From Nemertoderma westbladi (Eukaryota > Animalia > Xenacoelomorpha): a stretch of 64,000 nucleotides of DNA. The translations under genes were made by a program, and so were the position numbers. The notes under the pieces were generated by a model. That model ran no database searches. It was given only the letters and a program-made list of their open reading frames with translations, and was not told the origin of the DNA. Numbering within the stretch: the first letter of the stretch is position 1; the number at the start of each line of letters is the position of its first letter. The stretch spans positions 56,813 to 120,812 of the forward strand of contig JAUCBJ010007758.1 in NCBI GenBank assembly GCA_032718475.1. The letters run 5' to 3'. Positions 1 to 64,000 of this stretch are shown one piece after another.

Positions 1-428
1 CGCTGCCCCTACTTCCTAATCGTACTTAATCGGACAAGTGCTCTACACACACTGTAATCCGTTCAGACTTAACAGCAATCAGACAACAGCTCAGCCTACA
101 AATTGTCTGCACAATCTGATCAGGCTTACACGCCTTCTGTTCAATACTGGCCTACAAACAAATAAAACTTGACAGAAATAAGTAAAAATCTCAATAAAAA
201 ACCAGGGCTGCAGTCCCTGATTAATTATTAAGGCCTACTGGTATATAATAATCAAAATCGAATAATACTGCTGTACCTGTACTGCTGTAGGTACCGGTCC
301 GGGTGGTTAGGTAGTCAGGCCTACTGGTACCGGTTCTGGCAGTTGGGCCTACTGACCTACAGATGTACCGGTTGACCGGTACTTTCAACTTTATTGCTTA
401 CTGCAATAAAGAAACATATATCCTTTAA

Positions 429-1620
429 TGTTCGCGCTTTCAGACCTTTGGCAGTTTAACCCGCCAAATTATGATGTCTTCTAGATATTAAATCGCTTTT
501 CTGCCTACGACAAATATTTGATTCACTACACTAGTCGAAACCAATCCGTGCGCGACCATTCACCCGCTGGATATTCCCGGGAGATTGGGTTCGACGGTTT
601 AATTTTATTGCTATGTAAGCCTAATGTATTATTCGACTGACAGTATTATATAATCTCTGACAATATTATTTACCTTCGGGAATATTAACAGTTCCTTTAG
701 GACGTGGCGCTTTATCTACATAAACAGAGTTATGACTTAAACTACTCACAACGATATGGCTTAATTATAATTCACATATATGGCGCATTCTTTAGGAATG
801 CTTCTTTAACAGACTCACTCATACACAATGCTGCACAATACTGCACACTAATCTGCCGATCTTCACTGATTTTAGTCACATATAAAAGAAACACAGACTG
901 ACTCATGTAGGGTCTATCAAATAACATTAGATTCACTTCAAACCACTTTAACATAAGTCACAATCGTTTATCTGTAACCTTTCTCTCTTACCTTCGGTAT
1001 ATCAAGAATATTGGGTTTCGGGGTATTTATCGTTATTCCAAATATAATAATTCATCCACAAATATAATGAATAACCGACAGTAAATAGCAGTATAAAACA
1101 ACAACTGAACACTGATTGTTATGAGTTTGCAATGTTTCAGCAGTCAGTAGTATGCCGTGCGTTAGGTATGCAGTCCGCAGTTAAAGGATATATGTCCTTA
1201 TAATTAAACCTGCTAGTGTTAAACTAAAAAGCAGAAAAGCACAAAACACTATAAGCCGTTCTTTCGTGGCTTTGAAAAACTCGTGACTACGAGAATACCA
1301 ACTACACTTATTCCCCAAAGCTCCCGTTCAACACAGAGGATGAGCAGTGAGATAGGAATTTTCAGTTCAGTAGCTCAGGATTGGTTAAAATCCAGGATAA
1401 CTCCAATTTCTATTGGAAGATACAAAAACAGGCTATGACGCAACCCTCTTAGGCTAGTTGGACGATTAACAGAGCCCAGATACCTGCATCCCACAAATCA
1501 GCCAATAAGCTGGTAGCTTACACTATTTTAACTATAGATCACTTTGAGAGTATTCTTAGCGACTGGGGGGGAACTGGCCAACAAGGCAAACGAATCAGTT
1601 ATCCCACAAAAGCTTTTACA
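429..1620 (-). mobile_element. 5' LTR of LTR element 'E' (body extends left out of window)
   Basis: The minus strand reads TGTAAAAGCTTTTG...GAAAGCGCGAACA (TG..CA termini). Homologous to 1699-2964, 11275-32474 and the TSD-flanked solo LTR at 60881-61927. AATAAA lies near its 3' end (~609-604). A leader follows at 428-1. Confidence 0.85.
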
Positions 1621-1698
1621 GAAGTACCGGTTCAGGTTTACCGGTTGACCGGTACTTTCAACTTTATTGCTTACTGCAATAAAGTCAATGACTGTTAT

Positions 1699-2964
1699 TG
1701 TACGCGCTTTTGAAGACCTTTAGCAGTTTAACCTGCCAAAATTTATATGTCTTTTGGTTTATAAATATACTTTAGAAGAAGACAAATATTTAATACCAAT
1801 AAACACAACATTAGCAGAAGCCAGCCTAGTGCGCGTCCATTCACCCGCTGGATAATCCCGGGAGACTGGATTCTGTCGGCTTAAATTATTATTGCAGTGA
1901 AGCTTACTGTATTGTATTATTCGATTGATCGTTAATAATTAATTTCTGACTAATATTATTTACTTTCGGGAAATATTAACAGTTCCTTTAGGACGTGGCG
2001 CTCTATCTAAGTAAACAGAGATATGACTTATACTAATCACAACGGTAAGTCGGTAAGGCTTAAGATTCACGTATGAGGCGCATTCTTTAAGAAATGCTTA
2101 GTTATCAATCACAATCATGCACAATACCGGTAACACACAATACCGCTCACTAATTTGCCGACCGTCAATGAATTTTATCATATATAAAGGGAATAGCAAC
2201 GGACCAATGTAGTGCTTATTAAATAGCATTAAATTCACTACAAACCACAACAATATAAGTCGCAATCGCTATATATAACCCGTCTCTCTAACCTGTAGTG
2301 TATCAAAAAAAAGGGAAATTTGGGTTCTTTATATATGTTCTCCAAATGATATTCAACCAAACACAACAGTAAATAGCAGTATAATAATGTATGTTAAACA
2401 GTAATAACAACAAAGTATTGAATTGTGAATGGAATTGTTAAGATTAGATTGGATAACAGTCATACGCTCTATAATTTAAGCCTACTAATGTTTCTTATAA
2501 AAGTATGAAACGAATTGATTCTAGAGCCGTTGTTCCTGGCCTAGACAGCAATAACAACAAAGTATCAAGAAAAAAACAGTAAGACTGAACACACTCCTTA
2601 TGATTGACCGAAAAGCTACACGTCGACAGGAAAAATCGCTCTGATTGGCTCAAGCCAAACAAAGAACCATGCGTCCAATGGCTGTTTCCATGTCAGCAAC
2701 CAGCTGTTAGATGTCGTAATATGAATCATCACGGCTAAGCTATGAAAGGTATTTGCCGCATTGCAGGTTTTTTGTCTTACCATGTCCGCTAATACACGTA
2801 TATAGCAAAATGACTTTTATGTCCGTTAAAACACCTGTAACGGTACCTTGAGGGCGAGGGGAATATTTATACAGTTATAGAACCTTTTTAGAGTATTCCA
2901 GCATCTGGGGGGAAACTGGATTGCGAAGCAAAGGGGCCAGTTATATCTCACAGAAGCTTTTACA
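1699..2964 (-). mobile_element. 5' LTR of related LTR element 'D' (leader 1698-1621 interrupted by element E)
   Basis: The minus strand reads TGTAAAAGCTTCTG...AAAAGCGCGTACA. Long shared blocks with 429-1620 (e.g. aacagttcctttaggacgtggcgct). It cuts the Pao RNase H ORF at YWTDAS. Confidence 0.8.
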
Positions 2965-3992
2965 GATGCGTCCGTCCAATAGAATAAGGTCAATGTCGTG
3001 TCTAACTCCTTTATTATCTGCTTACTTACCTCGACTGAAACTACTGCCGCCTGTAACTCTGCACGAGGGACAGTCATGTATTTGACCGGCATTGTCTTTG
3101 ATCTAGAAGTCACAAAGGCCGTCTCAAACTTGTCCTGACTTACCTCTCGGCGAAGGTAGGCTACCATACCAAAGCCGGTGTCACTTGTGTCACTGAATAA
3201 GTGGAGTTCGAGATCAGCTGGAAATACCAGCTGATTCGGAAAGTAGGATCGGGGCACATCTATATTTTTCAATAGATGTAACTCTGCTTCCCACTCTCTC
3301 CACTGCTTTGCATGTATAGGAGATATTGGTTCGTCCCACTCTAGGTCGGACAACCAAATTTTCCTCATGCACGCTTGTGCCTGTAATATTACCGGACTGA
3401 TAAAGTTCATCGGGTCAAATAGTCTACTCAATGTCGATAAGCAAATTCTCTTTGTCAAAATCTTGTCTGGGCTACTGGGCTCAAATCTAACTCTCACCTG
3501 GAACTTGTCCGTGTTCGGATTCCTAGCGAGTCCCAGTACTCGCGCCATGGGGATTGGTTCTACCCCCAATTCAATGTCTCCGCTCCCGCAATCTTTCACC
3601 GGGAACGATTCTAATAGGGCCTCCGAATTAGTAGTGAACTTGGTCAGAGGAAAACCCCCTGTTGCGAACCATTGGTTGATACCCATAGGTCTGGAAACCG
3701 GGCTCCGGGCTCTCGCTTCTGCTACACTACCCTCCCTATCACTCACCTCTGTCCGGGCTGCTGTGCAGTTCTTCCTTACAGTAGTGGTAGGGGATCCTAA
3801 TACTATTACTGGTGTTCCTTGCTCTTCCTCACTAGTTACTGTCTTGTCCTCCTGTTCACTTACGTCAGCGTCGCTTGCTGCGTCGTCATAGTCGGCATTG
3901 TCGTCAACAGTAATATTAACGCTATCGTCAGTCGGCGGTCCAGCCGCCGTCTCATAGCTGTCCTCTAGTGCCTCCTTGTCTGAGACACTCAT
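2965..3992 (-). pseudogene. Internally deleted BEL/Pao polyprotein of element 'C' (acidic gag N-terminus fused in frame to RT-end/RNase H region)
   Basis: Pao motifs GGFPLTKF, TKRICLSTLSRLFDPMNFISP, LHLFSDTS, VPRAELQAA and FYWTD. An acidic low-complexity N-terminus joins them directly. The ORF-track tail below 2965 is LTR D sequence. Confidence 0.85.
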
Positions 3993-6163
3993 AGTCTAAA
4001 TAATGTTTTGCCTTCCGGCTAAAATCTCGCAAAATTTCGAGATTTAATTATAATTTAACCGAAAATACGGTCAAATTATTTGTCTAATAATTAGTTGGTC
4101 CAAAATGTCAAATAAATTCGCAATGCAATATTGTGAATTTAATAGGATATAGTTATAGCAAATACTAGAACAATATTTAAACAAAATATTATTATATAGC
4201 TATTATAGCATTTAAATACCGGTATAGCACAAAATAACCTTGAATCTAATACAAAAAACCATGGCCAGCTAAACCTAACTAACCTAACTAATAAATTGAG
4301 TTCAGCTTCGCAGTTAAACAACCGGTAATTTTTTACTGCTTCCACAAACACAATGGTGCCAACAGGACAACTAACCTTGTTTGCTGTGAGATTCCACATC
4401 CGCGTCCAAAGATTCAGGCTCTTCGCTGATTGCGAACCGAACCCGCAGACCCACACGAACCCCAAACTCAGAAGTTCCGTCTTGCCATCTATCTCCAGAT
4501 GGTATAAAATAACTAAGCGGTTACCTAACATACCGGTACAAAACTCTAGATTTTACAAATAATTTTGACCGAAACTGAATTCTCGCAAACCTAGCTAAAA
4601 TTTTCAAAAAACTTACTAATTACAGTTTGCCCTAAGGGCCTAAGGAACTGCTGTATTCGCAATTAGCAAAAAACGCACTACCGTACATCCACTGTACGCA
4701 ATACAGTAAGTAAAACAGTACACCAACCTAACAGCCTAAAGAATACTGTATGTGGTACAGCAAAACAAATGTCCTTTCTACCGTACGCAGTAACAGCAAT
4801 CAGCCTAATGCACTAATGTACTACTGTACTACTGCATGCGACCAATGAATACAGTAATCTAAACTAACAGCCTAAGAATACTCTATTTACTGTACGCTAC
4901 AGCCTACAGCAAACAAAATACACATTACTGATACGAAGTAACAGTAAATTAGCCTAATGTACTACAGTACTACTGCATGCAGCAGCAAAAGTACACATTA
5001 CTGATAAACACGCGCGTTACCTATACTAACAGCAGAACTGTTGAACAGACAAATACCGGTATACTTCTCTGCCAACCTAATAAGTTCCCGCCTAACCAAT
5101 AAGACACAAATACTGCTCTACTGTTAAATAAAGGTAATCAGGAGCGTGCTACTACTAAAACGTAGGGCTGCTAAATATAAAACCGCTACTTACCGTTGGA
5201 TGGCGCTAATCTGCCGTCTGCTAATATAATTTTACTAAATTTACACGGCTCCTGCAAAATCACTTGTTCCTTTCTCTACCGATCGCTCGACAGAGAGCTA
5301 ACTGTTCGAATCTATGAGCCACGCGGGAATAACCAAAACAATAAACCCGAGTCGGCTCCCTAAGCTTACTTAAGACGAGTGTGAAAGACATTACACTCAA
5401 GAGTATATTCTTACGCCTAATCTTACTGTTAAAGTACGCTAATGCCTATGTCTTTTCTAATCGCGAATACTGGGGGTTGCCTAAAGGAATGTGTGAATGC
5501 GAGAATATTTAAATAATCAAAAATGGTACAGTACACTGTCTCGCGTGAGTAATATCGTTCTAGGTCTAAAACTTGCCTGCAGCTGGCTTTAGGCCAGAAA
5601 ACTACTAGTGTGTTCCGCGTACCGAATAATGCGATCTAGCTTATTGCCCGCTAATGCAAATAACCGCTCAGCGTGAATAGTTTACGGTACTCTAAATTAT
5701 TACCTTAGCTACTCTCTGCTATGCTGCGTACTAATTCTTAATTTTACTAATTAATTACAGTCACAAATGTATAACAGCATACTAATTACTAAGAGTTCCA
5801 GAATGCGTAATTCTAACTTATTACACAACAGGTTTCACTAGTAACAGTCTAAAAATACTGTATTACTTTGACCTAATTAGTAATTATTTACAGTAAACTA
5901 AGAAATAGAAATCAATCAAAGAGAAAAGAGCGCCTACCTAAGCATTCGTAATCATATGCACACTTCAGTAACACACCAATCAGCATTAGCAATCACAGTT
6001 TGCAATGTGCAATTCGCAATCGCACGATTCGCAATTTTGCAGTTTACAACTGTAATGTGTACAGGTCTTTCCCGGGTACATCCAGGCTTCCTAACTAACC
6101 CAATTCCTGCCCCCCTAATGCTACAAAATAGAGACAAAATCTGGATCATCAGCCCCTAATTAC

Positions 6164-7264
6164 TGTACCAGCGAAATGGCCTTACGCTACAGAGTAAACC
6201 GCCCGACCGCAACGGTAACCCCCCGCCAGCATTGCCCGCCTTTTGAATCCTCCGCACTCCCTTCGTCGCTAACCCCCCGATGCGCCCACCGCCTACCGGC
6301 ACCTTAGCCCTCCATTAGAATGAATAGCTACCGTAGCGGCGCATGCAAATCACAAAGTCTGACAGTTTCAGAAAATCCCGTAGGATTATTGCGTCGAAAG
6401 GAATTACATAGAACCATTAACAAAAGGGGTAGAAATCATAGTTCCGATTGTAATTAGCAGTAATCGTTGGAATTGATTGAGAAACACAAGTGAGAATAAT
6501 CTAATTAACGAATCATTCCAAGAAATCAATCGAAAAGGTAGAAATGCAGAAAATACGCACAAATTGTACTCCTAAACTTAACACAGAATAATGAGATTGT
6601 GGTGGTGGTGAAAATGTACAGCTCTACCGGCAAACCGCCAATTTATAGGTGATTCGAGTGGGGTGATGCAATCGCTCTCTCATTGGCTCTCCAATCCGCG
6701 CTATCATTAGACCAACCTGGAAGCAGTTAGTCCAATAAGAAAGCCGGATTGTAGCCCTATTGCCCCCAAAACCCACAAAACGTCACCATATAAGGTAATT
6801 TTGCCGGTGCTTAATTTAGCGGTACTAATAACATGATGCACAAACATTAATTTAGCGCAAGTATAGGAAATTAAGACCCGTGATAGCTAGCCCCATCAAG
6901 GCTAATAACAGCAAGCCTAAAATCCAGGGTCCAACTGAACTTGCTACCCTGGAACTATCTACTTATATCATATTACAAAATTACATAGGTAGGGCTACAT
7001 ACTATACAAAATGGATGAATTCAAAATATATGGGCGTTTCAATTTCCTTATCTAAATGTCACTGCGCTATTATGCCTTATCTAAATAATTGTACTGCATA
7101 ACGGACTAATATGTGATACTATATAATGGACTAATATATTATACTGTATAATGGACCAATATATTATACTGTATAATGGCTAATAATGTGTACTGCATAA
7201 TAACTAATATTGTGTATACAGTACAACAGCTAACAATGTGGATACAGCGCCATATACCATAACA
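6164..7264 (-). mobile_element. Probable 5' LTR of element C
   Basis: The minus strand starts TGTTATGG at 7264, exactly where similarity to LTR-A stops, and ends TGGTACA at 6164. CCAAT boxes and CTATAAAT at ~6648-6641. Followed by the PBS-like TAATTAGGGGCTGATGATCCAGAT. No second LTR in the window to confirm. Confidence 0.55.
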
Positions 7265-8246
7265 CATATAGATATAAGGGTATGATAAATAATAAGAATT
7301 AGCACAGTTAAAGTGAACGATGTATAATGTACCGGTAAAATGGTTTAATACTGTATAGCAGTAGACGGAGATGAATGTGATTAGAGTTCCGGTACTACCC
7401 TAACTAACTGACTTACTGAAGTGAATAGATTGGCACAAGAACCGGTAATATATATTGCACTGGTTGGCCGCATTACGTTACTCAGTTGATGCCTTCCCCC
7501 CATTGGCTAATAACTCACTTTTCACCCTCCCATCTCCCTGGGAGTGCTCCCCCCCCCCCCCCGCTGCTGTCTCTCTCTCCCTTCCGGGGGTTTAACCTCT
7601 GACCCCAGCTGCGTGTGTTCCCTTGGGGTCTGTTGTCCCCGCTTATTGGGGTGACATGAGGTTGATTGGTAATCAACCTCGTGCTCCCAATATCGCCTAA
7701 AACCAACTTTGTGTGGGCCTGGTTAGCCGAATTGAATACACTAACACTCCCCCCCATGCTATCTTCCTGGTGAGAAGATAGCATCCACCTCTAGTGCGCT
7801 ACAATTCCGCCGGATCTCGATCTAGCATCGAGTGTGGGGTGGAACTATTTTTCTCGGAGCCGGCTTTCCAGACCGCCCCCAATGGGTATGATATCGCTAC
7901 CCTGTTTACCTGGCATCCCGTGTCGGGCCGATCGTGCGCTTCTCTCACACGACTTTTGTTTCCCCAACACTTTCGCCACATCAACTCCACTCTGTTCTCA
8001 CCCTGACTCTCCTCTACTTCTCCTCACTTCCGCTCTAACTCTCGGATTTCCCTGTCCCTCACTCAGCCTCTTATTCCTCCACCCCCCCCCCCCCCATACT
8101 TGAATTGCACCCGCACTCTCTCCGCACTACAACTCAACCCCTATCTTACTCACTCACTCCTGACGAGTTTTACCCCCCTCCTGTGCCGTCGCACTCAAGA
8201 AGTGTGATGTCGTCCAGTGTCTCGTCAACGGGAGTATTATAGTCCA
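7265..8246 (-). mobile_element. LTR type A, copy 1 (interrupted at 7264 by element C)
   Basis: Near-identical to 33093-34069. Begins TGGACTATAATACT on the minus strand. Confidence 0.85.
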
Positions 8247-8248
8247 TT

Positions 8249-9253
8249 TGTGACGGGATCCACGGAGGATCCCGATTTATCCTGTTTTTAATCTACGTGT
8301 CCCGCCTTGTGTGAAAGGGTAAAAAGAGTTGTTGATTGCTGTATATAGTTCTTCGGGTATATAATAGTATAAGATAAATATAAGATATTGATATAAGATG
8401 TACTGATAGTGAGATAAGATATTGGCACTGGATGTACTGACGGTAAGACGAGACGGTAATTAAAGTTCCGGTACTACCCTAGCTAAACTGACTTACTACA
8501 AAGTGAATGAAATGATTACTGTACTGACAATATATTGCACGGTTGGCCGCGTTGCACTACCCAGCCGATGCCTTCCCCCCATTGGCTAATAACCCTGTTG
8601 TCGCCCTTTTACCTCCCTTTGGAGTGCTTCCCTTTATCCCTGCTATTCTCTCTCTCTCAGGGGTGTAACCCCTGACCCCTATTGTGCGTTTTCTCTTTGG
8701 GGTTTCTCCTTCCCACTTTGTTGGGGTGAAACGAGATTGATTGATCGCTCTCGTGTTCCCCAATATTGCCTAAACCTAACTCTATGGGGTGGTTAGCGGA
8801 ATTGAATAAGCTAACACTCCCCCCATGCTATCTTCCCGGTGAGAAGATAGAATCCACCTCTAGTGCGCTACAATTCCGCTGGATCCCGATCTAGTATTGG
8901 GTGTGGGGTGGGCCTATTTTCTTGGAGCCGGCTTTCCAGGCCGCTCCCTATGGGTATGATAATGCTACCCCGTCTTGGTACAACTCTACCTATCTTGTAC
9001 CAAGACATGTGGCGTCACGTGTTGGGCCGATCGTGCGCTTCTCTCACACAATTTTGCTTCCCCAACGCTTTCGCCCTAACTCTCCTCCACTCTTACCCCA
9101 ACTCTCACATACTCTCGGACCTCCTCGTCCCATGCTCTTTCTCTTACTTCTCTCCCCCCCCCCCCGCACTTGAATTGCGCTCACACTCTCTCCACACTCT
9201 GCACTCTCTCCACACTACAACTCAACCTCTATCTTGACCACTCACTCCCAACG
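8249..9253 (-). mobile_element. LTR type B, copy 1 (missing ~80 bp of its 5' end)
   Basis: Near-identical to the reassembled 34072-34255 + 37030-37186 + 41846-42503. Ends CCCGTCACA on the minus strand. Confidence 0.85.
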
Positions 9254-11937
9254 TACCACTTCCCTTACATACTTATATAGAGTAGTAGAGTGCTCCATAC
9301 AAATCAGAATCAATTAAAAAAGCCCTTATATAAAGAATTACTAAATCACAAATGACCTTGTAAATTACGAAAATTTCAAAAAAATTTCTGCTGGGGAACC
9401 TAGTGGCACCCACATTTTGGTCTCTGTAGTACAGAGGAATGCATATTTTGAATGCAAACGTCTCTAAAGATAGCGAATCCAGTACTATCTAGTTTCTCAT
9501 TGACAGAGTCCCACAGGCTTAGTTTTGTCAGTGTGCGATCTTTAAACTGACTATCAACGTTTCAAAATGGATCAGAAGTGGTCAGAAACATTCAAATCGG
9601 ATGAATTTGTTATGTTCATCTAACTTAGCGAGCTTAGTTCCCCGAGTATGGGAACCTATGGTTTGACAGCACACATCAGCTAACCATCCGGAAAGTGTGG
9701 TAATTTCGAATATGGTGTTCATGGCCAAGGAAAGATGGAGGGGAACGCTCATAAAACTATAAACCACTCCAGGCGCTGTCAATGGCCCATCAAAATATAA
9801 ATGTGAGTAATGATCACCACAAATCTGTTGATAATTAAGAGAGTCTCTTACTTTGAAATTCCATCTGTATACTTGGAACGCTAAATGTCTGATGGAAGTT
9901 CGTTAGACTTTATTTATCCCGCTCGGCATAGTGGCATACATGGTTTGAAAAAATCCTCAACCTTCTGCCCAAGGTGCTCTTAATTGTGTGGACTTGATTA
10001 CTGTAAGAAAAAAAAGCTACTGGCTACTGAAGTACTGACTACTGGCTACTGACTACTGGCTACTGGCTAATGACCTAAGAGCAAAAACAAATCTAACGAT
10101 TTTGATGAATTTTTGCATGGACCATGAAAATAGATTTCTAAGGGTACTTGTGATATTGCGGTTTAAATTGGACCATCTCAACTTGTTTTATTTCGAAAAA
10201 TAGTGTAAGCGGATTCAATTCCACTTCATATATATTATACTTATATATATACTTATGAAATTTTCATTTTTTTGGATTTGAAAGTGTTCTTCGATAATTT
10301 TTTCACCTACAACCCAAATTTCGTAGGATTTTATTGGATGATTACAAAAATACAGCAAGGGGGGGGGGGGGGCGAATCGACCACCCGCCAGTGCTGCTAA
10401 TGGTCTTAACACCCCAGTGGTAATGGGTTTAAAGGACATGCTAGTTGGGATTGCCCTTTTAGCCAAGACATCGAAAGTGTAGATGAGTTAATTGCACTTT
10501 GTTACATATGAGCTTGGGAAGCCAGTGCAGATCTTCACTGCGAGTCGTGCCATCGGTATAATCCGGGACGTGCACTGCACATGAGGGAGTGTAGCATTTC
10601 ACCCCTATCTCTTTCCCCAAGTCGAGTAAAAAACTCGTATTTCCAACTACAAATTAATCAAACCGTTGGTGAGTGTATTTCCACCTAATATGTCCAGAAA
10701 TATTTTCAAAATATTAATCCGAGAAATATTGAGTCTTATCATTTGATTAGCTTTATTAGTAGAGACCCCGAGTGTGGTGAGACATTTGTAAATGCATACC
10801 CTGAGTTACAAGAAATCCACTAACATCCTTATGAGTACAAAGCGAGAGAATGGGAATTAGAAAGAACCGTTAAAACCCAAAAATTCCTGACTACTCATGG
10901 TCTACCTATGGTGTTCGTACAGACGACTAAGATGGTACTGGTACAGGCTGCTGTCCAGAGACGAGCCTTAAAGGTTGTGCACCATCGATCCCTTGGGTCC
11001 TCTAATAAACATGTTCATATTGCAGCCCAATCAAAGGAGAGGAGACACAGAAATACAAATCCTTCCAATGCAATTGTATTGCACCCTTCCCCCAGGAGTT
11101 ATAGCCCTCCTAGTAAAGTAGCTCGTGGATAGGAGAAAAAGAATATTCAAAAGATTAAGATACTCCATAAAAGTCATTCTAGAAAGAAGGATTGATAGTT
11201 TAGAGTAGTAAACTTATGAGAAACTGTGATGCTAGGTATATGTTATAGACTTAAGTTCCTTTTTCTGGGAGCGGTGTTAAAGCTTTTGTGGGAAAAATAT
11301 ATAGTTTTTGTGCAATACGCAAACTACTCTAAAACTGGCAGTATCTCGAGGGATTTGAGAATTTATAAAACTTATGTTCTATAGCATTTATTTTGGTACA
11401 GAGCTGTAGTGACGAAATCATTTAATCATTTAATCTTTTAATCATTTAATTTACATAACAGACATTACAGAATATAATGTTGTATGGGCCTACTGCACAA
11501 ATAAACTAATATTTATGTAGCTCAGTATATCTACAGTTTAAGGCACATAGCATAGCTAGTGCGTGACTCAAACAGCAACATATATAAATACTAATAAATG
11601 TAAGTATTTACAGTATTATGATTAAGGTATTCCAAGAAATTATGTTTCAATGTTAAAATTTGAATGGAAAAAATATATATATATATATTTGTCAGAAACT
11701 CCAGCGGAATAGTAAAAAATAGGAAACAGACAGTTAAATTAATTGCTGTGGTTAGTAAAAGAAAATACGAAATGAATAAAGAGACAAGAAGAGGATGGCC
11801 TAATCTAGTATATTATTTTTGAGTGTTTGACGGTTTAGCAACTAATATTTTTAATTTGAAATTATGACTGATTGAGCGATCGGAGGGGGTAACTTAAATA
11901 TAGATTAACAGGCATCACTGAACAATAATAGTTATTA

Positions 11938-14185
11938 TTATAAAGTAGAAAATAAGAATTCCCGAAATTTTTTGGAAAATAGAGGCTTTGATTTTATTTG
12001 TCGAATTGTTAAAGGAATAGAGTTCCAGACCTGAGTACCCTGGAAATTCATGGATTGTCTGGAAGTTAGTAAGCGAACGAAGGGGGTGTAAAGGTTTTGA
12101 TTTGCCGATGAACGAGTATTGTAAGAATGTACTGTAGATATTTTTTTAAACAAGTTAGAAAACTGTGTGGCAGGTAATGGTAATAAGTTATTTTGAGTAT
12201 CGAACATTAGTAGGCCGACTTGATGGGTGTATAAAAGATTTAATGGCAGGATTTGAAGCGATTTATGTATTGGGTTTGAAGAGGCTTGGAAGTGGCTGAA
12301 TGTAATACATCGGATAATTTTATTAATTTTTATACGGAGTGGTTTAATATAGCTAGTTTTCGACTTCCCCCACAAGATAAGGCCATAGAGCAGATAAGGA
12401 TGTACAAGGGAGTAATATAGACGCTTGATTATTAGTGAGGGAAAAATATGCCTAAGTTTGTAAAAGATACCTGTCGTACGTGATATTTTTTTAATTAAAT
12501 ATTCAATATGTATTTTCCAGGATAATTTTTGAGTCCAACCAGATTCCAAGAAACTTTGCCGCGTTTGTTTGTTTAAATTTTATGCCATTTATTGTTAGTG
12601 AAGTGTTAATATTATTACTGTTTCGATTACTGAAAAAAGTACGCTCGGTTTTTTTAACATTAAGTGAAAGCGAGTTATCTATAAGCCAATTACTAAATTT
12701 AATTAATTCAATATTTGTATTTTTAATAAGATTTTGTATTGATTGATTTTGGGAAAAAAGAGTAGTGTCATCAACGAATAAGGTGGTAAAGAGAGAGGAG
12801 GCATTTGGGAGGTCGTTGATGTAGAGGAGGAATAGCAGGCAAGATAAAGTGGCACCCTGAGCGACCCCACAGAAAAGTGGCATCACAGATGACAGACAAT
12901 TATCGACTACAATTACTTGAACACGGTCAGTAAGGTAATCAGTTAATAACATATGCGGAATCCCTCGAATACCGTATGCTTGTAATTTTTTTAGTAAGAT
13001 AGAGTGATCCAACGTATCGTACGCTTTTTTAAGGTCAATATAAATAGCACAGGAATACAACTTATCTTCTAGCGTTTGATATATTTTTTCTAGCATGGAT
13101 AGGAGCGCATGAGTCGTTGTAGTTTTAGGACGAAATCCAAATTGCGATTGAGTAATAATTTTAAACTTAGCTATATATGATTGAAGTTGGTTGTTAATAA
13201 TAATTTCAAAAAGTTTACTAATAATAGGTAATAATGAAACTAAATGAAAAACACAATAATAACATACACATCAGACAGTCTGCTTATGTAATAACTGCTA
13301 CATTACATAAGCAGACTGTCTGATGTGTAGGTAATAATGATATTGGTCGATAATTGTTCTTATCAGTGGGGTCACCAGCCTTAAACACTGGTACAACTTT
13401 CGCCCGCTTTAAGGATTTCGGGAAGAAGCCGCAGGAAATAGACAAATTTATCAAATAACTTAAATGATGGGATAAGGGAAGAGTGCTTAGAGAGAGTAGT
13501 TTGGTTGAAAATATATCGTTAGAGGAAGATGACGTTTGATATGTAGTAAGTGATATTGAATTTCAACGGGCGATGTTTCTGTTAGTACAAAAGATTGTGG
13601 GCCATTATGTGAGATATGCCGTAGGGGAGATCGATTAGATTTGGGTATTTCCTGGGATAAATTTGAACCAACAGTGGAAAAGTGATTATTGAATGCCTGG
13701 GAAATTTGTTTTGGGTCAGTTAGGGTTTCAATCACATCGCTTGTTATCACAGTCAGTTTTTTTGGAGCGGCCAATTTCCCACTTTTGTTTAGGGCTGAGT
13801 TTATTATACGCCAAGTTTTGCGATTATTATTGGAACATTTTTCAAATTGGGTTTTATAATAGTTTTTCTCAGCCTCCCGAAGAACAGAGGTTAAAATATT
13901 TCGGTACCTGTTAAAAGCTAGTTCGTTTACTACTGTGGGATTTTTTATGAAAGCGCGGTAAAGGTCACCATTCTTAATTATTGTTCTTTTAACTAAATTA
14001 GGAGTCATCCAAGGTTTCATTGGAATTTCTTAGGGGCTTAAGTGTTTTTGGTTCAGTTAATGTTTAAGACAAACCTTCTCCAAATCAGTATAAAATTGGT
14101 CTAATTTACAGTTATTTGGAATGGATGGATCAGTATACGTCCATGTATCAAGGCAGTTTAGATCACGCAGAAAATTATTACAATT
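11938..14185 (-). pseudogene. LINE ORF2, RT and C-terminal part (frameshifted)
   Basis: Motifs KPWMT, YIDLKKAYDTLDHSILL, GVAQGATLSCLLFLLYINDL, LFVDDT, KFLGIWLD and HSYNTRSS, spread across several frames. Confidence 0.9.
13238..13329. repeat. ~90-bp insertion with perfect 28-bp hairpin
   Basis: Arms 13265-13292 and 13302-13329 are exact reverse complements around a 9-nt loop. Flanked by direct repeat TAGGTAATAATGA (13225-13237, 13328-13340). Confidence 0.9.
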
Positions 14186-14190
14186 GAATT

Positions 14191-14951
14191 TGTGGGTGTG
14201 CTAAGCCACAACTTACAGGGGTGAAATCTTACAGCACAGAAGGTTCGCCATGTCCTGCAATTGTCTGATTGTTACAGTTGAAAAATTGTGAATAATATAA
14301 ACTGACATAATTGTATTGAAATTATTGTTTGTACAAAGACAGAAAGATATGTTGAGATAGATATTGATGTATAGAAACTGGTACATGAATGTCAGAATGT
14401 TACATAATATATCGGACTTTACAAATACTGTAACAGCACAGCATATAACTATATAAAGTAACCAATCTAAACTATAGAACAACTATAACTAAGAACTATC
14501 AACTATAATAAGAAATATAATGAGAACTATGCTACTATACTATACTATATTATACTACTATACTATTGAAAGATCATGGAGCTTCCTACCCCTGATTGAC
14601 TGCTTCCGGTGTCTGACTGTATGTATGCATGCAGTGCGTCAGTACTGCAGTACCAGTATGATGTTCTGACTGCTGATCAATAATAATGATGCCAGCTAGG
14701 CAGAACAGATTCCTGATATTACGGAGGTTGGGATGGATAAGCCAATCAGGGAACAGGACAGTAATCCTACCATATAAGGTTGCGTGCGCTGTCTCTATTA
14801 TAAGGAGACAGCTGGTAATAAAATGCACAAATAGAAATATATGTGGGGCGAGTCATAAACTATGAAAAGCTCTAAGGTAATATAATATTCTTAGTTAAAG
14901 ATAATAAAGATATTGTAACTCTCTATATAAATGCATAATAGGTAGTTGACA
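14191..14951 (-). repeat. 3' LTR of full-length BEL/Pao
   Basis: Direct repeat of 27475-28235. One substitution noticed (gcagtgcgtc vs gcagtacgtc). Confidence 0.97.
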
Positions 14952-16153
14952 TCCCCACACCCACGACAGTGGCTTAGGGCCGCTGCCGTAACTATAAATT
15001 ACGACATAATATGTACATATATAATATATAATGCACAATGAAAGGACATATAAAGTAATAATGTGAAATCAAACTCAAATAAAGTCACATAATATTTATA
15101 TCTTTACAAATGTCGGTTGGTGCTTTTGACTAGTTTTAAAATCTCACAATTGATTAAACAAATTATAAACTAAAACTCAGCTCAAAATGCACAAATAAAT
15201 GCCATTCTTATATATAGAAACTCTACTAATTTATATAGATTACTTTCAATGAAAATAATTACCGTAATTCATAGTAATAATGTTTCTTAGTAAGTTAAGA
15301 CATACTTAATAACAATATAAGTCCATAGATAAGATTAAATTGAGAAACGGTAATTCAAATATTCACCAAGGAGTATTAAAGAGAGCAAAAATGAATACGA
15401 AAATACGAAAGAAAATACCATGAAATAACTATATATAACATCAATATAGTCATCAATCTATTATTACTAATTATAATCGAAGTACATCAATCATCGTAAT
15501 GTTAGTGATATTGAACTGCTTTGATCGACTTTATTCCCAAACATCGAGTAACAAGTATAAAACGAGTTGTATATAAACACTAAATCCATTATCGTCAACA
15601 AACATAAATTAAATTAGAGGGTAGAGGGATTGGGTTCAGAATGGGGTAAGGGACAAGAGAGACCAGGGGGGGGGGGAATGGAAAGGGAAAAGAGGGACAG
15701 GAAGAACGATACGAGAGGAATAGGCTGGACAGTGGACAGGGAAAATAAAGATGTCATATCAACAATGGAGCGCGCGCATCCTGGGGCGCCCCCACACCCG
15801 TGAAACGTCACGGGAGGATAGATAAGGGAATATCAATTGCATAATAATAAAACTGTATTCATTATGTAGATTGCATGCATATCCAATCCATCCAAAAATT
15901 CACATCTATATAAATAATAGAATATCATTATATCATTAAGTCGTATCCATATCCATATCGTATCATTATCATTATCAATCAGCATATATAAATATATAAG
16001 TATATAAAATAATGAATTTAGTAACGGTAATTATAACATCATCATTTGGGTATAATCCATTAGTAATTGTTGACCATATATCATTACAGGGTTGTATATA
16101 ACTTGAGTATATGTATAATATATATATATATATATAAATTAGAGTAGATATCT

Positions 16154-19100
16154 TTAATCTGCTTGTTCTAACAAGCAAAGTGTATGAATTGGGCGCTCAA
16201 GAAGTGAGCCACCTTTGAGTAAAACTTCAGCTACTCGGACTTGTTTATCTTCACCCGGGAAGACTTTAGTGACTCGTCCGATTGTCCAAGCTCCCTTGAT
16301 GGAATCATCATCCATCACAAGAAAAACATCATGAACCTTAAGGTTGTAGCCTGGACGGTACCACTTGGTTCGGGTATGTAAAGTAGGTAGATATTCACGA
16401 ATCCACCTGCTCCAGAAAAAGTTAGAAAGAACTTGGGCTTGTCTCCAGGTGGTTTCAACACCTTTATTTGCGGTAATAAACAATCCTGGTGGGAGGTTTG
16501 AGACTGGATCTAAACAAAGTGCGTGGTTAGGAGTTAGAACAGTATCACCATGAACATCATCAGTGGTGAGGTACAGTGGCCGACTGTTCATAATGGCTGC
16601 GGCTTCAGAGAGAACAGTGCGGAGTGTGTCCTCACTGACAAGCTGCGTTTCCAATGTGATTTGTAATATCTTCTTTGTCATTCCAACAAGACGTTCCCAA
16701 ACACCAGACATGTGAGGAGCACATGGGGGCTGCCAATGAAATTTGAGTGTATGATTGGGTACTAATACGTTTGAGAAATCGATATGTTGAAGATCCTCTA
16801 GGGCCTCCTTCAGTTGTTTCTCTGCACCAACAAAGTTTGTTCCATTGTCAGAATACATGTGCGCAACTCTTCGAGCTCTCGAGTTTATGAAGCGACGGAA
16901 TGTATTGATGAATGCATTCGTGGATAAGTCCGAAACAAGATCGATATCGACTGCACGAGTTGTTAGACAAGTGTACAACACTACCCAACGCTTAATTGAT
17001 CCACGACCATATTTAGCCTTGACTGGGCCAAAATAATCGACACCCGTATGTGTCCATGGAGGAAGATATGGAATAGTACGAAAATGTGCCAAATCTGCCA
17101 TACGTTGTTTCATTCGCTTACGATTTCGAATCTTACAAATCATGCAACGACTTAAAAATCTTAATACCTGATTCCTCAACCCAATAATCCAGTAACTACG
17201 GCGGATCTCATTTGTCATATGTTCACGACCTGCATGTCTCAAGGAACGATGAAGATCATTTATGAGGATAGGAATAATGGCTGAGTTCTTGGGGATAATT
17301 ATGGGATTTGATTCATCAAAATTCAAGGCAGTGGTTACACACCTTGAACCCATTCTTATCAATCCATCACTATCAATATGTGGATTAAATCTCTCAATAG
17401 GACTTCCTTTACGAACTGGAAGATTGGAACTTAACCTTACAAGATCATCTTGAAGCGGAAGTTGAGAATACTTGAGGACTGCGATTTTCGCTGCAAGTAT
17501 CTCATCTGGACTCAAACGATCTTCAAAGGGAGGTATGAGCTCAGAACTGTTATGACATTTATAATATTGCGCTATACAAGCACGACGAATACGTGCTATG
17601 CAACGATATAGACGATCTGATTCGCTAAAATGTTCTATAAATTTACGAGTATACCCATTGGTATTTGCTGAATTGGTAAAATTTATTGAAATATCCTGCC
17701 TCAACTCTGAAAGATCATCAGGATAATCAGTATCCTTAACATGCGTTTTTGGCCATGATTCCTCTGGGCCACTAAGAAACTGTGGTCCATTAAACCATCT
17801 CTTACTATCTACAAGTTGTTTAGGGGTCAGACCCCGAGAAACATCATCTGCAGAGTTACACTCTGTAGGAACATAACGCCAATTATCAGTGGAAGTGTTT
17901 TTACGAATTTCTGTTACACGATTGTCAACAAAGGTTTTGAGCTGTAACTCAGTATTCTTAATCCAGGCAAGAACAACTTGCGAGTCAATCCAATAGATGA
18001 GTCTTGAGATTGTATAATCTATTTCGCGAGTGACAGCTAGACTTAAACGGAGAGCCATGATTGCTGCCTGTAACTCTAAACGTGGCATTGTAACTGCACG
18101 AAGTGGAGCAGTGCGAGCCTTAGAAGTTACAAAGGATGTGAATGAATCCTTACGTCGCAAATAAATGACTACACCATATCCCTCTTTACTAGCATCAGAG
18201 AAAATATGAAGCTCAAAAGGCTCAAGAGGATCATGATCTGGAAAATACGCACGAGGAATGTGTAAGTCTTGAAGGGTGGGCAACTGAACTTTCCACTCTT
18301 CCCAAGAATGGGCCAGACTTGGGGGCAATTGTTCATCCCAAGAAAGTTTATCTGACCACATCTTACGTAATAATAATTTCCCTAGAAGAGTGACAGGAGA
18401 AATGAGACCCAAAGGGTCATATAAGGAAGATAATGAGGAAAGACATCCTCTTTTAGTAAGAGGTGATACTTGGACCTGAACACGATAACCAAACTCATCT
18501 GAGTCGGTGTTCCATCTAACTCCTAAGGTTCTACTATAGGGAAGATGGTCAAGGTCCAAATCAACCTCCTTTGAAAGACGATTAGTAGAAATATTGTCTC
18601 CTTGGATTTGAGTAAGGAATTCTCTGCTATTACTTAGAAAGCAAGTAAGGTTGAAACCTCCTTGCGCTAAGCAAGATATAAGGCCCCGGGCTAAATTTAC
18701 AGCCTCATCTAATGTACGGAGGGATGGCAATCCATCATCCATATAAAAATTACGTTGTATTGTATCATTTACAATTGGGGGGTACTGAGACTTATTTTTC
18801 TCACCAGTAATTTGCACACCATGTATCGCTATACATGGGGAGTCCTTTTTCCCAAAACAATGTCTGGTCATTCTATATTCCTCGACCATACCATGGACTT
18901 TATCATCCTTCCACCAAAGAAATCGAAGACTATCTTGATCTTTGGGGGGAACCTTGATCTGGTGGAACATTGCTTCAATATCACACATGAATGCAATATT
19001 CTCTTGGCGGAAACGAAGCAATATTCCCCAGATCAGGTTCAAACGGTTAGGTCCTGACAGCAGCATATCATTTAAACAATGACCACGAAACTTTGCTGCA

Positions 19101-20386
19101 GCGTCATTCACTATTCTTATTTTTCCTGGTTTTTCAGGATAAGTAATATAGTGATGGGGAATATAATTTGTTTGAGGGGTAACCGTTAAGTCATCACCTG
19201 TCAATTTGATGGCATAACCTTTGTCAATATAGTCATGTAATTTGGATATATACGTAGGTAAATGCTGCTGAGAGTCTTGATTATTGAGGAAACGTTTCCC
19301 CAAAGAATACAAGCGCTTCTCAGCTAAGGGTCGATTGAATACAATCTTATTGGGATCACATTTCCATAGCATCCCTACTTCCCATTTTCCCTCTGTTTCA
19401 TCAAAAACAGTGGTTTCCTTAAGTATTTGTAGTGCACGTTTGTCATCATCAGACTCTTTGACAACTGAGTTGTCCTCATCCTCAATCCGATTGTCTCCAA
19501 AGTTTTCCAATTCCCAAAATTGTGAGAGAAGTTTATGGATATCAATAGGAGGATTTGGATGAGAGACTTCTTGATTGTCATATATGCGACTGTGGTTGAC
19601 AAAGTATGATTTCCTTTTATTTTGTAGGGTGTTATCTAGAGCTATAGGACCTGATATATACCAACCAAATGGAGACAAGACTCCATAAGGTTCAGTTTGT
19701 GGATTATCGCCAAATCTTTGCTCAATGCGATAATGTGCATATGGCAAATTTTGACCAATCACAATACTGATGAATGGAATATCAACAGGTTGAGCTTCAA
19801 GGGATAGAGAAGATAAATGAGGGAAGTTTGAGAATTTGGAGACTGGCGGAGGTCCATCACCTATCCGCAACTGATCACAAACAACAATATCTGTTTCCCC
19901 AATAATTCTTTTTTCCAATGAACTAAATTGGCATCTTGCAATACCAATACTAATATTACACTCATCTCGTAAGAGAGTTGATAAATCAATACTGTCTCGT
20001 TTTGGGGTTATACCTAAATAACGTGTGACTCCTGCATCAACAAATGTTCCTGTTGAACCACCATCCAACAAGGCATATGTTGATACAGACCTCAAGGGAT
20101 CTATATATACAGAAACCGAAACTACAGGTAAACAAGCTGAAGGATCGTCACCCTTCAACTTATTTGACATGTGAGTTATATAATTCTTAGATGGTCCCTT
20201 AGGAACAATTTTAGATTTATCCTTAGGTACTACTATAGGAGTCTCCTCTGGAACTGTCGTTTCCTTTGTAACTACAGTTTTCTGCAGTTGGAGGGGTTTA
20301 CTGGCAGTGGAGTTAAAACTAAGATATTCATGAACTCCATGCATAACAGCACCATGGCTGTCACCACATGTGGGGCATTTAATTCG
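16154..20386 (-). CDS. BEL/Pao pol region (protease, RT, RNase H, integrase), in frame with gag behind a single TGA
   Basis: ALLDGGS (protease), CDIEAMFHQI and FYMDD (RT), HIFSDAS/PRLELQAA (RNase H), H-H-C-C zinc finger, VDYFGP, SDNGTNF, GVWERLV (integrase), and the C-terminal ERPIHTLCLL. Confidence 0.95.
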   Translation of the reverse strand, partial: RIKCPTCGDSHGAVMHGVHEYLSFNSTASKPLQLQKTVVTKETTVPEETPIVVPKDKSKIVPKGPSKNYITHMSNKLKGDDPSACLPVVSVSVYIDPLRSVSTYALLDGGSTGTFVDAGVTRYLGITPKRDSIDLSTLLRDECNISIGIARCQFSSLEKRIIGETDIVVCDQLRIGDGPPPVSKFSNFPHLSSLSLEAQPVDIPFISIVIGQNLPYAHYRIEQRFGDNPQTEPYGVLSPFGWYISGPIALDNTLQNKRKSYFVNHSRIYDNQEVSHPNPPIDIHKLLSQFWELENFGDNRIEDEDNSVVKESDDDKRALQILKETTVFDETEGKWEVGMLWKCDPNKIVFNRPLAEKRLYSLGKRFLNNQDSQQHLPTYISKLHDYIDKGYAIKLTGDDLTVTPQTNYIPHHYITYPEKPGKIRIVNDAAAKFRGHCLNDMLLSGPNRLNLIWGILLRFRQENIAFMCDIEAMFHQIKVPPKDQDSLRFLWWKDDKVHGMVEEYRMTRHCFGKKDSPCIAIHGVQITGEKNKSQYPPIVNDTIQRNFYMDDGLPSLRTLDEAVNLARGLISCLAQGGFNLTCFLSNSREFLTQIQGDNISTNRLSKEVDLDLDHLPYSRTLGVRWNTDSDEFGYRVQVQVSPLTKRGCLSSLSSLYDPLGLISPVTLLGKLLLRKMWSDKLSWDEQLPPSLAHSWEEWKVQLPTLQDLHIPRAYFPDHDPLEPFELHIFSDASKEGYGVVIYLRRKDSFTSFVTSKARTAPLRAVTMPRLELQAAIMALRLSLAVTREIDYTISRLIYWIDSQVVLAWIKNTELQLKTFVDNRVTEIRKNTSTDNWRYVPTECNSADDVSRGLTPKQLVDSKRWFNGPQFLSGPEESWPKTHVKDTDYPDDLSELRQDISINFTNSANTNGYTRKFIEHFSESDRLYRCIARIRRACIAQYYKCHNSSELIPPFEDRLSPDEILAAKIAVLKYSQLPLQDDLVRLSSNLPVRKGSPIERFNPHIDSDGLIRMGSRCVTTALNFDESNPIIIPKNSAIIPILINDLHRSLRHAGREHMTNEIRRSYWIIGLRNQVLRFLSRCMICKIRNRKRMKQRMADLAHFRTIPYLPPWTHTGVDYFGPVKAKYGRGSIKRWVVLYTCLTTRAVDIDLVSDLSTNAFINTFRRFINSRARRVAHMYSDNGTNFVGAEKQLKEALEDLQHIDFSNVLVPNHTLKFHWQPPCAPHMSGVWERLVGMTKKILQITLETQLVSEDTLRTVLSEAAAIMNSRPLYLTTDDVHGDTVLTPNHALCLDPVSNLPPGLFITANKGVETTWRQAQVLSNFFWSRWIREYLPTLHTRTKWYRPGYNLKVHDVFLVMDDDSIKGAWTIGRVTKVFPGEDKQVRVAEVLLKGGSLLERPIHTLCLLEQAD

Positions 20387-23380
20387 TCATGGACACTGAC
20401 CTGATTTATGACCAGGTCGGGTACAATGTGTACAAACAGATGGTTTATGGTGATTTATAATATTAGCCTTTTCCTCGCAAGATTTACTTGCAAATATAGA
20501 ACATCGATAGAGGAAATGACTTTTACCTTTACAAAGGGGACAAGAAGGTGGATTTATTTTTAAAGACTGAGATTTTGAAATATTACTATCTACCATCATT
20601 GATGTCTCTCGTAATTTACTATTACCAGTTGTGGCTCCACTAGCCAGCGACTTATCGGTAGATTGTCGTTGACTCTTATTGGCAGTATGTAAATTGGAGT
20701 AATGTGGATGATCTCCTGCTTCCGCATAAAAATCAACAAAACGCAGGATATCATACAAAGTAGGATCAGAAGGGCGGCCATTAGCAGAACGCCTACGATT
20801 TGATATACGTGTAGCCTCCATTTGCCATTTAATTATTAAATTTTGTGGAAGCCGTGCTATTAGAGCACGTAAGTTATGATGGTTATTCATCTCTTCAGGG
20901 TCATGAAGATGACTAAGTGTATTATAAATGTATCGTATTTGGTCTGCATAGGCTATTAATTCTTTTGGTGTGTTATTGATTGGGGGCTGATTTATAACCT
21001 TATCAAAGGTAGCACGGACAATTTTTGTTACATGACCAAAACGGTGATCCAACAAAGCCCATGCCAGACGATACCTATGAGGAGAAGTAACTAACGTATT
21101 TACAGCTTCTTTTGGAGGACCAGTTAGAAACTGTAAAAGGTAAGAAAACTTCTCTGCATCAGGTATTTGTTTAATGCCAATGGTAGCATTAAAGTTGACA
21201 CAAAAGGAAATATAATTTTCTGGATTCCCATCAAATTTATCTGGATGTGGTAATGGAGTATGAGAACTGAGACCCACTCTGTCAAGCAAGGCTCTCTCAT
21301 ACCTGTCATCCCTTTGTTGATATAAAGGATATTGGGATCCAGAATCACATCTCATGCTTTGAGGAGATTTATATTCATCATTTGGTGGGGGACCTCGTCC
21401 ACCTCCACCTCTGCCCCCACTACCACCATTATTATTAGGTGTGTGGGGCTGCCGAGGTTGATAGCCTCGGTCAGTGGGAGGGGGACCTCGTCCACCATCA
21501 CCTCTGCCTCCACTACCACCATTATTACTAGGTGTGTAGGGCTGGCGAGGTTGATTATTATTAGGAACAAGAGGAATATATTTGGATTCATAGTAGCTAT
21601 TTTCAAAATTACTTGGGTTACGATATTCACACTCAGGTGTGTCTATTGGATGTACGCCTCTTGGAACATCATTTATGGGTGCATATTTAGGTGTATAATG
21701 TATATAGTCAGTGTGTTCAGACAGATGTTTGACATCTTTCGGAACAATATGGTTTGTCCCAGTCCATATAGAATGGGCCTGGGGTAAACTACTAGTATGT
21801 TTACTAGTGTAATTTGTTGGCTCATGTTTCAATGGGCCACAATAATTATCATCTGCTGGAACACAATCATTACCAGATGATTCAAACAACTCAGCAGATG
21901 GTATGTAAGGGGTTTCAAAATATATTTCTTCATTGGGTGGTTGATGTGGGAGATAAGGCACTCCTGTATCAGACACCCTAACCCCAACTCTATTTGAGGA
22001 ACCTACAGGATCTGAGAGGTTATACAAATTAGAGTTATTTTGGACAACATTTTGAGGTCTATCAATAGGCCTGATATTTGGTACAAATGGTGGATTATTA
22101 ACTTTGGATTCCAAAGAAAAACCAACTGATTCTTTTGGGGGATCAAGAGAAGGGTCTTGGGAACTAATATGTAAAGAATGGGGTGTTATGATATTTGCAT
22201 TATTTTGATTTATATTGTTTGTCAAATTTTGAGTTTCAGGTGATACATTATGCTCTTTACCTTGTTGCAAGCGTTGTATTTCTTTCTGTAGCAACACATG
22301 ATGGAGTTCTTTTTGCTGTTGATCATTGTATACCATTTGTTGATTTTCGGCTAAAAGGTCAGACTCATGCTCTGCATCTCGGGAAGCCTGCTCAGCAATA
22401 CGTGTTGCCTCAGTTAGGGCATGACGTGCCTTTGCTCGTGCATCAGCCTCCACTTGAGCTGCTTTAGTAAATGCCATTGAAGATGCTAATTCTGCGTCTG
22501 CTTGTGCACTGCGGGCTCTTGCTTGGGCATCAGCTATTTTTTGCTCCTGAGATCGTTTTGCTAGGATGGATTTTCGTTCAATGTTCTGTTCTCCCTGTTT
22601 AGTTGCAAGTTTGGAAACTTCAACAGCAACACCAGCAATAGCTTCTAATTGCGTGATGGAAGTAGACTTACTACCTCCCGAAAGAGCACTTTTGAAACTT
22701 TTACTAGCATGACTAGTACGAGTAGATTTTGATTTTTTATTTTGATCAGCATTGCTCGCCGATTGAGAGGGATGAATACTGCTTGGAGAACAATCAAAGG
22801 TTCTGTTTACTGTACCTTTGTCAGTATTATTAGGAAGGCCTACATAATGAGAATTGGAATAAATGGATTGGTTTGGTTCTGGATCATGTATGGATTGTTT
22901 TGTTACAGGAACATGTGGATTTTTCATCCACGGGACTTCACATTCCACTTGATCGTTAACCAAACCAAGCATTTGATTCTCTCGTGGTTTCTCATAAGTG
23001 TCATCAGATAGTGGAGTCCACTCGGATTCCTTACTGGAAAATTGTTCCAACAAATTGATGAAACGTTCAGGCATATCTGCCCCTGTGCGATCATAAGCGC
23101 GCTGCAGTACCCTGATCTTTTCAACAACTGTTGAATAAGCTGAACAAATTTTCTGAAGAAGTTCCCCAGATATTGGTAAGGATTTACTTTGGAAGTCATT
23201 AACTTCCTTTTCAATTTTGGCAACATAGCCCAAATAACCATTTATACTCCTGGTAATATCCTTGGTTGAGTCTACCTTGGGTAAATGTTCTTCAATGGGC
23301 TGGTCTGGTCTGTTTAAATGGACAGATTCAGACCCCTTTTGTCTCACAGTGGGGTTGTCTCCATAATTTGGAGATGCCAT
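20387..23380 (-). CDS. BEL/Pao gag
   Basis: 997-aa ORF with KFDGNPENY/EKFSYLLQFLTG capsid-like region and CCHC knuckles (CPLCKGKSHFLYRC, CTHCTRPGHKSGQC). Also a duplicated GGSGGRG..GRGPPP block. Confidence 0.93.
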   Translation of the reverse strand: MASPNYGDNPTVRQKGSESVHLNRPDQPIEEHLPKVDSTKDITRSINGYLGYVAKIEKEVNDFQSKSLPISGELLQKICSAYSTVVEKIRVLQRAYDRTGADMPERFINLLEQFSSKESEWTPLSDDTYEKPRENQMLGLVNDQVECEVPWMKNPHVPVTKQSIHDPEPNQSIYSNSHYVGLPNNTDKGTVNRTFDCSPSSIHPSQSASNADQNKKSKSTRTSHASKSFKSALSGGSKSTSITQLEAIAGVAVEVSKLATKQGEQNIERKSILAKRSQEQKIADAQARARSAQADAELASSMAFTKAAQVEADARAKARHALTEATRIAEQASRDAEHESDLLAENQQMVYNDQQQKELHHVLLQKEIQRLQQGKEHNVSPETQNLTNNINQNNANIITPHSLHISSQDPSLDPPKESVGFSLESKVNNPPFVPNIRPIDRPQNVVQNNSNLYNLSDPVGSSNRVGVRVSDTGVPYLPHQPPNEEIYFETPYIPSAELFESSGNDCVPADDNYCGPLKHEPTNYTSKHTSSLPQAHSIWTGTNHIVPKDVKHLSEHTDYIHYTPKYAPINDVPRGVHPIDTPECEYRNPSNFENSYYESKYIPLVPNNNQPRQPYTPSNNGGSGGRGDGGRGPPPTDRGYQPRQPHTPNNNGGSGGRGGGGRGPPPNDEYKSPQSMRCDSGSQYPLYQQRDDRYERALLDRVGLSSHTPLPHPDKFDGNPENYISFCVNFNATIGIKQIPDAEKFSYLLQFLTGPPKEAVNTLVTSPHRYRLAWALLDHRFGHVTKIVRATFDKVINQPPINNTPKELIAYADQIRYIYNTLSHLHDPEEMNNHHNLRALIARLPQNLIIKWQMEATRISNRRRSANGRPSDPTLYDILRFVDFYAEAGDHPHYSNLHTANKSQRQSTDKSLASGATTGNSKLRETSMMVDSNISKSQSLKINPPSCPLCKGKSHFLYRCSIFASKSCEEKANIINHHKPSVCTHCTRPGHKSGQCP

Positions 23381-24004
23381 TTCGATTTTGTATAAGTTTA
23401 CTGCTTGAGCAGACTATCAGCCTATGTCCTTATAAATTAAGTAAATTGAATAGACTGTAATAAATATATTAAATAATAGGCTGTTAACTTAGAACAGTAT
23501 ATAGATATATATGTTGCATATAATATAGGAAATATATGATGATTTACTAATTGCCAAATAAACCATAAATAAGAGTTAACTCAGTATTAGCCTATCAGCC
23601 TATATTATACAAAATATGCCTAAAATAACTGAAAGGATGGAAATTAATAAATTAATGTATATATACTCTGTGCAAAAAAATCGTTACAATGGACGGAGTC
23701 AGTGATTAGAACAGTCAAGTTAATGGACTGTTGCTTCACAGAATTGTTATGGACTATTTTAAAGAAAAATAATCAAAAAATGTTGTATTTTCTGCTTTAT
23801 ACTGTACTAGAGTCAAACAGATCAGAAGATAAGAAATGGTCAATGTCAAGTCAGGCAGTCAGGTAGGACATTCACAAATTATTAACAGTACCGGAATAAA
23901 TGTGAATGGGGGTAGCTAGGCCCCACTAACAACCGATGCTGGAAACAAATGTAAATTATCCATATGTGAATGTTAGTCAGTCGGTGTAAAGTAGATAGAG
24001 TCGT

Positions 24005-26467
24005 CCCTGCAAACAATTTTCTTTCGAGGAATGTCAGAAAAACATCATTAATTTGTTATAAATGTTGATAAATGTCATTCCCTTGTTTGATAGAATATTT
24101 AGATGTTCAATATATATTATTTTAACATTATTCTATAATGTCTTTGTCAGACATTAAATAAATGATAACTGTTGATGTTAGAAAAACGTAATTTTAATGT
24201 GAGAACATAAACATTAGTCAAAAATGTTTTATAAGTGTTTAGTTCTAACATTTTAAGAACATGGTTTGTTACATATCAGAACAATGTTATTTTGTCACAT
24301 AAAATAAACATTATGCGATAGACGCTGCTGTCACTTCTATTATCTAATCTGAGATTGATGATTGGCTAATTTTAAAATTGGCGGTAATGGAGGAATTTTC
24401 CACATGTAAAATAGTATACAGTATGGCATGTTGTACAATACTCATTCTGGCATGCCTGTATTCAATGTTTATTGTGTATATGTATTGTTATACTGCTGTA
24501 CTGCAAGGCCTATCTCTATATTACTGTAGTGATGTAGTGTAGTTACTGCAGGCCTACTGCACTGTACAGTAGCTTATATTTTTGGTTTTATAGTCTTGGT
24601 TTTGTGATTTATTTAACCTGAACTCATAAATAAAACATATCTACCTGAATGCGAGTTCGCCTTTACCCTCTGGATTCACACATTACTGCATTAGACCTAC
24701 CAATTACAGAATTCAAGTCTGCCAGGACCAGGAAGTCCCCTTAAACCAGCACTGACAGGTGGAGGATTGACTTATTTGTCTGTACTGATGGTGGATTTCA
24801 ACAGCCGAGGACTAAAGATTGGAATTCTTATTATTGGGAGGTCCCAGTTTTCAGTTGAAGGGGCAGGGCACAGGGACAGCATTACTACAACACTTTGAAA
24901 ACTTCACATTAACTGTTATTTCAAACTATTTATTGTTTCAGTTTTTAGATTGTACTTTTGTAGGGCCTAGGCCTATTGATTTATTTTTACAGTTTAATAA
25001 ATGAAGCTCACTCAGCTATAATTATAATTAACATTTAATTTTTTAAATATGATTTGTTCAGATAGGGAGGATTTGCGATGCAATCAAAATCATCCCTCTC
25101 CAGGGAGATATCGATTCAAATAAGTACTGATTACTCTCCCAGAAATAAATCTGTAAAATCTGTATATGTGCCTCTGTAGCCAACTGTAACCTGCTCCTTT
25201 TAATAAATTTAACATTGTTGTGAGGTATTATTTATTAAACCCACTATATGTACATGTATATGTATATGTATCTTTTTCAATGGTAATATGGATAATATTG
25301 AACAAATGTGTAGGTATATAGAGTCAGTAATGTCTGTATATTAAGCGTAGGTTATTACCATTCACTAGATATTCCGGTTTATTATGTCGGTTTGTTTGTT
25401 ATTTTTGTGTTAAATTACGTTGAAATAATTTTAGTATTCGCTAAAGTTCTCAAGACAAAATAGACAGTTTCAAAAATCTACTGGACAATTTATATAACTG
25501 TGTCAATAACTAATTATCGTAAAGGTTTTGTGCAGTATTATATTTGATATTATTTGTACCGCATATGTAAATTGTCAATAAACATATCTATCTATCTACA
25601 TTATTTTATATAGACTACAAATCAGATCTATAAATCTAGTGAATAATATTAACTCAAAGTATTTTAATTGATGCAATTCATTACGTTGTTATCACTTATT
25701 ATTACGTCATAAACATATTCTTTTTAAGTCTGTGATTAACTTTAACCGAAATATCAAAACCATTTACATAATGGGCCATACAGCCATATATTTGTTGTTT
25801 ACTTATTCTGTGATATTTTACTTTGATTTTACTGTTTATTTCATTATTTGTTCCTGACTGGTCATTATACAAAAAATTCAATTCATGTTATACGTTTTAA
25901 TTGTTATTAATTTGCATACAATTGCCTACAACAAAATTGTATTCAATCAAACTGTGTTAGAGATTGTAGCCTGCCACTACCATATCAACATGCGTAGGGA
26001 AATTATTAATTAATTATTCAATAAAGGGTTTGGCAATTACAAAGAACGATAATAAAGAACGGCAATGGAGGGGGATTATTAGTTTGAGAGCAAGCGAACC
26101 ATAAAACATGAGAGAAGGGCTTAATTGCACGTAAATTTAATGTTACGTTTTTAGCAAACAATATTTTTATGTTAAGAAATAACATAACAGTAACGATCTA
26201 AATAAACATTATGCCATTGTTATTTTAATGTCAATAAAAATACAATAATAATGATAAGGAATAACATAAAAGTAATGATATATGTAACCATCCTGGCTTT
26301 GTTATTTTAATGTTATTAAAAACGAAATAATAACGTTAGTATATAACGTCATATTTCTTGGCCAATTTACAGTTTTTTTATCATTAATCTAACAATTTGA
26401 AATAATGTTATCTATGTCATTAAATAACATTTTAGTAACAGCTTTTTAACAATACATTGTTTGCAGG
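24005..26467. mobile_element. Non-autonomous DNA element (CMC/EnSpm-like termini) inside the BEL 5' UTR
   Basis: TIR CCTGCAAACAAT (24006) / ATTGTTTGCAGG (26467). Degenerate aacatt/aatgtt subterminal repeats at both ends. No ORF. TSD unclear. Confidence 0.55.
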
Positions 26468-27474
26468 TAACAGTTTGTTAGTAGGTAACAGTACAATAAT
26501 ACAGTAGCAGAAAATATATATCACCTGGCAGAATGTATACAAGGCAATATGTAGGATTTTTTAAATGCTGATGACACAACAATATGTGCAAATATGCGTA
26601 CAATTGTACGACTAAGTCAATACTACAGTAAGTATAATATTGTAGAAAATGTAACTTACTAATGAGTGGCCTAATACCAATTGTAAAACTTGTCCACAGA
26701 AATAGGCCTACTTACTGAGTAACAAAAGGTAGAACTAATGTCTACAAATTCAAACGGTAGATGAAAACCAATATCTACAAGAAAATGTACTAAATGTAGA
26801 ACAAATGTCTACAAATACATATGGTAGGTTGTAGGTCTGTAGGTAGATGAAGAACCAATATCTACACATGGAAATAAACGAAACAAAAGGTAGAACTAAT
26901 GTCTACAAATGCATACTGGTATGGGTAGAACTTATCTACCAGTCTGTCAGTTAAAATTAACTAACACAACATTACTGCATTAGATAGATACATCAGTACA
27001 TACCTGCATACATACATACAGTCAGGCAGACACCGGATAAAATTTAGAACAAAAAATAATAATGTAGGCTTAGCCTACTGTCAGACTGTTGCACTACTGT
27101 ACTAAGACTGTTCGGTTAGGCCTATTAAGATTTACAGTGGTAGCCTATCTATTTACAGTACCGTATTGATAGAACAATAGCAGAATAGAGTGAAGTGAAC
27201 TAACCAAAACACAGCACTGTACTGGTACCGGTACTGGTTGACCTACCAGCCTACCGTCTGACCGTAACGGACTGCAGGACTGACAGAAATATAGTAGGAA
27301 TCGGTACATATAAAATTCAATACAGTAATTCTGTAATTGGTAATTAGCTACTGCTGTACTGTGCTACAACATTAGACCATAGGTACCGGCTGACCGGTAC
27401 GGCATACGGTAGGCCTAGCTGCCTGTGCCTAGTACGGTACAAAAGTATGAAACGGAAAAAAGATCTTTCAAGAT

Positions 27475-28235
27475 TGTGGGTGTGCTAAGCCACAACTTAC
27501 AGGGGTGAAATCTTACAGCACAGAAGGTTCGCCATGTCCTGCAATTGTCTGATTGTTACAGTTGAAAAATTGTGAATAATATAAACTGACATAATTGTAT
27601 TGAAATTATTGTTTGTACAAAGACAGAAAGATATGTTGAGATAGATATTGATGTATAGAAACTGGTACATGAATGTCAGAATGTTACATAATATATCGGA
27701 CTTTACAAATACTGTAACAGCACAGCATATAACTATATAAAGTAACCAATCTAAACTATAGAACAACTATAACTAAGAACTATCAACTATAATAAGAAAT
27801 ATAATGAGAACTATGCTACTATACTATACTATATTATACTACTATACTATTGAAAGATCATGGAGCTTCCTACCCCTGATTGACTGCTTCCGGTGTCTGA
27901 CTGTATGTATGCATGCAGTACGTCAGTACTGCAGTACCAGTATGATGTTCTGACTGCTGATCAATAATAATGATGCCAGCTAGGCAGAACAGATTCCTGA
28001 TATTACGGAGGTTGGGATGGATAAGCCAATCAGGGAACAGGACAGTAATCCTACCATATAAGGTTGCGTGCGCTGTCTCTATTATAAGGAGACAGCTGGT
28101 AATAAAATGCACAAATAGAAATATATGTGGGGCGAGTCATAAACTATGAAAAGCTCTAAGGTAATATAATATTCTTAGTTAAAGATAATAAAGATATTGT
28201 AACTCTCTATATAAATGCATAATAGGTAGTTGACA
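27475..28235 (-). repeat. 5' LTR of full-length BEL/Pao
   Basis: Direct repeat of 14191-14951. Followed on the minus strand by ATCTTGAAAGATC, not a TGG tRNA PBS. Confidence 0.97.
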
Positions 28236-28240
28236 GAATT

Positions 28241-29366
28241 TTGAATAATCAAAAAAAGTGGTTGTTTTGGTAGTTTTAAAGTAGTTGTGATAATTTTGGA
28301 AAGTGATGAACGTAGGCTGATGGTCAGATGTGCCAACTTTAGTAAAAAATGTACCGGATTGAGAAACCGAAGAAGTTATATTTGTAAATATGTGGTCAAT
28401 ATTGGTTCTACTCCATGGGGTGACACGTGTTGGTTGGCTAATAAGTTGCACGAGGCCGATGGAATTCATTATATCAATATATTCTTTGGACTGTTTTGTT
28501 GTTTTTAATAAATCTACATTAAAATCCCCCGTTAAAATTGTATCACAATTTGATTTATTTAGATCTGTAATTGTTTTTTCAAGTTTTGTAATGAAATATG
28601 GTAGCTCAACAGAATTTGGACGATAGATTGTGCCTATTACCAGCGGCCTCTTGTTTGGTCGATGTAGTTGAACCCATGAGTTTTCAAAACCCTCGATCCT
28701 CAGTTAAGGTTTCATATCAAAATTAATAGATTCTTTGAAATAAATTGCAGTGCCGCCTCTTTTAAGTTTTTTCTTACTGATTTTCACTGTATTTGGTAGA
28801 ACCCGGCAATCATAAAACGGACCATCATAACCATTAATTTTCAATAAGTCAGTGGGAGTGTCTGTGGATAAAAATGTTTCTGTAAAAGTGAGTACTTTGA
28901 AAGTATGATTTAGTAAAAGTAAAAAATCTGTAATGGCTGAAAAGTTTTTTGGCAAGCTACGACAGTTTAAATGAAAAACCGACATTGTTACAGGTGGTGA
29001 ATTCTCCAAAACATATTTAAATATTTAAATATTTAAATTTGTAATATTTTCGTCAGGTTCTATGTGGCTAAAAGTTTGATTAATGTTGTTAATTATAGAG
29101 CTGGTTAGTTCCTCTTCTATCTCTTTATTATCAAAGATATCGTAATCGTCAGTATCGATATTAACGAAGGGAAAAATTGTAGCATTACAGAAAATACAAA
29201 AATGATACTTTAAATCATTAGTGTCATAGAGATCGTCACCTGAGAGGTGTGTGCCACATTGAATATGAAAGGAGTTACGACATAAAGCACAAGAAAAAGT
29301 ATATTCCGCTGGAGTATTTTCAGAAAAACAAAAGTAACAATGTAAGTTATTAGAGCTTGAGTGCAT
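28241..29366 (-). pseudogene. LINE ORF2 N-terminus: PHD-like finger + AP endonuclease
   Basis: CYFC..CALC..FHIQC..CIFC, HLNCRSL, FTETFL, RGGTAIY, PTRVT..IDHIFTN and SDHQP. Frameshifted. Confidence 0.88.
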
Positions 29367-30372
29367 CCAGTGAAATTGTTAGGAAGTCACTTAGAGCAGT
29401 ATATATGCTATTCAGCTGTTACACCAATATACTAGAATATGTGCTAAAAATATAGTAATGTCTACAGCTGACGTCATATAAATTTTGTTATATATCTGGC
29501 ATATAAATAAAGTATCAAAGGCGCCTTAATAGTAGGATAAACGTAATATTCATAACATAATATAAGTAGGGTTTACCTTGGTTCATTTAACCTTGGAAAC
29601 AAGAGTATACACACATAAATATAAATGGAGATTTGGTTCATTTATGGCAAAAAAGAAGCGGCAACAAGAATACCAAGTACCGAACTGGTTTATAGGGTAT
29701 ATTGTATATGAGGTATATATATATGGCAATAGGCAAAAAATAAAAGGTAGCGAAAACATTGGGGTGGCCCTGGTGAGGCTTTTTGGTAAACATAATGTAT
29801 AACAATTTGGTTCACTTGGTATAGGTATAGTTTTCTAAAATCTTATCAATATATATAAATGGCAATAGGCGATATATGAGGTATATATAAATATGGCAAT
29901 ATGCAAAAATAAAAGGTGCCGTCATACCACTTGGTGGTAACAAAAATATTGGGGCAGTCCAGGGAAGGTATAGTATCATGTATAACAACGAAAATTGGTA
30001 CGCAAAGGGTTAACATAGGAAAAAAAAATGGAAACCAAAAAAACTAAGAAGGATAAACAATAATCCCAAATTCTCACATGTTACTTTCAGTTGTACATAT
30101 TGTACCAGTACTTTTATTAATTATTTATGGGTACCGATCCCGGTCCCTCCACATAAGAGCAAGTCTCAGACTTATGTGATCCCTCTACCATATATATACC
30201 AGTAGTAAAATAATAACTGAATAGGACTTTATTCTGCCTAATTGCTGTACTAGGACACTTTAATTACCAGTAATAACAATTAGAACATTTTGTTGCTGCT
30301 TTTCCACACCATGATCAGCACCTCGACGACCGGCAGATTGTCGCGCTGTACGGGAATGACTACCAGTACCAT

Positions 30373-31091
30373 TTACAGTAATCCAGTCGACGTCAACGTC
30401 AGGATTATTACTACCTGGATTATTACTGCCTGGGTACCATCAGGAGATCTATATTTTTCGAGATCGTCGATTGTAGAAACGGATATTGCTCTTGAGTTCT
30501 CAACAATATGGCGAATTAATATTTGCCCATTGTATGAGTAAGCCGCGTAGATAAAACCTTCTCTTTTCAGGACCTTTACTTCCCGCAGAAGAGCATCGCG
30601 GTGCGTTGTCAGATGGTCAGTGAAATATGCACCACTGGGGAGCTTGTGGTCAACCCCAGCCTTAAAGGCAGAAGACCTAGCCGAATGACCATATAGACGA
30701 ATAAGTATAGCGCGCGGTTTATCAGAAGCAGTATGCCTGGACTTTTTTGGCCCTTGTCTATGGAACACATCTACGCGACCTGGTCCTAAATCGATTCCAG
30801 AAAGGATTTTCTTGATATCTTCGCGATCCTCTGACTGTGCGAGTTTCTCTGGTACTCCGTGAAGTAGAATGTTATTTCTTCTAACATATTGGGCTAAATC
30901 GTCGTTGGCTCTGTCTAAAGCGCTGTAACTTTTTTTTCTAAGACCTCTTTTCTCTGTTCCAAAACATTTACTGCAGATTTTAACCCCGCTAGGTTTTTGG
31001 TATTTTCCTCTATAGCAGACGTTTTAACTTGGAGATCGGATATTTGTTTTTGTATAGAGTCCAGCTTCTTTAGGATCTCGGCAGCCTCCAT
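30373..31091 (-). pseudogene. LINE ORF1 (coiled coil + RRM-like), frameshift in poly-T near 30930
   Basis: MEAAEILKKLDSIQKQISDLQ..., QYVRRNNILLHGVPE, HRQG..KPRAILIRL and YFTDHLT. Confidence 0.8.
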
Positions 31092-32014
31092 TTCTCAGTG
31101 TGCTGTTGCCCTTCCCAGAGGGATTGAGTGAGTGTAAGCTAAGATTACAGAATTAATTGTTTAGCAAACCCAGTACCTAATTTAAAGCGCCATTGGTAAT
31201 ATATCCGTAGGGTGTAGGATAATTTGACCAGTTTCAATAACAATCAGACAGTCAGCTTTCAGACAACAGATGTTAGGCCTACATCGTGCAGTACAGCTAT
31301 ATCTGCTGCTTTAAGCTATATCAATAGTCGCCAAATGCAAATGCATGCAATTTTAGTTCAAATGACTGACTGAATATAAAATGTCAAAAATCACCAGCCA
31401 TTGGCCAGTATTTTCTTTTTCCCAAACCCTCTATGTTATTTTTGCGGCCAATCAGCACAATTTTTACTTTACGATTTCTTGAGGCCTTGTTTACATATGA
31501 ATATGCTGCAGTGCAACAAAATCATTCATTCTGACTTCTGCCCAAGACCATCATCGCCAGAGGGCTATCAAATAACAGTCAATTACCTCTCTGCATTCAC
31601 TCTTGTACTCTGGCACCCTCACTGTTGTAACAGCAAACATCTGAATGTTGATTAACTGCCGGCACCGCATATTTTATACTGTTTTATACTGTTATTCATT
31701 GTTGTTTGGTAAGATATTCAATGGATGCTTTTATTTGGAGAATACATACGAATAATCAATAATTCCTCCTACCTTTCTTTTTTATTGAGGTAAGCAGAAG
31801 GGAACATTAGTAACATTTGCTAGGCTCAAATTACTGTGGTCTGCATGAATTTTATGCTATTTCATAACCCCAACGTAAGTGAGCTAAATTTATCCTTATA
31901 TATGAGTAAAATTGGTAACAGTTGGCAAATTAATGTGTTTCAGTACTATTTTCAGTAAAGTGAGTGCAGGTGAATAATTATACATCCCTAAAGAATGTAA
32001 AAACTGTGACGTCA

Positions 32015-32300
32015 AAGTAAAGTAAGTAAATTTTCTTTGGCCACTAGGCCAGGGATTATGCACAAAGTCTGACAACTTATTTCCAGTGCAGTCCCCCAGA
32101 TCTTTTACTCCCCAGAGGAAACTCTAGTACTCATTTAGCTACCACTTAAGAATTCAAGGCAGAGATGCGTCCTGGCTGGTTCTTCTAAAGCATTTGCGCC
32201 AAAACGAAAACTGCCCTGGCCCATGTGAGGATCGATACCACGACCTATGGGGAGATGTGAATTCAATGCAAACACTACACCAACACTAATCTAACCCACT
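32015..32300 (-). mobile_element. tRNA-derived SINE
   Basis: Minus strand: A-box-like TGGTGTAGTG, then tRNA T-arm-like AGGTCGTGGTATCGATCCTCACATGGGCCA, body motif TAAATGAGTAC and a (ttact)n tail. It interrupts LTR G. Confidence 0.6.
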
Positions 32301-32689
32301 CCACCTCTACTACACTACCACACTCTCGGCAATAGAATTTAGTCTCCAACACACAGTGGTTCATAAGCCGCGCTAGACTGGCTTCTACTGTGGTCATATT
32401 TTGTATAGGTTGTCACACATCATAAGACACATAAATTTGCTCATGAAACTGTTAAAGGTCTAAAAGCGCGAACAGATTGACTCCCACTAAATAATATTAT
32501 TTTTTAAATGCATATTGTTTTCCAGTATAATAAAGTTGTGTTAACTAAATTATAATCATCAAAGAAAAGTATTCCAACGTAGGGCCAAATAGTAAATAAT
32601 ATACAACATAGAGTAGAATACAAATATTACAGCAGTCTGAATTCATTTTTTCCCAACATAAGCTCAGAAATTTTTTTTTTTCAAGAAAC

Positions 32690-32948
32690 ATTTTCTAGAT
32701 CATCCGTATCTCCAAGGCTAGTGTCCATTAAGATGTGTCTCAATCAAGTCATGGGCTGTCCACCATGCTTATTCACTCTATGAGGCTGCCAAAGTACAAT
32801 ATTATGCACTGGCTGGTCCTCACTGCGAGAGCAATGTCCTGCAAAGCAGAGGCGATTTTGTTCTAGTGTCAAGCTTGAGGGAACCAATGAGACACCTCCA
32901 ATGTTATATAGTGTCTGGTTGGAGATGTGTGCATTGTACTTGACAATG
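32690..32948 (-). mobile_element. RTE LINE 3' fragment
   Basis: Reverse complement matches 41469-41730 with scattered substitutions. Confidence 0.85.
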
Positions 32949-32993
32949 TTGGTTTGACAATCGTTCAGTGAGATATTTTACCTCAGAGAAAAA

Positions 32994-34069
32994 TGTGACG
33001 GGATCCAACGGGGATCCCGATTTATCCGGTTTCTAATCTACAATCCCCACCGTGCGTATTTGAAAAGAGTTCTGATTGTTGGTTGATCAATGCATATAGA
33101 TATAAGGGTATGATAAATAATAAGATATAGCACAGTTAAAGTGAACGATGTATAATGTACTGGTAAAATGGTTTAATACTGTATAGCAGTAGACGGAGAT
33201 GAATGTGATTAGAGTTCCGGTACTACCCTAACTAACTGACTTACTGAAGTGAATAAATTGGCACAAGAACCGGTGATATATATTGCACTGGTTGGCCGCA
33301 TTACGTTACTCAGTTGACGCCTTCCCCCCATTGGCTAATAACTCACTTCTCACCCTCCCATCTCCCTGAGAGTGCCCCCCCCCCCCCCGCTGCTGTCTCT
33401 CTCTCCCTTCCGTAAGTGTAACCTCTGACCCCAGCTGTGTGTGTTCCCTTGGGGCCTGTTGTCCCCGCTTATTGGGGTGACACGAGGTTGATTGGTAATC
33501 AACCTCGTGCTCCCAATATCGCCTAAACCAACTTTGTGTGGGCCTGGTTAGCGGAATTGAATACGCTAACACTCCCCCCCATGCTATCTTCCTGGTGAGA
33601 AGATAGCATCCACCTCTAGTGCGCTACAATTCCGCCGGATCTCGATCTAGCATCGAGTGTGGGGTGGAACTATTTTTCACGGAGCCGGCTTTCCAGACCG
33701 CCCCCTATGGGTATGATATCGCTACCCTGTTTACCTGGCGTCCCGTGTCGGGCCAATCGTGCGCTTCTCTCACACGACTTTTGTTTCCCCAACACTTTCG
33801 CCACTCCAACTCCACTCTGTTCTCACCCTGACTCTCCTCCACTTCTCCTCACTTCCGCTCTAACTCTCGGATTTCCCTGTCCCTCACCCCGCCTCCTCTT
33901 ATTCCCCCCCCCCCCCCCATACTTGAATTGCACCTGCACTCTCTCCGCACTACAACTCAACCCCTATCTTACCCACCCACTCCCGACGAGTTTTACCCCC
34001 CTCCTGTGCCGTTGCACTCAAGAAGAGTGATGTCGTCCAGTGTCTCGTCCGCGGTAGTATTATAGTCCA
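32994..34069 (-). mobile_element. LTR type A, copy 2 (complete, 1076 bp)
   Basis: Minus strand TGGACTATAATACT...CCCGTCACA. Abuts LTR B across a 2-nt spacer. Confidence 0.88.
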
Positions 34070-34255
34070 TTTGTGACGGGATCCACAGAGGATCCTGATT
34101 TATCCTGTTTTTAATCTACGCGCCCCGCCGTGTGTGAAAGGGTAAAAAGAGTTGTTGATTGCTGTATATAGTTCTTCGGGTATATAATAGTATAAGATAA
34201 ATATAAGATATTGATATAAGATGTACTGATAGTGAGATATGATATTGGCACTGGA

Positions 34256-37023
34256 CGGTCAGGGCCCTAAACCGATTAGGTTCTCTGTTCGCAGAACACC
34301 GAACACTATTCCGGCCACGGAACTAGTCCAGCAGAATGCCTTTATAGAATCCTGGGATTTGGGGGACGAGAGGATCTCAGCAACTAAGCGAAAACGAACA
34401 ATAGGATGTTCCTAGACCCCCCAACAAAATTTATCTAGAAGACTTTTTCCCATATACATTACGTTTCAAAAGTCTACGGTTCTCCGGCTAGGGCCAATTT
34501 GAGTCAAAAAGTCAGCTTCCCTAGCAACCTCGTTGCTATGGAGATAAGTCCAGAACCGCTAATGCTACGGACTTGGGACCGGCGCCAAACTGTAGGCAGC
34601 ATATGGGTTTACCTTCACAACCTTTTTTTTGGAGCGATCAGATCATGATCTTGACCATGATCAGCAAAGATCCGTTTTGATCAGCAATCGGACACTCAAG
34701 GCTTGCTCCAATCGAAAAACTTAAGATTACAAAAAGATTCAGCGACCCCACGTTAGTCATAATTCCCGTTAAAAGATTTTCAAAAAAGTGAATTCTTCCT
34801 GGTGAAAACGCAAGATCATGATCGCGCAAAGATCGGATGTCGTAAAATCGTAACTAAGCATTTTGGATATAAACAATTACTGTAGGAAACATTCAGAACA
34901 CCGCCCTGAGTCGATAAAAAAAAAATTGGCTCGATCGGACAGCCGGTTCTCGAGATCTGATACCTGATCATTAAAGATCATATTTTTTGGTTATTTCCAA
35001 TTTTCTCGAAAACTTTGTTTGAGACCCCCGATTTTTTTTTAAAGAATCGACTTCTATGGTGAAGGGGCAACTTTTGAGCATTTCGAAATTTTCAAAAAGC
35101 GATTTGATCAGGCCGCGATCAGAAAAGATCGTGTTTTTGGTTTTATTTCGAAGACCAAGTCCTGGGAGTTCACCGTATGGAAAAACTTAACATCACAAAA
35201 AGATTCCTCACCCTCGAATTAGGGGGGGTAGCCAAAATTTTGGCATAAAAAAGTTCAAGTCTAGTGGGTCAAAACTCAAGATCATGATCGCGAAAAGATC
35301 AGTGTATTTAAAATCGAATCTAAGCATTTTTTAAATAAACATTTATTGTAAGAAATTTTCAATGGTCTATTCTGAGTTGATTTAAAAAAAAATTGGCTCG
35401 ATCGGTCAACCGGTTCTCGAGATCTGATACCTGATCATTAAAGATCATATTTTTCGGTTTTTTCCAATTTTCTCGAAAACTTTGTTTGAGACCCCCGATT
35501 TTTTTTTTACTAATCGACTTCTATTAAGAAGGGGAAACTTTTAAGCATTTCGAAATTTTCAAAAAACGATTTGATCAGGCCATGATCAGGAAAGATCATG
35601 TTTTCGGTTTTATTTCGAAGACCAAGTCCTGTGAGTTCACCGTATGAAAAAACTTAACATTACAAAAAGATTCCTCACCCTCGAATTAGGGGGGGTAGCC
35701 AAAATTTGACCATAAAAAAGTTCAATTCTAGGGGGTCAAAAGATCATAATCGCGAAATGATCAGTTTTTTCGAAATTACTTCTGAGCATTTTGGGGCAAA
35801 ACTTTCAAACTAAAAAACATTCACTGGAGTGTTCTAAGTAGATTAAAACGTTAAAGTTAGATGGTCGTCCAAAGTCTGCTTCCGGTAATTCGAAAATATT
35901 TCGAAAACCCTAGATCGAATTTTTTTCTTGAAAAAATGTGAATGTACAGTTAGTGGACCCGCATCTAACGATATATCACAATCCATATTTCGGATGACAG
36001 GTACCGGTGAAATCAGACTTTACCAAAAAAATTTCAAATTTTAGCTACTCATGTCTGACTATCTTGAAAACTATAATAGATATGAAAATACTTTCACTGC
36101 AAGAAATGTTCGCCTATCCAATGTGCTTTTAACGCTGTGCTCGGATTTTGCATAGTGTCAAAACCTACAACTTAACCCCCCCAGTGGAGGGAACGGAGTG
36201 ACCGGAGCGCCAGTACTATCTTTCATTATTATATAGTCATAAGGGTGGTGGGTGGGGTAGGTGGTGAATACTATTTATAGGGTGGAGGGAGGGTCTAGTA
36301 TATTACTTTAGGATATTTGATTTCTTTGCAATATAGTTTAGCTGCCTCAGTCTTATTTGTAATATGTTATACATTATACCAAATTATATCAAGTTTAACA
36401 TATTACATTGTCTACCTGTAGGAGAAATATACAATGTAGGGCTCATAATATATTTATAAATAGATTTAGTATATTTACATTGTATAACAGAGTGAATTGA
36501 TACTATTACGGTATTATAGTAAAGATTCCGCTTTGATATATCTGATCAAATGGCAATTTCTGGTAAATTATTTATTTCACTATCTTGGGTATATCATTCA
36601 ATTTCTAAAACTATAATAATAAACATTTACTTCACTTCTTGTTTACTCGCATGGATATATTGATATAAAACACATCAGTATAATATCTTATAGGGCCAAA
36701 CGCAGATTAATCGGAATAATATGTTTAATTAATTATTATTACAATTGGCACATTGAAGTAAGTAGTACATGAGTTTGATAAAATAATTATGAATCCGTAT
36801 CTTATTCTACTTTGTCTATATGGTTATGTTATATAATAATGTTACTTTATCACTTTGGTTTAAACTCATCTCCTTTATAACTACTTACTACCACTACTAA
36901 CTACTATTACTACTACTACCTACTACTGCAGAGTTAGGTGTATATTATAAGAGGACGGGGTTCGTGATTATTAGTTATTATACTAGTGCCCCTCGGCTAT
37001 AGAGAGTCCACCCTCGGTTACTT
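34256..37023. mobile_element. Unclassified non-coding insertion with internal ~465-bp tandem repeat
   Basis: Absent from LTR B copy 1. Flanked by ACTGGA (34250-34255, 37024-37029). A GATC-rich unit recurs at ~34814, ~35280 and ~35742. Confidence 0.7.
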
Positions 37024-38471
37024 ACTGGATGTACTGACGGTAAGACGAGACGGTAATTAAAGTTCCGGTACTACCCTAGCTAAACTGACTTACTACAAAG
37101 TGAATGAAATGATTACTGTACTGACAATATATTGCACGGTTGGCCGCGTTGCACTACCCAGCCGATGCCTTCCCCCCATTGGCTAAAGACTACCAGCGAC
37201 CAAGAATGCAGTTAAGGCTGCATCTAGGTCCCTGAACAGGCAGTACTCTGTTAATCTACAGGAGCTAATAAACCAACAGGTTGACATCAATGATGCTGAC
37301 GACAGCAGGCAATCATCCCAGGCATGGAAATCGATCAATCTGCTTACTGGGCGGAAAAGCCAACCAACCACCAAGGTTAAGGCTGAATCACCAGCCGATC
37401 GCCTCAATGGTTGGAAAGCCCACTTTGAAAAGCTCCTCAATAATGACAGGGTATTGCCTGATAACTTTATAGAAGTAAAGGTGTCTGAGTCTGTACTCCC
37501 AGATATTCCCATTGGCGATATCTCCTTTGCAGAAGTGAAGGCTGCTGCAAAGAGCATTAAGACCAATCGTGCCAGTGGAGTAGATGGTGTTCCCCCTGAG
37601 GTCTTTAAAATACCTGAGTATTTAAAGCTCATCTATCCCATCATAGTAGACATGTACCGTACAACAAGAGTCCCACAAGAAATGAAAACAAATAAGTTGG
37701 TGCCAGTTCCCAAGAAGGGCAACCTAACACTCTATGGTTCTTTTCGGGGAATCTAATTGATCTCGATTGCTGCAAAGCTATACAATAGGATTCTATTTAA
37801 TCGCATCAGGGATCCCATTGAGAGACTGCTCCGTGGAAATCAGAATGGGTTCCGTAAAGGTCGTGGGACCATGGAGCCCATTTTGGCACTTAGAAGGATA
37901 ATTGAAGAATTATCAAAAAAGAAAGACAGGCATCTGGCTGTTATCTTTGTTGACTTCTTCAAGGCCTTTGATTCAGTCTCTCGCTCACGTATGTTCAGCA
38001 TACTTTCATTATATGGGATTCCTGATGAAATTATTGCAGCAATCAGATCAGTATACGATGGTTTGACAACATTTGTGTCTACTGTTGACGGTGACACGGA
38101 ACCATTTGAAGTGTTATGGGGCATCCTCCAAGGAGACACACTTGCACCATTCTTGTTCATTATTGTGGTTAACTATGTTCTACACATGTCCTTAGATCAT
38201 CATAATGATGATGGGGTGATGATAACTCCACCTACTGGCTCCAGAAGTCGAGGAAAGCCTGCCAAGTACCTAACTGATCTAGACTTTGCTGATGACTTAG
38301 GAGTACTCTCAGAATCATTAGAGGGAGCCCAACGGCTCCTCAGCTCATTAGAACATGCTGCTTCTAGTGTTGGTCTTTTTATTAACTCCAGAAAGACCAA
38401 AATTCTGACAGTTAACTTTGAAAGTCCTCAGCAAGTCTCTGATCGGATGAGCATATGCTCAAGGGATGATA

Positions 38472-41213
38472 TTTATTTATTTATTTCCTTTCCATTATCG
38501 GGCACTAATGACCCATGCTACTGTACGTACATTTTTAATATACTAAACGAAACACATAGCACAAAAATTAATTACGGTTGGACCCTACAATCTATAATTA
38601 AATTCACAGTGACCGACAATCGACCAAAGAAAAAAAGAACAAAAATGAAACCAATAGAACTTCATTATACACTATCATTACAAAGTGAAAAATGCAAAAA
38701 AATACAAAAAAAAAACAACAAATTTACGAGGGTGGATATTTATGGCCCAGTATTGCGAATATATTAATTATAGAATATTACACAGATAGAAGTACTTCCC
38801 AACGGTCCCGTATAGTCGAGGACGTACAAATATTAAAACAAACTGAAAGTAAATCGTTACTAGTAGACGCTACTCGCCTTGCGAGCGAGCCTGCCGCAAC
38901 CCTACATATTGCTACAAAAGTATTAACTCGATTATTTACAAAAATTGTATCCGCGTCATCACAGCGACTATACTTAAAAAGTAACCTGAACGCAGTATTG
39001 TAAGCTACACGGACCTTACGCAGTTCCTCAACTCTAAATATACTCCACAATGAAGTACAATAAAGACTGTAACAATAAGTTTTAAATAGCGCTCGTTTCA
39101 CTGGCAATGAGCAACCGCCAAAGAAACGTGCTAACTGGTTACCACGGCGATAAAGAGAACGCTTAGCAACCATCATATCAGACTCATCTGACAGTGAACT
39201 ACTAAGTATGTGTCCTAGATAAGTAAGTTCTTTTACGCAAGGTATTATTTTACCACATAAATAAACATCCCCAGATCTACCTAGTTTACGTGGGTGAAAA
39301 TATAAACACTTAGATTTACCGGGGTTATACAGAATATCGTGATCGATACCATACTTTTCACAGATTCGTAATAGCACTCTCAGACCCTGAATACTAGGGG
39401 CCAAGACACAAAGGTCGTCGGCGTAAAGTAAGTTATTTAATCTACTGGACCCAACTTTACATCCTACAGAAGCACGATTTAATAATTTACTCAAATCATT
39501 AAGATAAATGTTGAACAAAAGAGGAGACAACAACGAGCCTTGTCGTACAGAGTTACCGACACGAAAACCAGCTGAGGTAGCATTACCCCAGGTTACAGTT
39601 AGCACTTGGTTAGTGTACCAGTAGAATAAAATACGTACTATACACACGGGTACTTTGAGATTTAATAATTTCTGAAAAAGTTTGTAATAATTAACCCGAT
39701 CGAACGCTTTAGAGGCGTCTAAGAATGCCACATAAACAGGCGAGTCACGGGAGATATATAAATGAACTGTTTCTTTAAGAACATATATACAAGTCTCGGT
39801 ACCCAGTCCTGGACTAAAACCAAATTGATTGTCGGTCAATTTCGTTTTTCCCTTAATTCTACCAAATATACAAGATTCAAACACTTTAGCACAAATATTA
39901 GATATATTTATAGGCCTATAATTATCCTTATCAGACAAAGAGGCATTCTTATTCTTTACAATAGGAAACAAAGCACAAACCATAAATGAACTGGGAAGAT
40001 ATCCATGCGTTAATAATGCATTAAACAATAACGATAAAATAACACAGAGCTTATCACCGGCATACATAAAATGTTCCGGACAGACGCCATCGGGCCCGGC
40101 GGCCTTCCCGCCATTCAGCCCCTCGATAGCCGATTTTACTTCGCGAGGGGAAACATGAGTTTTCCCCTCACCATCCCAATTTTCAAAGGTTTTCTTTAGA
40201 GACGAGATATCTTTCTCGTTGACGTCAACTGAGTTAAAAATACGTTCATAATTACCACGAAACAGATCAGCAATATCCGCGTCAGAATGAGCGTCACCAA
40301 CTGAAGACGCTCTAGGGATTCTAGAATTAGTTATTTTCTGGGTTTGACGCCAAAAGTCCTTATTAGAAGCGAGAAATGAATCGGCCAATTTATCATTCCG
40401 AATCTCCTTCTCTCGGGCTCTACAGTTACGTAGAGCCAATTTATATTGAGCTGACGTTTTCCTTTTTACTTCCCAAAGCAACCCCGTCTTAGGGTTTCCA
40501 TTTTCCCGCCAAATACGGAAGGCCTCACGAGAGGCCTCACGTTTTTCTTTCACAAATTCATTCCAACCGGGGACCACTGGTTTGTTAGGGCCCCCCGTTT
40601 TAGAATCCGGAAAACATTCCGAACCAGAATTTTTCAAAATACGCATAACATTATCATGTAGCAACTGAAATTGTAACAAATGTGCCTCGTTGCAACAATG
40701 TACATCAGAACAAATAATTGCTTCGTGGGGCAATATAATATCAGAAAATAAAACATTAGTACGATCGGCATATGCACGTTTCATGTTATTATCTACTTTG
40801 TCCCAGAAGGGGGCGCTATAATTCTTACGTGAGACATTATTCAAATTATTAGTTCCATTACAAAAATTATCACACTGCGAAAAAATAAATTTGAATGAAA
40901 TAGGCATATGATCAAAATCTGACACCTCATACAGTATCTTCATATCCAAAATTAACTTATGAAATTCGCAACTCGATATCACGTGGTCGAGCCAAGACAC
41001 GGTACCGTGTACATGGCTCGTGTATGTGAACGAGTTACTAGGTAACAAATGAGAGTCAGAAATATACAGCTTTTCATTGTCGCAAAATTTCATAAGTTCC
41101 TTGCCAAAGCTTCGGCGCGGGTCAGCGTTAAAGTCTCCCAATATACAGTTACTAGTAAAAGTATTAAAATCAATGATCGAACCACATTTACCCAATAATA
41201 ATATATATATATA
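38472..41213 (-). mobile_element. 5'-truncated RTEX-like LINE
   Basis: TSD ATGATAT (38465-38471, 41214-41220). (taaa)n tail. Removing it restores the RTE frame CSRDD-MLEHVDDF. Confidence 0.88.
38778..41195 (-). CDS. LINE ORF2 (partial APE + RT), uninterrupted frame
   Basis: ILGDFNAD, WLDHVI, FDHMPI, PGWN, YRPI, FLDASKAFDRV, VRQGSLLSP, LYADD and LFKTYCYSLY. The ORF-track N-terminus above ~41200 is antisense RTE sequence. Confidence 0.9.
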   Translation of the reverse strand: MGKCGSIIDFNTFTSNCILGDFNADPRRSFGKELMKFCDNEKLYISDSHLLPSNSFTYTSHVHGTVSWLDHVISSCEFHKLILDMKILYEVSDFDHMPISFKFIFSQCDNFCNGTNNLNNVSRKNYSAPFWDKVDNNMKRAYADRTNVLFSDIILPHEAIICSDVHCCNEAHLLQFQLLHDNVMRILKNSGSECFPDSKTGGPNKPVVPGWNEFVKEKREASREAFRIWRENGNPKTGLLWEVKRKTSAQYKLALRNCRAREKEIRNDKLADSFLASNKDFWRQTQKITNSRIPRASSVGDAHSDADIADLFRGNYERIFNSVDVNEKDISSLKKTFENWDGEGKTHVSPREVKSAIEGLNGGKAAGPDGVCPEHFMYAGDKLCVILSLLFNALLTHGYLPSSFMVCALFPIVKNKNASLSDKDNYRPINISNICAKVFESCIFGRIKGKTKLTDNQFGFSPGLGTETCIYVLKETVHLYISRDSPVYVAFLDASKAFDRVNYYKLFQKLLNLKVPVCIVRILFYWYTNQVLTVTWGNATSAGFRVGNSVRQGSLLSPLLFNIYLNDLSKLLNRASVGCKVGSSRLNNLLYADDLCVLAPSIQGLRVLLRICEKYGIDHDILYNPGKSKCLYFHPRKLGRSGDVYLCGKIIPCVKELTYLGHILSSSLSDESDMMVAKRSLYRRGNQLARFFGGCSLPVKRALFKTYCYSLYCTSLWSIFRVEELRKVRVAYNTAFRLLFKYSRCDDADTIFVNNRVNTFVAICRVAAGSLARRVASTSNDLLSVCFNICTSSTIRDRWEVLLSV

Positions 41214-42787
41214 ATGATATGCTTGAGCATGTGGACGACTTCTGTTACCTGGGATCATGGATCCGGAAGTCAGGTGAGGACCTTCGAATACGTAAGGGAA
41301 AGGCATGGGCAGCCTTGAATAGGCTTTTCAGGATTTGGAAGTCACCGATAATTAATTGGAAACTTAAGGTCCGATTATTTAGAGCAGCAGTAGTTCCATG
41401 CTGGGCTCTAACTGCTGAGGACACCAAATCTCTGGATGGCACATTCACAAGAATGCTACTCCGGGTTCATTGTGTCAAGTACAATGCACACATCTCCAAC
41501 CAGACACTATATAACATTGGAGGTGTCTCATTGGTTCCCCCAAGCTTGACACTAGAACAAAATTGCCTCCGCTTTGCAGGACATTGCTTTCGCCGTGAGG
41601 ACCAGCCAGTGCATAATCTTGTACTTTGGCAGCCTCATGGAGTGAATAAGCATGGTGGACAGCCCATGACTTTCTTGAGACGCATCTTAAAGGACACTGG
41701 CCTTAAAGATGCGGATAATCTAGCAAATGTCATGGGTGATAGGGAGTTGTGGCGGTGTAATTTTGTTGACAAGCTGGCACAGCATTCTTAAAAATGCAGC
41801 TGCAATGCAGCATGCCGATCCTAGTAGTTCCCCCCCATTGGCTAATAACCCTGTTGTCGCCCTTCTACCTCCCTTTGGAGTGCTTCCCTTTATCCCTGCT
41901 ATTCTCTCTCTCTCAGGGGTGTAACCCCTGACCCCTATTGTGCATTTTCTTATTGGGGTTTCTCCTTCCCACTTTGTTGGGGTGACACGAGATTGATTGA
42001 TCGCTCTCGTGTTCCCCAATATTGCCTAAACCTAACTCTATGGGGTGGTTAGCGGAATTGAATAAGCTAACACTCCCCCCATGCTATCTTCCCAGTGAGA
42101 AGATAGAATCCACCTATAGTGTGCTACAATTCCGCTGGATCCCGATCTAGTATCGGGTGTGGGGTGGGCCTATTTTCTTGGAGCCGGCTTTCCAGGCCGC
42201 TCTCTATGGGTATGATAATGCTACCCCATCTTGGTACAACTCTACCTATCTTGTACCAAGACATGTGGCATCCCGTGTTGGGCCAATCGTGCGCTTCTCT
42301 CACACAATATTGCTTCCCCAACGCTTTCGCCCTAACTCTCCTCCACTCTTACCCCAACTCTCACATACTCTCGAACCTCCTCGTCCCACGCTCTTTCTCT
42401 TACTTCCCCCCCCCCGCACTTGAATTGCGATCACACTCTCTCCACACTCTGCACTCTCTCCACACTACAACTCAACCTCTATCTTGACCACTCACTCCCA
42501 ACGAGTTTCACCCCCCTCCTGTGCCGTCGCACTCAAGAAGCGTGATGTCGTCCAATATTTTGTCCGTGGCAGTATTATAGTCCATTGGTCCCCAGTCCCA
42601 GTAGCTAATTGAGAAAGGTTGTATGACTATAGTACTTACTTCGAATATATATATCTATTACTAGGTTACTGATTGCTACGTACGTACATACAAATTGCAC
42701 TTATTCAATTATTTTAGATTACTTGAATTTGTACTTAAGAGTTTGCACGTCTTGCGTGGTGCCTTCCAGGCATGCCACATCGAAGTC

Positions 42788-44233
42788 TCAGTTTGTTCCT
42801 CCTGACTTTGGGAACCATCTCAGGTCTTTCCCCCTGTCGTCCTCCTCCCTAGGTCGCTTCTTGGCCGCTGCCGCTCCCTTGGCCTTATCCCCCTTTAGGC
42901 CCCTGACCTTCGCCGTCACCTTTTTACTGATCCCGGTCGTCGGCTCCTTGGGCGCTGGTGTTATCAGTTCCCGGTATCGCTTTGCGGGTGGCCCCTCCAA
43001 ATGACCCTGCTGTCTCCCCCTCGTGGCGTCCCATAAGATTGTTTTCATTGCCCGCGGCACATGCTTTGCCAAGAAATCTCTGAACTCCCCTCGGTTCTGT
43101 GGCGTCCACCTGTCCTAATACCTTTGTGTATTCATCACCCCGGCATACGACGCCGCCTTTGCTACCTCCTGATAGGTGAACGGTAGCCTTTGTTTGATGA
43201 TCTCCAAGTGAGCCTCCTGATTAATACTGAAAAAGCCCCACCTCAACTCCTGGGCCTTCATACGTTGCCGTGTCATGGCCCCGATGTCGGTCCACTCCTC
43301 GAAGATTCTGAACTTCTCTTCGTCGTCCATCCAATCGCACTGGCATCCGTAGTGTCCCCAAAAGTTACACTTCAAACATCGGTTATGCAACCGTGAACAC
43401 GCCCCCATCCTGTGGCTTGACTCGCGGCAGTAGAGACAAGTAGTTCCTTTCTGGAACCGGTACAAACAGCTCCTTTCCTGGTGGGTCTGTCTCCCACAGT
43501 AGTCACAGCCGAGTACAAATGCCTCCCACCCCAAATTGTCTTTTGCCCTAAGCGATTTCCGCGGTCTATGGAGTTGCTGCTGAGCAAACTTTTGGATGTT
43601 AGCGTCCCTGTTCACGTCGATCTCCTCGCCCCTCCCGGGCATCGTCTCCCCAAATACTACCCGTGGTGCCGTTCCCAGTTGCTCGCCCAACCTGATGGTG
43701 CTCGCCACAAAATCCATCGCCGGCTCCTCATGCACCCAGGCCCGCTTGCCGGGTCTGTCCCAGAAGGCCCTCACCCCACTGGCCATCACCACCCTCCCGC
43801 CAACCCAGTCTGTGTCCGAGTGGCCCAACCTTCCGATGGGCGGCATCTCTCCGAATTCATCGTCATCCTCGTCCTACTCTGGGAGTGGCTCCAACCCCGG
43901 TATCCCGGTGGATCCACTGTGTCCCTTCCCACCTTTGCTCTTGCCTTTAACTTTCCATCCTTCCAGCTCCCCTAGCCTCCTAGGTGGCTGGTCACCCTCG
44001 GCGCCCGCTGGTATGGGCGTCGCCTGCAGTCCCGACGTCGATTGTTTTGGCGATCCCACCGTCCATCCTAGTTCTTGCCCTAGCGACTCCCCCGAACTCC
44101 CTGACAACGTCCAACAAAGTTTGTCTAAGGCCGCCTGTTCATCAAAGCCATAGCTCTGCGCCCTAGCTTCCTCCTCTCTTTCTTCCGCCTCTCTTCTCTC
44201 CTGTCTAGCAATTTCTTCTAATCGCTTTGCTTC
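42788..44233 (-). pseudogene. C-terminal part of extra ORF: coiled coil, three CCHC-type knuckles, basic tail
   Basis: EAKRLEEIARQERREAEERE follows the TGA in frame. Knuckles CDYCGRQTHQERSC, CLYCRESSHRMGAC and CLKCNFWGHYGCQC (43115-43846). K/R-rich tail. Contains stops and a frameshift. Confidence 0.7.
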
Positions 44234-45295
44234 TCATCTGTCCGCCTCTAGCTGCTCCCATCTCTGATACGGCGTATCTATGTCCCTGTCTACCAGATGT
44301 CGGCAGTTATAGTACACCGACTCGCCCTTCAGCCCCGGGTGGTCTACCAGACCCTCAAAAGCCGTTTTAAAGGCTCTTCTGTAGCTTAGGGGTGATCCCG
44401 ATAATAGGAATGCCGTTGGTTCCTTCCCAATGACGATGGTCATGAATAGGTTAAGCAAACCCATCATTATCCAGTCCTCCTGTAGGATATATCGCTTCTG
44501 ATATACCTTTATCGCTCCTCTCCGGAATTGATACACCTCTTGTTTCCCTGGCCTTGCTCCCCACTTCAGCGAGTTTGCCAGGTACGCTCCGTACTCCCCT
44601 CTGAACTTGCTCCAATCCATCGGTTTGTGACACACGAGCTCCATTAGCTGGCCCATTGCCACCGCCCCGCAATGTCCTGTGTTCTCCACTAGCCCCAACC
44701 GGTCTGGTGCTATCATAGCCATGTAGACCGTCTGCATATCCAGAAGGTTGGGGGTGTCCGGACCGATGATTTTCTCCGCATCGTCGCAAATCGCCGATCC
44801 CACTTTCGTCGTCGACTTCTCTCTCACTAGGGTTTGCACTGCCTTCGGCAACCGGTTCACCTTCGGCCCGTCCTTCTTTCCATACGTCCCCAGATCGAAT
44901 AGGAATATGTCCCCATTTGGCGCACCCAAATGTAGGAGTATGGTTCTGGCTGACACTGCCGATTCTCTCCTCAAACCTTCCTTGTCTTCCACGGTCCCCT
45001 CATCGTCTAGGACCAAGTATCCTTCTCTGCTGACGGACTCTACAAACCTCTTCCAATCTTTCCTCGGTGGCTCTCTCGCGTACTTTGGAATCCCGAACTT
45101 TGCCTCATCTCCTTTCACCAAGTAGTGGAAATGCTCGAAGATCGCGTTGTCCAGCGACGGTGTCCCGTAGGTCCCAACCAGCCACTGTTTGTGCACCTCC
45201 CTGAAATGGTCTGTAGCGCTCGCGCTCTGTGGCCTCTCTAACCGCTTGTAGTATCCCCTTGTCTTCTCTTCCGGATGCCTCTTGGTGAAATCCAC
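44234..45295 (-). CDS. DEDDy (RNase D/WRN/EXD-like) 3'-5' exonuclease domain, extra ORF of element F
   Basis: ExoI LVLDDEG; LLHLG..IFLFDL; LPKAVQTLV; ExoII KVGSAICDDAEKI; LLDMQ; ExoIII-like QKRYILQED. Start codon uncertain (GTG in the track). Confidence 0.75.
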   Translation of the reverse strand: MDFTKRHPEEKTRGYYKRLERPQSASATDHFREVHKQWLVGTYGTPSLDNAIFEHFHYLVKGDEAKFGIPKYAREPPRKDWKRFVESVSREGYLVLDDEGTVEDKEGLRRESAVSARTILLHLGAPNGDIFLFDLGTYGKKDGPKVNRLPKAVQTLVREKSTTKVGSAICDDAEKIIGPDTPNLLDMQTVYMAMIAPDRLGLVENTGHCGAVAMGQLMELVCHKPMDWSKFRGEYGAYLANSLKWGARPGKQEVYQFRRGAIKVYQKRYILQEDWIMMGLLNLFMTIVIGKEPTAFLLSGSPLSYRRAFKTAFEGLVDHPGLKGESVYYNCRHLVDRDIDTPYQRWEQLEADR

Positions 45296-45454
45296 CAGTA
45301 TCTCCTTTCCTGTGCTACTACCTACTTATTATTGCCAATGGATTATTTATTTATTTTAGTTATTTATTATTTTTTATTTTATGTGTGGGAAGGGCGTCTC
45401 GCCCTCAATCCCACCCCCCTCAGTCCAAATCTTGGACGACTAAACGCTACTCGT

Positions 45455-46450
45455 CTAAGGTGCTCCCTCTAGTAGGCAGCATTTGCCTACAGCCCTTCTG
45501 TAGGTCTTTCTATCTTTCGCCCCTATCTTGCCACCTATCCGCACTTCCACCGATCGGACTCTTCCGTCCTCATCGGAGTAAGTGCCCACGACTCTCGCCA
45601 ACCGCCATTGGTTGTTAATGATGGGATTGTTCGTGATGATCACCAGATCACCCAACCAGACCATCCAGATCTTATTTCGTCCACCCTATTTGCGACGATT
45701 ATAGGGTATTTCGTCCTTTTGTTATGTAGCCAGCCAAGCACTACCATGGAATCCGTCCAGTAGTGTGTTTCCACTATGTTGGGAATAACGTCCATTAAGT
45801 AGCCTGTGGCCCTAACTCCTAATCTTGCAGCTGTCAACTCGAGTTTCGGAACCGATGCTGAATCTGGTGGCGTCGACTTCGCCTTGCTAAAGGCAAGTCT
45901 GGGCTTGTGAGCCCCCTCTTGTTGTACTAAATAAAGTGCCGCTTTGTATGCCTTTAATAACGCATCGGAGAACATATGTAGATCCAGATTCGTCATGTCC
46001 CCATCTGGGAAATACACTCGTGGCATGCTGTATGTTTCCATCTGCTCCAAACTCTCTGTCCATATACACCACTGCGTTCTGATCTCTTCTGGTATCTCTG
46101 CATCCCACTCGTCCTTTAGTTTGTATACTCTCTTGAGTATCTGTTTCCCCGTGACTAGTAATGGGGATGCTAGGCCTAGGGGATCGTATATCCTTGCTAT
46201 GACAACACATAGCCCCTCTTTGTGTGGATTTCTGCGCCCTCCTCGCTTAACTGATACTTCAGTTCATCTGTCTCTTGGTTCCACACGATTCCCAGTGCCT
46301 TCTGTTCAGAATCTATTCGCTTGGTCGCCATGTCCTGTCCCCTAGCTGTCGTGGGATTATCCATGGTCGATTCTGGTCTCTCATCCTTTATCGCCTTGTA
46401 AATTCCTGTGAACTGGATTGGAATTTGGTTAGGTTAAAGCCGAATCCCTT
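45455..46450 (-). pseudogene. BEL/Pao pol remnants (RT end, RNase H, integrase C-terminus; RT core and integrase core deleted)
   Basis: ARIYDPLGLASP, LHMFSDA, VPKLELTAA, HYWTDSMVVLGW and VANRV, joined to GDLVII..WRLARV..RAVGKCCLLE. Confidence 0.88.
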
Positions 46451-48698
46451 AAGGATGTTGCAAACCTCGCGCCCTGTGTCCATGTTTACCTTTCTTTGGG
46501 TCTAGAGCCACGTGGAGTAGCAGGTAATAGGTCCTGTCCGTGTTTGGTTCATCGACCGGTAGTTCTATGGCCCATCCTTTCTCGACGTACTTCTTAATCG
46601 TTCTGTGGATGTACTCATTCTTCTCGGGGCTCCGTTTTAGTGTTTGCTTCAACTTACGAAGCCTCGTGAGTACCATCCCTCTATTGTCGGGTAGCGGTAG
46701 CTTCGGTAGCTTCCATACCATCCCTATGGTATACCGCCCCTCGTCACATTTCATTGACTCCTTTATGCTCTGTAGAGCCTGTTTGTCTTCTACCGAGGTC
46801 CCGACCCCGCTCTCTTTTAATCCCTCCAAATCCTGCCTGAGCAGTCTCCTGAGCTGCTCCTCCGCTCCCTCATCCCCCATCTCTCGCATAGTTCCCATGA
46901 ACATGCAGCCTGATGTCTCCGACATCCTAAATGGTATTTTACTCTTAATTGGGCCGCTCAGCATCCACCCGAATGGTGTTAAAATCGCCACCGGATCACA
47001 CTGCCTGTCTTCGCTGAAGACCGTTTGCATTCTTTTGTGGGCCGTCGGGCAGTCCATTCCTACTATGATGGATACCTTCCTAACGTCCACCTCTGGGATT
47101 GAGAAGTCGATAGTGTCCAGGAATTTATATTGTTCGACCTTGATGTTGGTTGGTCGCCTGGCGTTGATATTTATTGAATCTAGCACCTGGATGGGGTCGA
47201 TGTTCACCCCATAGTCGCATCCCGGTGCCACCGCTGCAATCGCGCACCGTCCGGTCCTCATCTCCAGGACCTCATCTTTGCTGGAGATGGTTGTTACCGC
47301 CATTCTACTTGGCCTCGTTCTTAATCCTATTTCTTTGGCCACCCAATCCTCAACTAAGGTGAAGGCTGCACCACTGTCAACCAGCATCAGTGTGGTCACT
47401 GATCGATTGCCTTCCCTGATCACTCGCACTGGTACTACCCCAAGTAGTACCGTTCCTCTCTTCTTTGCTCCCACGGTGCTCGTTGCCATTGTCTGACCTT
47501 TATTTCTACCGAACATAATTGGCGTTTTCTTGCATTGGTTAGTCCTATGTCCACTCATCACACATCGCAAACAGATTTCATTTCTTCTCGCGTATTCCAC
47601 CTGATCTTCTCTGGGTAGCGCCTGCCAGTACCTGCAGTTCATGGTCTGTAGAAGGGCATTTGTATGTAATTGGCATTTGCTCCTCTTTGGGTCGTAGCCG
47701 TCCTTATAAAGTGCGTTGCATATCGCACTTATATTTGTACCAAAGTCCATACTATCCTTATTGTTTGGGTTTGGCCTACTGGGCGTATTAGGGTTATGTT
47801 TATTTGTGTTGTTATTTTTCCCCTGTCCGCTCCATGATGTGGTCTTACCCCCGGCTACTTGTGGACTGGTAGTCCCCTGCGTTGCTGCGTACGGCAATGA
47901 CTGTCTGAGCTTTGGCAATGCGTTTGACGTATTGTGCTCTGGTTTCGGCCTGTGGTAATCAGTCTTTGGTTCCTTTCCCAGGCTATCCTCGCTATAGACT
48001 GGGTCCGTTATAAGTTCAGCTTCATAGTTTAAGAAGCTCCACATCTCTTCTAAAACCGGTTCCGCACCCTTCCTATCTCGAGTAGTGAAAGCGATTTTTC
48101 TCCACTTATTGTGCAGCCAAATCGGTAGTGCTTGCGCTATCGTGGTGATGTTGTTAGACGCGTTGAGTTTGTATGGCGCGTCCAGTGTCTTTAGTACGAT
48201 TAGCGCCTTATCGACTTTGTTAGCGAATGTCTTTATGCTAATGGGGTTATCCTGTAGGCCACCCGACGTTATGCCTCTCAGGGTTTGCCGGATGATCTTG
48301 GCCGGGTGCCCGTATTCCCTGTCTAACGCCCGCCATGCCGTCGTAAAGCCACCCTCGATGCCCTGGTATTGCCTCACGATGTCGTATGCTGGGCCTCCTG
48401 TATATACTTGCAGATATTTTAGGCACTCCGCCTGCGTCAAGTTCTTTGTTAATATTTCATTACTATACATGCGCCAAAATTGTAGGTATTCTTCCGGCCT
48501 ACTCCCATCGAATTTAAACGGTTCCACGGGTGGTAACTCGATCCTTGTTTTTAGTGCATTGATTAATGTGGCCATCCCCATCGCTTGCACTTCCAATGGG
48601 TTTGATGGGTGCTGTATAGGTTCTCCCGTTGGGTGCGTTTCCTCTGACTTGGATATATTATAGGGGGTAGCGGCCCCCTCCATATTTTTGTGTTGCAC
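46449..48698 (-). CDS. BEL/Pao gag-protease (element F), truncated at start of RT
   Basis: KFDGSRPEEY, CLRCVMSGHRTNQC, LVDSGA protease, TPFGWMLSGP, LPDNR and YYLLLH. Confidence 0.9.
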   Translation of the reverse strand: MQHKNMEGAATPYNISKSEETHPTGEPIQHPSNPLEVQAMGMATLINALKTRIELPPVEPFKFDGSRPEEYLQFWRMYSNEILTKNLTQAECLKYLQVYTGGPAYDIVRQYQGIEGGFTTAWRALDREYGHPAKIIRQTLRGITSGGLQDNPISIKTFANKVDKALIVLKTLDAPYKLNASNNITTIAQALPIWLHNKWRKIAFTTRDRKGAEPVLEEMWSFLNYEAELITDPVYSEDSLGKEPKTDYHRPKPEHNTSNALPKLRQSLPYAATQGTTSPQVAGGKTTSWSGQGKNNNTNKHNPNTPSRPNPNNKDSMDFGTNISAICNALYKDGYDPKRSKCQLHTNALLQTMNCRYWQALPREDQVEYARRNEICLRCVMSGHRTNQCKKTPIMFGRNKGQTMATSTVGAKKRGTVLLGVVPVRVIREGNRSVTTLMLVDSGAAFTLVEDWVAKEIGLRTRPSRMAVTTISSKDEVLEMRTGRCAIAAVAPGCDYGVNIDPIQVLDSININARRPTNIKVEQYKFLDTIDFSIPEVDVRKVSIIVGMDCPTAHKRMQTVFSEDRQCDPVAILTPFGWMLSGPIKSKIPFRMSETSGCMFMGTMREMGDEGAEEQLRRLLRQDLEGLKESGVGTSVEDKQALQSIKESMKCDEGRYTIGMVWKLPKLPLPDNRGMVLTRLRKLKQTLKRSPEKNEYIHRTIKKYVEKGWAIELPVDEPNTDRTYYLLLHVALDPKKGKHGHRARGLQHP

Positions 48699-49039
48699 GA
48701 CCTATTCTCGTACAAGGGGTTTGATGTTCTTACTCCTATTGGGGTATATTGTTGATATTGTGATCGGGGAATGTCACCCTGCCCCCCCCCCCCCCCCCCC
48801 CCCCCACCGGTATGTTTGGTACTGGGGTTGATGTTAATATATTGGGGCCCATACACCTATCCGTAATAATTCTCCCCTCCCCTGGGTATATGTTATGTCC
48901 CTGCATCCTGTAGTCATACTGCTGTGCTGGTACTGGTATAGGCCTATCAATTGCAGGCCTACCTGCCAGTACGTACTCCGCGACTTCCGGGTTTAATCCC
49001 GTCGCCCGCGCTATCCTATCAGTAGTATATGTTTGTATG

Positions 49040-49560
49040 ATACTGCGCCATGGTCACCCATAGCCCAGCATTACCATACATTTCTAGTACTCCATCCAAT
49101 CAGAAGCCACCATTTCAACCATTAGCAGCAATCGTTATTATTTCATCCAATCAGATGCCGGCATTTCATTCGTAGCCACGGTAACTTCTCAAGTTCCCGC
49201 TTATTCCGCTAGAGGCGTTATTAGTCACTCAACAAACTTCCTCTTCTAGTACTCCATCCAATCAGAAGCCAGCATTTCAACCGTAACCATGGTAACTTCT
49301 CATGTTCCCGCTTATTCCGCTAGAGGTGTTATTAGTCACCCAACGCCAGTACTGCATCCATTCACCAACCTTTATTTTACAGACGCTAGAGGTGTACAGG
49401 GCTACAGGTAACGTCTACTATTTTTTCAAATCGCTATTTTTTAGCAACCAGTATTTCCATATTCACCAACCTTTATTTTACAGGCGCTAGGGGTGTCTAC
49501 AGGTAACTTCTACTATTTTTCATTTCGCTATTTTTCACCAGTAACTAAATTTAATTTTGC
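49040..49560. repeat. Short degenerate direct-repeat cluster, probable non-autonomous element end
   Basis: ttctagtactccatccaatcagaagcc x2, ggtaacttctca.gttcccgcttattccgctagagg x2 and attcaccaacctttattttaca x2. Confidence 0.55.
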
Positions 49561-52500
49561 AATTTTTCAGATAACAAAATATTCAACCGGGTTCGAACTC
49601 GGGACCGTTATAACTCCCCACAATTCACCAATCACTCTTCCATCCAACCTCGAGAGAAAAAGGCGTCAAATATTCGAGTTATAGCTGTTGAATGCCAAGT
49701 AATAATTATTCAATATCGATTTATTCATCATAACTGGTCGCAGATGTTTACAAATAGCTTGTGGTAGTATCAATTATAAATTATTGTTCATTGAATTCTA
49801 TACTATAGCATATGTCACCAACGAGATCCAATTATTCTAATGATTTCGATAGCATAAAATGCATATTAATTAATACGAAATACATCTAACTAATAATAAT
49901 AATATACTTGTTCTACATACATTATCAGTACAATATTTACAGATAAAATTACGTTTGAATATAAGATGGAATGATAATTAATGTTTAGATGTAGGGTATT
50001 GATTGTTGTGAGTATGTGCTAGATATAGCAGTAATAGTGTTATTCGATATGTAACATTATGAAACAATGTCTCATGTATACACTGTAGTGTTGCAACTAT
50101 GTGTAGGTAAGTCAATGTGTCAGTGTTAATATAGTATATTACATTTTTTATAATATATTGGTTCTACAGAGTGATGCTGGGTTTTAGCACTGTTAATTTG
50201 ACATTTTTTTTTATTGCGAAATTAGATCATTAAAATTTTCATTAAAATTCCATGAATAAACTTTGCGAGACATTCCTTAACTATTCTTTGACAACAAATT
50301 GTCTATCTATCTATTTTGAGTAAAAAATGTGAAAAATAAAATGCAAGTCTTAAAAACTGAGTAAGTACTGTTATATTTATTTAAAAATATAAAATTTTGT
50401 CAGTAAATGCGAGACTGCTGTAATCATCTATTTTTTAGTAAAAAATAATAAACTTACTGTATATATGTTTAAAACCAAGCATCATGCTACAGAAAAAATA
50501 TTAACTTAAAATTCTTCACAAACTTATTAACTGAAAACAGTATCTAGCATATATCCAACGTTTAATTTTACATTTTTTTTTAGTCAAAGGTAGATTCACT
50601 GACATTGTTCTAGAACTTAATAGAATTTGCTGTCATGTTGCAGATCATCCTTCATATGCTGCCTATGGCGACTGATTTCACTTCTCTGCAAAATATTACA
50701 CGTATTTCCAGAATCTTTGAAATTTAGGTCTCCAGTTGTTAAAAACGATTCCTAGCCATATGACTTCTGTTGGATCGGTTGTAATACCTGTTGTCATAGG
50801 TTATGTCACATTGGTCATTACTGGGGTACGAGGTATGTTCAGATTGGTCTCTTAGATGAGGGTTTGGGAAGTGTTGATGTGGATAATCGTGTCTACTCAC
50901 TCTGTGCTTCTGATACTGCTGGTATGTTTGACTTTGGTGTCGAGATGGTTCTGGGGTATGTCTCCAAGAGTTCCTCACATACTCCGTATGCCTATTATTA
51001 TCTTGCGGGATAGATTTATATTGATTACCATTATAGTTGGCTTGATTGTTATTGTGCCAGTATGATTCCCTAGAGGTTTTGTAGTGTAGATCCACCCCTT
51101 TATTATTCCGCTTCATATCTGTGCTGCTTCTACTGCTTCCGTTTGTTGGAAGGGGTGCTTTGTTGGGTTTCTACAACCTTGTGATTTTCTTAGATTGACA
51201 GTTTCTTTGGAAACATTATTTAGATTTGCCAAGAAATCAGTCTGTTGTTGTAGAAGTATGGCAATTTTTGTATCATTATCTAGTTCACTATATTTGTTTT
51301 CAGTCCTAATGTTGTGCTGCCTCAGGATCTTTGATTTGAAGGTTGGTTTGGCAGGTCTTTTTGGTTCTTGCCAGGTGTCATTGTTTTTGAGGACTTGTTC
51401 TAGAGTAGAGGGACATTTCACTGATGGGTTTGTGATTATTACAGAGTCGTTTCTTATGTTTGTTGGTACCTGACTTCCTTGCAGGGATTTACCTTTCTTT
51501 TCCTTTATGCTGTATGAGTAAGTAGGATCCATTTCAGTTTCATTTGGATTGTCTGATATATTATCTACTGTTATATACTCATCAGTCTCTGATGGCGAAG
51601 ATATGTCAGTTGTAGAAGTTGTGGACTTCTAGATATGTCAGTTGTAGAAGTTGTGGACTTTTTCTAAGCCAAGTGGCACTAGGGACCTAGCAAAAATTTC
51701 TTTTGGATTTTGCATGATGCTCTCCACCCTGGCTGTTTCAATGAATTCATATGATGTCATAGCTTTGCTGAGTTTTGTCAGAGTCATATTCATTGCCTCT
51801 GTTGATGTTTCCTTTGGTTGTGTCTTCGGGGAATTCATAGTGGGATTCCTCGGATTTGGTTCTTGATAAATAAACTGCTGCCTGAGCCTAATACTGTATT
51901 ATTATGTGCTTCACTGTCACAGCCGATTTCAATAGCAACAGGCTTTGTGCAGGGAAGGTTATCTAATGAATTGGTGCGACGATGATTGCGTTGGTTAATC
52001 TTGCTAGCCTTTCAAGTGTTATGATGTTCCGTTCCCTTCTTTTGGGAAGCAGATTGAGAAGTGTATACTGGGAGTGTAATTCGAACATCTTTCATACATG
52101 TTCTTAGCCACCCAGTTTCGAACAGCTATGCTTCTCTCCTTGGGATTGATTGGAGGGCAAGATGAATGGCTTTTCAAGAAGAATGAATTTTTTTTGGCTT
52201 GTGAAATTTCATCAGTAAATGCAAGACTGCTGTAATCATCTATTTTTTTAGTAAAAAATAATAAACTTTCAGTATATATGTTGAAAACCAAACATCACGC
52301 TTCAGAAAAAATATTAACTTAAAATTTTTCACAAACTTATTAACTGTAAACAGTATCTAGCATATATCCAACGTTTAATTTTACATTTATTTTTAGTCAA
52401 AGGTAGATTCACTGACATTGTTCTAGAACTTAATAGAAATGTGAGCAAGACATTGAAGTACTATCTTAAAGTAGGTGTGACAATGTGTGAAATATATTTC

Positions 52501-53329
52501 ATGTATTATGATCAAGTGAGATATTGTTATGATTATAAAAGCTAGTACACCTCTGTATGTTTGTTTAGTTAATAAAATAAGGTTTTAATAGTTAATAATA
52601 ATAATTAATTCAATAAGGTTATGAAGTCATATTATAAGATTTATAAGGTTATAAGGTCATTCCATAATCGATACACAAATAGTATGTTACAACTGGAAAT
52701 ACAAGTGTTAACTACATTTGTCCTGGAAAATAAATAATCGACACATCTTCCATGTTCTATTTACGCCACCTAGAGAAATGAATAATTTGGCAATTATCAA
52801 AGATGAAATACACTCTGCTCCCACTGGGCGGCTTTATCCTGAATAAATTAAGAAACGCCTTCAAAGGAAACATGAATCTACCTTTGACTAAAAAAAAAAT
52901 GTTAAATTTAATGTTGCCTATATGATAGATACTGTTTTCAGTTAATAAGTTTGTGAAGAATTTTAAGTAAATATTTTTTCTGAAGCGTGATGTTTGGTTC
53001 AACATATATACTGTAAGTTTATTATTTTTTACTAAAAAAATAGATGATTACAGCAGTCTCGCATTTACTGAAGAAATTTTATATTTTTGAATAAATATAA
53101 CAGTAGTTACTCATTTTTAAGGCTTACATTTTAATTTTTACATTTTTACTCAAAATAGATAGATAGACAGTTTGTTGTCAAAGAATAGTTGAGGAATGTC
53201 TCGCAAAGTTTATTCATGGAATTTTTCAGTGAATCTAATTTCGCAATAAAAAAATGTCAAATTAATAGTGCTAAAACCCAGAATCACTCTGTAGAAACAA
53301 TATATTATAAAAAATTTAATATTGTTGCC

Positions 53330-54690
53330 AAACGACCATGCAAGTAATGGTGGAAATGTTGACAAGCCCAGTTTAGAGCCCACAACTCCAAGTGTGGTGC
53401 ATCATATTGCTGTTGGTCATTGTTTATATGTTTTAATGCATAAGCAATAATGAGGTGTAATTTGTTGTCAATGGTGCTAATCTGTGAAAGTATGGCGGCA
53501 AAACCATTGCCACTTGCATCAGTTTCAAGTACAAATTCTTTGTTGAAGTCCGGGTATTGTAAAACCGGTGTAGTGATAAGTCGATTCTTTAGTTCCCAAA
53601 ATCCTAACCGTGTTTAATTTGTCCAAACAAAAGGCGTAATTTTTTGGAGTAAATTATATAAAGGTTTTGCGATTTTTCCGTAACCTTCAACAAAACGGCG
53701 GTAATAATACGTTAATCCAAGAAACATTTACTCTTCTTTTATATTTCGAGGTTCAGGGTAATTTTGAAATTTTTCGATATTATTGCTGGATCAGGACTAA
53801 TCCCATTTCGTGAAATAACATGTCCCAGATATTTTATTTCTATCTGACTAAACTTACATTTCTTTTGTTTCAACTTCAGATTTACTTTCTTAATCCGTTG
53901 TAAGACAAGTTTCAGTTGCTCTGTAAATGTAATTGATTTTACTAATATATCATCAATAAATACATGGAATTGTTTATCTTCTTCAGTTGAAATGCCGTTC
54001 AATAATTTCTCCATAGTTCGTTGGAAAGTAGCTGGTGCGTTACATAATCCGAAGGCAAGTACTATGAATTCATAAAATCCAGAGCAACAATTAAATGTTG
54101 GTTTTGTAAATCGTCTAATATATCATCAATATGTGGTAGTGGGTAGTTATCCTTAACAGTGATACTGTTCAGCTTCCTATAATCGACACAAAAGTGTGGA
54201 GTGCCATCTGACTTCTTAGCTAATAGTACAGGAGAAGACAAGGGACTTTGTGATGGTTGTATAATACTGAATTTCACCATTTTGTCAATTTCATTGGCAA
54301 TTACTGTTTTAAAGAGTGTGAGGTGTTCTCTTAATTGCAATATTAGTACCAGTATCGATTGAATGTTCTGCTAATTCCGTTCTACCAAGCTCATCATCTG
54401 ATAGTTGAAGTACTTCATTGTATTCTTTTAATACATTAAGCAATTTTTCTTTCTCTTCTATGGTTAGGTTTGTATCTGATAGATCAACTTGCTCCTGTAT
54501 AATATTATGTCTCTCATTGACATCAGTAACCAATGAAACATTACTTTCTCTTATCTCAATTATTGTTTCCTCTTCATTTTTGTTATCATTCAAAGATAGA
54601 TCAATTTTTGTACATTGGCCTATTATCAATCCCTCTGGTATTGACTTATGTAAAGAATCTAAATTTAGTACACCGAGAATGCTATAACCA
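53330..54690 (-). pseudogene. Ty3/Gypsy pol fragment (RT-RNase H)
   Basis: SPVLLAKKSDG..FCVDYRKLN..YPLPHIDD, PFGLCNAPATFQR, FIDDIL, YLGHVIS and PDFNKEFVLETDAS. Multiple frameshifts. Confidence 0.92.
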
Positions 54691-54721
54691 TCAGTTTCAG
54701 CTTCGTGTACCGAAACTGTGA

Positions 54722-54988
54722 TACTACTACTACTAGGTCGAGCGAACTCGGACAGTGGAAATGAGATCCTTCCAGGCTTTCCGATTCTCCATAGTTGTCA
54801 CAATTTCGTTTCTCCCAAGTTCAGTATCCCTTTCAAGTTGATCTATATATGTTATGACCCGTCATCCACGACTACGCTTTCCAAGAGTTGGTTGCCAGAG
54901 AAGTAGATCTGGTTTGACCTCGTCTTTACTTCGCCAGCAGTGCCCACTGAATCTTAATCTGCGTTCACATAGGGTGGTTGATACAGGC
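54722..54988 (-). mobile_element. RTE LINE 3' end (second family)
   Basis: Minus translation RRLRFSGHCWRS..LLLWQP..GKRSRG..TYIDQLERDT, followed by a (tag)n tail. Confidence 0.8.
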
Positions 54989-55361
54989 GGTATAAATGTT
55001 AAATTTAATGTTGGCTATATGCTAGATACTGTTTTCAGTTAATAAGTTTGTGAAGAATTTTAAGTAAATAGTATATAAGTTAATATTGTTTCTATAGGGT
55101 GATGTTTGGTTTTAAACGATTATTATTATTTTTTACTAAAAAAAATAGCTGATTACAACAGTCTCACATTTACTGAAGAAATTTCATATTTTGAATAAAT
55201 ATAACAGTACTTACTCAGTTTTAAGGCTTACATTTTAATTTTCACATTTTTTACTCAAAATAGATAGATAGACAGTTTGTTGTCAAAGAATAGTTGAGGA
55301 ATGTCTCACAAAGTTTATTCATGGAATTTTTCAGTGAATCTAATTTCGCAATAAAAAAATG

Positions 55362-56220
55362 TCAAATTAATATCAGAGCCGAAAGGAAATCCTTCCAGGA
55401 GACCCGAGCCGCCTCCATGTCTGTAAGCAACGCGGCCAGACCGGCCTCACGGCACAGACTGACGACCTCGGCCCCGGAGAACCCCTCGGTAGCGGCGACC
55501 AACGCCGAGAGATCCACGTCGGCCGCCACGGGAACCCGACGGAACTGGATGCGAAGAATCTCGAGTCGAGTTCGGGAGTCGGGGAGCGGCACGTAAACGA
55601 GACGGTCGAGTCGTCCGGGTCGGAGTAACGCCGGGTCGATAACGTCGGGACGGTTGGTCGCCGAGACGACCAGCACGCCCCCTAGCGTCTGGACGCCGTC
55701 CATCTCGGTTAGGAGAGTGGCCAGCACCCGGTCGGCGACGGACACCGCGCCGGTACGAGACGACGCCAACGCGTCCAACTCGTCGATAAATACGACGGAA
55801 GGAGCCGCGGTTCTCGCCTTACGGAAAAGCTCCCTGACCGCCCGTTCCGACTCACCGACGTACTTGTTGAACAACTCGGGTCCTTTAACCGAAATAAAGT
55901 TGAGTTTCGATTCGGTGGCCAACGCCTTGGCTATCAGGGTCTTAGAGCAGCCGGGTGGGCCGTACAGTAACACTCCTCTCGGGGGGTCTATACCCAGTCG
56001 GGTAAAGGCCGTGGGGTGTCGGAGTGGCCATTCCACCGACTGTCGGAGTTTCGTTTTAACGTCGTGCAGACCGCCGATGTCTGTCCATCGAACCGTCGGA
56101 ACTTCTATGTAAATCTCCCGCATCGCTGTCGGACGAATGGTTGCCATGGCAGCCAATAGGTCGTCTGTAGATATGGGCTCTCTACGATATGAGTCGATGT
56201 GATCTTCAGAATCACCAAAC
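55362..56220 (-). CDS. SPATA5: SPATA5/AFG2A AAA+ ATPase, exon 2 (D2 domain)
   Basis: [19 protein letters not shown] (AFG2-type Walker A), VKGPEL..KYVGESE, FIDELD and ALLRPGRLD. Acceptor ttttag at 56221. Frame matches exon 1. Confidence 0.9.
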
Positions 56221-56493
56221 CTAAAAATAAAACTAAAATAAAAAACTTTTAAATTAAATAGGGCCTACAACAAATGAAAAAAATTTAAAAGCATCACCAC
56301 ATTTTGATACGACCATGAAAAAATCCATCCTGAAAAATTGATTTAATCAAGATAAAAAGATCTAAGTGTTTCAAATAAACAGACTGAGTTTCCGAAGACG
56401 GTTTAGACTTCATCCAATGAATGATTAGTATTATATTGGTAGAATAATCTGATAAGGTAATAAATAAATAGGTTAAAAACGTTAGTTAATTAC

Positions 56494-58610
56494 CTTATAG
56501 ACTGCGATGCAACGCTCCGTCTGTAAGATTTCCACGCGGCTTCTCTACACAAAGAAACTAAATCGGCCCCCACGTAGCCATGTGTTAACCCGGCGACCCG
56601 TTGCAATCCCTTCAGGGTAACACGATCAACCCGCTGCACCCCACTATCGGTTACCCCATCAACCCGCTGCACCCCACTATCGGTTACCCCATCAACCCGC
56701 TGCACCCCACTATCGGTTACCCCATCAACCCGCTGCTCCCCACTATCGGTTACCCCATCAACCCGCTGCACCCCACTATCGGTTACCCCATCAACCGGCT
56801 GCACCCTACTATCGGTTACCCCATCAACCCGCTGCACCCCACTATCGGTTACCCCATCAACCCGCTGCACCCCACTATCGGTTACCCCATCAACCGGCTG
56901 CACCCTACTATCGGTTACCCCATCAACCCGCTGCACCCCACTATCGGTTACCCCATCAACCCGCTGCTCCCCACTATCGGTTACCCCATCAACCCGCTGC
57001 ACCCCACTATCGGTTACCCCATCAACCGGCTGCACCCTACTATCGGTTACCCCATCAACCCGCTGCACCCCACTATCGGTTACCCCATCAACCCGCTGCA
57101 CCCCATTATCGGTTACCCCATCCCGGATCCCGCAGTTGTACCGCTCCCTGAGGATCCCCCCTAGGATCTCCGCCCGATCCGCCGCCGACGGAACCCGCAG
57201 TTCCACCTCGGTATCGAACCGACCCGCTCTCCGCAACGCCACATCGATTCCCGAGATGTTGTCGGTAGTCGCGGCAACAACAACCCAATCTGACGACCCC
57301 AAACCGTCGAGCAACGTAACGAAACAACTCACCACCCGTTTCTCCAACTCGTTGTGTAAAGATTCTCGCTTCGGACAAATCGCCTCGATGTTGTCCACCG
57401 CTATTATCGAAGGAGACCGACTTCTCGCCTCCTCGAATATCCCTTTAAGTTTAGCCTCCGAATCTCCGTAATACTTACTGACCACGTTCTCTGTTGCCAA
57501 GGTAACCACGTTGCAACCAGACTCGTTGCACAAAGCGGCCAGTAAGGATGACTTCCCGCTACCTGGGCAACCGTGTATAAGTAGACCCTTACTCGGAACC
57601 AAACCGAACCGTATAAACATATCGCGATTCCTTAAAGGCGTTAAAATCTTCTCTCTTATTTCTTCGATTTCGCGGTCCAAACCGTTCAATTGGGAGAAAT
57701 AAAGTTTATTTTCTTTCCCTTTTATATTGGAATCAAGGGTTTCCTCAATTAGAATATTTGTATCAGATGTTATTTTATAAAATTCTTTAAATTCCTTCCG
57801 TCTCTGTATATCGCAGCGTCTACTAATAGACGAGTTGGGATCATTAGAACCTGGAGGTGTATCAACAGATTCCCATTTGGCTCTTACCGGTGTCGAGCAA
57901 TCAAACAAAGAATCCGATATATCCATAGTTCGCATTATATCAGAAACGTTGAAACTATCATCTGATATGTCATCGCCATCGGCAATATCTTTTACACGAG
58001 GTACAAACGACTTCACTTCAAGGCAAATCGGAGTACCAAAATATACCAATTCCAAACACGAACCATTACTTACGAATTTTCCTTGAAGCATTGTCTTAAG
58101 AAATTTCGTTACGACATCATTATTTTTCATTTGGAAGTTTTCCAATTTAGATGAAATCGAGAAATTAACCTCCTTTAATAAAGTAAAAGGTAAAGTTAAT
58201 CCGAATATGGAAACGATATCTCCATTGCCGAGACCCAATAACCGCCGGTATTGCACAGATAAACCAATAGCGCCGTGGGCGATGTTACTGCAGGGCCACG
58301 CTCGGCCCACTAGGGAATTATTAATAACCAGATGCTGTCCGATATACAGACCAGACAGCTGCATGGTCTCTACATTGATTTGAATCATCTGGTCCCGCAA
58401 TCGGTCCAGAGATTCTTGATCAACCTGTTTGTCGCGAATAACGCCGGTAACAGAGTTATATTCCACGGATGGTTCGTTGTCATGGTTACAGTGACCGGCG
58501 TCATCGGCAAAACTCGAGTCACTAATGTTGGAGTTGAGAACAAGTAAAGAACATTGCGGGCAATAAACCCAATGGGATTTAGGAGATTTGCGCGCTGATT
58601 TTGGTGCCAT
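56494..58610 (-). CDS. SPATA5: SPATA5/AFG2A AAA+ ATPase, exon 1 (N domain + D1)
   Basis: GLLIHGCPGSGKS, SKYYGDSE, ALRRAGRFDTE and HGYVGADL. Donor AG|GTAATT at 56493. A 273-bp intron gives a 991-aa product. Confidence 0.88.
56595..57122 (-). repeat. 33-bp minisatellite, 15 units plus 1 degenerate, in frame in SPATA5
   Basis: Unit ccccatcaacccgctgcaccccactatcggtta, translating on the minus strand as DGVTDSGVQRV. Confidence 0.97.
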
Positions 58611-59021
58611 TAATTACTATCTACTATAAATCGGAATATAGCTTTATGTAAAGTATAAAGAACAATTATTTATTATAACTGCATAAAGATGCCCGGTTCA
58701 TTAATCTGAACTTGAAGTAAACTTAATTCAATTATTAGATTCCGTAATCCTATATCATAAGTATTTAATTGAAAAACAAAGACGATAACGCATTCTAATG
58801 CCTTACACAACATGTCAGACCAGCTACACCAGTCCTATTCAGTTGGCAAGATAAATGTTTTGTTTATTTAGTAATTAAAATGCCTAAATATAAATCTATA
58901 ATGTTACAAATCCGATCCATTTTCTATCCCTTTAATATACCGTTCGAAACTGACATTATTTCTAACCAAATATCGGGTTACATTAAAGTGCGAAAATGCG
59001 AGTAAATGTGAGTCAGAATAT

Positions 59022-59714
59022 TTAATTCGCGAATTCGCAGTCGAACACTTCCTTAAAGTTCTTCAAAAAGCTCGGCAAAACGTCATCAATAGAAACTTGG
59101 CGGGATAAAAGTTTAGTGAGTGATGTTACGCCCTTGTCGCTGATTCCGCAGGCAACGATATGGTTAAACCAGTCTAAATCAACATCGCAATTGAGTGCGA
59201 GCCCGTGCGTGGTAACCCGATCTTTGCAATGAATACCCATCGCGCAGACTTTATTACCGCCGACCCAGACCCCGGTGTGGGGAGAACGAGTCCCACTAAC
59301 GGGCCCCACATCCGCACAAACACGAATAATAACTTCCTCTAAGAGGTTCACATACCAACGGGTACTTGGGTTGAAGTAGAGAAGGTCTATAATAGGGTAG
59401 ACAACCAGCTGCCCCGGACCGTGGAAGGTAATGAGCCCCCCTCGGTCCACGTGGTGGAAATCAGCCCCGAGGAGCCGCAGTCTGTCGATCTCGGATTGGG
59501 CATATAGGGTGCCTCGCAACCCTACTGTGTATACAGGGTAATGTTCGCAAACCATTATGTGGCCACAGTTACCATGTTTGCGCTCGGCATTTGTTGACCT
59601 AGCAGCCAATACATTGTCCCTGAGTTTCAGTTGCATCGATAGCGCCGGGCCGTAAGCTATTCGTCCACAATTCTTAAAATCTAGAAATCGACATAACTTT
59701 TTTGGTACAGCCAT
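59022..59714 (-). CDS. LIPT2: Octanoyl-[ACP]:protein N-octanoyltransferase (lipoyltransferase 2), intronless
   Basis: CEHYPVYTVGLR, DRGGLITFHGPGQLVVYPI, KVCAMGIH, THGLALNC and IVACGI. First in-frame ATG at 59714. Confidence 0.93.
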   Translation of the reverse strand: MAVPKKLCRFLDFKNCGRIAYGPALSMQLKLRDNVLAARSTNAERKHGNCGHIMVCEHYPVYTVGLRGTLYAQSEIDRLRLLGADFHHVDRGGLITFHGPGQLVVYPIIDLLYFNPSTRWYVNLLEEVIIRVCADVGPVSGTRSPHTGVWVGGNKVCAMGIHCKDRVTTHGLALNCDVDLDWFNHIVACGISDKGVTSLTKLLSRQVSIDDVLPSFLKNFKEVFDCEFAN

Positions 59715-59880
59715 AGCCTGATAGCAGCATGGCACGTGGGGAAGATTAGTCCTAAAATAGCAGTTCCAGACTGTCAGAGTTCGTACTACCTGACTGCCTG
59801 ACAGCTAGATCTTACGTTGAAAGCAAAGCTACGGAAGCCCACAAGTGCCAGTCAACTTTACACATAAAATCTGATTTTTT

Positions 59881-60735
59881 ATGTGTGTGTAGTTGGCACA
59901 TGTGTGTGTAGTTGGCACGTGTGTGTAGTTGGCATATGTGTGTGTAGTTGGCATATGTGTGTATTTGGCATGTGTGTGTAGTTGGCATGTGTAGTTGGCA
60001 TGTGTGTGTAGTTGGCACGTGTGTGTAGTTGGCATATGTGTGTAGTTGGCACGTGTGTGTAGTTGGCATATGTGTGTAGTTGGCATGTGTGTGTAGTTGG
60101 CATGTGTAGTTAGCATATGTGTGTAGTTGGCATGTGTGTGTAGTTGGCATATGTGTAGTTGGCACGTGTGTGTAGTTGGCATATGTGTGTGTAGTTGGCA
60201 TATGTGTGTATTTGGCATGTGTGTGTAGTTGGCATGTGTAGTTGGCATGTGTGTGTAGTTGGCACGTGTGTGTAGTTGGCATATGTGTGTAGTTGGCACG
60301 TGTGTGTAGTTGGCATATGTGTGTAGTTGGCATATGTGTGTAGTTGGCATATGTGTAGTTGGCATGTGTAGTTGGCATATGTGTGTAGTTGGCATATGTG
60401 TAGTTGGCACGTGTGTGTAGTTGGCATGTGTGTGTAGTTGGCATGTGTAGTTGGCATATGTGTGTATTTGGCATGTGTGTGTAGTTGGCACGTGTGTGTA
60501 ATTGGCATATGTGTGTAGTTGGCACGTGTGTGTAGTTGGCATATGTGTGTAGTTGGCATGTGTGTGTAGTTGGCATGTGTAGTTAGCATATGTGTGTAGT
60601 TGGCATATGTGTGTAGTTGGCATATGTGTAGTTGGCATGTGTAGTTGGCATATGTGTAGTTGGCACGTGTGTGTAGTTGGCATGTGTGTGTAGTTGGCAT
60701 ATATGTGTAGTTGGCATGTGTGTGTAGTTGGCATG
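59881..60735. repeat. Tandem repeat, core GTAGTTGGCA + variable (TG)n, 14-22-bp units
   Basis: Directly visible in the sequence. It produces the spurious MPTTH/CQLHT ORFs. Confidence 0.97.
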
Positions 60736-60880
60736 AGATTCGATTGCTTAGCAACCATCTTCAAGGTTTCTTAGCAACCCATTTATTAGCTAGTATCAGT
60801 ACATCAGTATAGTGTAGCAGGCCTACTGTAGTAGAGTCAGTGTCCGTTCACCTTTGCTACTTTAGCTCATAGGCCGCCGT

Positions 60881-61927
60881 TGTAAAAGCTTTTGCGGAAT
60901 TAGCTGGTTATTTTTCCCGCAAAGTACTCTGTAGTTGGTTTAACAGACATAAAAAGCCGTTTCCTTGCTGTGCTAGTGTTTTAGTGGACATAAAAAGCCA
61001 TTTCTTCTGTATGTGTACTTTAGCGGACATAACTAGCAATTCTATGTCGCAATACGCTAAATCCTCTTGAAACAGTGTAGTTACTATGACGACAGCTAAC
61101 AGCTGATCTGTACACGTGTAGCTTTTTCCTTGTTCTCTGTTGTTTCTTTGTTCGGTCAACCAATCAGAGCGATTCTCCTGCTTTTTGTACAGAAACCTCC
61201 GGGAAATCGCGCAATGCATTATGGGTCAATGTTTACCTTTTTTCCTGAGCCCAGAAGGCCGGCTTTGGAATCTCTGTGTTTTCAGGCTTTAGCCCAACAT
61301 TAGTAGGCTTAATCACAGAAACGTATATCTGTTATCTTACTTAACAATCTTAACACACATATCAATTCAATTCTCACCTAATCATATTGTCAACTACAAA
61401 CACCGCAATTTTACTGCTATTTACTGTCGGTTATTCATTATATCAGTTGATGGAATATTATTATATTTGGAATATCGATAAATAATTATAAAACCCTCAA
61501 TCTTCTTGATATACTGAAGGTAAGAGAGACCGGTTACATATAACGATTGCGACTCACATTAAAGTGGTTTTGAAGTGAATCTAATGCTATTTCATAGGCA
61601 CTACATGTATCGGTCGTTGTTCTCTTTATATGTGACTAAATTAGTGAAGGTCGGCAGATCGGTGTGCAGCATTGTGCAGTAGTGTGCATGATTGTGATTG
61701 ATAACAAAGCATCTCCTAAAGAATGCGCTATATACCTGAATCCATAGCCATCCCGTTGTGTCTAGTGTAAGTCATAACTCTGTTTACATATTGAGAGCGC
61801 CACGTCCTAAAGGAACTGTTAATATTTCCCGAAAGTGAATAATATTTGTCAGAGATTATATATTACATATTAAATTAGACATTTAAATTTGGCAGGTTAA
61901 ACTGCTAAAGGTCTGAAAGCGCGAACA
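60881..61927 (+). mobile_element. Solo LTR (D/E/G family)
   Basis: TGTAAAAGCTTTTG...GAAAGCGCGAACA. 5-bp TSD GCCGT (60876-60880, 61928-61932). The empty site is preserved in the opposite TIR (~63883). Confidence 0.95.
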
Positions 61928-62172
61928 GCCGTCGTTGTCGGTAGCCCCCATACCTGATGCGGCATCTGATTATTTTACAACTACTGGTGTAGCAGAAAAT
62001 TACCACCCCCCTAAAAATTCACCCCCGGTTGGAATTCACTAGGGTACGGTATTTTAACCGGGGGTGAAACTAGGCTTTCTCTGGGTGATTTTTTAGTGAA
62101 ATTTAACCCCCCTCAGTGTATTATTACCCCCATATTTTAAATTTCAATATTACATGAAAATGTATTTTATTA

Positions 62173-62715
62173 TTATATGAAAAAACATATATTGTTAGGG
62201 TTATTGTTAGAAATGACGACTTTTAGCCACAAAATATAACGCGACCAACCATCAATAGCACCGTGGATTGGAAATCCATAAGGTTTAAGTTTATCATGTC
62301 CATCCACGTGCCAAACTGCATTAGGTCCGACATTGAAGTACTGGCGGCGCTGAAGTCGATGACGACGCCGGAGTTCGGTTGCCTCAGGACAAAGTGTACG
62401 TAATATAAGGGCTACTGTTGATCGGGGAACATGAATGCCCATAAGTTGTAATTGATGCCAGACACTCCGATATCCCCAACATGACGAAGAACCATGAATC
62501 AGCGATGTAACGGCATTAACAACCATATCATAATCAAAATTATTACCAGTATTTCGGCGAGTCAGCCCGAGGTCACGCAATCGACGACAGAGTGTTCGTC
62601 TACTTGAAATTATTATGCCATGATTATTTGACAAAATATTTAGTAATTCTCGGTGAGTGTGGCCTTCTTTGTAGTAATGTGTTATAATATTGTTAATTAA
62701 ATTAATGTCTTCCAT
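62173..62715 (-). pseudogene. IS3EU-type transposase (HTH + N-terminal integrase core), C-terminally truncated
   Basis: SRRTLCRRLRDLGL, GYRSVWHQL, RLQRRQY..GPNAVWHVDGHDKLKPYGFPIHGAIDGWSRYILWL. Ends before the remaining catalytic residues. Confidence 0.8.
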
Positions 62716-62962
62716 AGTATATATCCTACCGTAATAAATATATAGATACACTGTATGGCCCTTCGCGCAGTACGTGAGTTACATGAAATAAATGTACAGT
62801 ATTGTCACTTCGCGTAGGTAGTGGGCTGGGATATACATGCTGATATGGTAAATTGACACACATCCAGCCTTGTGCAGCAGACTAGAAAATAAATGCAGGC
62901 TTATATCGTATTCAAAGTAATATTGAAATTTAAAATATGGGGGTAAGAATATACTGAGGGGG

Positions 62963-63700
62963 GTTGACGACAGCAGGCAATCATCCCAGGCATGGAAATC
63001 GATCAATTTGCTTACTGGGCGGAAAAGCCAACCAACCACCAAGGTTAAGGCTGAATCACCAGCCGATCGCCTCAATGGTTGGAAAGCCCACTTTGAAAAG
63101 CTCCTCAATAATGACAGGGTATTGCCTGATAACTGTATAGAAGTAAAAGTGTCTGAGTCTGTACTCCCAGATATTCCCATTGGCGATATCTCCTTTGCAG
63201 AAGTGAAGAGCATTAAGACCAATTCTTACGGATTGCGGATTGCATGTTGGTGGCAAAATATTTTTGTCCTAGCGTGATTGATTACTTTACATGGTTGATT
63301 ACTTTACATGGTCGGTCCTATTATCCGTCTAATATTTATTTAAAAATTTGGATTACAAATTATTGTTGAGACATACTACTATAATTTCAACTCTACTGAT
63401 TTGTTGTTTATATGAATTGAATGCGGTGGCTCAAGCAGGGTAGGGTAGGCCACACGTTGGCCGTTGTCCTAGGTGAATATATGCACCCCCCCCCCCCCTC
63501 CCTCCTATAGACTTACAGTATAATTTGACCAATCCTTGAGACGCATCTTAAAGGACACTGGCCTTGAAGATGCGGATGATCTAGCAAATGTCATGGGTGA
63601 TAGGGAGTTGTGGCGGTGCAATTTTGTTGACAAGCCGGCACAGCATTCTTAAAAATGCAGCTGCAATGCAGCATGCCGATCCTAGTACCTAGTAGTAGTA
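62963..63700 (+). mobile_element. Two RTE fragments (62963-63225, 63534-63700) of the 37187-41827 family
   Basis: Near-identical to 37297-37567 and 41674-41827, including the (tag)n tail. Confidence 0.88.
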
Positions 63701-64000
63701 GAGGGGGGTTAAATTTCACTAAAAAATCACCCAGAGTAAGCCTAGTTTCACCCCCGGTTAAAATACCGTACCCTAGTGAATTCTAACCGGGGGTGAATTT
63801 TTAGGGGGGTGGTAATTTTCTGCTACACCAGTAGTTGTAAAATAATCAGATACCGCATCAGGTATGGGGGCTACCGACAACGACGGCGGCCTATGAGCTA
63901 AGTAGCAAAGGTGGACGGACACTGACACTACTACAGTAGGCCTGCTACACTCTACTGTTGTACTGATACTAGCTAATAAATGGGTTGCTAAGCAACCTTG

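Follow-up and report, generated by a model that had tools for sequence, protein, structure and literature searches.

The mode of priming in BEL/Pao retrotransposons has so far been assumed rather than shown. The ICTV profile of the Belpaoviridae describes their replication as poorly understood and tRNA-primed, with an 18-nt primer-binding site (PBS) for host tRNA-Arg or tRNA-Gly (PMC8742986). The stretch of Nemertoderma westbladi DNA analyzed here (the window; 64,000 nt of contig JAUCBJ010007758.1) raises the question of whether such elements might prime themselves, as it carries three LTR elements (E, D, and BEL) whose PBS is complementary to a site in their own LTR (Table 1). The initial annotation proposed self-priming by a BEL/Pao lineage, through a mechanism that probably evolved independently and was not known to it as described.

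Self-priming is known from the Tf1/Tf2 and Tj1 elements of fission yeasts, members of the Tf1/sushi group of Ty3/Gypsy, which have no tRNA site and whose PBS pairs with ∼11 nt of their own LTR transcript (available text of PMC7175516 and PMC4600332). In the available text of PMC6317226, the Copia TAR lineage (Houba, Osr-1) and the moss element Tcn1 are predicted self-primers, so that independent origins of self-priming are not in themselves new. The words primer, PBS, tRNA, and intron do not occur in PMC3118150, and the available portions of PMC554778, PMC3601003, PMC8220671, PMC3286476, PMC12440569, PMC5443660, and PMC11042837 add nothing on self-priming in BEL/Pao. As to novelty within BEL/Pao, the literature search returned no report of LTR self-priming or of splice-built primers, although subscription papers, Repbase reports, and supplements may mention them. 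The BEL/Pao element Cer7 of C. elegans is said to provide its own primer, reportedly a separate tRNA-like segment in its 3' part and not an LTR fold-back; no relevant paper on it was found in the same search.

Elements of the window

Table 1. Coordinates of the LTR elements and their self-complementary sites in the window
Feature	Position	Strand	Description
E PBS	414..428	-	15 nt, no TGG
E LTR site pairing with E PBS (predicted self-primer)	1181..1195	-	15/15 exact
9-bp hairpin just 3' of E PBS	389..411	-	Conserved in D
Element E LTR	429..1620	-	1192 nt, TGT..ACA; nested in leader of D
D PBS	1688..1698	-	11 nt, no TGG; hairpin directly after
D LTR site pairing with D PBS	2453..2463	-	11/11 exact; homologous to E site
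Element D LTR	1699..2964	-	1266 nt; interrupts a BEL/Pao RNase H-region fragment
BEL 3' LTR (full-length BEL/Pao element)	14191..14951	-	761 nt
BEL polypurine tract	14952..14962	-	Adjoins 3' LTR
BEL pol frame	16154..20386	-	Protease-like, RT (YMDD), RNase H region PF05380, integrase PF17921, PF18701
BEL gag-type frame	20387..23413	-	PF03564 DUF1759, zinc knuckles; in-frame stop at end
BEL PBS	27462..27471	-	10 nt; begins 3 nt past LTR
BEL 5' LTR	27475..28235	-	761 nt
BEL LTR site pairing with BEL PBS	27850..27859	-	10/10 exact; copy also in 3' LTR
Solo LTR F, D/E family	60881..61927	+	5-bp target duplication

The full-length element belongs to BEL/Pao: its pol has the order PR-RT-RH-IN and, with gag, carries PF05380, PF03564, and PF18701, BEL/Pao domains in place of those of a Ty3/Gypsy chromovirus. 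The best homologs of the pol frame are BEL/Pao proteins of marine animals (40 to 46%), and RNase H motifs are present, the activity being predicted. The two LTRs, whose ends were likewise set independently of the self-match, differ at 1 position, have TG..CA termini, and are flanked by a 5-bp target duplication. The element resembles the Belpaoviridae of the ICTV profile in having LTRs, a purine tract, and a gag and pol that carry the BEL/Pao domains, and it differs from them in the absence of the 18-nt tRNA-Arg/Gly PBS. No relative was found in the viral contigs searched, and no tRNA genes or Rfam families were detected in the window.

Elements D and E have no coding sequence within the window, their internal part running beyond its edge. 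Their LTR ends were set by alignment with the solo copy F, the self-matches not being used, and the two LTRs are 75% identical across 615 nt. The initial annotation had assigned them to BEL/Pao by a 5-bp target duplication and a leader motif shared with BEL. The duplication exists, as seen in solo copy F only. The shared motif did not hold up, as the D/E leaders gave no significant match to the BEL leader, and D and E are candidate members. One 27-nt leader match (E=0.038) was to a region upstream of another BEL-like frame. That D and E lie outside BEL/Pao comes close to an even chance.

Self-complementary sites

All three post-LTR matches are exact at the positions proposed by the initial annotation, and TGG, the mark of a tRNA PBS, is absent after each LTR (in BEL, from the first 8 nt). 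The match begins at the first base past the LTR in D and E and at the fourth in BEL; each element thus has at least 10 bp of match starting 0 to 5 bp after the LTR, which is the rule given in the available text of PMC6317226. When tested against shuffled own LTRs and foreign LTRs with offsets of 0 to 5 allowed, the match of E was equalled by none of the 500 shuffles and none of the 22 foreign LTRs, that of D in 1 of 500 and 0 of 22, and that of BEL in 1 of 500 (3 of 300 in another run) and 0 of 23. As for background, matches of at least 11 nt occur at 15 of the ∼2400 ACA ends of the window (1300-nt look-back), and in the BEL leader, with a longer look-back, a match of 10 nt is reached at no fewer than 8 of 257 CA ends. 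The BEL 10-mer alone is therefore modest evidence, with a chance probability of ∼0.2 to 3% depending on the null used. Folding of the predicted 5' RNA gave helix probabilities of 0.96 (E), 0.90 (D), and 0.96 (BEL), the fold having begun at the site, which favors the helix. Duplex energies of the own pairs were -17.1, -12.5, and -11.9 kcal/mol, versus -3.8 or weaker for swapped pairs. A split (spliced) match in the window elements was considered and rejected as not significant, being equalled in 439 (E), 30 (D), and 310 (BEL) of 500 shuffles. Blind scans of positions 4000-7300 and 48700-50200 yielded no convincing combination of LTR end and self-match.

The TATA-like motif of D at 2502-2494, which had been put forward as marking the transcript start, is real. 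However, its start lies 36 to 37 nt ahead of the site, E and F have not retained it, and a TATA-like word at -29 to -37 was found in only 2 of 18 elements, so that TATA-box support for transcript starts at these sites was rejected.

The sites of D and E bear out the proposed covariation. They are homologous, occupying aligned columns at distances of 752 and 754 nt to the LTR end, and differ in sequence: 5 of the 11 pairs differ, each changed on both sides, and none is broken. Pairing halts at 11 nt in D and continues to 15 in E. Solo copy F is a third variant at the homologous position; its site was predicted to recur as a PBS variant, and 1 of 2 letters was found. Among contigs of the same organism, coverage at the D/E PBS is poor and its sequence variable, with a conserved, well-covered block on either side. 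Letter 9 of the D PBS is unlike that in most of these contigs (14, 29, and 21 in X1 to X3), yet it pairs with D's own LTR. The contig variants concern the PBS side, which makes copy-level coupling to the LTR site indirect.

BEL/Pao families outside the window

The comparison of own and foreign LTRs suggested by the initial annotation was carried out on 18 outside families. They came from a pool of 96 + 18 loci, from which those without two LTR copies or with a 3' copy stopping at the contig end were dropped (L024, L030, L039, L066, L075, L077, L079, L083, L088, and L094). L028 was retained despite such a 3' copy, being a full TGT..ACA repeat and kin of L047. Also dropped were L049, which has an ambiguous end and an unsplit match of 12 nt; L084 and L143, whose repeats do not resemble LTRs; and L134, where a TGG-type site lies past a 178-nt repeat that may be a nested element. 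L134 would be a second TGG-type miss.

A match of at least 10 nt, counting Watson-Crick pairs only, was found in 15 of 18 own pairings and in 12 of 306 foreign ones, a count reached in 0 of 100,000 permutations. It starts 0 to 4 nt past the LTR end, as in the window elements. The 18-nt tRNA-Arg/Gly PBS is absent from 17 of the 18. The three misses are L087, a TGG-type family with no self-match; L085, where the donor half was found and the acceptor half is missing; and L043, whose match was recovered only after the LTR end was moved post hoc (11 of 500 shuffles).

In 13 of the 15 matching families, the complement in the LTR is split by a GT..AG interval. The donor reads GTRAG in 12 of these 13 own split matches versus 11 of 139 foreign best hits, and the pyrimidine fraction at the acceptor is 0.74 versus 0.55. 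GTRAG was not a criterion in this search. The partner of the PBS in most relatives is therefore most likely a spliced RNA. Nine further 5' LTRs were scanned blind with GTRAG required, and in 7 of them the top hit was an ACA end followed by a split match, a raw count without a null in which 2 of the LTRs repeat families already counted. Between L127 and L128, 2 of 3 first-exon letters differ, and the PBS of each is altered to match. Both also show an additional bulged pairing farther upstream.

Unsplit forms comprise the window BEL, L026, and L046/L049. Their grouping as one clade was rejected (p-AU 0.003), and at least 3 changes are needed, in keeping with repeated loss of the intron. For the window BEL, which has a long branch and a weak placement (85/64), intron loss in its own line is tentative.

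Alternative explanations and relation to known self-primers

The pairing could be structural or regulatory, a long-range helix between R and the leader serving packaging, dimerization, or translation control, while reverse transcription is primed by something else, for instance a small RNA of the host. Formation of the helix is predicted regardless of its use, TATA spacing offers no backing for a start at the site, self-priming is itself read from sequence with start and cut only predicted, and the upstream pairing in L127/L128 would suit such a role. This reading is nevertheless unlikely: the partner always starts 0 to 4 nt past the LTR end, where priming has to take place for that end to be defined, the pure Watson-Crick matches suggest templated copying, and a TGG site is absent. 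Priming might instead come from half of a host tRNA or from an internal tRNA fragment, as half-tRNAs do in some Copia lineages (available text of PMC6317226), the LTR match being a by-product; the TGG at positions 2-4 in L129 would be in keeping with this. A single host RNA cannot fit PBSs with 5 differences in 11 positions inside one family and with variation among copies, and complements split at splice sites are left unexplained, all of which makes tRNA fragments a very improbable source.

It is also conceivable that D and E are known self-primers, either Gypsy elements of the Tf1/sushi type or Copia elements of the TAR type, and that the 10-nt match of BEL arose by chance. The missing coding sequence and leader match, the target duplication known from F alone, and the chance estimate for the BEL 10-mer all leave room for this. 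Against it stands the signature in 15 of 18 BEL/Pao relatives at the same offset, which gives a high prior for the window BEL, and this two-part reading is quite unlikely.

Self-priming by BEL/Pao elements remains the favored reading. The window elements share with Tf1/sushi a PBS complementary to the own LTR and the lack of a tRNA site. In contrast, the window BEL belongs to another superfamily, matches span 10 to 15 nt at offsets of 0 to 4, and the start site and RNase H cut, proven in Tf1, are here predicted. Since a predicted intron interrupts the complement in most relatives, they are unlikely to follow the Tf1 mechanism unchanged; the family test supports self-priming. The evidence for TAR and Tcn1 is of the same sequence kind, although these are plant elements of other superfamilies, and the available text of PMC6317226 has no intron-split primer.

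Proposed mechanism and implications

The sequences show that the PBS is complementary to the element's own LTR and specific for it, that D and E have diverged at these sites with compensation, and that the signature recurs across a wide BEL/Pao clade, mostly split by a GT..AG interval. Quite probably, the element RNA pairs with itself and, released by a predicted cut, serves as the primer of reverse transcription in place of a tRNA. The transcript would begin at the 5' end of the LTR site or close to it; the element's RNase H, by analogy with Tf1, would cut the duplex where the site ends on its 3' side; and RT would elongate the released 3' end through U5 and then jump to the 3' R copy. The PBS would be re-templated from the primer in each round, so that a perfect match is retained while its letters drift. 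The ancestral primer may have been a first exon of 3 to 9 nt joined to the first 5 to 8 nt of exon 2. The LTR intron would persist since the 3' end of the RNA, from which this stretch of the LTR is copied, stays unspliced, and the unsplit forms would derive by intron loss. With somewhat more for it than against it, the full scheme is that a wide clade of BEL/Pao elements of marine animals builds its RT primer through the host spliceosome, from a capped exon 1 of 3 to 9 nt and exon 2, keeps the intron at the RNA 3' end for inheritance, and has repeatedly given rise by intron loss to unsplit self-primers such as the window BEL.

A sequence rule makes BEL/Pao priming testable. If the rule is true, a third LTR superfamily would commonly self-prime, with a host splicing step building the primer in most sampled families and tying retrotransposition to the splicing of a very short first exon. 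Such elements may be freed from tRNA supply and tRNA-fragment defenses, and the rule would provide an annotation marker for BEL/Pao elements currently scored as PBS-less. The group likely starts copying itself with its own RNA as a primer and, in many members, is likely to do so only once that RNA has been spliced.

Self-complementary primer-binding sites in the window

In three minus-strand elements, the LTR elements D and E and the full-length BEL/Pao element (BEL), the bases just after the 5' LTR, i.e., the primer-binding site (PBS), are exactly complementary to a site in the same LTR, at the coordinates that the initial annotation reported. In agreement with its remark that no TGG-type tRNA site is present, TGG is absent from the first 8 post-LTR bases of all three. 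The LTR ends were fixed independently of these matches (see the table). BEL has two LTRs of 761 nt that differ at 1/761 positions, making it very young, as well as a 5-bp duplication, a purine tract, and coding domains of the BEL/Pao type. Its leader, with short internal repeats, is unusually long. The leaders of D and E, for which a shared leader motif had been listed, have no significant match to that of BEL, which leaves the placement of D and E in the BEL/Pao superfamily, suggested in the same annotation, tentative.

Coordinates of the features in the window
Feature	Position	Strand	Remarks
D LTR	2964-1699	-	Aligned with E and solo copy F
E LTR	1620-429	-	Aligned with D and solo copy F
F, solo LTR of the D/E family	60881-61927	+	5-bp target duplication
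BEL leader	23414-27460	-	~4 kb
BEL TGA	20387-20389	-	Next base C
BEL/Pao-like coding remnant	43115-48701	-	DUF1759, protease, RNase H region; then unnamed frames
BEL/Pao-like coding remnant	2826-3995	-	Acidic N terminus fused to RNase H-region fragment, cut by D
~1-kb units, head-to-tail pairs	7265-9253, 32994-34255, 37024-37186, 41831-42589		
Element with ~300-nt terminal inverted repeats	60762-64000		rva_4/HTH_21 integrase-like frame at 62173-62778
Three long frames	55362-59804	-	Two AAA ATPases (one with 33-nt tandem array), one lipoyl-ligase domain
17-nt tandem array	59871-60770		Adjoins the three long frames

Chance was evaluated with dinucleotide shuffles of the LTR and with foreign LTRs, allowing offsets of 0 to 5. 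The 15-nt match of E was equalled in 0/500 shuffles and 0/22 foreign LTRs, the 11-nt match of D in 1/500 and 0/22, and the 10-nt match of BEL in 1/500 and 0/23, respectively. On the other side, within the BEL leader at least 8 of 257 CA ends have a 10-nt match within a 1300-nt look-back, and 15 of ∼2400 ACA ends across the window reach 11 nt or more. The case against chance is strong for E, good for D, and modest for BEL taken alone. The proposed TATA support does not hold: the TATA-like motif of D, previously put at ∼30 to 35 nt, starts 36 to 37 nt ahead of the site and is missing in E and F, and only 2 of 18 elements carry a comparable word between −29 and −37.

The proposed compensatory change between D and E was borne out: their sites are homologous, and within the first 11 pairs 5 have changed in both partners and none is broken; swapping the partners abolishes pairing. 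In D, pairing stops at 11, where a conserved hairpin starts. The D/E family is abundant in contigs of the same organism, and the summed contig depth falls sharply at the D PBS, which is flanked by two conserved blocks (in contig set X1, ∼230,000 and ∼510,000 in the blocks versus 28,000 to 38,000 at 1685-1690). At position 1690, most covering contigs carry a letter different from that of D, and loose contig ends have an E-like PBS that departs from that of E at its far end. At the letters that vary among contigs, D and E each agree with their own LTRs. This is consistent with a PBS that is re-templated from the primer, although the contig evidence, which covers variants at the PBS, is indirect. 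The LTRs of D, E, and F also share conserved AG|GT-type motifs that lie ∼165 nt past the site and ∼35 nt short of the LTR end; in D they are at ∼2293 and ∼1734, and their counterparts in E and F are at homologous positions. A spliced reading of D likewise gives 10/11 pairs, which is not significant.

Split matches among BEL/Pao relatives

Relatives were gathered by means of an alignment of 40 pol proteins, which yielded 79 metagenome loci and 17 loci in genome bins; the bins behind them contributed 18 further regions. The 21 elements whose LTR ends were set by two copies formed 18 LTR families. An unsplit match was seen in two families, L026 (11 nt) and L046 (10 nt). In most others, one block of 6 to 9 nt starts directly after a pyrimidine tract and AG, and the rest of the PBS pairs with the 3 to 9 bases immediately before an upstream GT, 67 to 419 nt off. 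The comparison of own and foreign LTRs that the initial annotation had called for favored its proposal: matches of at least 10 nt, split or unsplit, were found in 15/18 families versus 12/306 foreign pairings, and the own-LTR sum was equalled in 0/100000 permutations. The search required just GT and AG; GTRAG donors nevertheless mark 12/13 own split matches versus 11/139 foreign best hits, and the pyrimidine fraction at acceptors is 0.74 versus 0.55. A blind scan, run without a null, ranked the split match first in 7/9 additional 5' LTRs. Between L127 and L128, 2/3 first-exon letters change and the PBS changes along with them. Of the families without a match, L087 has a TGG-type PBS, L085 lacks the acceptor half, and L043, counted as a miss, reaches 11 nt only if its LTR end is moved afterwards.

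In the split forms, the complement is present only across the predicted splice junction. The partner is therefore probably an RNA, and a duplication artefact in DNA would be an unlikely source of the self-complementarity.

The short elements L046 and L049 have LTRs of 200 to 250 nt and an ATG directly after the PBS, almost without a leader. GTDB prokaryote genome bins contain animal BEL/Pao elements (L080 to L096, up to 77 matches per bin), and L087 lies in a Wolbachia chromosome; these may reflect either host contamination or transfer.

A tree of RT-RNase H segments (101 rows; 26 labelled rows in a second set) placed L026 and L046/L049 among the split forms and joined BEL, on a long branch, weakly with two of them (85/64). 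A single clade of the four unsplit rows was rejected (p-AU 0.003, a test that long branches may affect), and the unsplit state requires at least three changes. Repeated intron loss is the simplest reading of the unsplit forms, and the BEL line presumably lost its intron as well.

Other features of the window

A lone TGA in BEL parts the gag-type and pol frames, which share one frame, and falls between zinc knuckles 2 and 3; it could be a programmed readthrough site or a recent nonsense change. Tj1 is described as requiring a stop after gag (PMC4600332). The ∼1-kb units form one family. On the minus strand, each terminates in a short inverted repeat plus CACA, and one unit comes after the BEL-like frames at 43115-48701, in which no RT hit was detected; the units may be tandem LTRs or an element that propagates in tandem. 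The solo LTR F is located in the left arm of the inverted-repeat element. The three long frames may represent host genes or captured cargo.

Proposed mechanism and its novelty

In the most likely mechanism, genomic RNA would pair through its 5' end with the PBS (predicted helix probability of 0.90 to 0.96 in folds begun at the site), the duplex would be cleaved at the 3' border of the paired segment, and the freed end would prime minus-strand synthesis. Such cleavage and priming have been demonstrated for Tf1 (PMC7175516); for the window elements, they are proposed by likeness to it, and every step beyond complementarity is inferred. In the intron-type families, the primer would arise when a very short first exon is spliced, and the intron would be passed on via the 3' LTR copy, which stays unspliced in the RNA. 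The feature in the window is real, and self-priming is quite probably its explanation.

Self-priming has been proven for Tf1 (PMC7175516), proposed for Tj1 (PMC4600332), and predicted for plant Tcn1 and Copia TAR (PMC6317226), as described in these sources, while the ICTV profile gives the BEL/Pao PBS as a tRNA-Arg/Gly site (PMC8742986). A literature search, with subscription journals, Repbase reports, and supplements outside its scope, found no report of BEL/Pao self-priming or splice-built primers. The present analysis adds a controlled cross-host test of own against foreign LTRs and connects the split with the unsplit forms in a tree; a spliceosome-built primer may, by a slight preference, have been the ancestral state.

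Follow-up and report, generated by a model that had tools for sequence, protein, structure and literature searches.

In the window, by which we mean the whole stretch of 64,000 nucleotides of Nemertoderma westbladi DNA analysed here, the remains of a BEL/Pao retrotransposon are followed by a long reading frame in the env slot, hereafter ORF3. The original prediction was that this frame encodes a DEDDy 3'-5' exonuclease joined to three zinc knuckles. The locus therefore raises three questions, namely whether ORF3 is a gene of the element, what it encodes and what its product would do.

ORF3 and its host element

Pfam matches were found in the BEL/Pao order PR-RT-RH-IN, comprising DUF1759 (E = 1.5e-10), an Asp protease (5.6e-5), Peptidase_A17 (3.7e-37) and DUF5641 (2.1e-9). 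The BEL/Pao identity of the host element and the env-slot position of ORF3, both originally predicted, are supported. The pol of the element is colinear with that of the window's other BEL element (tblastn), where similarity ends at residue 419 and restarts at 592, skipping the YMDD motif at 548; past the RNase H region, the C-terminal end of integrase alone survives. The reverse transcriptase (RT) and integrase cores, described beforehand as deleted, are thus both missing by this comparison. BEL/Pao elements are primed by tRNA-Arg or tRNA-Gly, and a TGG-starting stretch at 49630 may be a tRNA-Gly primer-binding site. Rfam and ARAGORN returned no structured RNA between 32500 and 50500. The element and ORF3 comprise the following features:

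49647 to 49661, minus strand: 15-nt stretch that recurs with one indel right after the last LTR-like repeat (32993-32980) and so brackets the whole unit
46449 to 49053, minus strand: gag of BEL/Pao type (DUF1759, knuckle), followed by aspartic protease and the first part of RT; the frame changes near a G-run at 48772-48815
46352 to 46491, minus strand: interval of the deleted RT core (YxDD motif), by comparison with the window's other BEL pol
45640 to 46352, minus strand: what is left of the RT C-terminus, then an RNase H region of Pao type (Peptidase_A17); the frame shifts near 46200
45455 to 45676, minus strand: C-terminal remnant of integrase (DUF5641) with its stop; the integrase core is deleted
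42788 to 45325, minus strand: ORF3, with internal stops at 44234-44236, 43874-43876 and 43115-43117

A same-strand ORF of ~2.5 kb had been placed between the integrase end and the LTR side, and it is indeed present there: the integrase stop (45457-45455) precedes the start of ORF3 by 130 nt. ORF3 runs from 45325 to 42788 on the minus strand and comprises 846 codons in a single frame, interrupted by three internal stops (codons 364, 484 and 737). Its decay had been attributed to stops and a frameshift. The stops were confirmed, whereas no frameshift is needed, since the four stop-to-stop segments (45325-44234, 44233-43874, 43873-43115 and 43114-42788) are consecutive and all lie in one frame. 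Same-species contigs give no broad support for an indel either: of five indels listed at a share of at least 50%, one lies inside ORF3, in two low-depth contigs from one of two runs. We therefore rejected an internal frameshift. Because the earliest in-frame ATG is codon 197, within the nuclease domain, while the open frame begins at 45325, this copy has lost its start codon or else gains one through splicing. Nothing can be concluded from the earlier argument that ORF3 persists despite the deletion of the RT and integrase cores, because ORF3 is itself broken in this copy by its three stops.

ORF3 is very likely the third gene of this BEL/Pao family, given its position, its codon usage and its multi-copy status. 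Synonymous codon usage in ORF3 correlated with that of the element's gag-protease (r = 0.72), compared with -0.56 to 0.23 for six other ORFs in the window. Same-species contigs from three studies covered all 30 bins of 41000-50500, the whole of ORF3 included, and ORF3 is multi-copy, as is gag-pol, since dozens of divergent contigs cover single sites in both. Summed contig depth, which does not give copy number, drops upstream of about 49650. At two of the three ORF3 stops, all covering contigs differ from this copy (among the best 40 of 1129 variant rows), and the 39 variant places among the top rows listed fall on first, second and third codon positions 17, 8 and 14 times, respectively, a split that is uninformative because it comes from top rows only. 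None of the contig joints listed spans the integrase end and the ORF3 start by 31 nt on both sides, which reflects the skipping of an AT-rich spacer (45338-45380) among those joints; one joint, found in both runs, links 44747 to 45408 with a short side of 21 nt. Among the joints and loose ends listed, none takes pol directly to the LTR. In the window's other BEL element, pol is followed by 1668 nt in which the nuclease profile finds no match and no frame exceeds 88 codons, so ORF3 is specific to its family.

Downstream of ORF3, a 3' untranslated stretch leads to a polypurine tract and then to an LTR-like repeat starting with TG at 42510. The tract had been put at 42599, which is misplaced; the one directly before the repeat occupies 42520-42511. 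The 3' end is arranged as follows:

42511 to 42520, minus strand: polypurine tract, at the end of a conserved 76-nt spacer (42586-42511)
41831 to 42510, minus strand: first piece of the type A 3' LTR-like repeat, 96% identical to a copy at 9253-8575
37024 to 37186, minus strand: second piece of type A, identical at 163/163 positions to 8589-8427 and separated from the first by a nested LINE whose target duplication measures 14-15 nt
34072 to 34255, minus strand: final piece of type A, with its CA end, beyond a 2768-nt insertion with a 6-nt duplication
32994 to 34071, minus strand: second spacer, polypurine tract and type B LTR-like repeat (33995-32994) with a CA end, 71-75% identical to type A

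Compared with the unbroken copy at 9253-8249, the type A pieces at 42503-41831, 37186-37024 and 34255-34072 match at 655/679, 163/163 and 178/184 positions. Repeat comparison within the window detected no LTR copy upstream of gag and, since the 3' repeats lack a matching copy 5' of gag, we regard this as a defective element copy. The 14 nt past the last repeat have a single further occurrence, with one indel, at 49661-49647, where they border the 5' untranslated region on its upstream side (two sites in the window, against 0.1 per shuffled window). Because this repeat of 14-15 nt brackets them, gag, ORF3 and the LTR-like repeats form one unit, whether it is a target duplication or a conserved LTR/internal junction.

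The encoded protein

Four features were distinguished along the ORF3 protein:

44426 to 45073, minus strand: DEDDy (EXD2/WRN/RNase D-like) 3'-5' exonuclease domain, residues ~85-300, from the family profile, predicted fold and language-model features
44150 to 44230, minus strand: charged single helix, residues 366-392, modelled at pLDDT 80-90 and opening a low-confidence linker of ~240 residues
43229 to 43507, minus strand: zinc knuckles, three of the form CX2CX4HX4C, at residues 607-663, continued to ~699 by a conserved helical extension, from the sequence and the family alignment
42791 to 43048, minus strand: basic low-complexity tail, residues 760-845, from composition

The three exonuclease motifs were all located as claimed: ExoI as D107-x-E109, ExoII as KVG..D182 and an ExoIII-like Y279-x3-E283, giving D107, E109, D182, Y279 and E283 as active-site positions. 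The ExoI and ExoII residues align with those of relatives and, via the profile, with EXD2. In ExoIII, E283 is followed by D284 and takes the place where Asp is usual; Asp stands there in eight of 15 relatives, and Glu also in P0006 and P0011. Because these two of the 15 aligned relatives carry D-E-D-Y-E too, the Glu would appear to be a lineage trait and not obviously decay.

Pfam searches with the four ORF3 segments returned nothing above noise and, in particular, no match to DNA_pol_A_exo1; phmmer of the N-terminal segment against the PDB gave two chance matches only. Word-indexed homologue searches with ORF3 also found nothing, but these are insensitive, having missed relatives that phmmer detected, and one was limited to proteins of 1795-5000 aa. 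A profile built from the relatives described below was more informative. Against the PDB, it matched trypanosome RNase D (TbRND, 7c42) at E = 4.6e-9, covering both domains in two stretches, and EXD2 (6k17) at 6.7e-9, followed by Egalitarian (1.4e-4), WRN (2.4e-3) and, at only 0.49, EXOSC10. A phage polymerase exonuclease was matched at 2e-8. When the nuclease part was used alone, EXD2 was matched at 1e-8, as against 0.13 for TbRND. An Rrp6/EXOSC10-HRDC type was rejected, given the contrast between 0.49 for EXOSC10 and 6.7e-9 for EXD2; no Pfam HRDC match occurs in ORF3 or its relatives.

The alignment-based model of ORF3 had a mean pLDDT of 50 and reached 70-90 nowhere but in the nuclease core and the charged helix; folding from the single sequence gave an unusable model (pLDDT 40). 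In a Foldseek search with the predicted nuclease, EXD2 was the best match (E = 3.6e-5), and TbRND, Egalitarian, Rrp6 and Nibbler were also below 0.001. Alignment to DEDDy folds with VIA-align gave Z scores of 13.6-11.7 at rmsd 3.3-4.9 Å over 166-210 residues (rmsd 3.4 with 178 aligned for the best Z); polymerase A exonuclease, EXD1, NrnC, Nibbler and WRN could not be ranked against one another. Egalitarian was among the fold matches, including its complex with I-factor RNA. Since the polymerase A and WRN exonucleases tie with RNases, the predicted fold does not discriminate RNA from DNA substrates. ESM features placed the nuclease at 0.94 to clusters of WRN-like exonucleases. The DEDDy assignment is thus supported by profile (EXD2, 6.7e-9), fold (Foldseek, 3.6e-5) and language model (0.94). 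Among the checks proposed with the original prediction, fold comparison yielded a DnaQ-like DEDDy match, while the Pfam family DNA_pol_A_exo1 gave none.

The region between nuclease and knuckles, a separation of ~300 residues, had been described as containing a charged coiled coil. We instead found a single charged helix of ~27 residues (366-392) without conservation in the relatives. The three CCHC knuckles are exact CX2CX4HX4C motifs at residues 607, 630 and 650; their spacing varies across relatives, and ORF3 is among the few with three canonical knuckles. A weak match of the knuckle profile (E = 0.0045) fell on the knuckles in Gag of the second BEL element in the window, and ESM matches for the knuckle part were all below 0.9, which makes them leads only. 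The predicted basic tail is also present, with 22 K+R against 10 D+E in 86 residues. The possibility that ORF3 is an env gene, which would have a signal peptide and a transmembrane anchor, was rejected, as the top 19-residue hydropathy was 1.43, within a nuclease helix, and no env family was matched.

A family of nuclease-knuckle proteins

We searched 1.84 billion representative sequences with phmmer (E <= 0.001) and obtained 39 relatives, 38 of which matched best in the knuckle region; one (P0039) is probably a knuckle protein of Gag type with no relation to ORF3. In 35 of the 39, knuckles 2 and 3 show the shared core pattern. A nuclease preceding the knuckles was detected in 16 of the 39 (N-domain E < 0.001, leave-one-out), that is, in 16 of the 19 relatives of at least 450 aa. 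The fusion of nuclease and knuckles is therefore real, as claimed, but the suggestion that it is unusual needs correction, since it is not a one-off: it recurs in these 16 relatives, and the design of TbRND is alike.

Fifteen long relatives were picked from the 39 for alignment, and 14 of these, with ORF3 excluded, were used to build the profile. This profile found ORF3 in the window at E = 1.4e-15, with 58.6 bits compared to a maximum of 4.0 in 1000 shuffles, so the similarity of the ORF3 nuclease is above chance. The family layout is constant, with a nuclease, a variable low-complexity linker, three Cys/His knuckles and a helical extension. An invariant Leu-His lies between knuckles 2 and 3, and Gly and Thr are invariant in the helical extension; the knuckle domain is the best conserved part of a family whose overall identity is ~20%. 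Among the 15 aligned relatives, the catalytic set is D-E-D-Y-D in six, D-E-D-Y-E in two, D-Y-D in two N-truncated proteins and degenerate in five. In P0020, P0025, P0033 and L001, the knuckle domain is present but no nuclease could be detected.

Pfam DNA_pol_A_exo1 matched two of the 39 relatives, at E = 0.08-0.1 only, and HRDC matched none. Judged from these sequence comparisons, the family is an unnamed one, no Pfam family covering the nuclease-knuckle layout. Twenty relatives were looked up, and one had a named cluster ("hypothetical protein"); their sources are contigs of 2-26 kb in ENA, JGI, NCBI and Logan. That the relatives are called as long uninterrupted ORFs would fit retroelement genes. 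In the family tree, in which one of 12 inner branches is starred, ORF3 stands beside P0011 at 87/14; P0037 was left out as too short. Two loci, L001 and L002, both short, were retrieved from metagenomes. Their ORFs listed contain no recognisable RT or integrase (Pfam on one ORF each besides P0002). L002 consists of a degenerate nuclease with two knuckle modules, 1.3 kb of non-coding sequence and the start of a next ORF, an arrangement that would fit ORF3-LTR-gag. From viral contigs a single locus was recovered (L003), which is a phage DNA polymerase A, and from the genome contigs scanned none.

Proposed function and relation to known systems

By analogy, the ORF3 product may be an RNA 3'-to-5' exonuclease whose knuckles guide 3'-end trimming on behalf of the element, a proposal to which we give an even chance. 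Intact copies would express ORF3 as a separate message. The knuckles would hold single-stranded RNA and, in the manner of TbRND, present its 3' end to the nuclease; the D-E-D-E site would be active, with RNA as its substrate; and the element would gain by the trimming or degradation of RNA 3' ends. The targets that we would prefer are guides of the host's small-RNA pathways, or surveillance tails added to the element's transcript, and we give less credit to a part in cDNA synthesis: because the third gene is dispensable in other families, ORF3 would most simply be an anti-host helper. Counting against this RNA-trimming function are the Glu at the fourth acidic ligand, the loss of catalytic residues in five of 15 relatives, the existence of nuclease-free forms of the knuckle domain, a linker of ~300 residues, as against ~28 in TbRND, a fold compatible with DNA as well as RNA substrates and the low mean pLDDT of the model. 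A broader version, which we advance tentatively, would make ORF3 part of a widespread transposon counter-defence family in which an EXD2-like exonuclease and a new triple-knuckle domain destroy or trim piRNA/siRNA guides, replace env in BEL/Pao and converge on the TbRND design.

Some of the same observations would suit an RNA-binding adaptor in which catalysis is dispensable, as in Egalitarian or EXD1, and which localises, packages or transports the element's RNA as an env stand-in for the germline. Five of the 15 aligned relatives have no catalytic set yet keep the knuckle domain, which is the best conserved part and is also found nuclease-free; Egalitarian (its I-factor RNA complex included) and EXD1 are among the fold matches; and the ExoIII Glu of ORF3 is non-canonical. 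Against this, ten of the 15 relatives, two of them with the ExoIII Glu, retain every catalytic position covered at ~20% identity, which argues for selection on catalysis. We consider an adaptor possible but doubtful. Alternatively, the nuclease might act in the particle on replication intermediates, trimming the tRNA primer or cDNA 3' ends with nucleocapsid-like knuckles. DNA-acting DEDDy domains (WRN, polymerase A and EXD2) score like RNases, Gag of the other BEL element has knuckles that the knuckle profile weakly matches (E = 0.0045), the 5' end of the element is atypical, and 3'-end processing was suggested for the DEDDy domains of Dada in the available text of PMC3706591. However, the other BEL element has no such ORF and BEL/Pao elements are described with gag, pol and at most env (PMC8742986), so BEL/Pao replication does not generally need ORF3; a separate ORF3 would, moreover, have no obvious route into the particle, and we judge a replication role unlikely. 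Least probable is that ORF3 and the downstream repeats belong to a different mobile element, inserted at the BEL/Pao end or joined to it by recombination, as the missing 5' LTR upstream of gag, a purine-rich tract right past the integrase stop (45421-45409) and the lack of a full integrase-ORF3 bridge among the contig joints listed would allow, because ORF3 shares strand and codon usage with the element, no RT or transposase separates it from the repeats, the 14-15 nt repeat brackets everything from gag through the last LTR-like end, and no pol-to-LTR joint or loose end is among those listed.

With ORF3, env-slot enzyme cargo extends to BEL/Pao, having previously appeared in print, within the portions of the literature covered, only for rotifer gypsy-like and Penelope-like elements. 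ORF3 also introduces a new protein family outside Pfam, with a conserved three-knuckle domain and with active-looking, Glu-variant and dead forms in nature. Should the small RNAs of the host be what the preferred RNA-trimming enzyme attacks, an animal retrotransposon would encode an anti-silencing factor that works as an enzyme. TbRND, to our knowledge the only solved enzyme combining DEDD and CCHC domains, offers a ready structural template for probing ORF3.

BEL/Pao elements (Belpaoviridae) carry gag, pol and at most an env-like gene (ICTV profile, PMC8742986). Our element resembles them in its DUF1759 gag, protease, Peptidase_A17 and DUF5641, and in a polypurine tract of ~10 nt before a TG..CA repeat of ~1 kb. 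It departs from their norm in this copy by the missing RT core, integrase core and 5' LTR and by ending in two diverged LTR-like repeats, and whereas the third genes described are env-like (PMC8742986), here a soluble nuclease-knuckle ORF takes their place. The word "exonuclease" is absent from the accessible part of a BEL/Pao survey (PMC3118150), the available portions of PMC13269885 and PMC12440569 hold nothing on DEDDy ORFs in BEL/Pao, and we found no published description of such an ORF in the openly accessible literature covered. Reviews on DEDDy cargo cite, in the text available, only the rotifer and Dada cases (PMC6338049, PMC6431247). Dada elements are DNA transposons with DEDDy domains, for which Kojima and Jurka suggest 3'-end processing (PMC3706591, in part).

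The rotifer case comprises the Juno/Vesta elements and Athena/Terminon, whose ORF3 is DEDDy with a DEED motif and a function described as untested in the part of Rodriguez et al. 2017 covered (PMC5408684). As far as that text goes, the rotifer gene resembles ours in being RNase D-like and DEDDy, in occupying the env slot behind pol and in having Glu in place of one catalytic Asp. Among the 39 relatives, which carry no informative names, none was identifiable as a Juno, Vesta or Athena ORF. By contrast, the rotifer elements are gypsy-like or Penelope-like, not BEL/Pao; their motif, compared by description, is DEED, as against D-E-D-E here, where the third position is D182 and Glu stands at the fourth; and a Cys-His-Cys motif only is described for them, the triple CCHC domain being found here (PMC5408684, same portion).

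Among cellular proteins, EXD2, WRN, Nibbler (Mut-7), EXD1 and Egalitarian share the fold and the ExoI-III spacing with ORF3, at 10-17% identity, but are cellular genes with other domain contexts. TbRND comes closer, as the top PDB match of the family profile, with a DEDDy domain, C-terminal CCHC fingers and no HRDC. According to the available text on this mitochondrial host enzyme of Trypanosoma brucei, it trims guide-RNA U-tails (PDB 7c42; PMC7797062); its fingers contact the RNA at 5-9 nt from the 3' end; both RNA binding and efficient trimming depend on the CCHC domain; and trace activity is left in D230A, a residue that matches the position of the ExoIII Glu in ORF3 (PMC7797062). TbRND, a kinetoplastid host gene, has four fingers after a 28-residue linker (PMC7797062, in part), whereas in ORF3, which lies in a BEL/Pao element, ~300 residues precede three knuckles that continue into a conserved helical extension. 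Since the nuclease alone matches EXD2 far better, the layout shared by ORF3 and TbRND may be convergent.

The 3' terminal repeats and their insertions

The main BEL/Pao element terminates at its 3' end in a dimer, in which a type A LTR-like repeat is followed by a 76-nt spacer that includes the polypurine tract and then by a type B repeat (window 42586-32980), the two repeat types being 71-75% identical to each other. A second copy of this type A-spacer-type B dimer, with 96-100% identity, lies at window 9270-7265; it opens with a TG end, which forms an imperfect inverted repeat with the CA end. Apparently, the whole dimer is mobilized together. Type A of the main element is split by two insertions:

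37187-41828, nested LINEs in the LTR-like repeat
34256-37023, insertion of 2768 nt with a 6-nt duplication and ~467-nt repeats inside

Among the LINEs, an element on the plus strand, which we take to be RTE-like, carries a short tandem tail and a 14-15 nt duplication, and copies of its 3' end (41395-41828) are very numerous; the element is in turn broken by another LINE on the minus strand (ORF 38778-41327).

Neighboring sequence and ORF3 relatives

Two further BEL/Pao-related stretches were found in the window:

16157-23413, minus strand, second BEL/Pao element, AT-rich, with long gag and pol frames
2829-3995, third Peptidase_A17 remnant

The second element retains YMDD, has a 1.7-kb non-coding stretch 3' of pol and is accompanied by identical 300-nt repeats at 14190-14489 and 27474-27773. 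At 55362-56264 (minus strand), a piece of an AAA ATPase runs for 300 codons without interruption, with visible Walker motifs and GC-rich third positions; it would be either a host gene exon or a retrocopy. The flank 5' of the main element (49785-50150), contained in one very deep, near-invariant contig (depth 2332 in sequencing run X1), is a young homogeneous repeat.

In the ORF3 relative P0002 (metagenome locus L002, 79-2025), the nuclease is degenerate and the triple-knuckle module is tandemly duplicated (585-nt repeat). Metagenome locus L001 (615-3329), in GC-rich DNA, has an ORF of 904 aa that includes the knuckle domain together with the helical extension belonging to it but lacks the nuclease.

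Internal purine tract and element boundaries

Directly 3' of the integrase stop and 5' of an AT-rich spacer lies a second purine-rich tract (45421-45409, minus strand), possibly an ancestral polypurine tract that predates the gain of ORF3. At 49650-49590 (minus strand), there are motifs that resemble an A-box and a B-box, and neither ARAGORN nor Rfam made a call there; alternatively, this stretch could be a split primer-binding site. The whole BEL/Pao unit is bracketed by a 14-15 nt direct repeat (49661-49647 and 32993-32980), and the unit so enclosed lacks a 5' LTR. This repeat resembles a target duplication, though one of 14-15 nt is atypically long for an LTR element; it would fit a circle that opened beside the primer site, or insertion by other machinery.
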